A program made the position numbers and the translations under genes. From positions 806,001-870,000 of the forward strand of contig JBLDXI010000042.1 of NCBI GenBank assembly GCA_047495785.1: a stretch of 64,000 bases of DNA, read 5' to 3'. Each line of letters opens with the position of its first letter. Position 1 is the first letter of the stretch. Positions 1 through 64,000 of the stretch are shown piece after piece. The stretch comes from Lepidodermella squamata (lineage: Eukaryota; Animalia; Gastrotricha). The notes beneath the pieces are model-generated. The model was not told the origin of the DNA, ran no database searches, and saw only the letters and a list, made by a program, of their open reading frames with translations.

Positions 1-1069
1 TCGCCATTGTTCTCTACTTGTGGTAAATAATTTACTCAAGCATACAAAATCTCGCGGTAGAATGACTTTCTCTGCGGTAAGTTCAGCTATATCATGAAGG
101 AAGGAGTTAGAACTGCGCGCAGCGACAAAGGGTTATCTGATTGTGTGTGCGCGCGCAGCCGCGGGCGTACTTACAATACGCGTACGTTTTACGCAACCGC
201 TATAGTGCATGTCTTCCAATGCAAACTGTAACTCAGTTTAAAATCTGTGCGTGAGAGAAAACAAAATCATTCGTTAAATATGAAGTGCTTCTACGGTAAA
301 ACTACCGCCGCGCGCGGTAAAAACTTACTAACGCGGCGGCGTTAGTTTTACCGCAAAAGCATTATGGTAGCCTTGTTTGCGTGCTGCAGTAGAATAATTA
401 CCGTCAAACTAAGAGTTATACCGAAACGCTAACGTAATGTAGTGGTCCCGTTTTGCGTCCTCGGAGAAAATCGACGAAGATCGACTGAGCTACCCATGGC
501 CATGTGTATCATCCGCAAAGGGCATGAATTTTCAATGGAATGGTTGGAATTGGCCCCCCCCCCCCCCTCCCCCCAATTCCCTAGGGTATTCGCCTCGCCG
601 CTCGGGAAACATTAAGTCCCCTACAGAGATTTTATTCTCTATGATATAGCGCACGGCATGGCTTGCGCAATGCCGGCGAAGCACGATCGAGGACGTTTCC
701 TCATCGCTTCATTATACATACCACCCAACTAAATTCTTAAGTAACTTGATATAAATTTCAAAAACCCAGATTAATTTTCAATTTTGGAATTGGTTTCAAC
801 ATGTCTTATGAACTGACGACAATAAGTCATAAGCAATCAATTTTGAGGAAAATTCAGGGACCCTTGTATTTCAGGGACTTGAACAATTTCAGATTTACTT
901 GTCCGGTTTGAGAATATTAAATAAAAACAACTTTTGAGCAAAATAAAAAGCCATGAATACATTTTGTAAAAAAAAACTACGAAATCTAACGAATATTGGA
1001 ATTTAGGAAAGCATTTAAGCTCAGAGCTCAGCTTTTTTATTTAGCATTTAGCATCACTTGAAACGTTAC

Positions 1070-1345
1070 CCCAGTTAGGCAGTTAGCCCTGTTGGCGAAT
1101 GTCGCAGACGAAAATTCACGCGTTTCAGACCCAGCCTGACAGCCAGCTGTCTCGAGGCGGCAATCGACAAAGCTTCCAGTTGACAAATCGAAGCACCTGA
1201 CATGCTGCTTCTCGCTGTCTGGAACTTGCACTATAACAGTGCAACATAAAATGGTTCATGAAGTAATTATGAGTCAATGAAAAACCTACATGTTGTCCCT
1301 GAGATGCAGAGGCTTAAATTAGCGTACGAGCTGCCACCTTCAAGC
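1070..1345 (-). pseudogene. B-type Cys-repeat family fragment (repeat 3b and repeat 4 exons); 5' exons replaced by a LINE, may continue off the left edge
   Basis: Exons SSYANLSLCISGTT and QVPDSEKQHVRCFDLSTGSFVDCRLETAGCQAGSETREFSSATFANRANCLTG closely match B1 exons at 39605-39875. No upstream exons seen between 1350 and 6000. Confidence 0.75.
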
Positions 1346-1349
1346 TGTG

Positions 1350-2430
1350 AAACCTTCAAGCTTTACTCGGCAATTTCAGCGATCTCAGTATGACCCAAAC
1401 CGGACAGTTCATCACCCGACCGTCATCTGGTACAGCTATTGATCACTGCTGGCATAGCAAAGAAACAAAATATCTTGCCGCAGGTTCTGTTCAGGGCTTT
1501 AGCGACCATCATGGCCTGATCTCCGCATTTGACATGCCCAAAAGAAAACCCGATGAAGAAGTTGTTGAGTTCAGGAACTACAAGAACTTCTCGGAGACTG
1601 AATTCTCAAAGGATCTTGGTGAAGGATGCCAAAATCTAATTCCGCCAGAAAATGATGTGAACGATGCTTGTGGCAAATTTACCGATCACTTCTGCAAGAC
1701 CCTCGACAAGCATGCCCCGAAAACAAAAATAAAGAATTCCTGTCTTCCGAAAGTTACGAAGAAGTGCAAGGACCCGGAAGTACTTAATGCTTTGCGTGAA
1801 AAACAAATGGCCCACAGAGTACACTTAACGAAGCCAACACCTGAGTCTCACCTCCGTTTCAAAGCGATGAAGTCGAAAGCTCGCATCCAATTTCAGATTT
1901 CTACTTGAAGAAACTGCAAGAAGCAGCATCGTGCCCGAAGAAAACCTGGGCGGTTCTCCGTGAATTTCTCCCGCACAAATCAAAAGAAGGAGTGATTTCA
2001 GTCGTCTAGGTTCGGCAACATCTTTTAGCTTTCATGAAATCTCTGCTGACGAAATCATCAAGGCTGCGGAAAAACTAACCTCAAAAACAACCACAGGTTA
2101 CGACGGCGTCGCTGAACGGGCCCTGAAAGCTGCAGTGGCGTCGAAAAACTATTGCGAATTTTTGTCGCAACTCTTCAACTTCATTCTACGTAACAACGAA
2201 ATTCCTGAAAAATGGCTCAGAAGCGTGGTCACTTCAATCCGCAAATCTGGAGACCGATCTGACCCTTCAAACTACCGACCGATATCAATCCTATCGTCTG
2301 CACTAAAGTTATTCGAAAGATGCATCAGCGACCAAATTAAAGAGCACCTGTATGCACACAACATTCTTAGTAAATCGCAGTTTGGCTTCCGAAAGCACCA
2401 CTCAACCACGCTGCAACAACTCGGGAGCAT
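1350..2430 (+). mobile_element. Decayed non-LTR retrotransposon (LINE) fragment: end of APE endonuclease and start of reverse transcriptase
   Basis: IDHCW...SDHH endonuclease motif in ORF 1390-1908. W..SVVTSIRKSGDRSDPSNYRPISILS...KLFE...SQFGFRKHHST RT motif in ORF 2135-2437. Stops and frameshifts between them. Confidence 0.9.
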
Positions 2431-5346
2431 CTTCTGACGAAATCTTGTGCTTTTTTCAACTAGCCAACGCCAGAGCGCTTGTAAAATGTGAAAGGCACAC
2501 AATAGGATCGTAGCATTGACGAAAACTGATTTCAAAGCTTCTCGCTCGGCCAATATAGGCCAATCTATAGACGTAATGGAAGTTGGCGGACCCTTTTCAG
2601 AAAAACCTTAGCGAACCATAGCTAACTCGGTCCAAAAGTTTGTGCAACTCGATATTGTTCTTGTGTTAGACTCAACACATCTAATGAGGTAGACCACAAG
2701 GTGGTCGGCCATACCCAGACCTGGTCGGCTGGGGGTGGTCGGCCAACTTCCATTTTCAGGCCTAAAATGGAAGCTGGCCGACCACTTTCAACCGACATCA
2801 GTGTCAACCAGTTCTTTGAATGTGTCAAGTCTAGACCTTTTAGAAACCATACTACTGTGTCAAGGGCTGATGCTGAATATAAAGCAAACGAATTTGATCA
2901 AAAATTAAATAGCTATGATTGGAAATAAGATGACAAAACCTTGTCAAAACATCGCTTGGAGATAGAAAAACAAAGAAAATACAAGCGAATTAAGTAGAGT
3001 TTTTCTAGCTAACTCTGCGATATCCACACTCTGATAGCTGCGATATCCACATTCGATCCTAGCCAGGAAACAACAAGAAGCTAGAAAATATTATTCTGGA
3101 TGAAAAAATAGCGTAAAGAAACCTTCATAGCACGCGCCGATAATAAAAAATCGACTACAATAACCAAACAAATTTAATCAATGGATCAAATCAAACAAAA
3201 TACGACCGGCTTCAGCAGTTGGAAATTTATCGGCGGTATTTAATGTATAATGAAGACGTTGTCGTATTTCGATATCGATCGAGCTCGGGAAATTATGGCG
3301 AATTTCAGAAAAATTGCGTTCTATCGAGACCCGATCGATAGGCTCATTTTGGCATGGCGTAAATGTCCACAATCCATTCGGATGGTTTGAACACAAAAGT
3401 CTTCAAGGTATAGAAAAATTGAAATAATTTGGAAACTGAGTTAACTTCGGAGTGTGCCAATTATTTCAGAAATTATATAGGAAAATTATATTCGAATTCG
3501 GATTGGTAACATTTTATTATGAAATTTGCAGACTTACAATTTTTGAAAATTTTGAAATTAGTTTTTCAAAATGTCAGAATTAAACTTTTAATGACCGAAA
3601 AAAATGCACTCAGAATCCCTAATTGCCCACTGGGGAACGCGATGGCGGGCTTCATTTTCCTATTAAAATCGAGAAATAGGAGAAATCAGTGATTGACTGG
3701 AATTCGATTATCGATTATCGCCTCGGAATTTTTTTCCCAGCTAACGAGGCATTTCCATTTCGAGCGTGAAACGCCCATCAAATCATGTGAATTATACCGT
3801 GAGAAAAATATATTAGAATTTTTGAAAATTAAAAAACTACTGACACACCATTTTGCGCGACGCGAGAGTGCTGCATTAGCGGCACTCTGCTTTTGTTTGC
3901 GGCCTCGTTTCTTAAGAACCGGACTTTACTGGCTTTACTGGCAAGGCCGGGATTCAGATCGATTGGTTCATCGCATCGACCTTCGGCGTCTCGGCCTCTC
4001 TTTGTCGCCTGTCGATTATATGCCTCGGGTGACTCCTTCTGCGTCTTCTTAGGCGGCCTTAAGCGGGCGTTCAGCGACCGGAACCGGAAGCAAGCTAGGC
4101 TTAACCTTTGGCGGCCGGTCCCTTTTAGCAGGTGGCTGGTCTGGAGATTTACTAAACTCCACGCGTTTAGTTCTAGGCATGAGTAAGTAGTTTGATGAGA
4201 GATATGAGAGATATAAAGTGTTTGCTGAGCAACGACTAGGGTGACTAAACTGATTAAGACTTCTCATCGCCACCAAGTGCGGTAGTGCACGTGCGAACGC
4301 GTCGCGCAAAATGAGTCGCGCAGACGGGAACCGCCCGTATGACTTCAAAATTATACAAATCAGTCCCACTAGTGTTTTCTTCCAATCTGTTTTCTCAGCT
4401 GAAGTGAATTGACGATTCTCTCATGAAAAAAATAAATTTCGAACTTAACGGACAAATATTAAGAGACCAAATGACCAAATGAATCAGTTTTATTTTTCGT
4501 CCTCCGTAGGCATGTGATGTTAATATTAGAGAGAAGAAAAAAGGCCTTACCCGTGAGGGTTTAGGGGACGGCTGACGACAGGCGATCGGCTTCAGGTGCC
4601 GACAGATCGGTCGCGAACAACCTGCTTTTGCCCAAAAATGCATAATTTTCGATGCTATTACACACTAATTGCCATTCATCTCGATCTCTGGCAGTTATTT
4701 CCGCTAATTCTAGATCCGCAATTTTGTGAATTTCAGTGCGTCGCATTAACAGGGTCGACTTACGAGGTCTCCCGCGTATAACTGGCTCATTTGGGTTTTT
4801 AATATATTTCACATGAATATCGAACAAACCAATTTTAAGAAGACTGCTTTTCAAGCTATCGGTCCAGCGGGTTGGCGCGGTTTACCGCGAGGGAAGCACC
4901 AACTCGGGTCGACCGCTTTCCAATGATATATGGCATTCGTGAGACTTTCAGTGTCATACTCGTCTTTGCGAATAATGTGACCGAAATATTTCAGAGATTT
5001 TATTACCTAAAATTTGACTAGGTCTAACGCCCAATTACACACCGGTGTGCAATGGAAAAAACTGTTATTACGTTAAAGCTTTGACGATTCGCGAATTTTA
5101 GTATACTTTCTCAGATTCCTTACAACAAGAGCTGTCAAAAAAAGTATCACAACGGCAAAATTGTGGATGAATCGATTTTTGTTTTTCCCCGTCTCCAGAG
5201 TGTTGAATTCAATTTTTGAAAAAAAGATTTATCGTAATTTTAGAATTGAAATTTCAAAATTCAACTCAATTTGAAAATGATTTCTTGTGGAAAAACTCTG
5301 GAATAAAGATTCATTATTTTATTTCATTCTGTATTGGATTCTATAG

Positions 5347-5540
5347 AAAATTGGCCGACAAATAATGAGAAAACGCCGTTCAAATGCGACATTTGCGGAA
5401 ATCGATCGCGGCCTTCCAGTTACCCTGGATGAATTTCCGTGCTTCATAGCCTCAATGCCACCATCCATGTCCCTGAATCAGCACTGGCGATCGCAGTTTG
5501 ACATTTGCAAATTTTGCGCTATCCACTACGATTATATCGA
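5347..5540 (+). pseudogene. Orphan exon of a carbohydrate sulfotransferase (Sulfotransferase_2; CHST8-14/HNK-1ST type)
   Basis: After a tatag acceptor it reads KIGRQIMRKRRSNATFAEIDRGLPVTLDEF...NQHWRSQFDICKFCAIHYDYI, matching the family pattern G..I.K..R.NAT...G..V.F.EF...N.HW......C..C.I.YD. The expected GK.ETL continuation and the PAPS-binding exons are not seen. Confidence 0.75.
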
Positions 5541-5705
5541 ATGTGGCGTTAAGCGGGAAATTGCAAGATATGATGAAATTTATAGCTTGGAAAAAATATT
5601 CTATTGATTATTTACTATTCGATTTGAAAAGTGTGTAATAAAGAAGCCGTGAATTTTTATTCGTTTATATTTTAAGAATTCGTGGCAGCTACAGTCCGGA
5701 GGTCA

Positions 5706-5765
5706 TCAGGTTCAGGTTCAGATTCAGGATCAGGTTAGGGTTCAGGTTCAGGTTCATGATCAGGG
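5706..5765. repeat. Degenerate (CAGGTT)n hexamer microsatellite
   Basis: tcaggttcaggttcagattcaggatcaggttagggttcaggttcaggttcatgatcagg. Confidence 0.8.
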
Positions 5766-6010
5766 ATGGAGCTCTCTGAATTACTAATAAACTAATAAAC
5801 GAATGCCGGAATCCTTGATGTTCACAGTGTATTTTTATTTGCCAAGTTCTAAATACCCAGGAATGCATTCGAAATGAGACATTCTAAATGATTTTTCGTC
5901 AAAGTTCGCCAAAGTTCAAAAAGTTTTAAGTTTTAAGAGTCAAAGAATACTGAAGATCCATAATCTTCAGCACACGAAGTTGATGATGAGAAGTTCGATG
6001 TAAGCTGGCT

Positions 6011-9000
6011 TCAGCGCATTCCAGGAATGGAGAAAGAAGCACAGTTGACTTCCGCAATTCGCAATTGGGCTGGGGTCAGCGTTGCATTGAATATGTTCAG
6101 ACAGGCAATACTTCCCATCAGCGGCTCAACCGGATCGGCCCACGATCTTCAAAGACACAAATTGCATATAAATAAATGCATGGGGTGAAGGTGAGCGCAA
6201 ACTAACCGTGCCAAACTAAGTGACCCATTGTTTGGAATGGGTGATATTAAGCCGTTAAGAGAGGCTCTATACCTATCGCAAGCAATATTGAGGCTGCCGC
6301 TTGTGTTAATAACTGACACGAAGCGCCACTTATGACTGAGGGGACACGTGACCTCAGAATAAACGCTACCAACTGCAGCACGGAAAATATTGTTGCTCCG
6401 AGCCAGAATTTTCAGACCTTGTGCGAATTCAAGAAGCGGCCTGTCCTGTTCAGTTGACAGCGTTGCGAAAAAGGTAATGCTGAAACCAGCGGTCATCGAC
6501 TTGATTTTATCAGCTGATGCGCTTCTTACATCACTCGACGCGAAATAGAGAGCTGTGTCAGAAACGCCGAACGGTCCAGGAACAGATGAAAGGGCCGTGA
6601 CTGGAGCTGAGAAATTAGCCTTTGGCTCGACACGGTCGTTCAAGTCGGATACCAACGGCCAAATTGCCAAGTTCGACGGCATCAGTGTTGTCAACGACTC
6701 AGGCATCCACGTTTTTCCTGAAAAAACCTCCACGCACTTTTTGCGAACCATCCACAGGTGTTGCACGAGAAGGGCGTGTTTGTAAATCGAAAGACACGTA
6801 AGACGACTAAGGTTGATTGAGCCAGATTTCAATTTGTTGCTTGTGATTGGCGATGTTGTGACATTGACCGTATTAACGACGTTGTCGCAGACTGCTGTCA
6901 GTTGATTTAATGTGTTGTCGTATGAAACCGCGATGTAGACCCACGATGGAGATCGGGATGTGATTGACATGCAGCTGAATGAAATCGCGGCAGCGGTATC
7001 ATCTGAAAAGGAAATGCTATTGATTACTACATCTCTGCCTAAAATCATTTTCAACCAGCCAAAAGCTATGCTAAACTGCTCAACTATACGAGCGCATTTC
7101 TTTGACTCTCAGAGTTCCGACACCCTATTCCAAGCCAGCTGCGATTCTACGAATATTAACGACCCTGCTTTCAATAAATCCCAAGCTGTAGCATCATAGA
7201 CAACTCTATACAGATCGGAAACTAGCGATCTTCCTATAGTAAATAAATTCACACCAAAACGTGAAAAAGTGGGCACGCGACTTTCATTTTTATTCACTCA
7301 TCGCCCTATCCGTCCATGGTAATTTTTCCGATTTTTAATTATTTTCTAAAATTCCCTGAGAAAATGTTTCATTTCCAACAAATTTCAAACAAATTTTCCG
7401 GACTACTAGAAGCGCTCCTTATTCGCTCCTTATTAATCTTATTCGATTTTTGCTCTATCCAAAGATATAAAACTTGAGCGAATCAGAATTTTTTTCGAAT
7501 TTCGCGAAATTTGCATTCGCTTGATAATACTTTGAGCGAGCTAAAAATAGCTACAAAAAACCTAATAGCTATTTTTAGATTTAGCAGTATCACGCAAAAT
7601 CCAAATATTACAAGTCAGAAAATTTCACAAAATTCGAAAGAAATTCTGATTCGCTCAAGTTTTATATCGTTGGATAGAGCAAAAATCGAATAAGATCATA
7701 GTATTTTTCTCGGAATTTTTCGGCTTAAAATGAAACATTTTACCGTCCTGAAAGACTCTTGAAATGGCGATTTTTCGTAAAAGTGACCAACTTTGAGATA
7801 ATTTTAAAAAAGTTAGAAAAAAACCGTCTCATGAGACGGGACTCATTCGATAGAGGAGCGCTTCTAGTATTCCGGAAAATTTGTTTGAAATTTGTCGGAA
7901 ATGAAACATTTTCTCAGGGAATTTTAGAAAATTATTAAAAATCGGAAAAATTACCATGGACGGATAGGGCGATGATTGAATAAAAATGAAAGTCGCGTGC
8001 CCACTTTTTCACGTTTTGGTGTGAATTCAACTTCAAACTCACCCATGTATATGTCAATTCTGTTCAATCCATCGCTGGTTTTAGGGTGGTAGAAAATCCG
8101 GAAAAGATCCGTCGCGTCGTAAAACACAATAACGGGTAAAGCAATAGCAGATGAGCTCTGATACCAGTAGGTAGATACCGTGAATGACGACTGGCTGAGA
8201 TCGAGTTTGAGATTTTCCACCTTGAAATAATTGTTCGAAGTTAATACGTAGGCGGGGGCCGCAAAGTCGAAAGGGTTGCTAGCATAATTGACAGGTCCAA
8301 CAAACGATCCGTTGATTCCGTTTTCACTGATATCACTCGAGCCGTACGCTTGCGTAAGCGGGAAGAAAGCTAAGGCGGGAGGTAACGCAAACGGATTCTC
8401 TGTTAATAATTTTTATTATCATATCTGCAATACCAGACTTCAGACTAACTTACGCTGTTCGCAAATCTCCAAAGTGGTGTAGTTTGTACTGTTGTATAAC
8501 AACTAAGTTCAAGGGAAACAATTGGGCATCTTGTATTAAAAGAGAGGAGAGCATAAGATTCGTCAGCTGATAACATACCCAATTTTCAGGACAATCTTCG
8601 TCAACGGAAACACACTTTGAAGCCATGAACGGGTTACTAGCGCATAGCTTGAACTAATTGCAAAAAACACAATTATCCCTTTTTTCCCGAAGCAAAGAAA
8701 ATCCCCTATTAGAGACTAGGAACTGGGAAGTGAGCGATTGATCGCGAACGGCTTTGCGGCGAATATTTTTCATTATAGATAATAAAGACTAGCACAGCCT
8801 TCCCCTTCCCTGCTTGGTCACCTGATTTGTTTGAGTAGAATTGGAGCCTACAACCTCAAACCCAAGCACATTATGTATTGTCTAGTTGGGCTACGGATTC
8901 CGCTGGACAAATTACATTTTTTCTTACGACTCTACCTCCTCGTATCCAAAAACGTTTACTTACCGCTGAAGGTTTCATACAGGCGGCGTAATTTTCGCTG

Positions 9001-11877
9001 AAATTTCCACTCGTATAAGATGATACCTGAAAATGCATTAAAACAAAGTAGAAATGAGTTTGTTACGAAATCAGGCTAACCGGAGAGATTCCTTGAGAGC
9101 AAGTTGTTGAGTCCTGGCATCGTTCTCCAGTTGCGCATCGATAAGCGCTCTAATTTATAATTAGTGAGTAATTTAGAAATTGCAAATACGAAGACCCGTT
9201 CTTACAGCGCTATAGCAGGCACTTTCCGATGTGTAAGAAACGTTCCCAATCTATGATGAAAGATTATTCTTACATGAAGTTCCCCACTTAAGCGCTAACT
9301 TACGCTAATTTGAGGATTGGGACAGGATAGTCCACTAACGCAGCCTACAAACGTTTTGTTGCTGTCGTAACAATGCACGTAATTGACAACTGTTCAGCGT
9401 CGAATAATCATAAAAGTAGCAGAATAGCGACAGAAGGAGAAACCAACTTTTGCATAGCTCAAAAGAGTCGTAGCTAGTCTCAGAAGCTCCAGAGATCTAA
9501 ACACAATTGAGCTTCTTGTGAAATTCAAAGAAAATCAGGGGAAATTAACTCACAGTAGATGCTGGGCAACTCGAGTTGACAGGAATGCACACGGTAAGTA
9601 AATTTGAATTCGGATCCAAGCAGCGTTTATGCTTCCCCTTTAATTATTATTTAATACTAATGTGGCTTCGAGTTTCGAGCAAAATTGCAAAAACCTGAAT
9701 TGCAGATTGGCAGGTTTGGAAATTGGTAGCGTATGGCCCGGAACTTGCTCCAAGGCTTCCAAGCTGTTAAATTGAAATATACGATAAAACAGTCAAGAAT
9801 TCAAGAAAAGCTACTCACATCGTATTTCCCCGTTCCGTTTGGGCATGAATCATCACAGGCGCCACCAGTCGAAGCGTCATAACACATTCTGATGCTCTGT
9901 TAGGAGAAAAAACCGATTAAAATTTGCCGCAAAGCTAATAGCTAAATTCAAACCCCTGTTTCGCAAACTGTTCTCGTAGAGAACACGTTCAGGCTAGGGG
10001 TCTGTAAGTAAAACAAAAATAAAAAAAAAGATATTACCTTATCACTTCCACCTTTCAACCCGCTTTTTAATAGAAGCTCAGGACTTTACTTGACCGAATC
10101 AACTACAACCAGCTCAACTATGCTTCCATACATTAGCCCACTCTCAAACAAAGCCCGCTATTATAACCACTTCTCGGGTGATCTCGGGTAACCCCTTCTC
10201 AGACCCTCTTGATTTAAAAAGCCTATGTATTAAATCGCAGCGTTAGGAGTATCAAATGTGACTATTACGTCTGTCCCGTCGCATGGCAACTGAGCAGGCT
10301 TGCATCCGGAGAACGCGGACCCTGCCGAGCTAAAACAGCGCCGATGAGGAAAATAAGACTGCGGGGCTGGAAGAAACGAAGCGTATTAACAAATCTGTTT
10401 CATTGTTTTTCAACGAACCAGATTCGCACTCGCCAAGGTTTGAAAATGAAACGCCAGTCGAAAATTGGTTCGTACTACCAGCCGAGCAGTTCGTGCTGCC
10501 GTCAGTAGGGATGCATTTGACAAGAGCGTAGGTTTGCGAGTTCAAGCAGAATTGATGCGGTTTCTAAACAGAAAAAATAGGAAAATCGAACAATTATATG
10601 TACAAAAGTTTACCGTATATGTCGCGAGATAGCTAAGGCATTGTGCATAATTTGCCCCGAAATCGCCAACGCTGTTGAAAGTTGCCACCTAAAGAGAGAC
10701 AAATAATTCGAAATCATCCAAGCAATGACTGGCTCACCAAGCTCATGGGAGATCGGCAAATTCCACGGCAAACGAATGTCGAAGCGGATTTGCATAGAGC
10801 TGCGGGCTACAAAGGAAATAAAATCGGTAACGCTTCAACTAAAATAAAACAAATCAACACACCCCTGAAGAGCAGTGTCTCTTGTCGATATAAATTCCGC
10901 CGCTGAAAGCCTGAAATAGAACAAAATTCGATAGTGCTATCGAGATGTCATTACATGACCTGTGATTGGGTGGCAGTGTTACAGCCAGGCGTAGCCAGCT
11001 GGCAGCCAGCGAATGTGCGATCCGACTTTGAGAAACACCGAACATGCGGCGAAAAATCTGGGCTTCTGGCGGCTAAAATAACATTATGAGCCGAATCAAT
11101 TACTATTCATTATTCTGCTCGAATCAAGCAAACCGCAAACCTCGGATTTTCTCAAGGCACTCATTAAAGCTGATTATCGGGTTCAAGGTACGCTAACATT
11201 CATAAGAAATGGAACAGGTAATTGCTAAAATCATTTGAAATCCTCACCCAGCCAGGCGGGCAATTGCTCTCATATGGGACGCAGGTCATAGCTGTATCAT
11301 TCTCACACTTCATAGCCGGATTTTCCTTTGCAACAACATTGAAAAAATGTTTGATTCGCTGAAAAATAATCGCGTAATACCATGTACGGCCGAAGTTTGT
11401 TGATGCAGTCATCGTACCGAGGTTTAAAAGTTAAGCCCGTGAAATTTAAGTACTAGGAAAAAATTTGAAATTAAATTCAGCGGCAATTGAAAGAATAAAT
11501 TACCGGAATTTCGTTCTTTGAACACGAAACGATCTGAGGCAGGCATCTTAGTGTGGACTGTTTGGGGTTGTAGCAGCTATGGGCAGACTGAATAAAGCAA
11601 ATTCGATTTCTTATTGAACAGCGGCGAGCAAATAAACAAACGCCCTGCTTGCAAGTCGCGTAATCAGGAAATGATGGGCCCAACTAATCGCGAAAGCATT
11701 TGTTTAGAGTGGGTTGGGTCAGCGAGTACCTTGACTTACCTGAGCTTCTTCAAATAGATAACAGTCCTCTTTACAGCCGATGAAATCATCGTTCCATCGC
11801 GAGACGCATCGCTTAAAGCAGTTGGCACAGCTAACAGCGATCACAGCAAAAACCAAATAACCACTCAATAAATTCAT
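6011..11877 (-). CDS. Family member A1: signal peptide + 12 four-Cys repeats + 2 LamG/ConA-like domains; 26 exons, apparently intact
   Basis: ATG at 11877 (MNLLSGYLVFAVIAVSCANCFKRCVSRWNDDFIGCKEDC...). Exons traced by eye with GT-AG borders and consistent phase. Large exon lies within ORF 6149-7054. Last exon SWADPVEPLMGSIACLNIFNATLTPAQLRIAEVNCASFSIPGMR* with stop at 6011-6013. Confidence 0.85.
7250..8023. mobile_element. Foldback MITE with ~170-bp TIRs and CAC...GTG ends in an A1 intron; contains an inner palindromic element (~7436-7694)
   Basis: cacaccaaaacgtgaaaaagtgggcacgcg... mirrored by ...cgcgtgcccactttttcacgttttggtgtg, flanked by AATT on both sides. Confidence 0.85.
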
Positions 11878-12771
11878 CTATTCTTTTTAAATGAAAAAAT
11901 GAATGAATGAATGAGTGACTGTAAAAAGTGATATTTGGGTGTTTGACTTTGCAACGTCATCGCGCCACATTTACCACGCGATGTTTCCAAGTCGCGTGAA
12001 TTACGTAATTTCATTTTTGTCCTACTTTTGCCGAAGGAGCACTCTCAGCCAATTTAATAAAAATAGGTCAAGGTTAACTGTACTGGAAACGTACTGGCTA
12101 CGGAATTTAAGGCGTCGTGAATTGACTCCGAGCTGAGCTAGCGCAAACAAATCGACCATTTACTGATCAGCGAATATAAAAAATTGAGTTTTAGGTGTTC
12201 CATGCACGGCAAAATATTGCGCATTGCGTACGCCCTTTTGAGAGAGGAGAGGAGTTGAAATTGTTAGAAAATATTAACATTTATGAATATTTATTCGTCC
12301 TGATTGAAAGTGAGATGCAAAAAGAAAGACTGAAGACGTAAGAAAAAATTGGAAAATGCAACTTTGGATTTACCCATAGACAACACTGTAACAGATAGGA
12401 ACGATCGCAAACGATCGACCTATACTGCATTTCTTCAGCACGCGATTACTTTGTATGCCAAACAACGCCCTATCCGCTCATTACAATTTTAATTAATTTC
12501 AAAAATCGATAGGCTAAATTGTCCTTCATCTAATTGTTTGACTTTCAGTAGATAAATAATAGATTTCGCGGTCTATCGAATGAGCTCAGGTACATCTTGG
12601 AGGCTCGCATGATCAATTTACTAGAATTTGGTGAAAATTGCTATTTTTGTAGATTTTCGGCTAATCTGCCATCTGCCATTCTTCTGCCGCCGTTGGCTCT
12701 CCCGACAAATTTTTGAAAATTTTAAGGAAAATTGATTTATCAATGTTGACAATTTTCTCTATCCAACGATA

Positions 12772-12932
12772 TATAAGTTGCGCGGTAATTATTTTATTTT
12801 GATTTTCCGATATTTTTTGGCTCGAATAATGATTTTATTGGGGTGCAGCTTGAACTTTGGATTCTCTTGTTGCGTTGTTCGAGCCAAAAAATATCGGAAA
12901 ATCAAAATAAAATAATTACCGCGCAACTTATA
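12772..12932. mobile_element. Palindromic MITE remnant truncating the last exon of A2
   Basis: tataagttgcgcggtaattattttattttgattttccgatattttttggctcgaa and its reverse complement. The adjacent ctctatccaacgatata also occurs in the 7436-7694 element. Confidence 0.75.
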
Positions 12933-12941
12933 ATTATAATT

Positions 12942-15900
12942 ACAGGCAATACTTCCCATCAGCGGCTCGACCGGATCGGCCCACGATCTTCAAAGACAGA
13001 AATAAATATGCAAATAGTTGAAAGCGAGCTTCAACAAACCTCGCCAAGCTGATGGATCCATTGTTTGGAATAGAATTGGTTGAGAGTGTACCGTACAAAA
13101 GGCTTCTATTCCTGTCGCAAGAAATAGAGAAGCCACTATTGGTTGAGGTCGCTAAGTAAACAACGGCCACAAAGCGCCATTGATGATTAAAGAAACACGT
13201 CGTCGCAGTGGAAACGTTTCCAAGCTCAACGCGAACTGTGTTGTTGCTTAGAACCACAATTTTTAGCCCGGGCATCGCCCCGTATGGAGCGAATTCAAGA
13301 AGCGTCCTTACCGGTTCAGTTGACAGCGTTGCGAAAAAGGTAATGCTGAAACCAGCGGTCATCTTCTTGATCTTATCAGCTGATACACTCCTTGCATCGC
13401 CCGACCCGGAATAGAGAGCGGTGTTTAAAATGCTGAAAGGTCCAGAAACAGATGGAAGGGTCGTGACTGGGGCTGAGAAATTAGCCTTTGGCTCGACACG
13501 GTCGTTCAAATCGGATACCAACGGCCAAATTGCTGTGTTCGAAGGTATCACTGTTGCCAAAGATTCAGGTGTCCACGTTTTGCCGGCATGAACCTCCAAG
13601 CACTGCTTACGAACCATCCACAGGTGTTGTACGAGAAGGGCGTGTTTGTAGATTGAAAAACAAGAAACACGGCTAGAGGTGGTAACGTCACTTTTGCCAG
13701 CGAACAGTTTATTGCTTGTAACGGGGGGTGTTGTGACATTGACCGTATTAACAACGCTGTCGCAGACTGCTGTCAACTGGCCTAATGTTTTGTCGTATGA
13801 AACCGCGATGTAGACCCACAATGAAGAACGGCTTGCCATTGGTATGCAAGATAATGAAATTGGAGCAGCGGTTGCATCTGTAAAAGCACATTTTCATTTT
13901 CTGAAAATCCCCCAAAAAACCACAGGGCCCTTTGGCCATGAAATTGGGGCCCGAAAATACCCCCTAGCTCGAGGATCCTACTTCGCGCACTGGGATGAAG
14001 TAAGATGATCCTCGAATTTCAGCCCCCAATATATCAGACTAAAAGGTCCACCTGTACCCCCGTACCCACCGGTACATCGCACACTGCTCAACTGCCAACT
14101 CACCCGTATATATGTCCATTCTGTTCATGCCATCGCTAGTCACGGGGCTGTAGAGAATTCGGAAAAGCGGACCTGCGTCGTAGAAACCCATCACAGGAAC
14201 AACGGATCTGACTGTTGTCGCCAAATACCAGTAAATAGATAGCGTAAATGATGACTGGCTGCTGAGATCAAGTTTGGCATTCTCCAGCTGGAAGTATCTG
14301 CTTGAAGATGTCACCAAGATGTAATTCGAAGGGGCCCGTAGAATAGCCAATAACAGATCCAACATATGTTCCGTTCATTCCATTCCATTCCATTCCATTC
14401 CATTCCATTCCATTCCATTCCATTCCATTCCTGATATCACTCATGTTGTAGGCCTGCGTGATCGGGAAGAAAGCCAAGGCGGGAGGTAATGCAAACGGAT
14501 TTTCTGTATTAAATCATCATAATTATTATGAGACTATGAGACTTAGGACAAACTTACGCTGTTCGCAGATCTCCAGCGTGTTGTATGTTGTAATATTATA
14601 TGGTAACTAATGTTAGAAAGCGAAAATTATTATAGGAGAGATGGGCAACGAGTATTTGTTGATGACTTACCCAATTTTCGGGACAAATGTCGGTCACGGA
14701 TACACATTTTGAAGCCATAAACTGCTTACTGGTACATAGCTTGAACTAGAGACAAACGAATAAAAGTTTTATTGGCAAGTGTTCGACGGGAATTATCATA
14801 GAGAATAGAAATGTCAAAAGCTATTGAAGCTTCAAATTATACAAATTGGATTTTTAATAGACCATCCTTTCTAATTTATGCAGCGGATAAATCTAAACAG
14901 TTTCGATCAACTCGTGAAATTTACCTTGTATAATGGGAGATTACTGAGGCATTGGGCATAATTAGTGCCGAAATCGCCAACGCTGTTGAAAGTTGAAACC
15001 TGAAAAAGAGAAATCGAAGCGATTGGTTACACTCATCTCAATTTCCTATACCAGACTCATCGGCGATCGGCAAACCCCTTGACAAAGTAACGCTGACGCA
15101 GATCTGCAAAGTGCCGCTGGCTGTAAAGGGAAGACGGACCCATATTTCCCAAGGCTAAAATTTTCTAACGTGAACAACTAACCCCGGTGGTGCAATGTTT
15201 TTTGTCGATGTAGTTTCCAGCGCTGAAAGCCTGGATAAAAGAAGTTATTAAAAATCATAATTTCTAATTGAAAAATATAAATAATTCAGCTGTATCTCGA
15301 GATTTTTTAATTAATTTAAAAATCCAACCCATATATTTGATACTTCTAGGTTTGAAGACATCTTCACCTGAGACTGCGTTGAATCATTGCATCCTGGATT
15401 AGCCAGCAGGCACCCAGCAAATGACCCATCCATTTTTGAGAAGCACCGAACGTGCGGCGAATCAGGAATTTTTGCAGCTATAATGCAATTAAACACGTTA
15501 GTACGAAGCGAAAAAATTGAGTCAGCAACCTCTAATCCGCGATAAGCAGTCAGACAAAGTGATTATGAGATTTACTTCACGCTGAAATACATTAAAGGCG
15601 CTGAAATTGAGATAGACTGGAGAGTACCAATCTCACCCAGCCAGTTGGACATTGGCCGTCAATCGGGACACAGGTTTGATCGGAGCCATTACCACACTGG
15701 ATTGCTGGGTTGTCCTGCGCAGAAAAGTACACAGCTTTCACTAGAAAATTTCTCATATCAAACCATATAAGGCCGAATAGCGCCGAGGCAGGCATCATAA
15801 CGCGGCCTGAATGCCAAACCCGTAAAATCTAAATGCTGTTTGGAATCAAACTAATTTTCGGATAATTATTGAAATAAAAAAATTACCGGAATTTCCTCCT

Positions 15901-16251
15901 TCGAGCAAGAAACGAGTTTGGGGAGGCATCTCAAAGTGAACAGCTGCAGGTTGTAGCAGCTGTGGGCTGACTGAATTACAGCCCGTGTGAAAATTATAAC
16001 AAAAATCCTCGTATCAACTTACGCCTTGTTTACAACTCGTAAAGTCAGGAAGCGCTGGGCCCAGCTATTCCCATTAAAATAAATGAAGCAAGCTGTATTG
16101 AATAGGCCAAACTCACCTGAAATTCTTCGAATAGGTCACAGTCAGATTTGCAGTCGACGAATGCATCGTTCCATCGTGAAAAGCATCGCTTGTAACAGTC
16201 AACACTGCTAAAAGCGAGCGTGACTAGCAAAAGAATTTGCAAAAAATTCAT
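12942..16251 (-). pseudogene. Family member A2: signal peptide + 6 repeats (1-5 and 12) + 2 LamG-like domains; frameshifted and 3'-truncated
   Basis: ATG at 16251 (MNFLQILLLVTLAFSSVDCYKRCFSRWNDAF...). Frameshift near 14325 (homology switches from ORF 14268-14477 to ORF 14039-14365). Last exon breaks after SWADPVEPLMGSIAC. Confidence 0.8.
14376..14430. repeat. (CATTC)11 microsatellite inside an A2 coding exon
   Basis: Perfect pentamer array that reads NGMEW repeats on the minus strand. Confidence 0.95.
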
Positions 16252-17671
16252 AGTAATTTCCGTGGTTGAAAATTGTTTGAATGAACAGTTGCGATAAGTT
16301 TGCCTGAAATCACGTAATTTTTCAAACGTGGCGTTTCTTGGTCGCGTGCTGTGAAAAAGCGATGTTCTAATTTCTAACGACACTGAGCCGATCGTTTTTA
16401 AAGTAGCTTGGTTAGCTTGGTTAGGTTATAAAATGAGACTAATAGAGTAATAGACTGACTAATTGCTGGAGAAAAAGCGTATTCTCGATACACAGAAGAT
16501 ATTAATGATCCTGTTCTGCAGAAGTTGGAATATGGAGAGCTTGCAACAGGGATCTGCCAGGGATGGAAAATTTAGTTTCGTATCGCTAGTGATTTCTGAT
16601 TTCAACCAGCAAATGAGCGGAGGGAGGAAAATTTGAAAATGGTCCACTAAAACACGCTCTGAAATTGACCTTTTAAACCTTTTAAACCTTTTAAAATTGA
16701 CGAATCAGCGAGCTAAATTTTTCATTTACTTGTGCGCCCTTGCCGAGCTGGGTAGGATAATACTTGGAGGCTTGGTTACCCTGGAACGAAATAAAAACCT
16801 GTACTTTGCTCTTTTCTAATGTGGAAATTAAGCTGCACCTTATCGATCTAGCGAAACAAGTTTGTTTGGGCCTCATTTAGTGCGCGAAGGGGGTAACTAC
16901 ACCAGAAAAAAAATTCTCTGATTTATCTATTAAAAATCAAAAGCATAAATTTAGTTTCGGTAGCTGAATTCATGCTTTCGGTAGATAAATTTCCGAATTT
17001 CGAATTGAGGTGATTATGGGCAAACGTTGAAAAATCGGGGAATTAGGATACCCCCAAGGCCCTAATTAAGGGGGATTTCACAGGGTGATTTTTCTGGTGA
17101 AGGAACCTAGAGCTAACTAATCTCTAACCAGGGGCCTCGGAGCCACAGTGTTTTGTTGTCTTTAATGCTAAAATTAGTCTTTGATGAGCAATTTCCCGCA
17201 ATTTCGGATCAATAATCATAAAGCATCTTTGAAGAACACAAAAATAAGGCTAGTTATTATTTTGCTATGTGTCAAAGTTCAAAGGCTAGAGGCTAGAGAA
17301 GTTAAAATTAAAACTAGAATTCACAGACGGAACGAAACTAGAACATTAGCTGAAATGTCTATTTGCTTTGAGTTCAAGCCAATTTAACCTGGATCAATAG
17401 ATCATAATAGATCACCATTAACAATCGATATTCATGTTAACAATTCTAAGATAATAAAACAGTTCACACTCGTTTTCCAGACAAAAAAAACGCTCGGTTA
17501 AAAATAGTTGGACTTTGACAGCGCGGACCTACTCCATCACCATGTGAAAGTAGAATGGCTACTAGAATATGTAGTCTCTTCGAACCAACTTGACCTGGAA
17601 GGGCTTAAAATAGATCAAAAAAAGAAAAACTGACATTAGTCACAACAATCCGCAGACATTGAATGAGTTCG

Positions 17672-17677
17672 CACGCG
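17672..17677 (+). promoter_or_regulatory. CACGCG motif shared by the upstream regions of all six family starts (A3 instance given)
   Basis: Also at 11993-11998, 16343-16348, 30681-30686, 55817-55822 (sense) and 41168-41173 (antisense), each ~85-120 nt upstream of the ATG. Confidence 0.5.
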
Positions 17678-17775
17678 TTTTTAGACGCATGAACGCCGCA
17701 TCCGGAACCCTACCAACCACCCAGTCAAAATCGTTTATACATTCATTATTTAATTTTTTGGGCATTAATATTAGA

Positions 17776-20700
17776 ATGAAATTATTCGAAGCTGTTTTGC
17801 TTGTCATGATCGCTTTTAGCAGCGTCGATGGCTATAAAAGATGCATATCGCGATGGAACGACGATTTCGTCGACTGCAAAGAAGACTGCTATCTATTCGA
17901 AGAAGTCCAGGTATAAGTACCTGCCCTATTTTAATCTGGCTCTTATAAATTTTTTAACAAATAGCTGGGGCCAAAACGTCCTGATTACGTCAGTTGTAAA
18001 CAAGGCGTGAGTTTATAAAAACTATCTGATTCGAAGTTATACTTGGATTCTCTTACAGTCAGCCCACAGCTGCTACAACCCTAAGCTATTCACTCTGAGA
18101 TGCTTACCTCAATTGCTGCCGTGCTCAAAAGACGAGATTCCAGTAAATTATTTGATTCAATTAATTTCCGAAATTATTTCCCATTTATTTTGTGAACAGC
18201 ACATGAATTTCAGTGGCGTGACTTTCAAATCTCGTTATGATGCCTGCATTGACAAAATTGGGCCATATATGGTATTTATTGCTTTCTTTTATTGATTTTT
18301 CTAAGTCTTTGTATTGGAAATTATCTAGGAAAATCCGGCAAAACTGTGCGCTCTTAATTCAAACCTAACCTGCGTTCCGTTCGAAAGCAGATGTCCAAGT
18401 GGCTGGGTGAGAATTTTTCGCGAAAAGTTTCTGAATTGTTTTATTTTCTGATTTCAGCGTGAATCGCATCCGACCTTCAGCTTGAATGAGTGCCTACGGC
18501 TTATAAACGGTTTGTTCGGTTTGACTTCAAGGATCAAAGTATAATTTCCCCCATTTCAGCTGTTCGAAATTCAGATTATTCGCCTCATGTTCGGTGCTTT
18601 TCGAAGATGGACCGCTCTTTCGCTGGCTGCCTGCTCTCGACTCCAGGCTGTAATGTTGCCACACAGTCACAGGTTTATTCATCAATCAAGAAATATCTTC
18701 AAATTTCTTTGTTATTTAATTGAATCTAGGCTTTTAGCGGTGGAAATTTCATCGACAAGAAGCATTGCTCAGTTGGGGTTCGTCTCGAATTATCAAATTT
18801 ACCCTTGGTAATTTTGTTATTCTATCTTCCAGCCTGCTGCCCTATGCAAATCAAGGTCGAATTTACTTTTCCGAGCAATTTGCAGGTCACCAATGAGTCT
18901 GGTAAACTATGAAATGCTTTCCATTCACTTGTTCACTTTCCAACCTTTATTTTGCTTGTAAAGGTTGCAACTTTCAATAACGCCAAAGACTTTGGTGCAA
19001 ATTATGCGGCATGCCAGAGCTATTTATCGATTTACATGGTAATATTAGAAAAATTCGTTAATTGAATTGTATTTGAATGTCACTACTTTCAGAAACCGCA
19101 TACCTTTTGCCTGAATTCGCAAAATTACGCCCTCGTCAAATGCATTCCAACAGATGGCAGCGAAAACTGCTCGGCTAATAGTACAAATCAATTTTCAAGC
19201 GGCGTAACATTTCCCAATCTCGGCGAATGCGAATCAGGTTTGTAATAGAACAAATGATTTTCCAAACGAAGACCTAATGCTTTCATCCCAGCTCCGCAGT
19301 CTTTCTTCCCAAATCGACGCTGCTTTGGTTCAGGACGATCGACATTCTCTGGATGCAAACCCGCACAGCTTGCATGCGATGGCACAGACGTGAGATTGCT
19401 CCGAATGTTATTCCCATTCACGTTTCAATCTATAGACACCCGATGCGACCATCTTCTCGACGAAATCAGCTTGTGAAACTGGGGTAGGTCCTTTAATTTT
19501 TTGATTTATTTGGGGATTTTATGAAAATTTGTTGACAGGCAATCAGTATGTGTTACGATGCTACGACCGGCGGCAGCTGCCTCGATTCTTGTACAAACGG
19601 GACTGGCAAATACGATGTAATTTGAGTTTAGGATTTGAAATATTCCGGAAACCTGCGAATCATGATGGCTGCAAAGCTTGAATTTTCAAAATTAAATTAA
19701 ATTGCGATTTATTTTGAGTTTGAATTTTTTAAGGATATTTTCGAATTGTCCTTCCAACAATTTAGCTTGGAAGCATCGGATCAAGCTCAACACTATTTGC
19801 AACGAATTTCGCAACATGTGCCACTTCGATTCAGGTGAGAATTATGATAGATCTTGGACGCACTGTTTTACCATTATTTCAAATTGTTTTCCAGGGGAAA
19901 CACAAGCAATGTGTTATAACAAATTCAAATATCCTAGTTGTGTGTATTCCAACGATTTCGACATGCCCAAACTCCACCGTGAGGCATTTTCTATTGGGTT
20001 TGAATCAATTTTCAATTTTTTCAAATTTTTTTAGACGCCTGCTGCCGATTCCGCAATTTACGACTCGTTCGCTATTTGCAACAGTTTGTTTTCAAAATTC
20101 TTGTTTGTTCAATTTATTATTATATAAAAAATAGTTGTGGATGTTTACGTTCACTGTTACGATAGCGATAAGTTGTACAAAGGCTGCTATCTTGGACCTA
20201 CTTGCCCGAATCAGCTCATAAACGTGAGTCATGTCACTATACACGACGATTTGCTATTTTCCCTCAATTTCACTGCAGATTGGGACTATGACCTACACAT
20301 CCCAAAGCGCCTGTAATTCTGCGGTAATTTTACACATTTACCTTACTGGCAATTTTATTTTTTCCTGTAATTTCAGACAGCCTATCAATGTGGATCTTTG
20401 CTATGTCAGGATTCGCAAACTTGCCAACAAGGACAGCAGCAAGTATGTCTATGATGAAATATAATTCTATGGGTTTGTTACAGCTGTTCACTTTACAGAG
20501 TGGTCTATTTGCGAATGGGAACTATTCCAGCAATTTGGATGCCTGCATCGCAGCGCTTCCTGTGAGTTTATTAATCCAAATGCCGGAATCCTGCGTTCCG
20601 CGACCTTACTCCCCAAATTTATGTTTCTCCAACAGTACAGCCTGTGCACAAATGACCTTTTGAATGTCAGGAAGATGTGTTTCCGTTGCGAAAAATTGTC

Positions 20701-22158
20701 CAACGTCTTGGGTGAGACTTATAATAAATTAGAAATAAACGTAAATTGTCAATAATATCTTCAATTTTTATTTCAGGTGAGAACCGGACCGTCTCTAAGC
20801 ACATCAGAGCTTTGCGAACAGCGTAAGCTCATGTTTTTCAATGTCGGAGCAATAATCAATTTTAAATTCTATAGAGACTGCTTTCGGATAGAGATGCCGC
20901 GGTTAAAAAAATAACCGCAAAACCGCGGTTAACCGACGGTTCGGTTCGGTTCGGTTCATCGGACGCTGTAACCACGGTTTTAACCGAAATAACCGCCCTA
21001 TAGAGCGGATATAGACCCTCAGTTGCAAAACTTCGGAAAATTAAGCATATTATTACATGTTATTACCTTTTCCATTCTTTTACGCTGGTTCGCAAGTGTT
21101 TTTCACATGTCAATTAGCCGATAGGAAAATCAATCAATTAGCCGATCACCGATCACCGATCACCGATAATCGATAATCGATCACCGGTACGTGATAATGG
21201 ATGTTGCCAATGTATTCAGGGGCAAATTTTACCCTAGACCCCAAATTTTGAGGTCGTAATTCATGATAATATAAAATATATCGCAAAATCAATTTCGCTT
21301 CCGGTTTATGATCAACCTTTTAATTTGGCGGTTTTAATCCTCTGAAGTTTTCAAGATTTAATAAATCGGGTAAACCGCCTTCTTTGTGCCTGAAACCCCC
21401 CTTAGAAACCTTTCACGTTTAGGTAACTTTTCACGCCGGATCAGAATCCGTTGACAGAATTTCGATTGCCATCATACCTCCGGAGATAATTGCCTTTTTT
21501 AAATTATTTTATTGCTTTATTGCACCCATTTAATTGTTTTCCCCGGATGAGTTTTATAGTCGGGTAATACATGAAACTATGCAGTTTTTTATGTAGAATC
21601 ACGTGGTGTAGCTCAAATTCTAACTAGAGCTATGGTTAAGGGGCTATTGCTATGCAAAAACGTTCAATTTTAACATTCAATGGAATGAATGCAATGCCAG
21701 GGATTAACCGTGTTTAACCCGGTTAAAACCGCGGTTAACCCGGTTCGGTTACCGATTTTCGATTAACCGAACCGTAACCGAACCGGCGGCTTGAAACTTT
21801 AACCGCGGCATCTCTACTTTCGGACTGCCGCTTGAAGTGATTTATCTCCCGCTCACGCAGACATTCGGCCTCAGTGATATCAGTGCCAACGAGATCCACG
21901 TAACATTGTTTGGAGGTTCTCCGAATTACGCCACGGGCCCGTTCGGCTACCCAAGCTCCGTCAGCTCTCTCAGCGCGACATATTCTTACCTGGACATGGA
22001 TAGCAGCAAGCTGCTAGTCGGCTCGTCATCTTTCACGGTGTCTGTTTACGCCAGCTTATCGGGCAGCAGCTACGCATATACAGTGATCCAGTTCTACATT
22101 GATTACCCGCTTTTCGTCATAACTTACGACCCGGCTATAAACAAAATTCGATATTCAG
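17776..22158 (+). pseudogene. Family member A3 (inverted): signal peptide + 12 repeats + first LamG exon; disrupted
   Basis: ATG at 17776 (MKLFEAVLLVMIAFSSVDGYKRCISRWNDDF...). +1 frameshift near 20663 (YSLCTNDLL/MSGRCVSVAKNCPTSW). hAT insertion inside the ETAFG|LPLEV exon. Last two exons not found. Confidence 0.8.
20889..21816. mobile_element. Non-autonomous hAT-type element inserted in an A3 coding exon
   Basis: TIR tagagatgccgcggttaaa / tttaaccgcggcatctcta. Perfect 8-bp TSD ctttcgga (20881-20888, 21817-21824). Subterminal aaccg/cggtt repeats. Confidence 0.92.
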
Positions 22159-23410
22159 GTTAGCTCTTTGCTAAATGACACATCTATTGCGTTTCATTCC
22201 TTGACTTTCATGAAATCTTTGGTACAGAAAGTTAGAGTTGTCCCAGGGTCCAACATTTCAGACTCACCCCAGAGGGACGCAACTCTGATTCGCTAGGTCA
22301 TCTCGTCCTTAAGCGTCAACAAGCTATTATCGGCTGGAGAGAAATCCAATTCGTCATCTCACTAGAAAGCCTTCGCACGATGCGCACTATAGGGCCAGTG
22401 CGCCTGAGAGCTGCCCGCAGATGAATGGCGGTATTGAGTATTGAGAGCGGAAATCTCAGAAAAGCAAGGAAAACTGCGCCAAAAATGCATTTTTTCAAAC
22501 CGGCTGACATTCAGTCTCTCGGAGAAATTGAACCACTGGATCGATCTTTGATTTTTTGGTATCATTGGATAGCCAAAGTTCTGCTCTACAATACTGGTTA
22601 CTCGTCAGCCTCCGAAAATACCCCTAGTTCCAAGATCCTACTTCGCGCAAACAACCATGCCAACCACTGATCTAGATCTGATTGAGGGTTTTTGAATAAT
22701 TGTAATTTCGCATATTCACAGGAATCTTTTGGAACCGAAGTTATCAAGCTCGAAGCCTATGTTTTCATCCCGATTTGGCGTGGTGAGATTTTTCACTCTT
22801 TCAAATTTCCCGAATATTATGCGCTATTTTTTGCAAACAGGCTTCACAGCCTCTCCAAATGTGAGGCCCGTCGCCAGACCCTTGAAATCACTATTGGTTT
22901 CTATGAAGAATCCGCTGAAACAAATCAGACGTGTAGCCGCACATCAGGAAGGGTGGATGGTTGTCTTTTCTCGTAACAAGGCCAAAACCAGACCACGGCG
23001 GATGGGCGCTACCAATCCCGAAAAAGTAACAAGTAACAAGTGGTCAATCAGCTTTACGAGCTTCCGCGCGCCCTGTTTGTCCCGTGTTGATTTATCCAAG
23101 ACGTGAGAACGCGCTTGTTTACACGTAACAATGGCCATTGTGAGTTTCGCACAATTGCAATCTTGCATTGGGATGAATCGGATATCCTCGCCTTTCCTTC
23201 CGAAAACATCAGCATCAGCGCTCATAACCGAGCATCTAAAACCGCACATTGATATACTTTGAACCTTTATTTAATCATGTCTGAGCCTTGATCTTTTTCA
23301 GTTGAGAATATAACCGCCTAAAAATATCACTAGAGAATTGTCTCTCTCGAAATGTTGAACATAAATATCGTCGAAAATTCAAAGAGCCCGAAGACTTCGA
23401 CTGTTAAGAA

Positions 23411-26400
23411 TTAGCGCATTTCAGGAATGGAAAAGGCAGCGCAATTGATTTCGACGATTCGCAGCTGGTTCGACGTCAGCGCTGCGTTAAACATATTCAT
23501 GCACCCAATGCTTCCCTGATACGTAGATGAAGTGTCAGTCCATGCCCTGATAGTTGAGTTAGAGTGAAACAGCGATCAAGGCAGGAAGAAAATGTGATTA
23601 CTCACCGTGCCAAAGCGAGCTGTCCGCTCCCAGTAACGGGTCGATTGGTGTTTGAAAAAATAGCACCTCTTCGATCGCAATGAAAATTCCCCGAGGCAGT
23701 GTTAGCGTCGTAAGTCAATGTCAGATAACGCCAAGTAAATAGCAATGGGCAGGTGATCGAAGTCGCGCCTGAGCTGAACACCCTGGCGACGAACGCCCGG
23801 CCGGAATTGCCATTGATTCTCAAACCTTGTGTCGTCCCGTTTGGAGCGTATTCGATGGCTGTTTTCGTAGTAGCCGAGAGCGTGGCAAAAAGGGCAATGG
23901 TGAAACTGCCCGTGCTGAACTTGATCTTTTCGGCAGCCAGACTGATAGGATTTGTCGAGTTGTAATAATATGCGGTGTCAGCTAAGCCAAATGGCCCGGC
24001 AACCCGCGGAAGAGCCGTGTTAGGGGTCGTAAAATTGGCCCTAGGATCGACTGAATCAGCCATGTCAGAAACCAACGGCCAAGTGGCTATGGTAGAAGGT
24101 AGTAGGGCGCTCAGGTTCTCAGGAGACCACGTTTTGCCAGCATGAATTTGCAGGCACTTCTTCCGAACAACCCACAGCTGCTTAATCGTGAGGGCGTATT
24201 TGTAAACCGACAGGCATGACACTTGAGCTGCCAACATGACAGAGTTGTCGAAATTTCGGCCAACTTTCATTTTCGCGCTGGTTACAGGTGGTGTTGCGAC
24301 ACTCACCATAGTTGTTGCGCTGTCGCAAACTGATGTAATTTCGTTCGAATTCATGTTGTAGGAAGCAGCGATGAAGACCCACGATTGAACCGCGCTATTG
24401 ACAGATAAGCAGCCATTTGAAATTAGATTGCTCGAATTATCTGCGAAGGACACATAAAATTGTGTAAATTATTTAATAAATATATATCGAAGTCCGAGAA
24501 TTTTCAAGAAAAAGTTTCATTGTCATTGTTCATTGTGCAATTTTGCAATAAGCCTTTCACACAGCAGGGGAATTTGGATTCCGACTAACTCTAGCTCGGA
24601 ATGACAAAATTGGATGAAATTAGGCACCCAATCTAGTAAATATTAATTTTTCTTAAAGTATACTCAAACTACGACTTCTCACCTTGAATTCTCATACTTC
24701 CCTATTTTTGCCGAACAAACGGCTTGGCATACATTTAGTTGGCCATCTAAAGACCCCAATTCCGAAAACCGCAGACTCGCCGCGTTGATTGCGTAACACA
24801 GATGAGCGCGCAAATCACGGGCACGCATGCTTTTTGTGTAAACTCAGGCAAATTTCTACCAGATGACACGGGGGTCGCGCGTGCGGCCTGTTTTGTGTGC
24901 ATCGGTTCAGTCACCTTGTGTTAATTCAAATGGTCACTTGAGTTTACTCATGCACCTATGGTTATTTCGATATCTTTTTTTCATTTATGGTCGATAAAAT
25001 AATAATCAAAGACATGATGTGCACCCAGCGCGTGGCAGATGTTGTGCAACACAACATTGCGTAACAGTGATGAGTTTGCCATTGTTACTCAATAATAAAT
25101 GCATACTTTCGGACATATAAACCGCGCAGGGAGAGCGTATAGAACCACACATCTTTAGTTTATAGTTTTATTTCGAATTTGGCAAGTCAGCCTATTTTTT
25201 TTATCACCGTCGATGCGTCTGGTTAGCGGTAGTTAGCCTGCACCGATCCGAAGCGCGCTCGCCAACAACTAGCCGCGATATCTACCTGTGCTGCTGTTTG
25301 CCGCTGTAAGCCGACATTCCAGATGCCGCTGAATGCTGTTTAACCGCGATTTTTTTTATCAAATTTATCAAATTTTGAAATTTTGAATAAAATACATGTG
25401 ATTTTTTGCGCTCTTCCTGTGTTAATTCAAGTGCGAGTTTTTACAAATTATGAAGTGTGAGTAAACTCAAGTGGGTACTTGTGTATAATCGGTATTGAGT
25501 GTCGTAAAAATCGCCAATCCAAAATATCACCCCCAAAACTGAGTTCACACAAGTTGCAGCTTAGTTAACTCAAATGAGTGGTTTTTCCCCAATGAGTATA
25601 CTCAATTTGTCAAAACTAAGACACTGCCGGCCAAATTTTATCCGATCGCTGTGTGTGATCCTCTTTCATCATTTTCACACGCGCTTTTCTACTTTTAGGA
25701 AAATTAATGTCAAGATCAATGTCAGGAAAATTCATGAAATGTTGGAGTCTCCCGGAGAGAAATTTCTAGGTGGAAAATTAGCTCATGGAGATAAAAACCA
25801 AGCAAAATGCTTAGATCCCCATTATTTTTTATAACAGGTAACAGCAGTGCCGGATTTTCCCAGTTGGCAATTCCACCACGGGGTCTTCGATTGTGGTCCT
25901 CGAGCTCTGTCCAAAGGCCGAAAAATTGATCATTAAAGTCGGTTTCATCCATATTTTCTGACTGAGTTGGAAAATATAGGGGCCCTTGGGGCATATAAGG
26001 GTCCCCCCTTTGGATTTTTCTCGAAGGGCCCGAAAATCGCGGGGCCCAAAGGCAATGGCCTTGTTTGCCTAATGGAAAATCCGGCACTGGGTAACAGTTT
26101 TAAGTTTTAGACATGGTTTCTCCGCTCAAATCTATCATTAAATATATATTCATATTAAATTTATATGAAGCTTTTAGAATTTTCGAAAAATTCGCCAAAA
26201 TGCACCCTAAAATTAATCGGGTTAAGCAAGTTGAAACAACACTTGAATCGTGCAAATACTCACCTCTAAATATGTTCATGGCGTTCGTAGATGGGTTGTA
26301 ATAAATTCGGAAAAGGGCTGAATTCTCGTAGAACTCAACTATCGGATACAAAACGCTAGAGATTGTGGCAAAACGGACGTAGAGAGATATGGTAAATGAC

Positions 26401-29400
26401 GAGAGGGTGAGGTCGAGCTTGCTGTTGGCCACTTCCAAATAACCGGCCACTGGACTGATAGTGAGCGAGGAGACTTGAAAATCGAATGGGCCAGTATCGT
26501 AGGCAGCAGTTTGTATAGTACCTCCGATTTGATTCCCGCTGATATCATTCAGGCCGTAAGTCTGGGTGAGCGGGAGGAACGCCAAGTCGAGTGGAAGTCC
26601 AAAGAAAGTTTCTGAAAAAAATATCAAGTATTTTTTCGAGGCAGAATTTCAAAAACTAACGCTGCTTGCACGTATCCAAATTGATGTAAGGCGAATTGAT
26701 CGATGGCGTCTGAGTTCGCGAGAAATATGAGAAAATAGTCACTCATCGACTCGGAGCTTACCCAATCTTGAGGGCAGTAGCCTGCGATGCATTTAGCGGC
26801 CATCAGCAGCTGGTTCACGCACAGGTTGTACTATTGGAAATTTGAAAAATAACAAAATACGTATTATCAACTAGGTCAAAAGTTATTGAAACTTGAAATT
26901 ATACACAAAATATGGAATAAAATTACATAAAATTACATAAAACGAAAAAATTACCGGCATAGCTGCTAGGCATGCAGCGTAATTGTCCGAGAAATTGCCA
27001 TTCGAGTAGACGCCATACTAGAAACAAAGTATAGGTTGAAAAAATTCGCTTGAACACTTGTGCGATCCTGCATCCTGGAGCTACCAGGGTTGGAAAACAT
27101 TTGTTGCAGTATTTGCCAAAAAAACGAGGAAAGCGAGGAAATTTTCCAGATTTTATCCGCTAAAACAGGCTCTGAAACCTCTCGAAAATGACAAAACAGT
27201 AAGCTAAATTCTCATGTTCTCGTCCGGTCTGGCTGAGCAGGGGAGGAATGATAAGTCGCATACGTCATTAAATTTACCGAAGATAATCCCTGCGGACAAG
27301 TCGGCGAATCTTGGCATACTCCAGCTGCAGCACATTGATAAGCGCTCTACAAAGAAAAATATGTAAAGCCTTAATATTCGCATATAGATTCGAGGTCGAA
27401 CCGAGGTCATACACGCGCTCCCGAACGAAAAGCTAGCACTTCCAATCTGAAAAATTGCTCAAAAATATTAAGCTATCCAGATTTGTTGAAGCATCAACCA
27501 TCAACTAACATTAATCAGAGGATTCGGGCAAGACGGACCGATGTAGCAGCCTTTGAATGCTGTAGCGTTATCGTAACAGTGTACATACTCGACAGCTAGT
27601 AAAACAAGACTCAATGAATCGATAAAGTCTTACCAGTGTTGGGGATTTGATTTGAAATCAAAATCAAAATCAAATCTCTCTTCCTCTAAAATCATTTCAT
27701 GATCCCAAAATCAAATCTCAAAACACTGAAATCAAATCCCAAAATCGTAGAAATCTCTGGAAATCCCAAAAACCCTTGGAAAACAAGTCCATACCCGAAA
27801 CTTGGACCATCGTTATCAGGTTTTTACTTGGAGCATTGATAATTACTCACATTAAATCACTTCTCACCGAAGCATGAGCAAAGTTTGAAGAAATTAGGTC
27901 CATTTTGATGTCAAATAAGAAGTTTTTGACCAGGAGGGGTTTAACCCCATAAAAACTGACGTTTCTTAGGATTATCACGGCAGTTTGCGCATACGGATCA
28001 CTATTTTTCTCACGATGTTCATTGCCGTATTTGATTTTGAAATCCCTAAAATCTAGTTTTTTCGCGCCAATCAAATCTTTCTTTTTTGAAATCAATCCCT
28101 GAAATCAAATCACAGTCAAAAATGGTCCAAAATCGTGAAAATCAAAATCTGAAAAATCAAATCCCCAACACTGAGTCTTACGCATGAAAACCAACTTTTG
28201 CAAATATTGAATGAGCCATAAGCAGCACCATCCAAACCAGCAATCTGAAAAATTTGATCACGCCAGTGGGAATTATGACAAAGGGTTGACTACTAACAGT
28301 CGACGCTGGACAAGTCGTGTTGACGGGTACGCAAATGGAGAGGAAATTTGTATTAGAATCGAGACACCGTTCATGTTTTCCCTTGAAGAGCAAAGAAAAA
28401 TGAAGAGACGCATTAGATTCATTTTCCTACCTGGATCAAAGCTACACATGCTTGGAAATTCGTCGCGAATTGCGTCGAGTTCGATCCGATACTGCCAAAC
28501 TGAAAAATTTGAAAAAAAACGACCTTGAAATTCCAAAATATTACACCAAAATTTAAAAAATGAATTTAATGAAAATTAAACCCATCGAAATTTTTAAATT
28601 TCCTGAAATCGTATTACGTCAGTTTTGTTAGAGCAGGAATCAATGCAGCTACCACCAGTTGTAGAATCGTAGCACATTTTGATTGCCTGTTGAAACAAAT
28701 GATTGAAAAGCCTCAATTTTTGATACTCAAAGTCTAGTATACCCCAGTTTCACAAGACGATTTCGTCGAGAATATGGCCTCGCCAGGTGTCTGTCAATTA
28801 TAGACGTTCAAATGTCGGAGAGGAGCATCTAAAAAAATATACATCAGTTCCATTGCATGCGAGCTGAGCAGGCTTGCATCCGGAGAATGTCAACCCGGCT
28901 GAGCCGAAGCAGCGCCGATGTGGGAAGAAAGACTGCGGAGCTGGAAAACAGTAACATTTATTCTAAACAGGTTGTAATTCAATTCTAGTTTAACAAACCT
29001 GATTGGCATTCGCCGAGGTTTGAGAATGTAATGCCAGTCGAAAATTGGTTGGTACTGCCAACTGGGCAATTCTCGGTGCCATCAGTGGGTATGCATTTGA
29101 CAAGCGAATAGGTTTGCGAGTTCAGGCAGAATTGATGCGGTTTCTAAATCCAGTGGATGAATCTTAAGAAATTCAATCAACTCATGGAATGTACCTTGTA
29201 TATTGGGAGATAACTCAGGCATTGAGCATAATTTTCGCCGAAATCTTTTCCGCTGTTAAAAGTTGTAACCTGAAACAAGGAATTGAAGCGATTTTTTACA
29301 TCTCAATCTCCTATACCAGGCTCATCGAAGATCGGCATATTCCCTGGCAAAGAAATTCTGATGCAGACTTGCATAAGGCTGCAGGCTGTAATAGAAAGAC

Positions 29401-30591
29401 GTGGATATTTTTCCAAGTCTACAATTTGCCACTGCGACCAACCCCAGCATTGCAACGTATTTTGTCATTATAGGTTCCAGTGCTGATAGCCTGGAAAGAT
29501 AAAAATAGAAAATCAAAATCAAAATTCCTGGTTGAAAATAAGAAATATTATAAAAAACCAGTTAACCCAATATTTGAAGATTTGAATTTCATAACAAAAT
29601 ACCCAACCGTCAACCTTGGCTTCCAATTTCTGGCAAATTATATATTCTAGCCGTTCTGTTTCGCTAAGAATTTAGAGCGAAGGTAAAGGATTTATCACCT
29701 GTGACTGGGTGGTAGCGTTGCATCCAGGAGTAGCCAACAGGCAGCCAGCAAATGACCCATCCGTTTTCGAGAAGCACCGAACGTGCGGCGAATAATCAGG
29801 AGCTTTCGAAGCTTCAATACAATTGAACATGTAACAAAGTGAACAAATTGAACGAGAAACCTTTGATTCGCGATAAGCAGTCGGACAAAGTGATTATGGG
29901 GTATAATTCACGCTGAAATACATTACAGGCAAAATTGAATTGAGATAGACTGAAGAGTACCAAACTCACCCAGCCAGTTGGACATTGGCTTTCGATTGGG
30001 ACACAGGTCATGGCAGAGCTGTTGCCACACTGCGTCGCTGGGTTGTCCTGCGCAGCAAAATACACTGCATTCAAAATTCAATGAAAAATATCCCAAAACG
30101 AACCATATAAGGTCGAATTTGGACGAGGCAAGCTCCATATTGCGGCCTAAATTTCACACCCGTAAAATCCAAATGCTGTTGGGAATCAACATAATTTTTG
30201 AATTAATCATTCAAGTAAAAAATTACCGGAATTTCGTCCTTTGAACAAGAAACCAGTTTGGGAAGGCATCTCAAAGTGAACAGTTGTGGGTTGTAGCAGC
30301 TGTGGGCTGACTGAATCATAAGCCTTGAAAATTTCTACCAACACCCTCATAATATCAACTCACGCCTTGTGTACAACTCGTGTAATCAGGGAGCGCTGGG
30401 CCAAGCTATTTCCATTAATTTGAGGCAAGCTGTAATGAATAGGCCAAGCTTACCTGGAATTCTTCGAATAGGTCACAGTCAGATTTGCAGTCAACGAATG
30501 CGTCGTTCCATCTTGAAAAGCATCGCTTGAATAAACAGTCAACGCTGCTAAAAGCGAGCGTGGCTAGCAAAAGGAATTCTGAAAAAATCAT
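23411..30591 (-). CDS. Family member A4: signal peptide + 12 four-Cys repeats + 2 LamG/ConA-like domains; 26 exons, apparently intact
   Basis: ATG at 30591 (MIFSEFLLLATLAFSSVDCLFKRCFSRWNDAF...). Same exon series as A1. Large exons lie within ORFs 26100-26627 and 23602-24453. Ends ...QLRIVEINCAAFSIPEMR* at 23411. Confidence 0.82.
25845..26089. mobile_element. hAT-type MITE in an A4 intron
   Basis: TIR cagtgccggattttcc / ggaaaatccggcactg. TSD ggtaacag on both sides. Confidence 0.9.
27634..28173. mobile_element. hAT-type MITE in an A4 intron; related internal fragment at ~41325-41535
   Basis: TIR cagtgttggggatttgattt / aaatcaaatccccaacactg. TSD agtcttac. Many aaatc subterminal repeats. Confidence 0.9.
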
Positions 30592-30844
30592 AGTAATTTC
30601 TGCGGTCGAAAATTGTTTGAATGAATAGTTTTATAAATTGTGTGGATTTCACGTCTTTTTTAAACGTGGCGTTCCTTGGTCGCGTGCTGTGAAAAATAGA
30701 TGCTCTCATTTCCAACGACATTGAACTGCTCGAACTCTTTTCAAGATAACGCGGTCTATTTTTAACCAGGTTAAAAATAATACAAACCAAAAATAATAAT
30801 TTTATTTGTAAACTTCAAATTTATTGCCCTATATAGAAGGGCCA

Positions 30845-31078
30845 GCATGAGTTGCAAGCGTTGAAAGTGTTACGAGAAAGGCGACGGTGAAACTGCCACT
30901 GTTAAGCTTTATCTTATCATCAGAGATTACCAGTGCATCGCTCGAGTTGAAATAGAATGCTGTGTTCGAGATACAAAACGGTTCAGGGACCGAAGACAGA
31001 GGCGAGCTTGGGACGGAGAAGTTAGCAGTCGGATCGACGCGGTCATTCAAATCGGAAACCAACGGCCAAATAGCTATT
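30845..31078 (-). pseudogene. Orphan fragment of the family's second LamG domain
   Basis: IAIWPLVSDLNDRVDPTANFSVPSSPLSSVPEPFCISNTAFYFNSSDALVISDDKIKLNSGSFTVAFLVTLST aligns to A1, A4 and B1. Confidence 0.85.
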
Positions 31079-32336
31079 CGTTCGATGACAGCAGAATAAA
31101 AGAATAAATAAAAGAATATCAGTTATTAATGCAGCAAGGCGCTTTGTGCCAGAACTCTTCGGGCGACCTCTACGACGTGAGGCGTGTTGTTCGCGAGCTT
31201 CGGGTTCGGCAACATCTATGGGACGCTAGCCGTAGATTTATCTCTTTATCCCTTATTTATCTCTTGAATGATCGTTTCAATGTTTCCGGAGAGAGTGGAT
31301 TTTACCGGCGGAAAAAAGTGCACACGGAGTTGAAATTAACCGGAATTATTTACTCCGGAGTTAATATAATCTGTTACACCGGCAATAAGCGGTAACTTTT
31401 CAAACGCACAAACTTTCAACTTTCAAGGGAAAGAAACATTCCAGAATTCGATGTAGCATTTAGCGCGAAAATAATCAAATAATCAAGCAATTTGAGGAAA
31501 TTACCCCAAATTCACCGAAAATAGCTCGTGCAATCGGTGCGCGCTTTCATAATTTTTTAGGTAAAATTTGAATTTTACGCGCGCACTATTTCTATTCATT
31601 CGACAAGAACAAAATACATGATAATCCAAATTTTGTCAAGTTTTTCGACAACAAAAACTGCCTAAATTTAAGCTTTTTTATTTTCTTGAAAGCATTTTGC
31701 TGACTTAGCGCAGGGCGCAGTGGTCTTTGCTCTCGTCCGCACGCACGAAGGCTGTAATTATCTTAGTTTCAGCAGCTTAAGGTTTATCGGTTGCAGGTAG
31801 ATGAGAAAGAGAACATGAGTGCAGGAACAGGTGAGAAGACAGAGAGCAACTAAAATCACAGAGGATGAAAAGAAGAGCGGGAACAGGGATGATGAGCAGA
31901 AAGAAACAGAGACAGAAGGAAGGAACAGAAAGAAATTCCGAGAAAAACAGAACAGAGGATAACTGAAGGACGGACGCCCTCGATTTGTTCGCGAAGAGTT
32001 AGGACGTGTCGGCAGGCATTCTCGGCGTAGCGGCTTTGAACTTGGGAGAAGAACTCGGAAAGGCTAGGCAGGCGACAACTCGGTGGTGCGAACACGGTCA
32101 GCGAGGCGAAGTAAAGCGCAACTGTTGCTTTGTTGCAGCGGACGAAAAGACGACACAGCCGAAAGAGGCGATCGTGCGGACGAGAGCGAGTTAGCTAGCA
32201 CGACGCCAGCGGAAGGAGAGCCCAGGAAATGGCACAGATTTCTGCACTCCGCTAAGTAGCCTAGCGAAGCGAGCGGTTAACGGTGATCCGTTCCGGTACG
32301 AGGACCCAACCGAACCGGACGGGTTCAGTTCTAGAT

Positions 32337-32576
32337 TCGCCAAAACCAGGCAGCGAGATGAAGCGGAGTTACTCCATTTTCATCTACAGCGACTACATTG
32401 GCTTTGAATTCGTTTACTAACAGGCGCATAACTTCGATTCTCTCTCTTTGAGCGGCTTCATGCAGCGAGGTTTCGCCATTTTTATCTACACCGTCTACAT
32501 TGGCTTTGAACTCGTTAACTAAAAGACGCATAACTACGATTCTCCCTGCATAAGCAGCGTCATGCAGCGGTGTTTC
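32337..32576 (-). pseudogene. Ankyrin-repeat exon fragment (about 2.5 repeats), truncated
   Basis: After a ttcag acceptor: ETPLHDAAYAGRIVVMRLLVNEFKANVDGVDKNGETSLHEAAQRERIEVMRLLVNEFKANVVAVDENGVTPLHLAA, with TPLHxAA motifs at a 34-aa period. Confidence 0.85.
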
Positions 32577-32697
32577 CTGAAGGTCTTATTTATTTTTTTA
32601 AATTCAAACTCCTCAAGAAAATATGAGTACTTATATTTTCTTGAAGATTTTGAATTTAAAAAAATAAATAAAAATTAATAAATAATAAAGAAATAAA

Positions 32698-33230
32698 GAA
32701 ATGACCGTTAACACTTTAAATGCCAAAAATAGACTGCGAGGTCCGATATTTGGGTCTAATTCCTAAGTCTGTCAAAAAGTCTTTTATTTCGGGTCAACGA
32801 TGCGTCGAGGGGCAAAATGCCTGACGGCAAAGTGTAGGCCAAGACCTGGCGGTTCTTTTGACACCGAATTTGGGGCCAAATACTTCAAGGAACGCACAGA
32901 AATCAAACTTGAAAAACAGTGAAATTTCGATTGTTGCGCCATAATCTGGGTCTAATGATTAGGTCCAACTCTTGGGTCTGATTTTTGGCTCTAATCCAAA
33001 ATTTTCGACGATATTTCACTGTCATTTTCAATGACCTGCTCAGACCTTGTGGCCCCGAATTCGGTGTCAAAAGAACCGCCAGGTCTTGGCCTACACTTTG
33101 CCGTCAGGCATTTTGCCCCTCGACGCATCGTTGACCCGAAATAAAAGACTTTTTGACAGACTTAGGAATTAGACCCAAATATCGGACCTCGCAGTCTATT
33201 TTTGGCATTTAAAGTGTTAACGGTCATTTC
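32698..33230. mobile_element. Foldback MITE with ~180-bp near-perfect inverted arms
   Basis: gaaatgaccgttaacactttaaatgcc...gacaccgaatttggggcca is mirrored at ~33050-33230. Confidence 0.88.
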
Positions 33231-33333
33231 ATTCAACTTATTTGTACAACTTCAACTTCTTATTGCTATCAATTTTTACTGTTTTTACATTAGTATTCAC
33301 TTATTATTAGATGGCACGATACAAGGCAAAAAA

Positions 33334-34169
33334 AATGGACGAGGCTATTCGGACACAGCGAAATGTGTGTCACGCAATGGCTATTGGAACACATTGTGTG
33401 CGCGCTTTTCGCTATTTGAACACACTGTGTATGCGTGATTGGCTACTTGAACACAACGGTGTGTGCGCGGAAGTGGCTATTCGAACACACTCCTCGAAGT
33501 CGAGGAATAACGGTAATAGGCGAGCGAGAAGACGGTAATTAACCGGATTTAAGACGGATTTAGCGTTTTTAGCATAATTTCAAAGACTATCCCCGCTAGT
33601 GTCATGTATTCTCGATTTTAAACCTATCTTCACCGCCCGCGTCTCCAATGGTATCAAGGGGTCTCACCTAGCCGCGCGCTTCCAAGACCGCCGGCAAGCC
33701 AAATTGAAATTAAACCGAAAGCTGACGTCCGGAGGAGTCAAGTTCGAGCTATCAAATCGCTAATTATCAGTTGCAATCACGCCGCGCAGCAGCATTTTAT
33801 CGGAATTTCGGCCAGACTCGATGGCCGGGACCCAAAGTCAAAGAGAGCGGCCTTTATTGCTTTATTGCTTCATTGCTTCATCGCCTTTCTTGCTGATGCT
33901 AATGCGCGCTCAGATTTTGGACCGGGTATTTTCCCGTTATGCTGGTATTTCGAATTTTCGCAGTTTTAGCATTTTCCGGACTAACAAAAAGTTGTTAAAA
34001 TCCGGATTTTGGTGATTAGCAGGTGACTTAGGATGCTGTGTTCAAATAGCCGAATGCGCGCACACACCACTTCACGCCCACTTGTGTTCGAGTAGCCAGT
34101 CACGCACACACACTGTGTTCGAATAGCCATTGCGTGACACACAATTTTGTGTCCGAATAGCCACATCCA
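33334..34169. mobile_element. MITE-like element with arrays of inverted subterminal repeats
   Basis: Repeated ggctattcgaacaca-like units at the left end and tgtgttcgaatagcc-like units at the right end. Boundaries are approximate. Confidence 0.7.
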
Positions 34170-36216
34170 AAAAAAATACCTTCCGCATGTTAGTTGACGT
34201 AAATTGCTGCATTTTTGTTGCACCGGTATAGCCGGTTGTTCTGGCGGTAACTTACCGCCAGTACTTGAACATATGGATATGGTACTGATACTGAATACTG
34301 AAATGGACCTGATTCAATACACTTTATTTGTATACTGCTGAAATGCTGTTTTGTTTTATTACACTCATAGAGAACGTTGTGATCAGAGTGCGCACTCACG
34401 ATGCTAAATTGAAACAAAAAATAAATGAAAAACCCCTCCTTAATTCTAAATGCCGAATTTTTCGAAAACCTTGGATAGCTCTTTTACATGCAAATTTTGA
34501 TTTTTTCGATGATTTTTACTTGAAATCGGCCGTTTTATATTTCTTTCTCATTATATGCATCACGTAGATCCTTTCTCGCTCTATCGCTTCCTGAAAATCC
34601 CACCATGCCGAAATTTTCGTATCATGAGTTATCCGACTTACAAATGCAAACACTTTAGCGACCTGTTGCACCGAAAAACGAGCTGTTCACCTTATCAGAA
34701 GCGTTAATCAGGTGGAATGTTATAGTTATTGCAAAGATCAAGGCACAAGGAGTAAATTGATATATGAACGGCGTTCGTAGCTATCATGGTTGTCGAGAAA
34801 CACAGTCTCTAACTCTTCGACCAAAAATGCAAATTTTCGAAATGCGCTTTCAAAAACCTGAATTATTGGCATACACTCGTAATTTGCTGCACTGCACACA
34901 CTAATGATAACCTCACGCACTCAGTTGTATCTCATTTAGGGTATTTGAAGGTCAGGAATCTAGCTGAAAGCTCAAAACAGCAGACCAAGTTATACCAGTG
35001 TCTCCACAGGAGCCTGAAATTGAATGAGTTTCCCAAGATTCAGTTGCCACACTAGATTCCCCCGTTTTTTGCCGATAATGGAAGCGAGTTATAGGTCTGA
35101 AACCGAAATATTTGGAAAGCTCATATAAAATTAGTTCAGGAAGGCTAAACAACGAACTCAGCACGCTTTGTAATAAAACTGAAAAATCGCTGTAGAAATA
35201 TTTAACTTTCAAAGCTCAATTTTCAATTGCTCCGAAAAATCAGAATAAAATGCGCTGAAGTTCAAGACTCATTTTGCACGCATAGCGTGACCAAAATTAT
35301 GAGTTTTATATATCAGCGGAAAGCTTGTTTCATGAAGAATCTTACAATATCCAAACCGGGACAATGGTAGTTACTAGTAACTGCTAATAGCCCCGTTTAC
35401 TGCTAATAGCGTTAACTGCTAATAGCCTAAGTGAGTGAGGGCGACCTCATAGGGGTATTTCTAATCCTAATTCTATAACTTTGTTTCTACTACAACACTT
35501 TTCCTGTCCCAAATGTGATCCTGCATGTGATCCTGTCCTGCAATTATATGTTGTTTTCCTTATACTTTGTCAAGCTTCCCTCTTTGGGTGTAATAGCTTC
35601 TAAATAAATAAATAAATAGATAAATAAATGGATCGGACATCGGACAGTTTTTTTCGATCGCTTAACTTTTACCGCCTGACGTCATAAAAACAAGCCCAGA
35701 GGTTCCTTCTGCCGCGCTGCCAACGACATGCAGTAGTATTCCCACTCGGATTTTGCCTGTTCGCCACACGTAACCCATAATTGTGGCACCGAAGTTTGTT
35801 GCGACACTCTCGCCATTTCAGTCAAATCAAAAGACTAAAATTACCTGGCTTCATCAAAGCGAGAACAATCGAACAAGGAGATTCAAAATGTCGGTTACTC
35901 AAATCAACTGCAAACAGTCTGGAAATTTCTATACTGTAAAGATTGTTCAGGTGCTTGCTTGCCTTGTCGTGTTGCCTTGTCGTGTTAAGAAGAAAGCCGC
36001 TATTGGAAACTTTCCATTCAAATGTTGTTTGCCATTAGTATGTTAATAAGTTTATTGATCGACATTCTGATTATCCAATGTTAGTTAATGTTTGTTATGA
36101 GGAGTAAATAACATCATGCCATTTGCATTATGTTGTCAAGAGTTAATCTAAAATCAAAATGTCGGTAAGATTGTTGACTAAGATTTTAGACGTCAGTATA
36201 GTCCACAGCCATCGTT

Positions 36217-39200
36217 TTAGCGCATGCCTGGAACTGAGAAAGCGGCGCAATTGATTTCGACGATTCGCAGCTGGCCAAAAGTGAGAACTTGGTTGAAGAT
36301 GTTCACGCAAGACAAACCCCCATTTAGCTGCTCTTGCGGATCGGCCCATGATCTGACATAACGACGATCAATTGGTAAAATTTAGATGACTTATAAACGA
36401 AAACTTACCGGCCTAGAGTGAATTGACCACTTGCTGTGATAAGCCGCTTGCCACCCCCTAGCGGGAAATTTTTCCTGTTAATATACATACCGATGCCATT
36501 GTTTGTCAAATTGTAAGTGACAGCTATTAACGACCACCCGCTTTCCATATTAGCGGAGAGTATAACTGTATCCCTGCCATATGGTCGGACTTTGAAGGAA
36601 GAACTTGGCTCTGCTGTTAATTTGAGTCCCAATGTCGTCCCATCAGGCGCGTATTCAAGTATCGTCTTGTTCTCTTGCTCTGAAATCGTGGCGAAAAGAG
36701 TTAAGGTGACACTGCCGGTGGTCAGCTTTACTTTCTCAGCATTCACAACTATAGGATCACTAGATGAGTAAACGAAGGCAGTGTTCGCTACGCCAAAAGG
36801 CCCCTCAGCTTGTGCGAGGGTTGTGCTTGGAGGCGTTGCATCGGCTCTAGGGTCGACAACGTCGTTGAAATCAGACACCAGCGGCCAAATGGCTATGTTA
36901 GAAGGCAAGAGGGCGGTCAATGCTTCAGGAAGCCAAGTTTTCGCGGCGTGAATTTGTAGACACCTCTTCCTCAGAATCCATAATTGAGGCATCGATAGAG
37001 CTAGATCGAAAATCGATAGGCAAGTTATTTGGCCTTGAAGACGACTGGTGTCGGCGATATTTGACCCAACATTCATTTGATTGCTCGAAATGACTTGCGG
37101 TGAAACAGGCCACACAAAACTTAGGCCGTCGCAAACAATTGTCGCTTGATTCAATATCCTGTCGTATGAGATCGCGATGAAGACCCAGGTTTGAGCCCGG
37201 CTTATTGACTTGCAATTGAACGTATTTGAAGAATTGTCACTCCCTGTCAACAACAATTAATGCTGCGAGCACTACAGATTAAGTGATAAGAGATTACAGG
37301 TGACTCGAATCGACGCTTACTGTAAATTTACCAAATTCGAAAGATGAGACGACCTAGCTAATTGCTAATAATGACAAAATTGGTGAGCTTTGAGATGGAA
37401 ATACGAAAAGTAATCAATTGAAGGCTACTTTGCCCCATTTTTCGAGGTATAATTTCTGTAGCCCGGGTTAGTATTTCGGTAACTATTTTAGATCCTAAAT
37501 TCACCTGCGTTTATTTTCAAATCGTTCGACCCAGGATTGTAATAGATTTGGAATAGCGTTGAGTCGAACTCAATGACTGGCATATCGGTTTGAGAGATTG
37601 CCGCAAAGCCGACGTAAGCAGAGATTGTGAATGAACTGACGAGCACGAGCTTGCTAGCTGCAACTTGCACATAACCGGTTGAGTTTCCGACAGACAGTGC
37701 TGCGTTGGGATAGCCGAATGGTCCAGTTACATAAGATGGAGAGGAGGCACCAACGACCGCAGTTCCAATATTATTGCCGCTGATATCGCGGATGCCGTAT
37801 TCCTGCGTTAGAGGGAAAAAGGCCAGATCGAGGGGTATCCCGAAAGGATTCTCTGTAAGAGGAAGTTAAGTCTCCGTGAAGATTTATTATCAATCAAACT
37901 CACGCTGGTGGCACTCTTCCATGGTGGCGAATATGGTGCCATTGGCTTGCGTCTAAATTGCCACAATATGAAAACTCGTATTCACAATAGATCATTCTTA
38001 CCATATTTTGAGGACAGTTATCCGCCACGGAAATGCACATGACCGCCATCAGGAGCTGATTTGTGCATAGCTTGTACTAAAGAAATTTGTATTATTTTAT
38101 ATTGTTTTTTCTGCAATTTACAGTTGAAAAGTTGGGAAATTTAGATTATTCTTAAAACAACTACTTGCGCAAGCGAGCGAACTCAATTTCTTTAAATTTG
38201 AACATTGGTTCGTTTACCATGCTTTCGAGTTATCTCTTTAGAAAATGTTATTTTTCAAGCAATTACCCGAATTTCTGTTGCCTCCATCTTACAGGCGTCG
38301 TGATTTTCCTTGAAGGACGTTGAGCTGCGATAGACTGCACCCTAACATCAAGAAATGGCGTCACAAGTCCGTTATCGAGTTGAATTACTTGCTTACCCGG
38401 GTACCTTTGGGAAAGACTCCATAGCACTGTTTCCCATTGCTTGTGTCACATCGGACTGCTCTCTATCAATAGGCGTAATCAACAAATGCGATCAGTCATC
38501 ATCAAACAACAAATTAATACAAAATGTACGAATTTCGAAAATGACAAAAAACTACGATGAAGGAATAGGCCATAGAGAACGGGGTCACTATCTTCTTCAT
38601 CTCTGGAAATTTGAATGATGGGATAATTAAATAAATAGTCAAAAATAATTGGATTTAATCTGGAAATAATATACCCTCAATAATCCCACTGATTTATGTT
38701 CACCTAAATTATTAGGGTATCAGGGGAAGCGAATTTTGAAACCTTTTCCCTCTATTATACCGCAACCCATGCTTAAAAATGAGCGCAAATAGCCTCATAT
38801 CGTATACTGATGGAAATATGGAAAAAGAGATCAACCATCAATCAATCTTCTTACATACCTTGCCGTTTCTCCAAAAATGTGTTCCGAGACACACGGGGAA
38901 GTCCAGCGAATAGAGCAGAGGAAGATCTACTCAGTTCACTCACAATTTTAGCGATTCAAAAACGACCCATCGCCGAAAGAAATTCGAGAAAATTGGCAAT
39001 TTTACGCATAAAAACAATGAAGAGCAAAAATTCAAATTTATCAACTTTTTTATGGTGGATTTTTTCACTCGATATTTAAAATTAATTCGTTGCCATTACG
39101 AGATAGGAAGTTTCCTCTCTGATCACTACGTTCTCTATGAAATAGGCATTCGATTTTGGGGTGAATAAAATAGAAGACAGTTTCAAGTAGGAAAGGCGAA

Positions 39201-41083
39201 GAATTATAGCCGGAAGAAAAAAAATAAAAGCTTTTATTTGTAATTTTCCAGCAAAAAATTCTCGCGAATAAGACATCGCACCCCCGATTCAAAAGAAGTT
39301 CGAAAAATACAGGCACATGAAATATCAAAAGAGCCAGTAAAGTTCTTTTTCAGTTCTTTTTCAGCCAACTTTTGAATCGGTCGAATTAGTACACTTTTGT
39401 GGTTAAGTATTCGGATAAAAAATCTCAATTATAAAACTGAGCCTACCACTTCTTTCAATTTTTTCAGATGTTAAAAAGGAATGATCAAATTAACGAAAAG
39501 AACTAAAATTAACTGATTAAATTAGGAAAAAATAATCGAATGATTGGATTTGTGAAATAATTCCAGGTCAGAATTTCGGCTTGACATCATATTTAAAATT
39601 GATACCCCACTAAGACAGTTTGCTTTGTTGGCGAACGTCGCTGACGAAAATTCTCGAGTTTCAACCCCAGACTGGCAGCCCGTTGTCTCGAGGCGGCAAT
39701 CAATGAAGCTCCCGTTAGACGAACTAAAACACCTGACATGCGGCTTCTCGCTGTCTGGAACTTGTACTGTCACGTGCATGATAAAATCATGATTCAATAA
39801 TTTCCAATTCAGGAAACCTACATGAGGTGCCAGTCATGCAGAGAGTTAAATTTGCGTACGAGCTGTCAACGAGCTTTGAAAATAAGAACAGAAATTAAGA
39901 TCAGCTCAATGAGCATCAATTGTTGCAAACCCAGTTCTCAGGACAGGCGAAGCTGGTTGGGACACATGTTTTCACCACCCCGTTGTCCGAGCATCGTTTG
40001 AAAGGTTGATTCTGAATGTTAAAAGAGTGAATTATAATGTATATTTCAGCACTGGTGAAATTACTGCAAATATCGATTTCGCGTTATTACAAGCGGCCAA
40101 GCTGTCCTTCAGCGACGTATTCCTGAACCAATCGAGCTAAAAGTTCAATACAATCATAATAACAAAATAGTAGATAGAGCTTGAAATTTACCTCGATTTC
40201 TCTGTCAGCAGCTGGTTCGCCAGTTAATTTACAGCTGCCAAGGCCGGGATTGCAACGTGGCGTTAGAGCGCCGTATTTGTAGCACATTTTAGCATTCTAA
40301 ATTTGAGATGATTCAAACAAATTACAGTATCGAGACCTGAATTTCGATTTCTTACCCCTGATCGGCACGATGTCAAATCTGGGAATAATGGGCCCCACTG
40401 TTTTAAAAGAATTATTAACAATGAAATAAAAAGTGGAAAAATATCTCAAAAAATTAATCAAATTGATTTTGATTTATTTAATGAAAAAAGTCAATCTTTC
40501 GTTAGAATTTATGGTTGATTTTTCATCTTGCCAAAAAAGACACCTGGCAAGATGAAAAAAGATTACCGTAGAGCGGTACAATTTTGAACAGGGTACAACT
40601 TTGAACATTTTTTCAAAAGTACAATTTTTAACGAACGTTTGCATTGAAAAAAATGAAAGTGTTCAAAATTGTACTTTCGTGAGTGTGAAGTACAATTTTG
40701 AACATTAACGAAATTTTCAATGCAAACGTTCGTTAAAAATTGTACTTTTGAAAAAATGTTCAAAGTTGTACCGCTCTACGGTAAACAGATTTTAGGAACT
40801 AATTATCAAATATTAAATGGAAAAGGAGCGTATCAAAGGTGGAAAACATTAACGCCCCTTGTCCTTTCAATACTCCATTTTTATCAATGAAATAAAAAAT
40901 TCTCCATGAATGAAATATTTGCTAATTAAATACCTGGTACTCGGTGATGGGATCACAGGTAGGGTTGTTATCGCGGCACGAAGCGAATGCGTTGTTCGTC
41001 ACCTGGAAGCACCGCTTGAAGACCTGGCCGGACGCCTGACTAATACAAAAGATCGAGTAAACTGTTAAAATAAATGCTCTCAT
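36217..41083 (-). CDS. Family member B1 (divergent subfamily): signal peptide + 6 four-Cys repeats + 2 LamG/ConA-like domains; 14 exons, apparently intact
   Basis: ATG at 41083 (MRAFILTVYSIFCISQASGQVFKRCFQVTNNAFASCRDNNPTCDPITEYQ|WGPLFPDLTSCRSG...). ENPFGIPLDLAFFPLTQEYGIRDISGN exon. Large exon in ORF 36405-37256. Ends EINCAAFSVPGMR* at 36217. Repeat 5 has F in place of its third Cys. Confidence 0.82.
40563..40783. mobile_element. Palindromic MITE in the first intron of B1
   Basis: ttaccgtagagcggtacaa...ttgtaccgctctacggtaa with internal gtacaattttgaac repeats. Confidence 0.85.
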
Positions 41084-41710
41084 TGCTGTTATAATTTGAA
41101 AAGTAATGGATGAAAGAGTGGAAAATATCTGACGATTAACTGCTTATGCTTGGCTCGTGGCACGAGGCACGCGTTTCGATTTGTTTTCAAAACATATAGT
41201 GAGATATTTATCGCCATTGAAAAAATTACACATCATAAAAACACCAATAGCGGAAATGTCGAATTTTTTAAAATCAGCTGAAATCTTCCGGTCACGAAAT
41301 TTTTATCTGATCGCCAGCCGCTTATTTTGACCAGGATGTGTTTGGACCCATATAAATTGAATTTCTTACGATTATCCCGACAGCTTTTGCGCATACGGGT
41401 GACTATTCCCCCGATGTTTATTGCCGTATTTGATTTTGAAATCCGTGAAATCAATATTTTTAGCTCCGATCAAATCTTTGTTTCTTGAAATCAATCCCTG
41501 ATATCAAATCACTGCCAAAAAAGGTCTAAAATCGTAATTAGAACAATTAGTGGGTGGCAAGTCGGTTATTCTGCACCACAAGTTATGCAACTGAAACCAT
41601 GAAACCATTATCCCAATGCCAAGGCTAATTTTAATCGGTATAGCAGATCAATAACAGCAGATCACAGCGCAAGCAATGCAGAATCTCTCATTCTTCGTCA
41701 CGTTCAGTCT

Positions 41711-42493
41711 CTACAGCTTTCTGTTAGACCTCCTCGTCTTTCGCGTGGTGGCAGCCGGCCAGTTCGACGAGTCATCGCGGCGCGTAGTCGACCAGCCAAG
41801 CGTTGAGCCTGGATTCGTTGCAGCTGGTTTGTCACTTGACGGACCGGCACTTGCCGTGCCCCAGTTTGTCGAGCCTTGCGGGCCAGAGGTTGAAACAGGG
41901 CGGCTACTGGACCCGCCACTGTTCCCTCCAGAATTTGATGTCGTGGACCAATTGTTATTAGTCGACCCGGCTGGAGTAGAGCTGGGACCCGGATTCGACT
42001 GACGGCTAGTCGTTGCTGGGAGGTTGTTAGTAGTTGAAACTGGGGGGTTATTTGAGCTGGCGCCGCCGGGGGTCGATGACACAGCAGGCCAGCTATTGCT
42101 CGCCGTCGACCACGGTTTCTGAGTGCTGGACCCAACGCTCGGCGAGTTCTTCGTAAAACACGTGCCTTGCACGCATTGATCGCCCACACGGCACAAATAT
42201 GTGCCAGTGCTACCGTCGCACTTGCCAATTGCATAAGCGCCAACATCATCATTCGCCGGGTTCTTGGTGGCGCAGATTCCGCCGACGCATTTGTCATAGT
42301 AGAAGCAATCGCTTGTGTACTTGCATCGGCCATAGGTCCAAGCCCCAGTTGACGAATAGCAAAGTTTACTGACGCACTGGTCACCGGGTAAACAGTCGGT
42401 GTTGAATGTACAACTGGCGTAGTAGTACTGCGGCCCAGCGCTAACAAAGCCCAATGCCGCGAAACACAAAATCAAGCCGTTAATTAGATGCAT
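41711..42493 (-). CDS. Intronless secreted protein: signal peptide, three small four-Cys repeats, Ser/Thr/Pro/Gly-rich tail, basic C-terminus (260 aa)
   Basis: MHLINGLILCFAALGFVSAG signal. Repeats CTFNTDCLPGDQCVSKLC, CKYTSDCFYYDKCVGGIC, CDGSTGTYLCRVGDQCVQGTC. Low-complexity tail with spaced Trp, ending RKTRRSNRKL. Confidence 0.85.
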   Translation of the reverse strand: MHLINGLILCFAALGFVSAGPQYYYASCTFNTDCLPGDQCVSKLCYSSTGAWTYGRCKYTSDCFYYDKCVGGICATKNPANDDVGAYAIGKCDGSTGTYLCRVGDQCVQGTCFTKNSPSVGSSTQKPWSTASNSWPAVSSTPGGASSNNPPVSTTNNLPATTSRQSNPGPSSTPAGSTNNNWSTTSNSGGNSGGSSSRPVSTSGPQGSTNWGTASAGPSSDKPAATNPGSTLGWSTTRRDDSSNWPAATTRKTRRSNRKL

Positions 42494-42854
42494 TTCAATT
42501 TCTCTCTGCAACAGCACACAGAGGCTCTTTTATTGGCAATATAGGCGTGTCCGATGGGCGTTTTAGCAGACCTACTTAGGTGTTCCATGCACATTTCTGT
42601 AATCAGTAGCTATCCTGTTTTCCCAGAATGGCAACCTTATCGCGATATAGGTGTATTGCCCCGGGCTATTACGTGACACGAATTCGATATAAAACCGCAA
42701 TTAACGTTCTATAACATGGCGCCATAGAGTTCATGTGAAATTTAACCGACAATGACCGATATTTATGAGGGCGTGTCACAAACTAGTGTTTCAGACGGTT
42801 TTTTTTAACTGGTGTAGTCGGCCCACTTGAATCATAAGGAATGTAAGATAAGGA

Positions 42855-43064
42855 CCCAGCCTGGCAGCCAGTTGTCTCGAGGCGGCAATCGATGAAGGAT
42901 TAAGCCCCCGTTATTTAGACGAGCTGAAGCACCTGACATGCGGCTTTTCGGTGTCTGAAACTTGTACTGTTACGTGTATCATAAACCAAGTAATTCAAAT
43001 AATTGTAAATTCAGGAAACCTACATTTGGTGCCTGCCTTGCTGAGACTTAAAATGGTGTCGAGC
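42855..43064 (-). pseudogene. Decayed B-type fragment (repeat 3b/4 exons)
   Basis: Nucleotide similarity to 39665-39870 (gtctcgaggcggcaatc, cacctgacatgcggctt, caggaaacctaca) with indels. Confidence 0.8.
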
Positions 43065-43077
43065 TATAAAACAATGT

Positions 43078-43550
43078 ATTCGGTCGTTCGTGGACCCAAA
43101 AAATCGACCTTGGATGCAATTTATTTATTTGTAAAATATTTAAATGTTAAATTTATTTTCTAATATTAAAAATTTCAACATCGGTCAAAAAGAATCATGG
43201 GTCCAAAGAAAATCAGATCTACGGGTTACGTAATAGCTACGGTCAAATCGATAGTACCATTCGATAGCGCTTGTCGAATTTACTAATCGAATATTTAATC
43301 TCTATTTAAGCCCTATCACAAATCCATAACCATGAAAAACTTAAAAAACACATTTTTCCCATACTAAATTGCGTAGGTCTGGGTCCAAGAATTATTTTCT
43401 TCGGGACGCAATGTAAGAAAGGGAGTGGCTGCCCCGGTGTTGGTTGTAATGCTTTTTACACTCCGCTTGATGAGAGGTTCATTTTGACACCAAAATCAAC
43501 CCGATAGGAGAAAGTAAACAAATTTGTGCCCTATTATAGAACGACCGAAT
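43078..43550. mobile_element. Probable MITE abutting the B-type remnant
   Basis: 12-bp inverted ends attcggtcgttc / gaacgaccgaat. No clear TSD. Confidence 0.5.
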
Positions 43551-43817
43551 TCCTGATTCCAGAACCAAACAAGCTAAAAAAAGTTGATAAAATTCGCGGT
43601 TGATTCTTGGGCATAGTACCGCACCGAAGGCGCTGAAAATCGCCAGTTCTTCGGAATTTTAGCGGATTCCTGAATATTCTGCTGAATATTCAAAAAACTG
43701 GCACTTCTTACACAGCGAATCCGGTGGCAATGTGTTTTGGATTAGTGGGATGGGCGTTGAGTTCGTTTGAGCCTATCGCCCTATCGTTGCTCGCTTCTAA
43801 TTCTGTACCTTCCAGCG

Positions 43818-43980
43818 TATCGTTAGCGTCGTTGAAAAACTCGGATTTAGGCTACTTGGTCACGGGTGACAAGTAAAAATTCTTTCATTGCTTCTTTATT
43901 TACGTTAAAAAGCCGCTTCTACCCGTGACCAACCGTGACCAAGTAGCCTAAATCCGAGTTTTTCAACGACGCTAACGATA
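43818..43980. repeat. Inverted repeat with ~48-bp arms
   Basis: tatcgttagcgtcgttgaaaaactcggatttaggctacttggtcacgg and its reverse complement. Confidence 0.85.
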
Positions 43981-44341
43981 TCTGGTCAAAAGTAGGGACT
44001 ATTTCGGGATAATCGTGCTGGGAAAACCGCATTTGTATAGGAAGTAGAAATGTGCCGTGTGCCGAAAAGTTGCGCTGAAAACAAAAGGATAATGAATTCA
44101 CCAAGCTCTCCTAATCATCTTCAAAATTACCGAAACATGATTCATGATTGGGCTGGTGCAGCCACAATTACAATAACACATAGCATTTATTGGTCAAGGA
44201 AAAACTTCGGCGAAAAGGATACATGCTATTTAATATAACATAATATTAATGATTTATGTGAATCTTCAAAGATGACGGCTTGGCAAAGAAGACATGATGA
44301 GCAATTCGATCACGCAACAGTCAAATAAATAAGTGCCAGTT

Positions 44342-44783
44342 CTAACGCATGCCAGGAATCGTGAAAGCAGCGCAGTTAATTTCCACCATTCGCTGTTGTT
44401 GAAAAGTCAATCCGCCACTGAATAAATTCAGGCAGGCAATGCTTCTCATTAGCGGCTCAGCCGGAGCCGCCCAAGACCTTAAGGAAAAAGGGAAAAGAAA
44501 TAACACCATAACAATAACATCAACAGCCAAAATGAGAACTCCAAGGCTAACCGGGCCAAGCTGAATGCTCCGCTTTTTGTTACCGGTTGCGTTGCAACCG
44601 AAAGGGTGGCAGCAACTCTGTCGCAGGTGGCAGTTGATAAGGTGACTGTGCCACTTACAGTAAAAACGAATGTCAAAAAACGCCACTGGAAGTTCAAAGG
44701 ACACGTGACATCTAAAAAAACGGCGCCATCAGTCGTGATACGGAATATTTGGTCGGTATGAGCCAGGATTTTCAGACCCAGTG
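44342..44783 (-). pseudogene. Orphan 3' end of a family member (end of LamG2 exon + last exon)
   Basis: LGLKILAHTDQIF...TCPLNFQWRFLTFVF...SGAFSLAR|SWAAPAEPLMRSIACLNLF...EINCAAFTIPGMR*. Upstream is replaced by repeat sequence. Confidence 0.85.
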
Positions 44784-45040
44784 TGCGAAGTAGGATCCGG
44801 GAGCTGAGGTGTTTTCGACCTCAAAGGGTCCCTCCCTGTGGCCTTCATCTGATTGGAGTCCCGGAGCTTGGGTACTTCTCACCCTGGTTTTACGCGAACG
44901 ATTTTCAATTTTTAGCGCCAGCCCTGATTTGACCCGAAAATACCCCGATTATAGTTCGCGCACTGCCAACTATTAAATTGTCACTTCAAATGAAAAGGCT
45001 GTTCGCGCTATGGCTCCAGCAGGAGTAAATACCGAAATCT

Positions 45041-45247
45041 ACCTTCTACGGCCCCACAAAGGCGGAATCAAACGCGACACCTTGTCGAATAACAACTGCG
45101 AAAATGGAGCTCAGCTGGGCGCTATGTGTCGCGAATTTTCGTGATAAGAAAAAAAGCTGTAGGCGCGCATTGTACTGGCAAACTCGCAAGCTCAGCACCC
45201 AGCACCTACCATTCCCGCGCTTTCGATAATATGTGGGGCAATTATTG
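45041..45247. repeat. Direct duplicate (~205 bp) of the upstream region of the knottin-like gene (other copy ~46181-46387)
   Basis: tacggccccacaaaggcgg...cgataatatgtggggcaattattga occurs twice with few differences. Confidence 0.9.
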
Positions 45248-45698
45248 ACTTTAGTTGTTTAACAAGAGCAAATTGAAACAAACCAATCTTTCCGCGATTA
45301 CGCAAGGGCTCTTCCTGCCTCATTTGGTGAATAACATTGAAATTTCGAACTTGAGCGCACATTTGATCATTAATGAGAGTCGGGCATGAAGCTTTTCCGG
45401 TCTCCACGTTTTAGATTCTGAAATAATTCGGCGAGGCCGCTTCACAGGATTCATACTGAATTGCTTTGTTATGAAATGGTATTGAATGCAATTTAATTGC
45501 TATCAGGGTGCGGAGTACAGGGGTGCTGAGGTGTCGCGATTGTACACATAGCTGACTGTACACATACAAGCAAATTTGTTTGCAGCTTATTTTACTGTTT
45601 CTTATTTCTATACTGTTCAACATTTAGCTATGATATTTGTATTTTAGCCATGAGTCTTCTTTCTCGTGTTGTGACCTTTGTCATTGTACGTCGAGCTT

Positions 45699-46100
45699 TT
45701 ATTCGCATCTGCAGACGTTATGGAATCCAGACCATTCAGGCTTCCTGGAAATGAAAGCATTATAGTTGAGTAGTCCAAAAATCATGGTCAAACTTACAGG
45801 CCTTCACAGCAAGGCGTACCGCCGCGGCAGTCTTCATACAACCCGGCGCATGCTGGTTTATCGGCATTAGGTTTGCCGCAGGTGCATTTGGCCCAGTAGC
45901 CGAGTACACGTTGAACGCTAAAATTTATATGAAATAGGTTTCAAGAACGAAAAAGTACTGGAAAGGCGGTCTTACAGTCCTGGGCAACAGTATTCCTCAA
46001 GGCAGCTTTCTCCTACACCAGCACAACCTTCAGCGATTGCTGAAGGAACGATTGCAGCGACGCAAGCAAAAATGGCAAAAATAGCGACAGCGCGGTTCAT
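45699..46100 (-). CDS. Secreted 96-aa peptide with two tandem six-Cys knottin-like domains; exons 46100-45976, 45917-45798, 45744-45699
   Basis: MNRAVAIFAIFACVAAIVPSAIA-EGCAGVGESCLEEYCCPGLVQRVLGYWAKCTCGKPNADKPACAGLYEDCRGGTPCCEGLKPEWSGFHNVCRCE*. Two GTAAG..AG phase-2 introns at the equivalent CCxGL position. TATATAAA on the sense strand about 60 nt upstream. Confidence 0.88.
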
Positions 46101-47974
46101 TTTGAATATTGTAATAACGTGATTATGACTTTATAATATGATGTAATACATGGACCTTTATATAGCCTACATCATAGGTTACCTTATACGGCCCCACAAA
46201 GGCGGTATCAAACGCGACACCATGTCGAATAACAACTGCGAAAATGGAGCTCAGCTTGGCGCTATGTGTCGCGAATTTTCGTGATAAGAAAAAAAGCTGT
46301 AGGCGCATTGTACTGGCAAACTCGCCAAGCTCAGCACCCAGCACCTACCATTACCGCGCTTTCGATAATATGTGGGGCAATTATTGAATCAAGGAACTTC
46401 ACCTGTTCAGCTGGGCTCACAGACTCGGCGACACTGTCGCGCTGAAACAGCTCACAGCTGACTCACTTAGATGTTCACGGTTGTCGCGCGACAAACCCAT
46501 TGTGCGAAATGATAAGAAATGGTTATAGAAGCAGCCTTATTTTAGTCCTCATCGTCGTAGTACTTCATTTCTTCACTAGGTACCGTAAACTATAGTATAC
46601 ACTCGTGCACTCGTCATGACTTCGTTAGCGTCATAGGTCGTAGCATAAGGTTCCACTTGATGGTAAGAACAGCTTCCTATTGATCTGTGATCAATGTGTA
46701 AATGTTACCATCGCCCGCTACGACTCACAATTTGACGGTATTTTACCGCAGAGCTCAATGCTCAGTAACTGAAAGCTTGAACGATGAACGTGAATAAGTG
46801 CCGTTCGCGGTGAAAGTCATCGCACCACAAAAATGACGGTAAAATAAGCTTTGTTTCTCAGTGCTGAACGTCTAAACGTCTAAAATCTGAGAAATGGTTC
46901 CACTTGGCGCTAGCACTCGAGCCTCGAGCCATTGTTCAAACAAGTAATGCCGCAACGAACGTTCGATGTGAACAAATTCAGCATGCCCTGCGACAAACTA
47001 TGCGACAAACCTGCGACGTAATTCGCGTCATTTTTATCGAAAAATAAGCGAATAAGGCTAACACCTTAGGTCGGTTAAGGTGCGCGTAAATCTCCTTCCC
47101 TGTAATGTTAGCGAACTGTTTTCTTCCTATCCGTGAATCCACCTTGATCCTTGAAAGTTGTAACTAACTTAGTAAATATTTAGTTAACCCTTTCACGGCG
47201 GGAAGGACGATTTCGGAATTTCGACTTTGAAAATTCACAGAAAATTGAATTTGATGAATTCTTGATCGCCCTTTCGAGAAATATTGCTTTTCGATGTTGG
47301 CTACAAGGTTTTCACACCAGGACACCGTTATCTTGCATGGTCAGGACAAACTAGCAATTTTAAAATGGTCAACCCGTGATTGAAATCTCGATTTTTTCAA
47401 CTTGAAATCTCATACGTTTCTGATCATTTTTTGATCAAACAAAAAATACCACCGTGTCCGCCGTAGTCTCATTGACCTCTGTGTAAATTTTCGAGTTGGA
47501 AATCAAAAATGACGACGCTCATGAACTTTAAACAAACTGGCCGAATTCGTTCTATCCGCCAGGACTTATACAGGCAGAGTCCGTGATTTTTGTGCTGCAA
47601 AAACTTTCGCGAGCAAAAAGTAGAAAAGCTGGATTCAGATCTAAATGCTGAGCCTCTGAAACTTTTTTAAACCGAATGTTTTCGGCGATTCAAGTGGGGG
47701 AGAATCTTAGGGACTTTCATGGGGGTAATTTAGAATCTAAAATAGCAAAACTGAAGGCACCTGACACAGAAATTAGAATACTCGAAAAATATATATATTC
47801 TTTTAAATATATTCACCATCCGCCATCCACCACAATCCACCATCCACCTAACCGATTCGATTAAAGCTGCCTTGCATAAATTTATAAAATCTTTTCGGTT
47901 TATTTTATTCAACTTCTTCACCACATCTCACTGTCTTTCGATAAAGAAATATCACAACACAGGATTTAAATGCT

Positions 47975-50900
47975 CTACGAGAACTTTTCGCATAACACAC
48001 CATCCCTTGAAGCTTCACACGGAGGCGCGTAGAAATTTGCAATATTCGCGTAACTCATGATGGTAACACAGTCCCCGTCCAGAAAAGCCCATCGGTTTGG
48101 ATCGTCAATATAAGTTGAGCCGTCGTCCCATACAAAATTGTTGCCTTGCTTGGTCAGAGCGACCCAGAAATAAAAATTAGCCTTCCCGCTAATCACTTGA
48201 CTTGCTTTGGTCCACTCATCGTTCGTCCGAATCGTTGCCAAAGTAGCATTGCTCGCGACGCATTTCGGTGAAGCGGTGGTCTTATCGTAATTACCACCAA
48301 TCGGGTATAAAAGATAAAAGTAACTCTTCACCGCAGCCTTGCAGCTGTTCTCGTCCGCATACTTGACATTAGCCGGAGTTCTAACATCAGCAGCCGCGTT
48401 GCAGCCAGTTGTTTCCAGCACGCATTTAACTGACGCGTCACTTTTGGCGACGCAACGGACGTAGAACACCTGCAAAATAAGCGATTCAGTGAGGAGGAGG
48501 CTCATTTTGTACTAGGTAAAAAAGGACACTTCAACAGGCTCTAAATACTTATTATTTTGTTTCTAAATATTTCTTCTCTCATTAAAATTTGAAAATCATG
48601 GATTTTTAGGATTTTTCTAGAAGACGTCAATGTTGAATTATTTTGATCCTATACTTTGATGTTGAAGTTAGTTTGACCTGAGCATTCACCAAATTTTCCT
48701 TCGGATGTTCAGAAAATTACGATAAATTATTTTTCTGATAAACCATAAAACAAGTTTTTTTGATGAAGCCCCATGATGAACCCTAAGCAAACCCGAACCC
48801 TTACAACAACCCTAACCGGAACTCTAACACCTAATCCTAACCACCAACCCCTATTCCTAATCATCATTTGGCTAAAAAAACACGATTTCATGAAAAAATG
48901 TATGAAAGGTAATTTTGTCATACATATAAATATGTCTAAAAGAACACTTCGAAATACAAATTGAAAATGTTCAATAAAAATAACCCTTGATTGAATGCTT
49001 AGGAGTCTTGGAATGTTTGAACAATATTTCAGAGGCGTTTGAAATTCGGGGTTGAGGGCAGGGCCGGATTAACATTCGGGTGGACCCCGGGCACTTTCCG
49101 TTTGGCAGCCCTACTTATCATATTTTCCACAAAATCTAGATTTTGCCTTACTTGAAGCCATAAATTTTCATACCTGAAACGCCCTTTACTTATTCATTTA
49201 CTTACTTAGTCACCTTGCTTTTCCCGTTAACTATTAAGAGTTAACTCGGAAAACTCGAGGGAAGAGGATATCTCATGAATTCTCAATTGAAACGCCCTCA
49301 ATATTAGAGTCGAGTAAGAGTAGTAATGATGAAATAAATTGATAGATTATGATAGGGCAGTGGTTCTCAAACTATTTTCGCTCCCGGTCAAAAATGGCGG
49401 CCGGCTGGCGACCTTTCCGAAGTAACATGAAACCCGCGAACTTTTATTTTCTTTTCTCGAACCATTTTAACTTAAAGCGTCGGAACCATCGGAATATTCA
49501 ATTTTTATATTTTAAATAATAAGCATCGGAAAAGTCGCCTTTATATTTATTCTTATTTTCCGATGTGTTAAGACATTATGTTCGATCAAATAAGTAACTT
49601 TCAATGAGTCGCAAATTAAGACTTAATTAAGAACGTCCCCGCCCCCGTCGGCGACCCGCACCACGGCCGCGAGCAACCGCCGGAGCAACCAGCTCTTCTG
49701 GAGGCTCAACCCCGCGTCCACGACCGCGACCTCGTGCTCTAGAGCCTCGACCAATCGGTTCGGTTTCAGGAGGACCAGCAGGAAAAGTGGCTTCAGTAGC
49801 TGTTTCAGGAGCCATGCCAACCTGCTGAGCGAATTCCAGCGCACGACCGTGGCGAGGCGGCCTACCCCGAGGGTTACCGCGCAGCACCAGCGGAATCGAC
49901 TGAAGATGTTTCTCGATCGGTTTCGAATCCAGCTTGTGACCGAGAGCTACAACATGCTCGCACGGAATTTTCTTGGAACCTAAGCGGCACGTACAGCTGA
50001 TAAGATTTGGCTCGGCAGTGATCAGTGAACAGAAGTCAATCGAACATTCAAATTGGGCCAAACTCGTCCACAAGGCTGTGTTCGCGCTTCAGAAACAACA
50101 CTGTTGACCTGCCAGCCAGGTTTCATAACGAGCCATGATGAGGGACCGACTTCTTCGAAGCACTGAGTGAAACGTAAAAACAGCTGGTAACCTTCTTTTT
50201 TAAGGCGGTCCGTTATCGTGGCTGACGTTGCGAACGGTTCTGAATGAACAACCAAACTCGAAATAAGCGACGAACTCAGCATAAACATCGGCGTGATCGC
50301 TGGCCGCCATCTCATCCTTGGCAAGCTGCCACAACAGCAAAAACTAAAAATGAAAAATTGTTAATTTCGGAATATCTTAACACCGTCGGAATTACCTCAG
50401 GGCGTGACAATGCGAGCTGAACGAGCGTTAGTAGGTCGTGCACCTTGTACCACAATTTGATCCGACTCTCTGTAAACAAAGGTAAAATTGTCTTACGACC
50501 GTCGGAAAGAGGCAAATTACTTACGCTACATCAATCGTAGCACTGCTCCCTTGCCAAAGATTGTTTCGATCGCAGTAGTAATATAGCCCTTTCCTCCGAC
50601 CCCTTAGCTATCTCGCCATTCAAATCGTGGACATAACACCATTTGTCAATTTTTTGCCCTTGCCTTTTTTACGAAATTCTTGCCCAATCACAACATCAAT
50701 TTGGCGGTCTTTCATTTCTTGAGCAGCAGGAGCTGTTTTATCTTTTCCTGTGCTAAAATTTTGAGTACCCCAGGTAAATTCGAAAAATTCCTTGTTATTC
50801 AAATCACAATTTGATTTACGATGTTTCCTATTTTTACGTACCCTTTTTTCTTAGCTAATTGATTTTGTTTTCGACCTGACTGCAAATTTGATTTCGAACA

Positions 50901-53900
50901 TTTTTTCTCCTCATTTTGATCAATATCAACAAAATTATTGTTTACAAAATTATTTACAACATGACAGTCAACAATGTCATACCGATTCCGATTCACGTCA
51001 TCGCAGTCAGGCCCGCCAGAATAAATTAATGTTTAATAAATCGTTGTTCATTGCTGCTTCAATTTAGCGCGAATTCCGACGGTTTAAGGTAGTGTTACGA
51101 TACATTAGTCGCGTGTTCCGATGAAATAAATCAAAACAAGTCATTCCGATGGTTTAATTTACTTTCCTTGCGATTTTTGTATTTCCGACGCTTTAAGTCA
51201 AAATGGTACGCGAAAAGAAAATAAAGGTTCGATGATATTAGCTGAGTCCACCTTTCCGGCCGCATTGCCTCTTGAACCCTCAACCGGCCGCCTGTAATGA
51301 GAAAATAGGACCTTCCCGGCCGCACGCCTCAGTAATCGAGAATTGAAGTTGTTGAGTGCGCTTTTAAGCAGATTGGTTTTTAAATTAGGGTTTGAGCAGT
51401 TGTTCTTGACTGAATGATTACGCGACCCCAGATTGGTCATTCAACTGAAGTCGCTACGCAACACTCTCATAAAGTCAAAAAGTGAAAGACATTTTATGTA
51501 ATATTTTAGCCAATTAACCCTTAGCCGCCGAAGACGTGTACACGCGTTAATTCCGGAGAAAATTCACCGTGGTCGGAGGATTTGGGCTATCGAACCCATT
51601 GTTGCGTCATAAATTATGATAAATCGATAGCAAGAAACAAGCACTCCCCGAAAATTCAAATTTTCAAAGCCATTCTGACCAGGTCGAAAATAGTGAGAAA
51701 AATTTTAAATGACTTGTTAACACGTCATGAAAACGCGTTAACACGTCATAGCAACGGCAACCCAGGTAAATTTCTTCTGAAAAAGAGGTTCGGCTTTCAA
51801 TCTAAGGCTAAATGTAAGACTTTCTGCCGACTCAGAATTTGATTTTAGCCTCTTCTTGATTTTCTGGGATTTTCTGAAAGGTGCTCGGGTTAACACGTCA
51901 TTGCGCCGGCGGCTAAGGGTTAATATTTGGCCTTCAAACTCCAAACCCGTGCATTAATTAACCGAGCGAGCGAAGCGAGCTTTAGCTAACGATATTTTTC
52001 AAGAATTCTTTCTGAAAAGAGCTAAAAATGCATTCAAAGTTTGCATTGAGTGTTTCTCGCCGTGACTCTTACGATCCCACGTCCCCTTCCGCGAAAACCT
52101 TCCCCGACCCTATTCAAAATTGCCCGCGATAGCTGAGGCGGGCTAGGCCGTATTCAATTCGTGCAGTAAACACTTCGAAGGGCTGCGTAATTGCCTGGCA
52201 GGCTGTTTTTCGTGAAGAAGTTGGTAATTGCGTCCGGGGCTTCTCCTTATTGAAAGATTTGAAAGTGAATCGGCGAGCGAAGCGATAAACTTTTAAGAAA
52301 ATTGTGGATATTTATCATTCGGATACGTCGAATTTTGTTGGAAATGTGCACAAATTATGTAAAACCCTGGACTATTCCCCTCAAAAGAGCCGTCCGGCCG
52401 CACGCAATGCAAGAGATAGGCGGACCTCTGCCGGCCGCCAAAGTGGGCCTTGCCGGCCGCATGCGGCCGGAAAAACGGGGTTTGAGAACCACTGTGATAG
52501 GGCCCTCCTGTTAGCGGAACCAAATTTGCTGTATCGGAACCAAAACGGATTTTTTTATTTTTAAAACGATTTCTGAAGTGGGTGCACACAGCTACTTAGT
52601 TGTAACTTTTTAGGGGTTCACATAGCCTTGACCTTTTCCAAATTATCTTTTCGGTGAATTTATATACACACCCCCAAGACATAATTCACGGAATGTTGAA
52701 ACTAGGCAATTCACGTATTGAAGGGACTATTTTCGGGTGCAATTTATCGACGAGTTTCCTCATTTTCTTCGCCTACCTTTATAGCTGCGCGACAGGCTGC
52801 GTAATTTTGGCTGAAATTCCCACTCGTATAGGAAACAGTCTGCAAAAGAATTGCGTCATGTGGAATCTGGAATACTCGGAATTGATCTAACCGGTGACAG
52901 TCCTTGAGAGCAAGTTGGCGAGTCCTGGCACGGTTCTCCGGCCGCACATCCATAGGCGCTCTAATTTGCAACAAAGGTGAATATTGATTTCACATTATTA
53001 CATGTTATTACCGCTGTATTGCATGCAATTTCGGTTGGGTAGGTGACGTTTCCAATCTGTTTCATACAAATTTCAGCTCAATTTAGCCTCTCAAGCGCAT
53101 CGACTTACGTTGATCAACGGATTGGGACATGTACGTCCAATGAAGCAGCCTTGGTACGAATTGTTGCTGCCAAAACAGTGCACGACATCGACGACTAATT
53201 AAAAATTGGATACTCGTTAATGAGCAAAATAACAGAATGGATAAAACCAACTTTTGCATAATGCGAATGAGTCATAGGTGGTTCCATTAGCTCCAGCTAC
53301 CTAAAAATCCACAAAATAGTGAAGAGTTGAAGTTAAATATGGACGCAATAAAGCTGGACATTCCAGTAATTTTCACAGCTATCGCGAATCCACATCCCCT
53401 GGTTTTCTGAAAATTTTCCCCTCAAATTTCTAGACCCGAAAAGCTGGTTCTTGTCCATAATGAGAGCTTTTGGTTGTTTCAGAAAATTGCGTGAAAAAAA
53501 CTCACAGTCGAATTCGGGCAATTCGAGTTGATCGGTATGCAGATAGCAAGCTTATTTGTGTTCGTATCAACGCAGCGTTTTTGTTTCCCCTGTAAACAAA
53601 TGTAATGAGCTGGCAAAAATTGCATGAAGAGCATCAAGCATCAATACCTGAATGGCAGCTACACAGGTTTGAAAATTGCTTGCGAAAGAACTTGATCCAA
53701 CACTTCCAAGCTGTAGAATTATAAAACAGAACATATGACTCGAACTAAGATGGGAATTGATCATTACATCGTATTTCCCGGTTCCGCTTGGACATGAATC
53801 AAGGCAGCTACCACCAGTAGAAGTGTCATAGCAGATTTTGATTGACTAATAATAAAATAATATTTCAATTTTCCAGAGAGTTTTTTTGTTGGAATAAAGT

Positions 53901-55721
53901 TCAACCCCTGTTTCACAAATTGCTTTCGTTGGAAAGATGGTCTGACTTGATACCTACACAGAAAATACAAGCTAGATTGGGTAATTTGTCAATTAATAGG
54001 CCTTACATCGGTTCCACCGCAAGGCAACTGAGCTGGCTTGCATTCGGAGAACGAAGTTCCAGCCGAGCTAAAACAGCGTCGATGAGGGAAATAAGGCTGA
54101 GGGGCTGATAAAACATCACGAATTTAGACTGAAAAATACGATTCAAAACATGTTGAGCGAACCAGATTCGCATTCACCAAGGTTTGGAAACGTGACGCCG
54201 GTCGAAATTTCGCTTGTGGTGCCAGCCGGGCAGCTTTTGGAGCCATCAGTAGGGATACATTTCACGAGAGCATAGGTTTGCGAATTCAGGCAAAACTTGT
54301 GCGGTTTCTGAGGAAAACAATATTCATCAAAAGAAATATCAGGTAACGAGCCTGAAAACTATTACCGTGTATTCCGCGAGAAAACTGAGGCATTGAGCAT
54401 AATTTGTCTTGAAATCATTAAGGCTGTTGAAGATTGCCACCTGAGAGTAAATCAGAAAAGTAGCGTAGATTCTGAGAACAAGCGACTGCCAACCAGACTC
54501 ATGGGCGATCTGCAAATCCCGCGGCAAGCGAACGTCGAGCCAGATTTGCATAGAGCTGCGGGCTTGGGAAAGATAGAGCGCGGTTAAAACTGATAACTGT
54601 TAACTGTTAACTCTCACCCCAGCAGAACAATGCTTCTTGTCAACATAGACTCCACCGCTAAATGCCTGAAGTTCAAAAGATTATTTCAGGGTTAAGTCTT
54701 TCTATTAAAATTCTTTCAACCTGTGATTGAGTGGCATTACAGCCTGGCTTAGCTAGCAGGCAGCCAGCGAATGAGCGATCCGACATGGAAAAGCAGCGAA
54801 CATGAGGCGAAAAGTCTTGGCTTCTGGCGCCTGGAAATACAGTAATATAGCTGAATGGATGATGCTGCTCGAATGATGCAAACCTTCGATTTGTAATAGA
54901 CACTCGTTCATACTGAATATCGGGATTACTTCACGCTGAAAAAATTTAAAATTTAAGTTAATTGATTTTATGAACTTGAATAAAATTATAAATTAAATTA
55001 AATGATTTATCAGTGATACAATTTTTGAAATTTATAATGAAAATAAAAATTAAATAGACAAAATGATCACAATCTCACCCAGCCAGGTGGACAAGTGCTT
55101 GCATAAGGCACGCAGGTCTGAGCTGAGTTATTGGCGCATTTCCTAGCCGGGTTTTCCTATGAGACATAACATGGAAAGCAATTTGAATTCAGCGAACATC
55201 ATATTGGGAAATACCATGTAAGGCCGAGTTTTGTTGATGCATTCATCGTAACGAGGCTTGAAAGCCAAGCCGGTAAAATTGAGGTGCTATAAAACAAATT
55301 GAAATAGAATCCAGTCATGATTGAAAACTTAAAACCTACCGGAATTTCGTCCTTGGAACACGATACGATTTGAGGCAAGCATCGCAGCGTGAAAAGCTTC
55401 GGGTTGAAGCAGATGCGGGCTGACTGAAATACATTTATTAAATAAAAATTTAAAATCGTACATTTTTAATCAACCTACGCCTTGTTTACAACCGGCGAAG
55501 TCCGGAAACGCTGGGCCTAACTATTGGTGAAAAAGTGAAAAATTCAAAGCATGGGTAAAACAGGGCAGGCCTGGACCAACCTGGACTTCTTCGAATAGGT
55601 AACAGTCCTCTTTACAGTCGATGAATGCGTCGTTCCATCGCGAGATGCATCGTTTATAATAGCAGTCAACACTGCTAAAAGCGATGGCGACAAGCAGAAA
55701 AGCTTTGAAAAATCGCTCCAT
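47975..55721 (-). CDS. Family member A5: signal peptide + 12 four-Cys repeats + C-type lectin-like domain; 22 exons, last intron ~4.3 kb
   Basis: ATG at 55721 (MERFFKAFLLVAIAFSSVDCYYKRCISRWNDAF...). 21 in-frame exons to 52777 (...NYAACRAAIK, phase 0). The phase-0 acceptor at 48469 opens VFYVRCVAKSDASVKCVLETTGC... then a CTLD (KCVASNATLATI, FWVAL, FVWDDGS, GDCV, PPCEASRDGVLCE). The final splice is inferred. Confidence 0.75.
49627..50345 (-). pseudogene. Decayed SWIM zinc-finger coding sequence (MULE-transposase-like C-terminus) with RGR-rich tail
   Basis: ISCTCRLGSKKIPCEHVVAL fits SWIM CxCx(n)CxH. It is followed by PRGRP and RGRGRG. The upstream frame (LLWQLAKDE...AEFVAYFE) has stops. Confidence 0.7.
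51518..51919. mobile_element. piggyBac-type MITE nested in the hAT element
   Basis: TTAA|cccttagccgccg ... cggcggctaaggg|TTAA. Confidence 0.9.
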
Positions 55722-56886
55722 TATTTTATGAATGGCTGAAAAAATGATTGAATGACTGGTAACATTAATTTTAAAGTAGTGGTGCTGTATAGGATGCGGC
55801 GCCATTTTCCTGGAAACGCGTGTGAACCCGTGTCCTTGAACCAGAAAGTGCACCCAAATTGATACGGCTCTTACCAGGTTAAAAATTTTCGAAAGCGGAA
55901 CGAATATTTTTTGTTCGTATTTGCAATTGGCGGGGTCTAAAGTTCATCTATTTTTAGCAAGGTGCGGCTAGACGGATTTTTGTACTTACACTTTTAAACT
56001 TTTAAATTGAACCTGGAAAAAGACTTGTATTTTGTTCCGGATTACTTTCATTCAAAAAGGACACATTTATTTCAAGCGTTTTTTACAGATATTTTCTTGG
56101 CATTGGAAACTTTTCGATGCGAACTGGCTATGTCTTTTTTGGCTTGCCAACATTGTTTCCACCTCACCAACATTTCAACCTGGAATTTCATTCCCGCAAT
56201 TAAATGAGGCCGAGAAGAGAAGCTGTGAAATTTTGTTCGTGATTGGTTTGGTAATATGACAGGTCGCCGATAAAAGCTCGAAAGACATAGTAACAGATGG
56301 CCGACCACTTCATCTTGTTACAAGTTACAAGTTCCAAGAATGAAAATGGTAGATTAGGAGTGTCAGTGATGGTACGTCTCAAGCATATCAAGGAATTTTC
56401 CATTTTCGACATAAAGTCGCCGGACTTGTGCAAATGGCAGATGGGAACGCGGGACATAAAAGCGAATGACCGAAGGGCGCAGAGAAGTGCGACGTATGAT
56501 TCTCGAGATATTGGTACTTGCATGTATTTTCGGTCCCGAATCCCGAATTTTTAGACCAAGGGGTCCCTCGGAGGGAGCTCAATATAAACGGCTCTATAAA
56601 GGGCTCTATATAGAGGGACTCCCTGGAGAGACTTCCCTCCATTAGTTTTATGGGGATTTCTTGCCTGAACCTCTCGAGCTTGGGGTACGGTACCCCCTTT
56701 TGCCCCCTGTAATTCGTAAAGTCAGGTTTTACTTTATCTATGTACTTCATGAACGCAAACAATCTTGATGAATCATTTCGGCACGCACACTACAAATGTC
56801 TCTTTCAATGGGGTCATCCCCCCATTGTGAATAAAACGGTATTATTTTCACGTCATTTTATTTTCATCATTCCCTATAAACATTTT

Positions 56887-57344
56887 TCACGCTCGCATTT
56901 GTTTCCAATCTTTTTCAGGTATCGCAATTTCGCGCGGCAGGTGATACGGCGCAAGTCGCTCGCCCTCCCACCCGTCCTTGTAGCAATAGGCTGGGCTCAG
57001 GATGACAGCAGTTGGCGCATAGTCGACCAAATACCGGTTCAAATGCGACTCTTCGTGGTGCTTCGCAATCGCGCCATTTTCGTCACCGAGTTTTACCGAT
57101 TCGACCAACGCCTGCCAAAGCTCGATCACTCGACCCGCTCGACCCGCCCGCCGTAGAACATTCCGTCGTAGTAGATCCAGCCCTTTTCGGGCGGGATATA
57201 GGCCGAGGAGGTTTCGTTCTTTTCGTACGTTAGTTCGGTTCGATTGCGGTTGAACATCCAGCAGTTTTGGGTAGCTACGAGATCGCCGAGTATTTCATCG
57301 ACTACGTACATATCAGCGTCCATCGAGAAGAAAAAATTATGATT
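56887..57344 (-). pseudogene. Glycosyltransferase family 6 (ABO/alpha-1,3-Gal(NAc)T-like) catalytic exon with a frameshift
   Basis: FFFSMDADM (DxD), EILGDLVATQ, TYEKNETSSAYIP, YYDGMFYGG, then AKHHEESHLNRYL and ILSPAYC in another frame. These match GT6 motifs TYERR..S.AYIP, YY.G.FFGG, WHDESHLNKY and LSPEY. The frame breaks at ~57130. N-terminal exons not found. Confidence 0.88.
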
Positions 57345-58508
57345 CTAAACTAAACAAGAAAAATGGAAAAAATTGAATTTTCCAATAAAAATGAAAATTA
57401 ATAATATTTCACATTTTTTTTACAAGTTAACCCGATATTTCAAAATATTCGAAGAGTCGTATTTTTGTTTTGTTTTCAAGTTTTCGAATAATTGAGGTTT
57501 GTTTCAATTTAACAATTTTTCAAAAATTTCAAAATACTATTTTTCGACTCCGGGCACTTCGCTGGTCATTTCTAGCTATTCTAAAAATTCCAATTCATCA
57601 CGGTTATTACGCAATTGTCAAATTTTGACATACGCGTATATAGCTTGGAGGAGAACGCACATGAGCGTATACAGAGGGCAGAGGAACCGTGTCCATTCGT
57701 CAACATTTTTATACGCACATGTGCGTGTTCAGCGTATAAGGCCCTTCTTTAAATTACACTGGTTAGCGAAAGTCGGTCAGGTTCAAATTATTGAACTCCT
57801 GATCGATCAATAGAATAATAAAATGGCCCTGAAAACGTGACTGATCGGGAAAATTGATCAGAATCGGCCATAAATTGGTCATACCTAAATCCGACGCCAA
57901 AAATTGCAATGCTTTCATCTTCAACTGGTTTTGTAACAGGGGCCGACTGCTCGCGCGCGCAACATTTTTTATTTATGGCTCCTGATTACCCATTTTGAAG
58001 CAACCCATCCCCGAATTAAAAGGGCTAGACAAACCCTTGTTTCAAATTTTATGAGATGAATCATGCCGTTATTTTCCTCCCCAATATTTCTTATGCTATT
58101 TCTGTTTACTTTTGATAACATTTCGTCGGTATAGCGGTCCTAAAGTGCCAAGTGACCATTTTTTTCAAACATTTTTAATGTATCTAGTCTAATTCCATAC
58201 GGCCGAATGATGGCGTGGTCAAATGGGCGTTTCCAAACTCGACATAATTGTCGAAAGCCCAGAGAGGTGTGTGTGGTCTGAGGTAAGCTTGCTTTTCTCT
58301 AAGTATTCGATGAAACTCGCTGCCCCCCCCCCCCCCTCCGATATTTCCACCATTTGTCGATGCAAAGTTTGTTAGAAATGTCGTTTTCCCGTCTAACAAG
58401 TGCGTTAGCGGGCCGTTTACTTTTAAAGTTTCCTAAATATTGCGAGCAATAATGGCCAACGTTACCCCAAATTTTCTATTTATTTATCCATCCCATCATA
58501 ATAGCACA

Positions 58509-60540
58509 CAGACTTTCGGTCTACTACTTTTTCCATGCCAACACCAAGACCATACTTTCTGCTTGAAATTAAGACCAAGACCAAGACGGAAATTCCAAGT
58601 AGGTCTTTCGATCAAGACCAAAGACCAAAGACCGATAATTACGCATGATTTTATTGCTAAATATTTCGCAATTTCTTCTATTCTGGAAAGTTCCCCTGTG
58701 ATAGCTATCGGCCAGCAATGATCAATCATTTAAAGGATAAATAGCAAAATTAGTTATTTACTGCTGCGCGCAATTGCATCTTAGTAGTTACGCATCTTAC
58801 AAAGCTGATTGGCATCTTAAAACAATTTTAACCGCACCATAACCGCGCAATGACGGGGAACTCCCGTTGTCGTAGGTCGTGTTCGGCCTGTCGGTCTGTC
58901 GATCGTCAAGGAGGATAGTGGGGTACCTACAAAAAATAGCGGTGTAGTCACAGTTACCCGATGCAGGCTGTATTCCGTTGTTAGGTGTGTCGTCAAGGAG
59001 GATAGTGGTGTACGTAAAAAACAGACTATCCAACTGTCTCACAACCATTATTCTTATTACTGAAGATGTAAAAGGCGCGTTCAAGATTGCCGCAGGTGGT
59101 GTATGTTTGTGCAAGGAGGATTAGTAAGTATCAATAAAAAATTAGAGTGACGGGGAACACTCGTTGTCGCGAGTCGTTCAGTCGGTCGACAGGTCGTCAA
59201 AAGGCATCAGTAGGGAGTGATAAAAAAATTCAGCAGAGTTAAGGTGTGCCAGTAGAAAATGTGCAGTGTTGCCACTGCATGCTGCGTGCAGTTGTGCGCA
59301 CGACTTCGGTGCACAACATGCTAACTCTTGTGACATGGCGTCATCAGTCGTCTATCACCTGTTTTCAATCCTACTATGAAAAGTCTCCCGGGCACATGCA
59401 ATTCGTACTGTGTACTGTTTTTCGGCTTGTGTGACATGGCAACTTTTGGCCTGCGACTAGCGGTGGTAGCACGTTCCCTGGCCCCTGACCCGCTCACGTT
59501 TGGTAAAAACCCTTACGCAACGTATGCGCTCTATTTTTACTGAGTAAGCAAATGTGACTAACACGTAAATGTTCATATACTTGCACATTCGTGATTTGTA
59601 GCTCATCTTGAATTGAAGCCCCCTGGGCAACGATACATTGACTTGCAAGCCCATCTCAAATAATAGCCCGGGCTACTACGTAACTTGATAATATGCGTGA
59701 TATGGACCCTAATGCCCAGTCAACCATCATGGATCATGGGTGTGCACGAAAAAGTTATACGTGGGTTATGCATGTTTAAAGTCAGACGCGCCCGCGTGCT
59801 AGACAAAGTCACGGAGTTCCCCGTCAACTGTCAAAGGCCGCAGGCCGACAGTGGTAATTTTAACCGTCACACATGATTAAGCAAGGGATTAAGGCGTGGG
59901 TCAACAAGAGCGAACTGAGCTAAGCTGACACCACCTAGTGATATTGCAAACAACTATTCTGAGGAGAGTCTAGTGAGTTCCGCACCCTAGTTAGTCAACT
60001 GAATTGGTTGCTGTTGACTTGAAAACTTAAAACTTGGACTCCAGCGACTAGACAGATTAAAATGTAAAATGCTGAATTTAATGCGATATTTATGGGTAGT
60101 GGCTATGCATATGTAAATTAGAAAGCGACTGGGGCTTGGCATCACTTTTTGAAGCGGCTTGTTGTTGAAAGAGGCAACAGGCAGCCAACTCACTGAACTC
60201 ATAATTTCGACTTAATAATACCCAAGTTTCATTATAGCTCAATAACTATTTTTAGACTTATAGTAAGAAAATTGTTCTAATAAAGCATCCGACGAATGTA
60301 AACAAAAAATGCGCCCCTAAGGCTAATACAACAGATGCTCATTACATTTGATTTTTCCGCGTTTCAGAAGCAATCTCTTTCCCCTTATTTAAAGTCGTTC
60401 TCTTGGTTTGGCAAATTCAAGACCATGAGACCGAAGACCATACCAAATTAGCGGCAAGGTCTTAAAAAGACCGATACCGGAAAAATTGTATGGTCTTGGT
60501 ATGGTCTTGGTCTCACTTCAAAGACCAGACCGAAAGTCTG
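58509..60540. mobile_element. Non-autonomous hAT-type element, 2032 bp
   Basis: TIR cagactttcggtct / agaccgaaagtctg. TSD atagcaca (58501-58508, 60541-60548). agacca/tggtct subterminal repeats. Confidence 0.9.
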
Positions 60541-62624
60541 ATAGCACATTTACGGATCCGCGGTGGTTTCCTCCGGTCACTAAAAAGCCGTGAAATGCTA
60601 TAGTTTTCTCTAACAATTATTTGCACGCACGCTATTGGTCGATTCAAAAATAAGCGCGGGAGTCGCATTAATACCGCTGCGAAACAAAACAGCCGTCGAC
60701 TTCACAGATTCATGGTTAATAATGCAGACCGGCGCAAATACAGGGCCTCATTATCAGATGCAGTTAAAATAGGATTTTTGTGAGAATAATTGGAACAAAT
60801 TTCTAAAAAAAATAAAAAATCCAGTGAAATCAATAACTGAAAAAATGAGCAAAGGCTGTGATTTTTTCACCCAAATGTCAACATTTTGCCTTCAACTTCT
60901 AGCTGCAAAAAAAGAATTAGGTAATTGGCAAAAATCACCGATCGCCAAAAATTCAACGAAAATTGTCAATTTGTCAATTGAAAGCGCGGTAAAACTGGAC
61001 GCAAAATTCAGCTGAACTCGATAATGAAATAAAAAAGGCTGTTTGTTATCACTACCTTAATCCTGAATTCAGCTTTTTACAGGTGGACTGCGAATATCAA
61101 TAAATTCTTGATAAAACCGAGATTGAGTTTTTTCGTTATTCGAGGGTGAGGTTGTCATTAAAAGTCATTACCGTATGGCAGTTTACGTTCATTCGCGCTG
61201 CTTTCTTGGCTATAGTTTTTTTCCTGCAGTAGTAATATCACATAGCAATAAAACTTGCTCACGCTATTTTTTGCAACACACAACCATTTCCACACCAAAC
61301 AATTAGGTCACTACAACACGAATTTATGCATTAGCTCAGTGTACATTGCGATCATCTTACCGTTATTTCGAGAAAAATGAACGATAAAATTGAGCCTTGG
61401 AAATGAAAAAATAGGGGTAGCCCTTTCCGCCATTCAATTGCAAATTAAAACTCAAGTGGAGACTATCGATTTCAAAGCAGTAAATGAATATTAGGTAATT
61501 ATTTATAATTTTGCAAAATGCCAAGGCGTGACATCTTTTTGCATCAAAGTGGATTAAATTGCGGTGTTTTGATTTAGCCAATTTAGTATGGCAGTCATTT
61601 TCCGGGCCAGGTGGTTCGATAAAGGGTAATAATTTGGAATAATTTGGCTTTCATGAAAAAATCGCCGAGTATTTTCAATTTACTTGAATCGAATCGAAAT
61701 GAGGCGAGGGGGTCATGTCGTTCTCGAGTGCTTTGTAGCCATAAACACCCGAGTTTCAGGCATCACCTCGTCAAGGAATAGCTCCCAGGTAAAGCATCAA
61801 AGGCCATTTCCACGTTAGGCTTGCCGAGACGAATTTAACGGATCAAACTCAAGGTATTAGCGTAACTGGATGAGGTGGCCAAGGTGGATGAGGGCGCCCA
61901 GTTCCCCATTCCAACAATTCCACATTTCCCAAAATATTCCAATTTCGAATTTTCTTTTCGTAATTTTTCGTAATTATATAACATGATTGTTACGCAAACT
62001 GATTAGTCTAATAAAGTCTACAGTTAATCCCCGATCAGAAACTGTACTCGTTTCATATACGCAAGAATAAGCTCTTGGTCTTGTTCAGCTCGAAAATGTT
62101 TTTGGTTTGGTCTTATAAAACTTGGTTAAAATGTAAACTGCTGCGAGAATACCACCCAGTGTGGCCGAGAATGAAGTGTGTCAGAAACTATGCAGAATTA
62201 GGAGCTTTTACCCTATCATCTGAAAAAATAATTGATAAAATAATTGAGCGAAATTGATATCAAAGATTTTGAACTCGTTAACAAGCCTAAACAAGGCTTT
62301 ACATTTTCGGTTGGGTACAAAATTGGTTTTAGCCAAAATGACTGGGTGGTATTCTGGAGGCAGTTGGCAGTTTACATTTGAACCTAGATCCTTAAAAAAG
62401 TGATCTCGGGCTTGCTTTTAGATATGGCTAACCACGCGGATTTCAAATCTCAACACTCAACGCGTTGCTTCTCATAACTAAAAGATACCCTTATTGCAGT
62501 TGCTTATAATATATACAGTTTAGTGTAGTTATCCGTTATCTTTCTGGTCGGTCCACCGATGTGGTTGCTTTCGGACATCGGTCGTAACTTACTCATCTAA
62601 TTTTTACGATTGATCGTCCTTTTT

Positions 62625-62670
62625 CAGATCATGGGCCGATGCGCAAGAACAGCTATATGGAGGTTTGTCC
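62625..62670 (+). pseudogene. Tiny inverted remnant of the family's last exon
   Basis: cag|atcatgggccgatgcgcaagaacagctatatggaggtttgtcc = SWADAQEQLYGGLS, versus SWADPQEQLNGGLS in B1. Confidence 0.65.
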
Positions 62671-63495
62671 TTCTCTTTACTGCACAATTGTTTCTTTATT
62701 TTGTCGTACATAAGAGCTTCTGATATTATCACAAAGTTTAACAGTTTATGAATTTTTACCAATGGGTCCTCATTTTACCGGAACGTAATTTACAGTGAGC
62801 TGAACCAATCTTTGGAATTTTCCAGTGGCCTGAAAGAAATATCGGATATTTCTTGAACGTCAAGAATGACCAGAATATATGCTTCTGACTAATTCACCAG
62901 CAAAACAGCGTAACATTCTCTAGACTCTAGACGATGTAGCGTTCAATTCAGGACTCATCGGGATTCGCCAGAAATTCGTAGAAATATTTAAAAATGACTA
63001 ATTAATGTGAAAGGTGGAACAATTGAGATTTGAGATGAAATATGAATTTTCCATAATTTGTTCGCACATAACCTGACTCTTTCTTTTTCTGGAATTCATC
63101 GAATCAATGGCATTGAACAATCATGGACCGATTTCGAGGCATAAGGCCTGTGGTTCTGTCAATGCCCGGATGCCCGGAAGTCCAACAACTACAGGGTTCC
63201 TATATATCGACCATATTTTAATGCAATTTGAGCCCATTTTCGGGTCAAAAATGCCCAAAAACAAAAAAGCGTCAGCTAAAGCTCGTCTCGCTCGCGATTT
63301 TTCAGGTAAACTAAAGTCCATGGAAGAAAGCCGCTTGCATTTTGTAACATTGTCAATGTATGAGAAACATATTGCATTGTTTTTATTTCCAAAATTTTTT
63401 TATAGCTCATAAAAAAAAAACATGTTGGTCAAGTTTTTAACTAGGATTAACTTTTCATTGTTCGATAGGGTTCAGCATTGTCGATGGCTATTGTT

Positions 63496-64000
63496 TCAGC
63501 GCATGCCCGGAACTGCGAAAGCGGCACAATTGATCTCGGCCAATCGCAACTCGCTAAAACTGACAATTTGGTTGAAAATGTTCACGCATGACACACTCCC
63601 ATTCAGCTGCTCTAGCGAATTAGACCATGATCTTGTAAAATGACCATCAGGCTGGTAAAATCTAGATTAACAAGAAGCGGAAACTTACCGCCCTAGAATG
63701 AATTGACCACTTTGTGTGACAGGCCGCTGGCCACTACCCACGGTAGTAATCTGGCTGTCGGCACGAAAATACGTTATAGTGCTGGTCTTAGCATGTATGA
63801 TAGCTAGAAACGACCAGCCTTTTTCCACATCAGTGGCGAAACTAAACGTGGATTGACCATAAGCCCGGATTTTGAAGGTTGAATTTTGTTCTGCTGTGAC
63901 TTTGAGTCCCAGAGTTGTTCCATCAGGAGCGAATTCGATTATCGGCATGTTCGATTGGCTTGACAATGTGGTCAAAAACGCGATGGTGAAACTGGTGGTG
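63496..64000 (-). CDS. 3' end of another B-like family member; 5' part lies beyond the right edge
   Basis: IIEFAPDGTTLGLKVTAE...GWSFLAI...SGQFILGR|SWSNSLEQLNGSVSCVNIFNQ...EINCAAFAVPGMR*. Confidence 0.85.

Follow-up and report, generated by a model that had tools for sequence, protein, structure and literature searches.

The 64,000-nucleotide stretch of Lepidodermella squamata DNA analysed here (hereafter the window) raises the question of whether its repeated cysteine-rich and lectin-like coding blocks belong to a genuine gene family and, if so, what such genes encode and how the copies came to differ. The earlier note on this stretch had proposed a tandem family of secreted modular proteins, in which a lectin-fold head is carried on a Cys-repeat stalk, under birth-and-death evolution. 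As detailed below, the family is real and transcribed; it is likely to be lineage-restricted, with genes predicted to encode secreted extracellular binding proteins.

Gene copies and their architecture

By combining tblastn searches with the RNA-supported 748-residue model of gene A5 and Cys-motif and HMM maps, we found seven copies in the window. One of them is inverted, and the other six lie on the minus strand. The earlier count of at least seven paralogs and five fragments holds for the copies, the fragments found here numbering at least four. The repeated DNA shared between copies is 61–87% identical, far above chance. (Our copy INV is probably the A3 of the earlier note, and our A3 probably its A4.) A1 (6011–11877, minus strand) consists of a signal peptide, 12 modules and two LamG-like domains and is predicted to be intact on the basis of an ORF at 6149–7054, tblastn matches, an exon chain and a last exon open to the stop. 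A3 (23411–30591, minus strand) also carries a signal peptide, 12 modules and a double LamG head (ORFs 23602–24453 and 26100–26627); its 23 stalk exons form a full phase-consistent chain corresponding to the 12 modules, and its last exon was found, in phase. A5 (36217–41083, minus strand) comprises 14 coding exons and encodes a signal peptide, six modules and two LamG-like domains. In B1 (47975–55721, minus strand), a signal peptide and 11 mini-exon modules are followed by a single exon (approximately 47975–48469) containing module 12 and a C-type-lectin-like domain (CTLD); module 11b ends in phase 0, matching the phase-0 CTLD exon. The last minus-strand copies are A2, described below, and the double-LamG 3' part of an edge gene (63499 to beyond 64000), which runs off the window and whose head continues at C42:869688–870548. 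The fragments, all on the minus strand, are (i) one and a half modules at 1067–1332, 81% identical to the module 4 exon of A5 (repeat D7); (ii) part of a head exon at 30858–31087, matching residues 542–613 by tblastn; (iii) an orphan module fragment (R3b/R4-like) at 42855–42994, detected by tblastn and motif maps; and (iv) an orphan last exon with a stop codon at 44345–44479, which tblastn assigns to the C-terminal strands of LamG2. Within the array, at 41711–42517, there is also a gene for a secreted mucin-like protein.

Six copies have a visible 5' end. All of these encode a signal peptide and either 6 or 12 four-Cys modules; each begins with a methionine and a hydrophobic leader and then reads (F/Y)KRC, and the exon chains and motif maps confirm the shared arrangement described earlier. 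Outside the leaders, a hydropathy scan detected no membrane-span-like window, the single borderline one lying within a LamG1 strand, in agreement with the previous claim that the proteins have no transmembrane segment. Secretion is thus predicted from hydropathy and sequence pattern. The four-Cys module is about 45 residues long, and the majority of modules are split across two mini-exons; in series, the modules would form a rod stabilised by disulfides. In the gene models, phase-1 introns follow modules 3, 6, 9 and 12, so that the modules are grouped in triplets. The head is made of two ConA-like/LamG (Pfam Laminin_G_3) domains connected by an almost invariant linker or, in B1, of the CTLD.

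Expression and reliability of the gene models

A5 is expressed: seven of its GT-AG introns are removed in spliced contigs of the public run X1 (CT..AC joints in the plus-strand view), and its reading frame is open across all 14 exons. Spliced transcripts, on which the earlier proposal had been made to depend, therefore exist for at least this copy. The RNA support concerns A5, and the models of the other copies are predictions. When applied to the RNA-supported A5 gene, our exon-chaining script recovered 9 stalk exons out of 11 without error and misplaced boundaries in the other two; it also put spurious low-score exons in the transposon-filled intron of B1. For this reason, the exon ends given for A1, A2, A3, INV and B1 should be read as approximate.

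The heads adopt two lectin-type folds

The assignment of the LamG head rests on both profile and structure comparisons. Pfam Laminin_G_3 (PF13385, clan CL0004; cut-off 27.6 bits) matches the A5 head exon with 35.8 bits and the paralog L001 with 44.2 bits, and falls just below the cut-off for A3 (26.7 bits); the A1 and A2 heads alone give no match, and the Pentaxin profile (PF00354) matches none of the heads in the window. An AF2 model of the two-domain head, in which LamG2 was modelled without its last exon, has a mean pLDDT of 72.4. Its LamG1 part (residues 1–240 of the model, compared with VIA-align) superimposes on ConA-like domains with Z scores of 16.6–12, indicating a two-sheet jelly-roll β-sandwich; the matches include domain 4 of a GH43 arabinanase (Z 16.4), a trans-sialidase lectin domain (Z 15.3), CBM40 and legume lectins, and a Z score of 16.6 was obtained with the jelly-roll half of clostridial receptor-binding domains. 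An ESM Atlas feature search with the head returned generic Laminin_G_3 clusters only. More specifically, LamG1 shares its fold with the N-terminal jelly-roll half of the clostridial neurotoxin receptor-binding domain and with CBM40/sialidase lectin domains (Z 15–16.6, rmsd of about 3.1–3.4 Å over 190–200 residues), but the catalytic, translocation and β-trefoil parts of these proteins have no counterpart here, and the match does not point to a toxin function. Kinship to clostridial neurotoxins was set aside: with the whole two-domain head, Foldseek aligns clostridial receptor-binding domains with a TM score of only 0.33–0.37 and an rmsd of about 16 Å, a common ConA-like sandwich being all that is shared; the VIA-align comparison by domain was the more informative of the two. 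The Pfam profile Toxin_R_bind_N gives a weak match below its cut-off (E 0.0096).

The B1 head matches Pfam Lectin_C (PF00059) with 33.9 bits, for a cut-off of 22.6. The AF2 model of the module plus CTLD has a pLDDT of 89.9, and Foldseek matches the modelled CTLD with mannose-receptor CRD4, LOX-1 and NKG2D (probability 1.0, TM score by target 0.58–0.68). Across nine CTLD paralogs, the W(I/V)(A/G)L motif and the cysteine columns are invariant. The sugar- and calcium-binding motifs EPN, QPD and WND are absent from all nine of these exons, where the loop region is short; glycan binding by the CTLD head is therefore doubtful, judging from its sequence. Altogether, Pfam scores and AF2 models concur with the earlier description of the products as secreted and modular, a lectin-fold head being joined to a stalk of Cys repeats.

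The stalk module matches no known domain in the collections searched

The 12 modules searched matched no Pfam family at E values up to 5–10, and a sequence-profile search of the PDB with the same 12 modules gave chance-level matches (best E 1.3); a feature search of the ESM Atlas with one module yielded no usable match. Thus, at the level of sequence, neither a curated profile nor a solved chain connects the module to a known small disulfide type (EGF, Sushi/CCP, TSP1, LDLa, Kazal and others). The whole architecture had no relatives among 1.84 billion cluster representatives or 5.8 billion word-indexed proteins, although the weight of the word-indexed searches, which returned no matches for the head exon or for the module–CTLD alignment, is limited by the length window of the tool.

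Among the 1.84 billion representatives, the proteins outside the family that come closest to the head are from Lingula anatina (XP_013404145) and Branchiostoma (CAH1243361, XP_078610005); they are uncharacterised and have several LamG domains (E 5e-15, 27% identity). The Lingula and Branchiostoma proteins contain the same domain type, with a (W/F)PL...D.SGN start and a terminal pair of cysteines 20 residues apart, but they have three to five LamG domains in series, in some cases with VWA, Sushi, CTLD or PAN domains, and lack the four-Cys module. Secondary Pentaxin matches are found only in these relatives. Such LamG domains also occur as a tandem run in an ENA metagenome, on a eukaryotic contig of 1.1 Mb. 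The architecture, described earlier as unrecognised, is so for the stalk but not for the LamG domain type.

Gene turnover in the array

Intact, pseudogenised, inverted and chimeric copies had been said to coexist in the array, and the copies examined here bear this out: A1 is predicted to be intact, A3 yields a complete model, A2 is chimeric and truncated, and INV is inverted. A2 (12942–16251, minus strand; six modules and a double LamG head) resembles A3 in its 5' half and A1 in its 3' half. Its stalk has a dS of 0.59 to A3 versus 1.57 to A1, and its head a dS of 0.48 to A1 versus 1.41 to A3; the chimerism is also visible in the DNA repeats D1–D3. The last exon of A2 is interrupted after about 20 codons by a palindromic MITE-like element (12770–12945) with terminal inverted repeats, which has 55 matches on both strands genome-wide; given this truncation, A2 is a probable pseudogene. 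INV (17776–22163, plus strand) encodes a signal peptide and about 12 modules and continues into the N-terminal exon of LamG1; it has no head exon and is therefore truncated. The arms of its inverted repeats I3–I6, only 71–77% complementary, show that INV is a paralog that has diverged, as opposed to an artefact of amplification.

Comparison with a near-identical segment on contig C36 uncovers further differences. The transposon insertions in the last intron of B1 (48725–52725) are missing from the C36 copy, which is 94–97% identical, and pieces of these insertions have many copies of 98–99% identity elsewhere. The A5 gene is present in one segment and absent from the other, and the C36 counterpart of the 30858–31087 fragment carries a fuller head. 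With the chimera, the transposon-truncated copy, the inverted truncated copy, the orphan exons and the presence/absence of A5, the proposal of birth-and-death turnover is well founded.

As to mechanism, the exon phases suggest that in-register unequal crossing-over could insert, delete or swap triplets and heads while keeping the frame, because the triplets are bounded by phase-1 introns. Together with transposon insertion and truncation, such crossing-over would explain the 12- and 6-module genes, the chimera, the head swap, the broken copies and the orphan exons.

Selection and possible functions

Pairwise dN/dS values (ω) are 0.11–0.25 for the stalk, 0.3–0.5 for the head and 0.05 for the linker. 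The genes are thus under purifying selection, which is stronger on the stalk than on the head. Conservation of the cysteines with variation of the intervening residues, noted earlier, holds between different module positions but not at the same position across paralogs, as the stalk values indicate. The stalk would be a general extracellular spacer, and the head would bind a ligand outside the cell, either a glycan or a protein surface. In our view, soluble recognition or agglutination is somewhat more probable than a role in matrix, cuticle or adhesion; an immune, venom or adhesive role may be envisaged by analogy only.

An immune repertoire diversified in the germline, in which selection would drive the heads to track microbial surfaces and the stalk would present them, as in mollusc FREPs or amphioxus VCBPs, is favoured by several observations: a very large tandem family with turnover, lectin-type folds, a head whose rate of evolution is about double that of the stalk and a stretch of LamG2 (about codons 226–270 of the A3 head) that combines an ω of 0.77–1.2 with the highest column entropy. 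However, ω remains at 0.3–0.5 gene-wide, and the sole window above 1 (ω 1.2) spans 30 codons, is not significant and derives from non-independent pairs; moreover, variable columns show no excess in loops over strands (p 0.44), old pairs (dS >1) predominate among the paralogs and the CTLD lacks the sugar-binding motifs. Such an immune repertoire is possible but not probable, and the diversified recognition system suggested earlier is not borne out by the dN/dS values or by the distribution of the variable columns.

The proteins might alternatively be part of a structural extracellular material (cuticle or scales, mucus or an adhesive secretion), the lectin-like heads cross-linking a glycan-rich matrix. 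In gastrotrichs, the cuticle is elaborate and there are adhesive tubes, and long Cys-rich rods whose modules conserve their positional identity, as well as the presence of the mucin-like gene (41711–42517) within the array, are consistent with this idea, to which hundreds of diverged paralogs, unusual for structural proteins, and the absence of low-complexity or cross-linking motifs from the A and B genes are opposed; we hold it to be possible but not probable. A bolder scenario appears unlikely, namely that the four-Cys unit is a new, gastrotrich-only domain, that this unit, in triplets with phase-1 borders, is a universal scaffold carrying interchangeable heads in hundreds of germline genes and that the family is an independently evolved head-swapping innate recognition repertoire in which the variable patch of LamG2 is the specificity site.

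Family size and assembly

Genome-wide, the family comprises at least 129 LamG heads, at least 150 module–CTLD exons and at least 150 unsplit modules, these counts being lower bounds that may nonetheless be inflated, as C36 holds a second copy, 88–97% identical, of the 26–56 kb part of the window. The source assembly was probably obtained by multiple displacement amplification of the DNA of one animal, with a heterozygosity of 2.99% (PMC11660948); copy counts and some of the rearrangements may consequently reflect two haplotypes or assembly errors. A search of the genome for COX1 returned nothing, and its HSP70 points to a bilaterian that has no close relative among annotated sequences. That the apparent paralogs, inversions and chimeras are largely products of uncollapsed haplotypes and chimeric amplified reads is, despite this probable origin and the C36 duplicate, highly improbable: copies within the window differ by 13–39% in DNA with dS values of 0.4–2, far above allelic divergence, complementarity between the two arms of the inverted copy is only 71–77% and an independent run (X1, 2015) contains spliced A5 at 100% identity. 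As regards the existence of the family, an artefact is thus largely ruled out, and remains a caution on the counts.

Relation to known systems and significance

The combination of a stalk with a terminal binding head has several parallels. GAS6 and protein S consist of a Gla domain, four EGF modules and a C-terminal tandem LamG pair. Like them, the proteins described here would be secreted and place two LamG-fold domains at the C-terminus, after a rod built of small disulfide modules; unlike them, they have no Gla domain, their modules are not EGF (no Pfam match) and their LamG domains match PF13385 and not Laminin_G_1/2, and we detected no relationship between the sequences. Secreted proteins with a spacer and a lectin-fold head, encoded by large tandem families with turnover, also include C. 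elegans CLEC proteins, mollusc FREPs, amphioxus VCBPs and vertebrate collectins and ficolins, but these have different spacers (CUB, IgSF, collagen) and different heads (FBG, chitin-binding). Lineage-specific CTLDs are also described for Xenoturbella bocki (PMC11521371). In particular, the collagen Gly-X-Y repeat of collectins and ficolins is absent here, the stalk being made of four-Cys modules only. Among invertebrates, it is common for a lineage to have its own expansion of secreted lectin-like proteins; the present family is one lineage's version of this well-known pattern and introduces no new principle.

Its interest lies elsewhere. The family is among the largest in gastrotrichs, a phylum with almost no molecular biology, and its stalk module is missing from the domain databases searched. 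It illustrates clearly how, through intron phase and tandem gene arrays, different binding heads can be combined with an unchanging stalk, and it supplies candidates for the immune, cuticle or adhesive chemistry of gastrotrichs.

A tandem family of Cys-stalk and lectin-head genes

GC content in the window is 38-46%, with no strand trend. Direct repeats link long paralogous open frames on the minus strand (6149-7054, 12940-13839, 23602-24453, 36405-37256 and one at the right edge), which are 61-87% identical to one another and two of which reach or almost reach the Pfam cut-off for Laminin_G_3; a further frame, at 47975-48505, matches the Pfam Lectin_C profile. Upstream of the long frames, small exons carry a recurring motif, C-x(5-9)-C-x(4-8)-C ... 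C, with an intron mostly before the fourth cysteine. The tandem family of Cys-repeat stalks and lectin-fold heads described in the earlier note is confirmed, and its structural interpretation holds.

Transcripts from one copy were found in a public sequencing run from 2015, stored as contigs (X1), which contains a quarter of the words sampled from 36300-41200, where gene A5 lies (36217-41083, minus strand). The X1 contigs are 100% identical to the A5 exons and lack seven stretches of 49-1143 bases, all of which read CT...AC on the plus strand and hence GT-AG on the minus strand; the exons joined in this way form a single open frame. Seven introns are thus spliced out of A5, which disposes of the possibility, raised in the earlier note, that no copy yields spliced transcripts. 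With six further 5' exons, placed from acceptor and donor sites, the predicted A5 protein has 748 residues: a signal peptide at the start, a stalk of six four-Cys modules, all but one of them split, and two LamG-like domains, the first divided between two exons and the second completed by a 45-residue last exon.

Intact, broken and chimeric copies

The other copies were modeled by profile-guided exon chaining, which, with A5 as the control, recovered 9 of its 11 stalk exons exactly. The gene A3 (23411-30591, minus strand) gave a full, phase-consistent chain of 23 exons encoding 12 modules; chaining likewise gave 12 modules for A1 (6011-11877, minus strand), about 12 for the inverted plus-strand copy (17776-22163) and six for A2 (12942-16251, minus strand). 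In B1 (47975-55721, minus strand), 11 modules are followed by a phase-compatible exon that encodes module 12 and the CTLD. The introns after modules 3, 6, 9 and 12 are in phase 1, so that the stalk consists of triplets. Apart from the leaders, no window resembling a membrane span was found.

Two copies, A2 and the inverted one, are broken. The last exon of A2 is 97% identical to that of A1 over 60 bases, at which point a palindromic element present in at least 50 copies in the genome begins, and the remainder of the exon was not found within 1 kb. In the inverted copy, the N-terminal exon of LamG1 is present and the head exon was not found before the next gene. Judged by synonymous divergence, A2 is also chimeric: its stalk is nearest to A3 (dS 0.59 versus 1.57 to A1) and its head to A1 (dS 0.48 versus 1.41 to A3), the direct repeats D1-D3 being also relevant here. 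Orphan pieces lie at 1067-1332, 30858-31087, 42855-42994 and 44345-44479.

Several other elements were noted. Near-perfect palindromes at 32695-33233 and 7246-8027, with arms 98-99% complementary, may be MITEs or, where unique, amplification artefacts; the former is part of an element of about 512 bp with more than 40 genome copies at 95-98%. At the array's left end, ORFs (1390-2437, plus strand) resemble a LINE-type endonuclease/reverse-transcriptase remnant, and ORFs with an Arg/Gly-rich tail in the transposon insertion of the B1 intron (49627-50324, minus strand) have 98-99% identical copies on contigs C24, C9 and C7. Inside the array, an intronless ORF of 268 aa (41711-42517, minus strand) has, besides a signal peptide and a mucin-like tail rich in Ser/Thr/Pro, three short Cys motifs with a weak Pfam match to DUF7107 (E 0.058). 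The product of two small exons at 45797-46130 (minus strand) combines a signal peptide with two cystine-knot-like halves, for which the Pfam match to Toxin_9 (E 0.002) stays under the cut-off.

Predicted folds of the module and heads

The module+CTLD exon, modeled from an alignment with eight paralogs (pLDDT 89.9), comprises a module made of a β-hairpin, a third strand and a short helix, the remainder being a CTLD whose top PDB matches are the mannose-receptor CRD4, LOX-1, NKG2D, CLEC9A and CD69. The EPN/QPD and WND motifs are absent from all nine CTLDs examined, which are therefore C-type-lectin-like rather than canonical sugar binders. The double-LamG head was modeled from L001, a paralog without the internal intron, and 22 partial rows (pLDDT 72.4). 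In domain-level structure alignments, its first sandwich matches clostridial receptor-binding domains in their jelly-roll half (Z 16.6), domain 4 of a GH43 arabinanase (Z 16.4) and a trans-sialidase lectin domain (Z 15.3), and also aligns to CBM40 modules, legume lectins, ERGIC-53 and calnexin. As modeled, the first sandwich has the ConA-like carbohydrate-binding fold; the likeness to the clostridial domains is confined to this fold and carries no information on toxicity.

Family size and relatives

The search of the genome (121 Mb in 151 contigs) gave, as lower bounds, at least 129 matches to the head exon, at least 150 to the module+CTLD exon and at least 150 to the unsplit module (among 944 first-look candidates), clustered on contigs C42 (that of the window), C36, C4, C64, C73, C81 and C85. 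Outside the genome, a HMMER search of 1.84 billion representatives with the head as query returned six proteins. The best are multi-LamG proteins from Lingula and Branchiostoma (25-28% identity), which are uncharacterised and have in common with the family heads the start motif and the terminal Cys pair of the domain but, unlike the family, lack the four-Cys module. A eukaryotic contig of 1.1 Mb in ENA metagenome assemblies (ERZ25072724, ERZ26695794; L043/L044) bears a tandem run of at least four related LamG3 exons, which are about 35% identical to the family LamG1 and have the same start and end motifs; four-Cys modules are absent there as well. Searches of Pfam, the Atlas and PDB sequences gave no match to the four-Cys module, and only in this sense is it undescribed.

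A second copy of part of the window, and structural turnover

HSP70 from this genome shows about 75% identity to many bilaterian sequences and is not close to any of them. The published assembly of L. squamata, obtained from amplified-DNA HiFi reads, comprises 122 Mb in 157 contigs, with 43% GC and 2.99% heterozygosity; lectins and gene families are not discussed in that paper (PMC11660948). Contig C36 (1233000-1256444; L045, L046) duplicates 26-31 kb and 41.5-56 kb of the window at 88-97% identity, so that genome-wide family counts may be inflated. The C36 copy is devoid of 4 kb of transposons present in the last intron of B1, has 3.65 kb in place of the 10.5 kb that include A5, and bears a fuller head where the window holds a 230-bp fragment; A5 is missing at the matching place, and an A5-like 5' end lies elsewhere. 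C36 may represent the other haplotype, or the stretch may have been duplicated recently; under either reading the comparison shows fast structural turnover.

Selection and function

dN/dS is 0.11-0.25 in the stalk and 0.3-0.5 in the head, dS being saturated in most pairs. A sliding window over the youngest clade, in which dS is about 0.4, puts dN/dS at 0.05 for the linker between the domains (RKKCLQIHAGKTW...WPLVSD), and values of 0.77-1.2 occur only in the distal LamG2, which is also the most variable region in an alignment of 14 sequences. Loops are not enriched in variability (p 0.44). The pattern in the distal LamG2 is suggestive and not significant. As for function, the diversified recognition system proposed in the earlier note would be one of two readings of similar likelihood.
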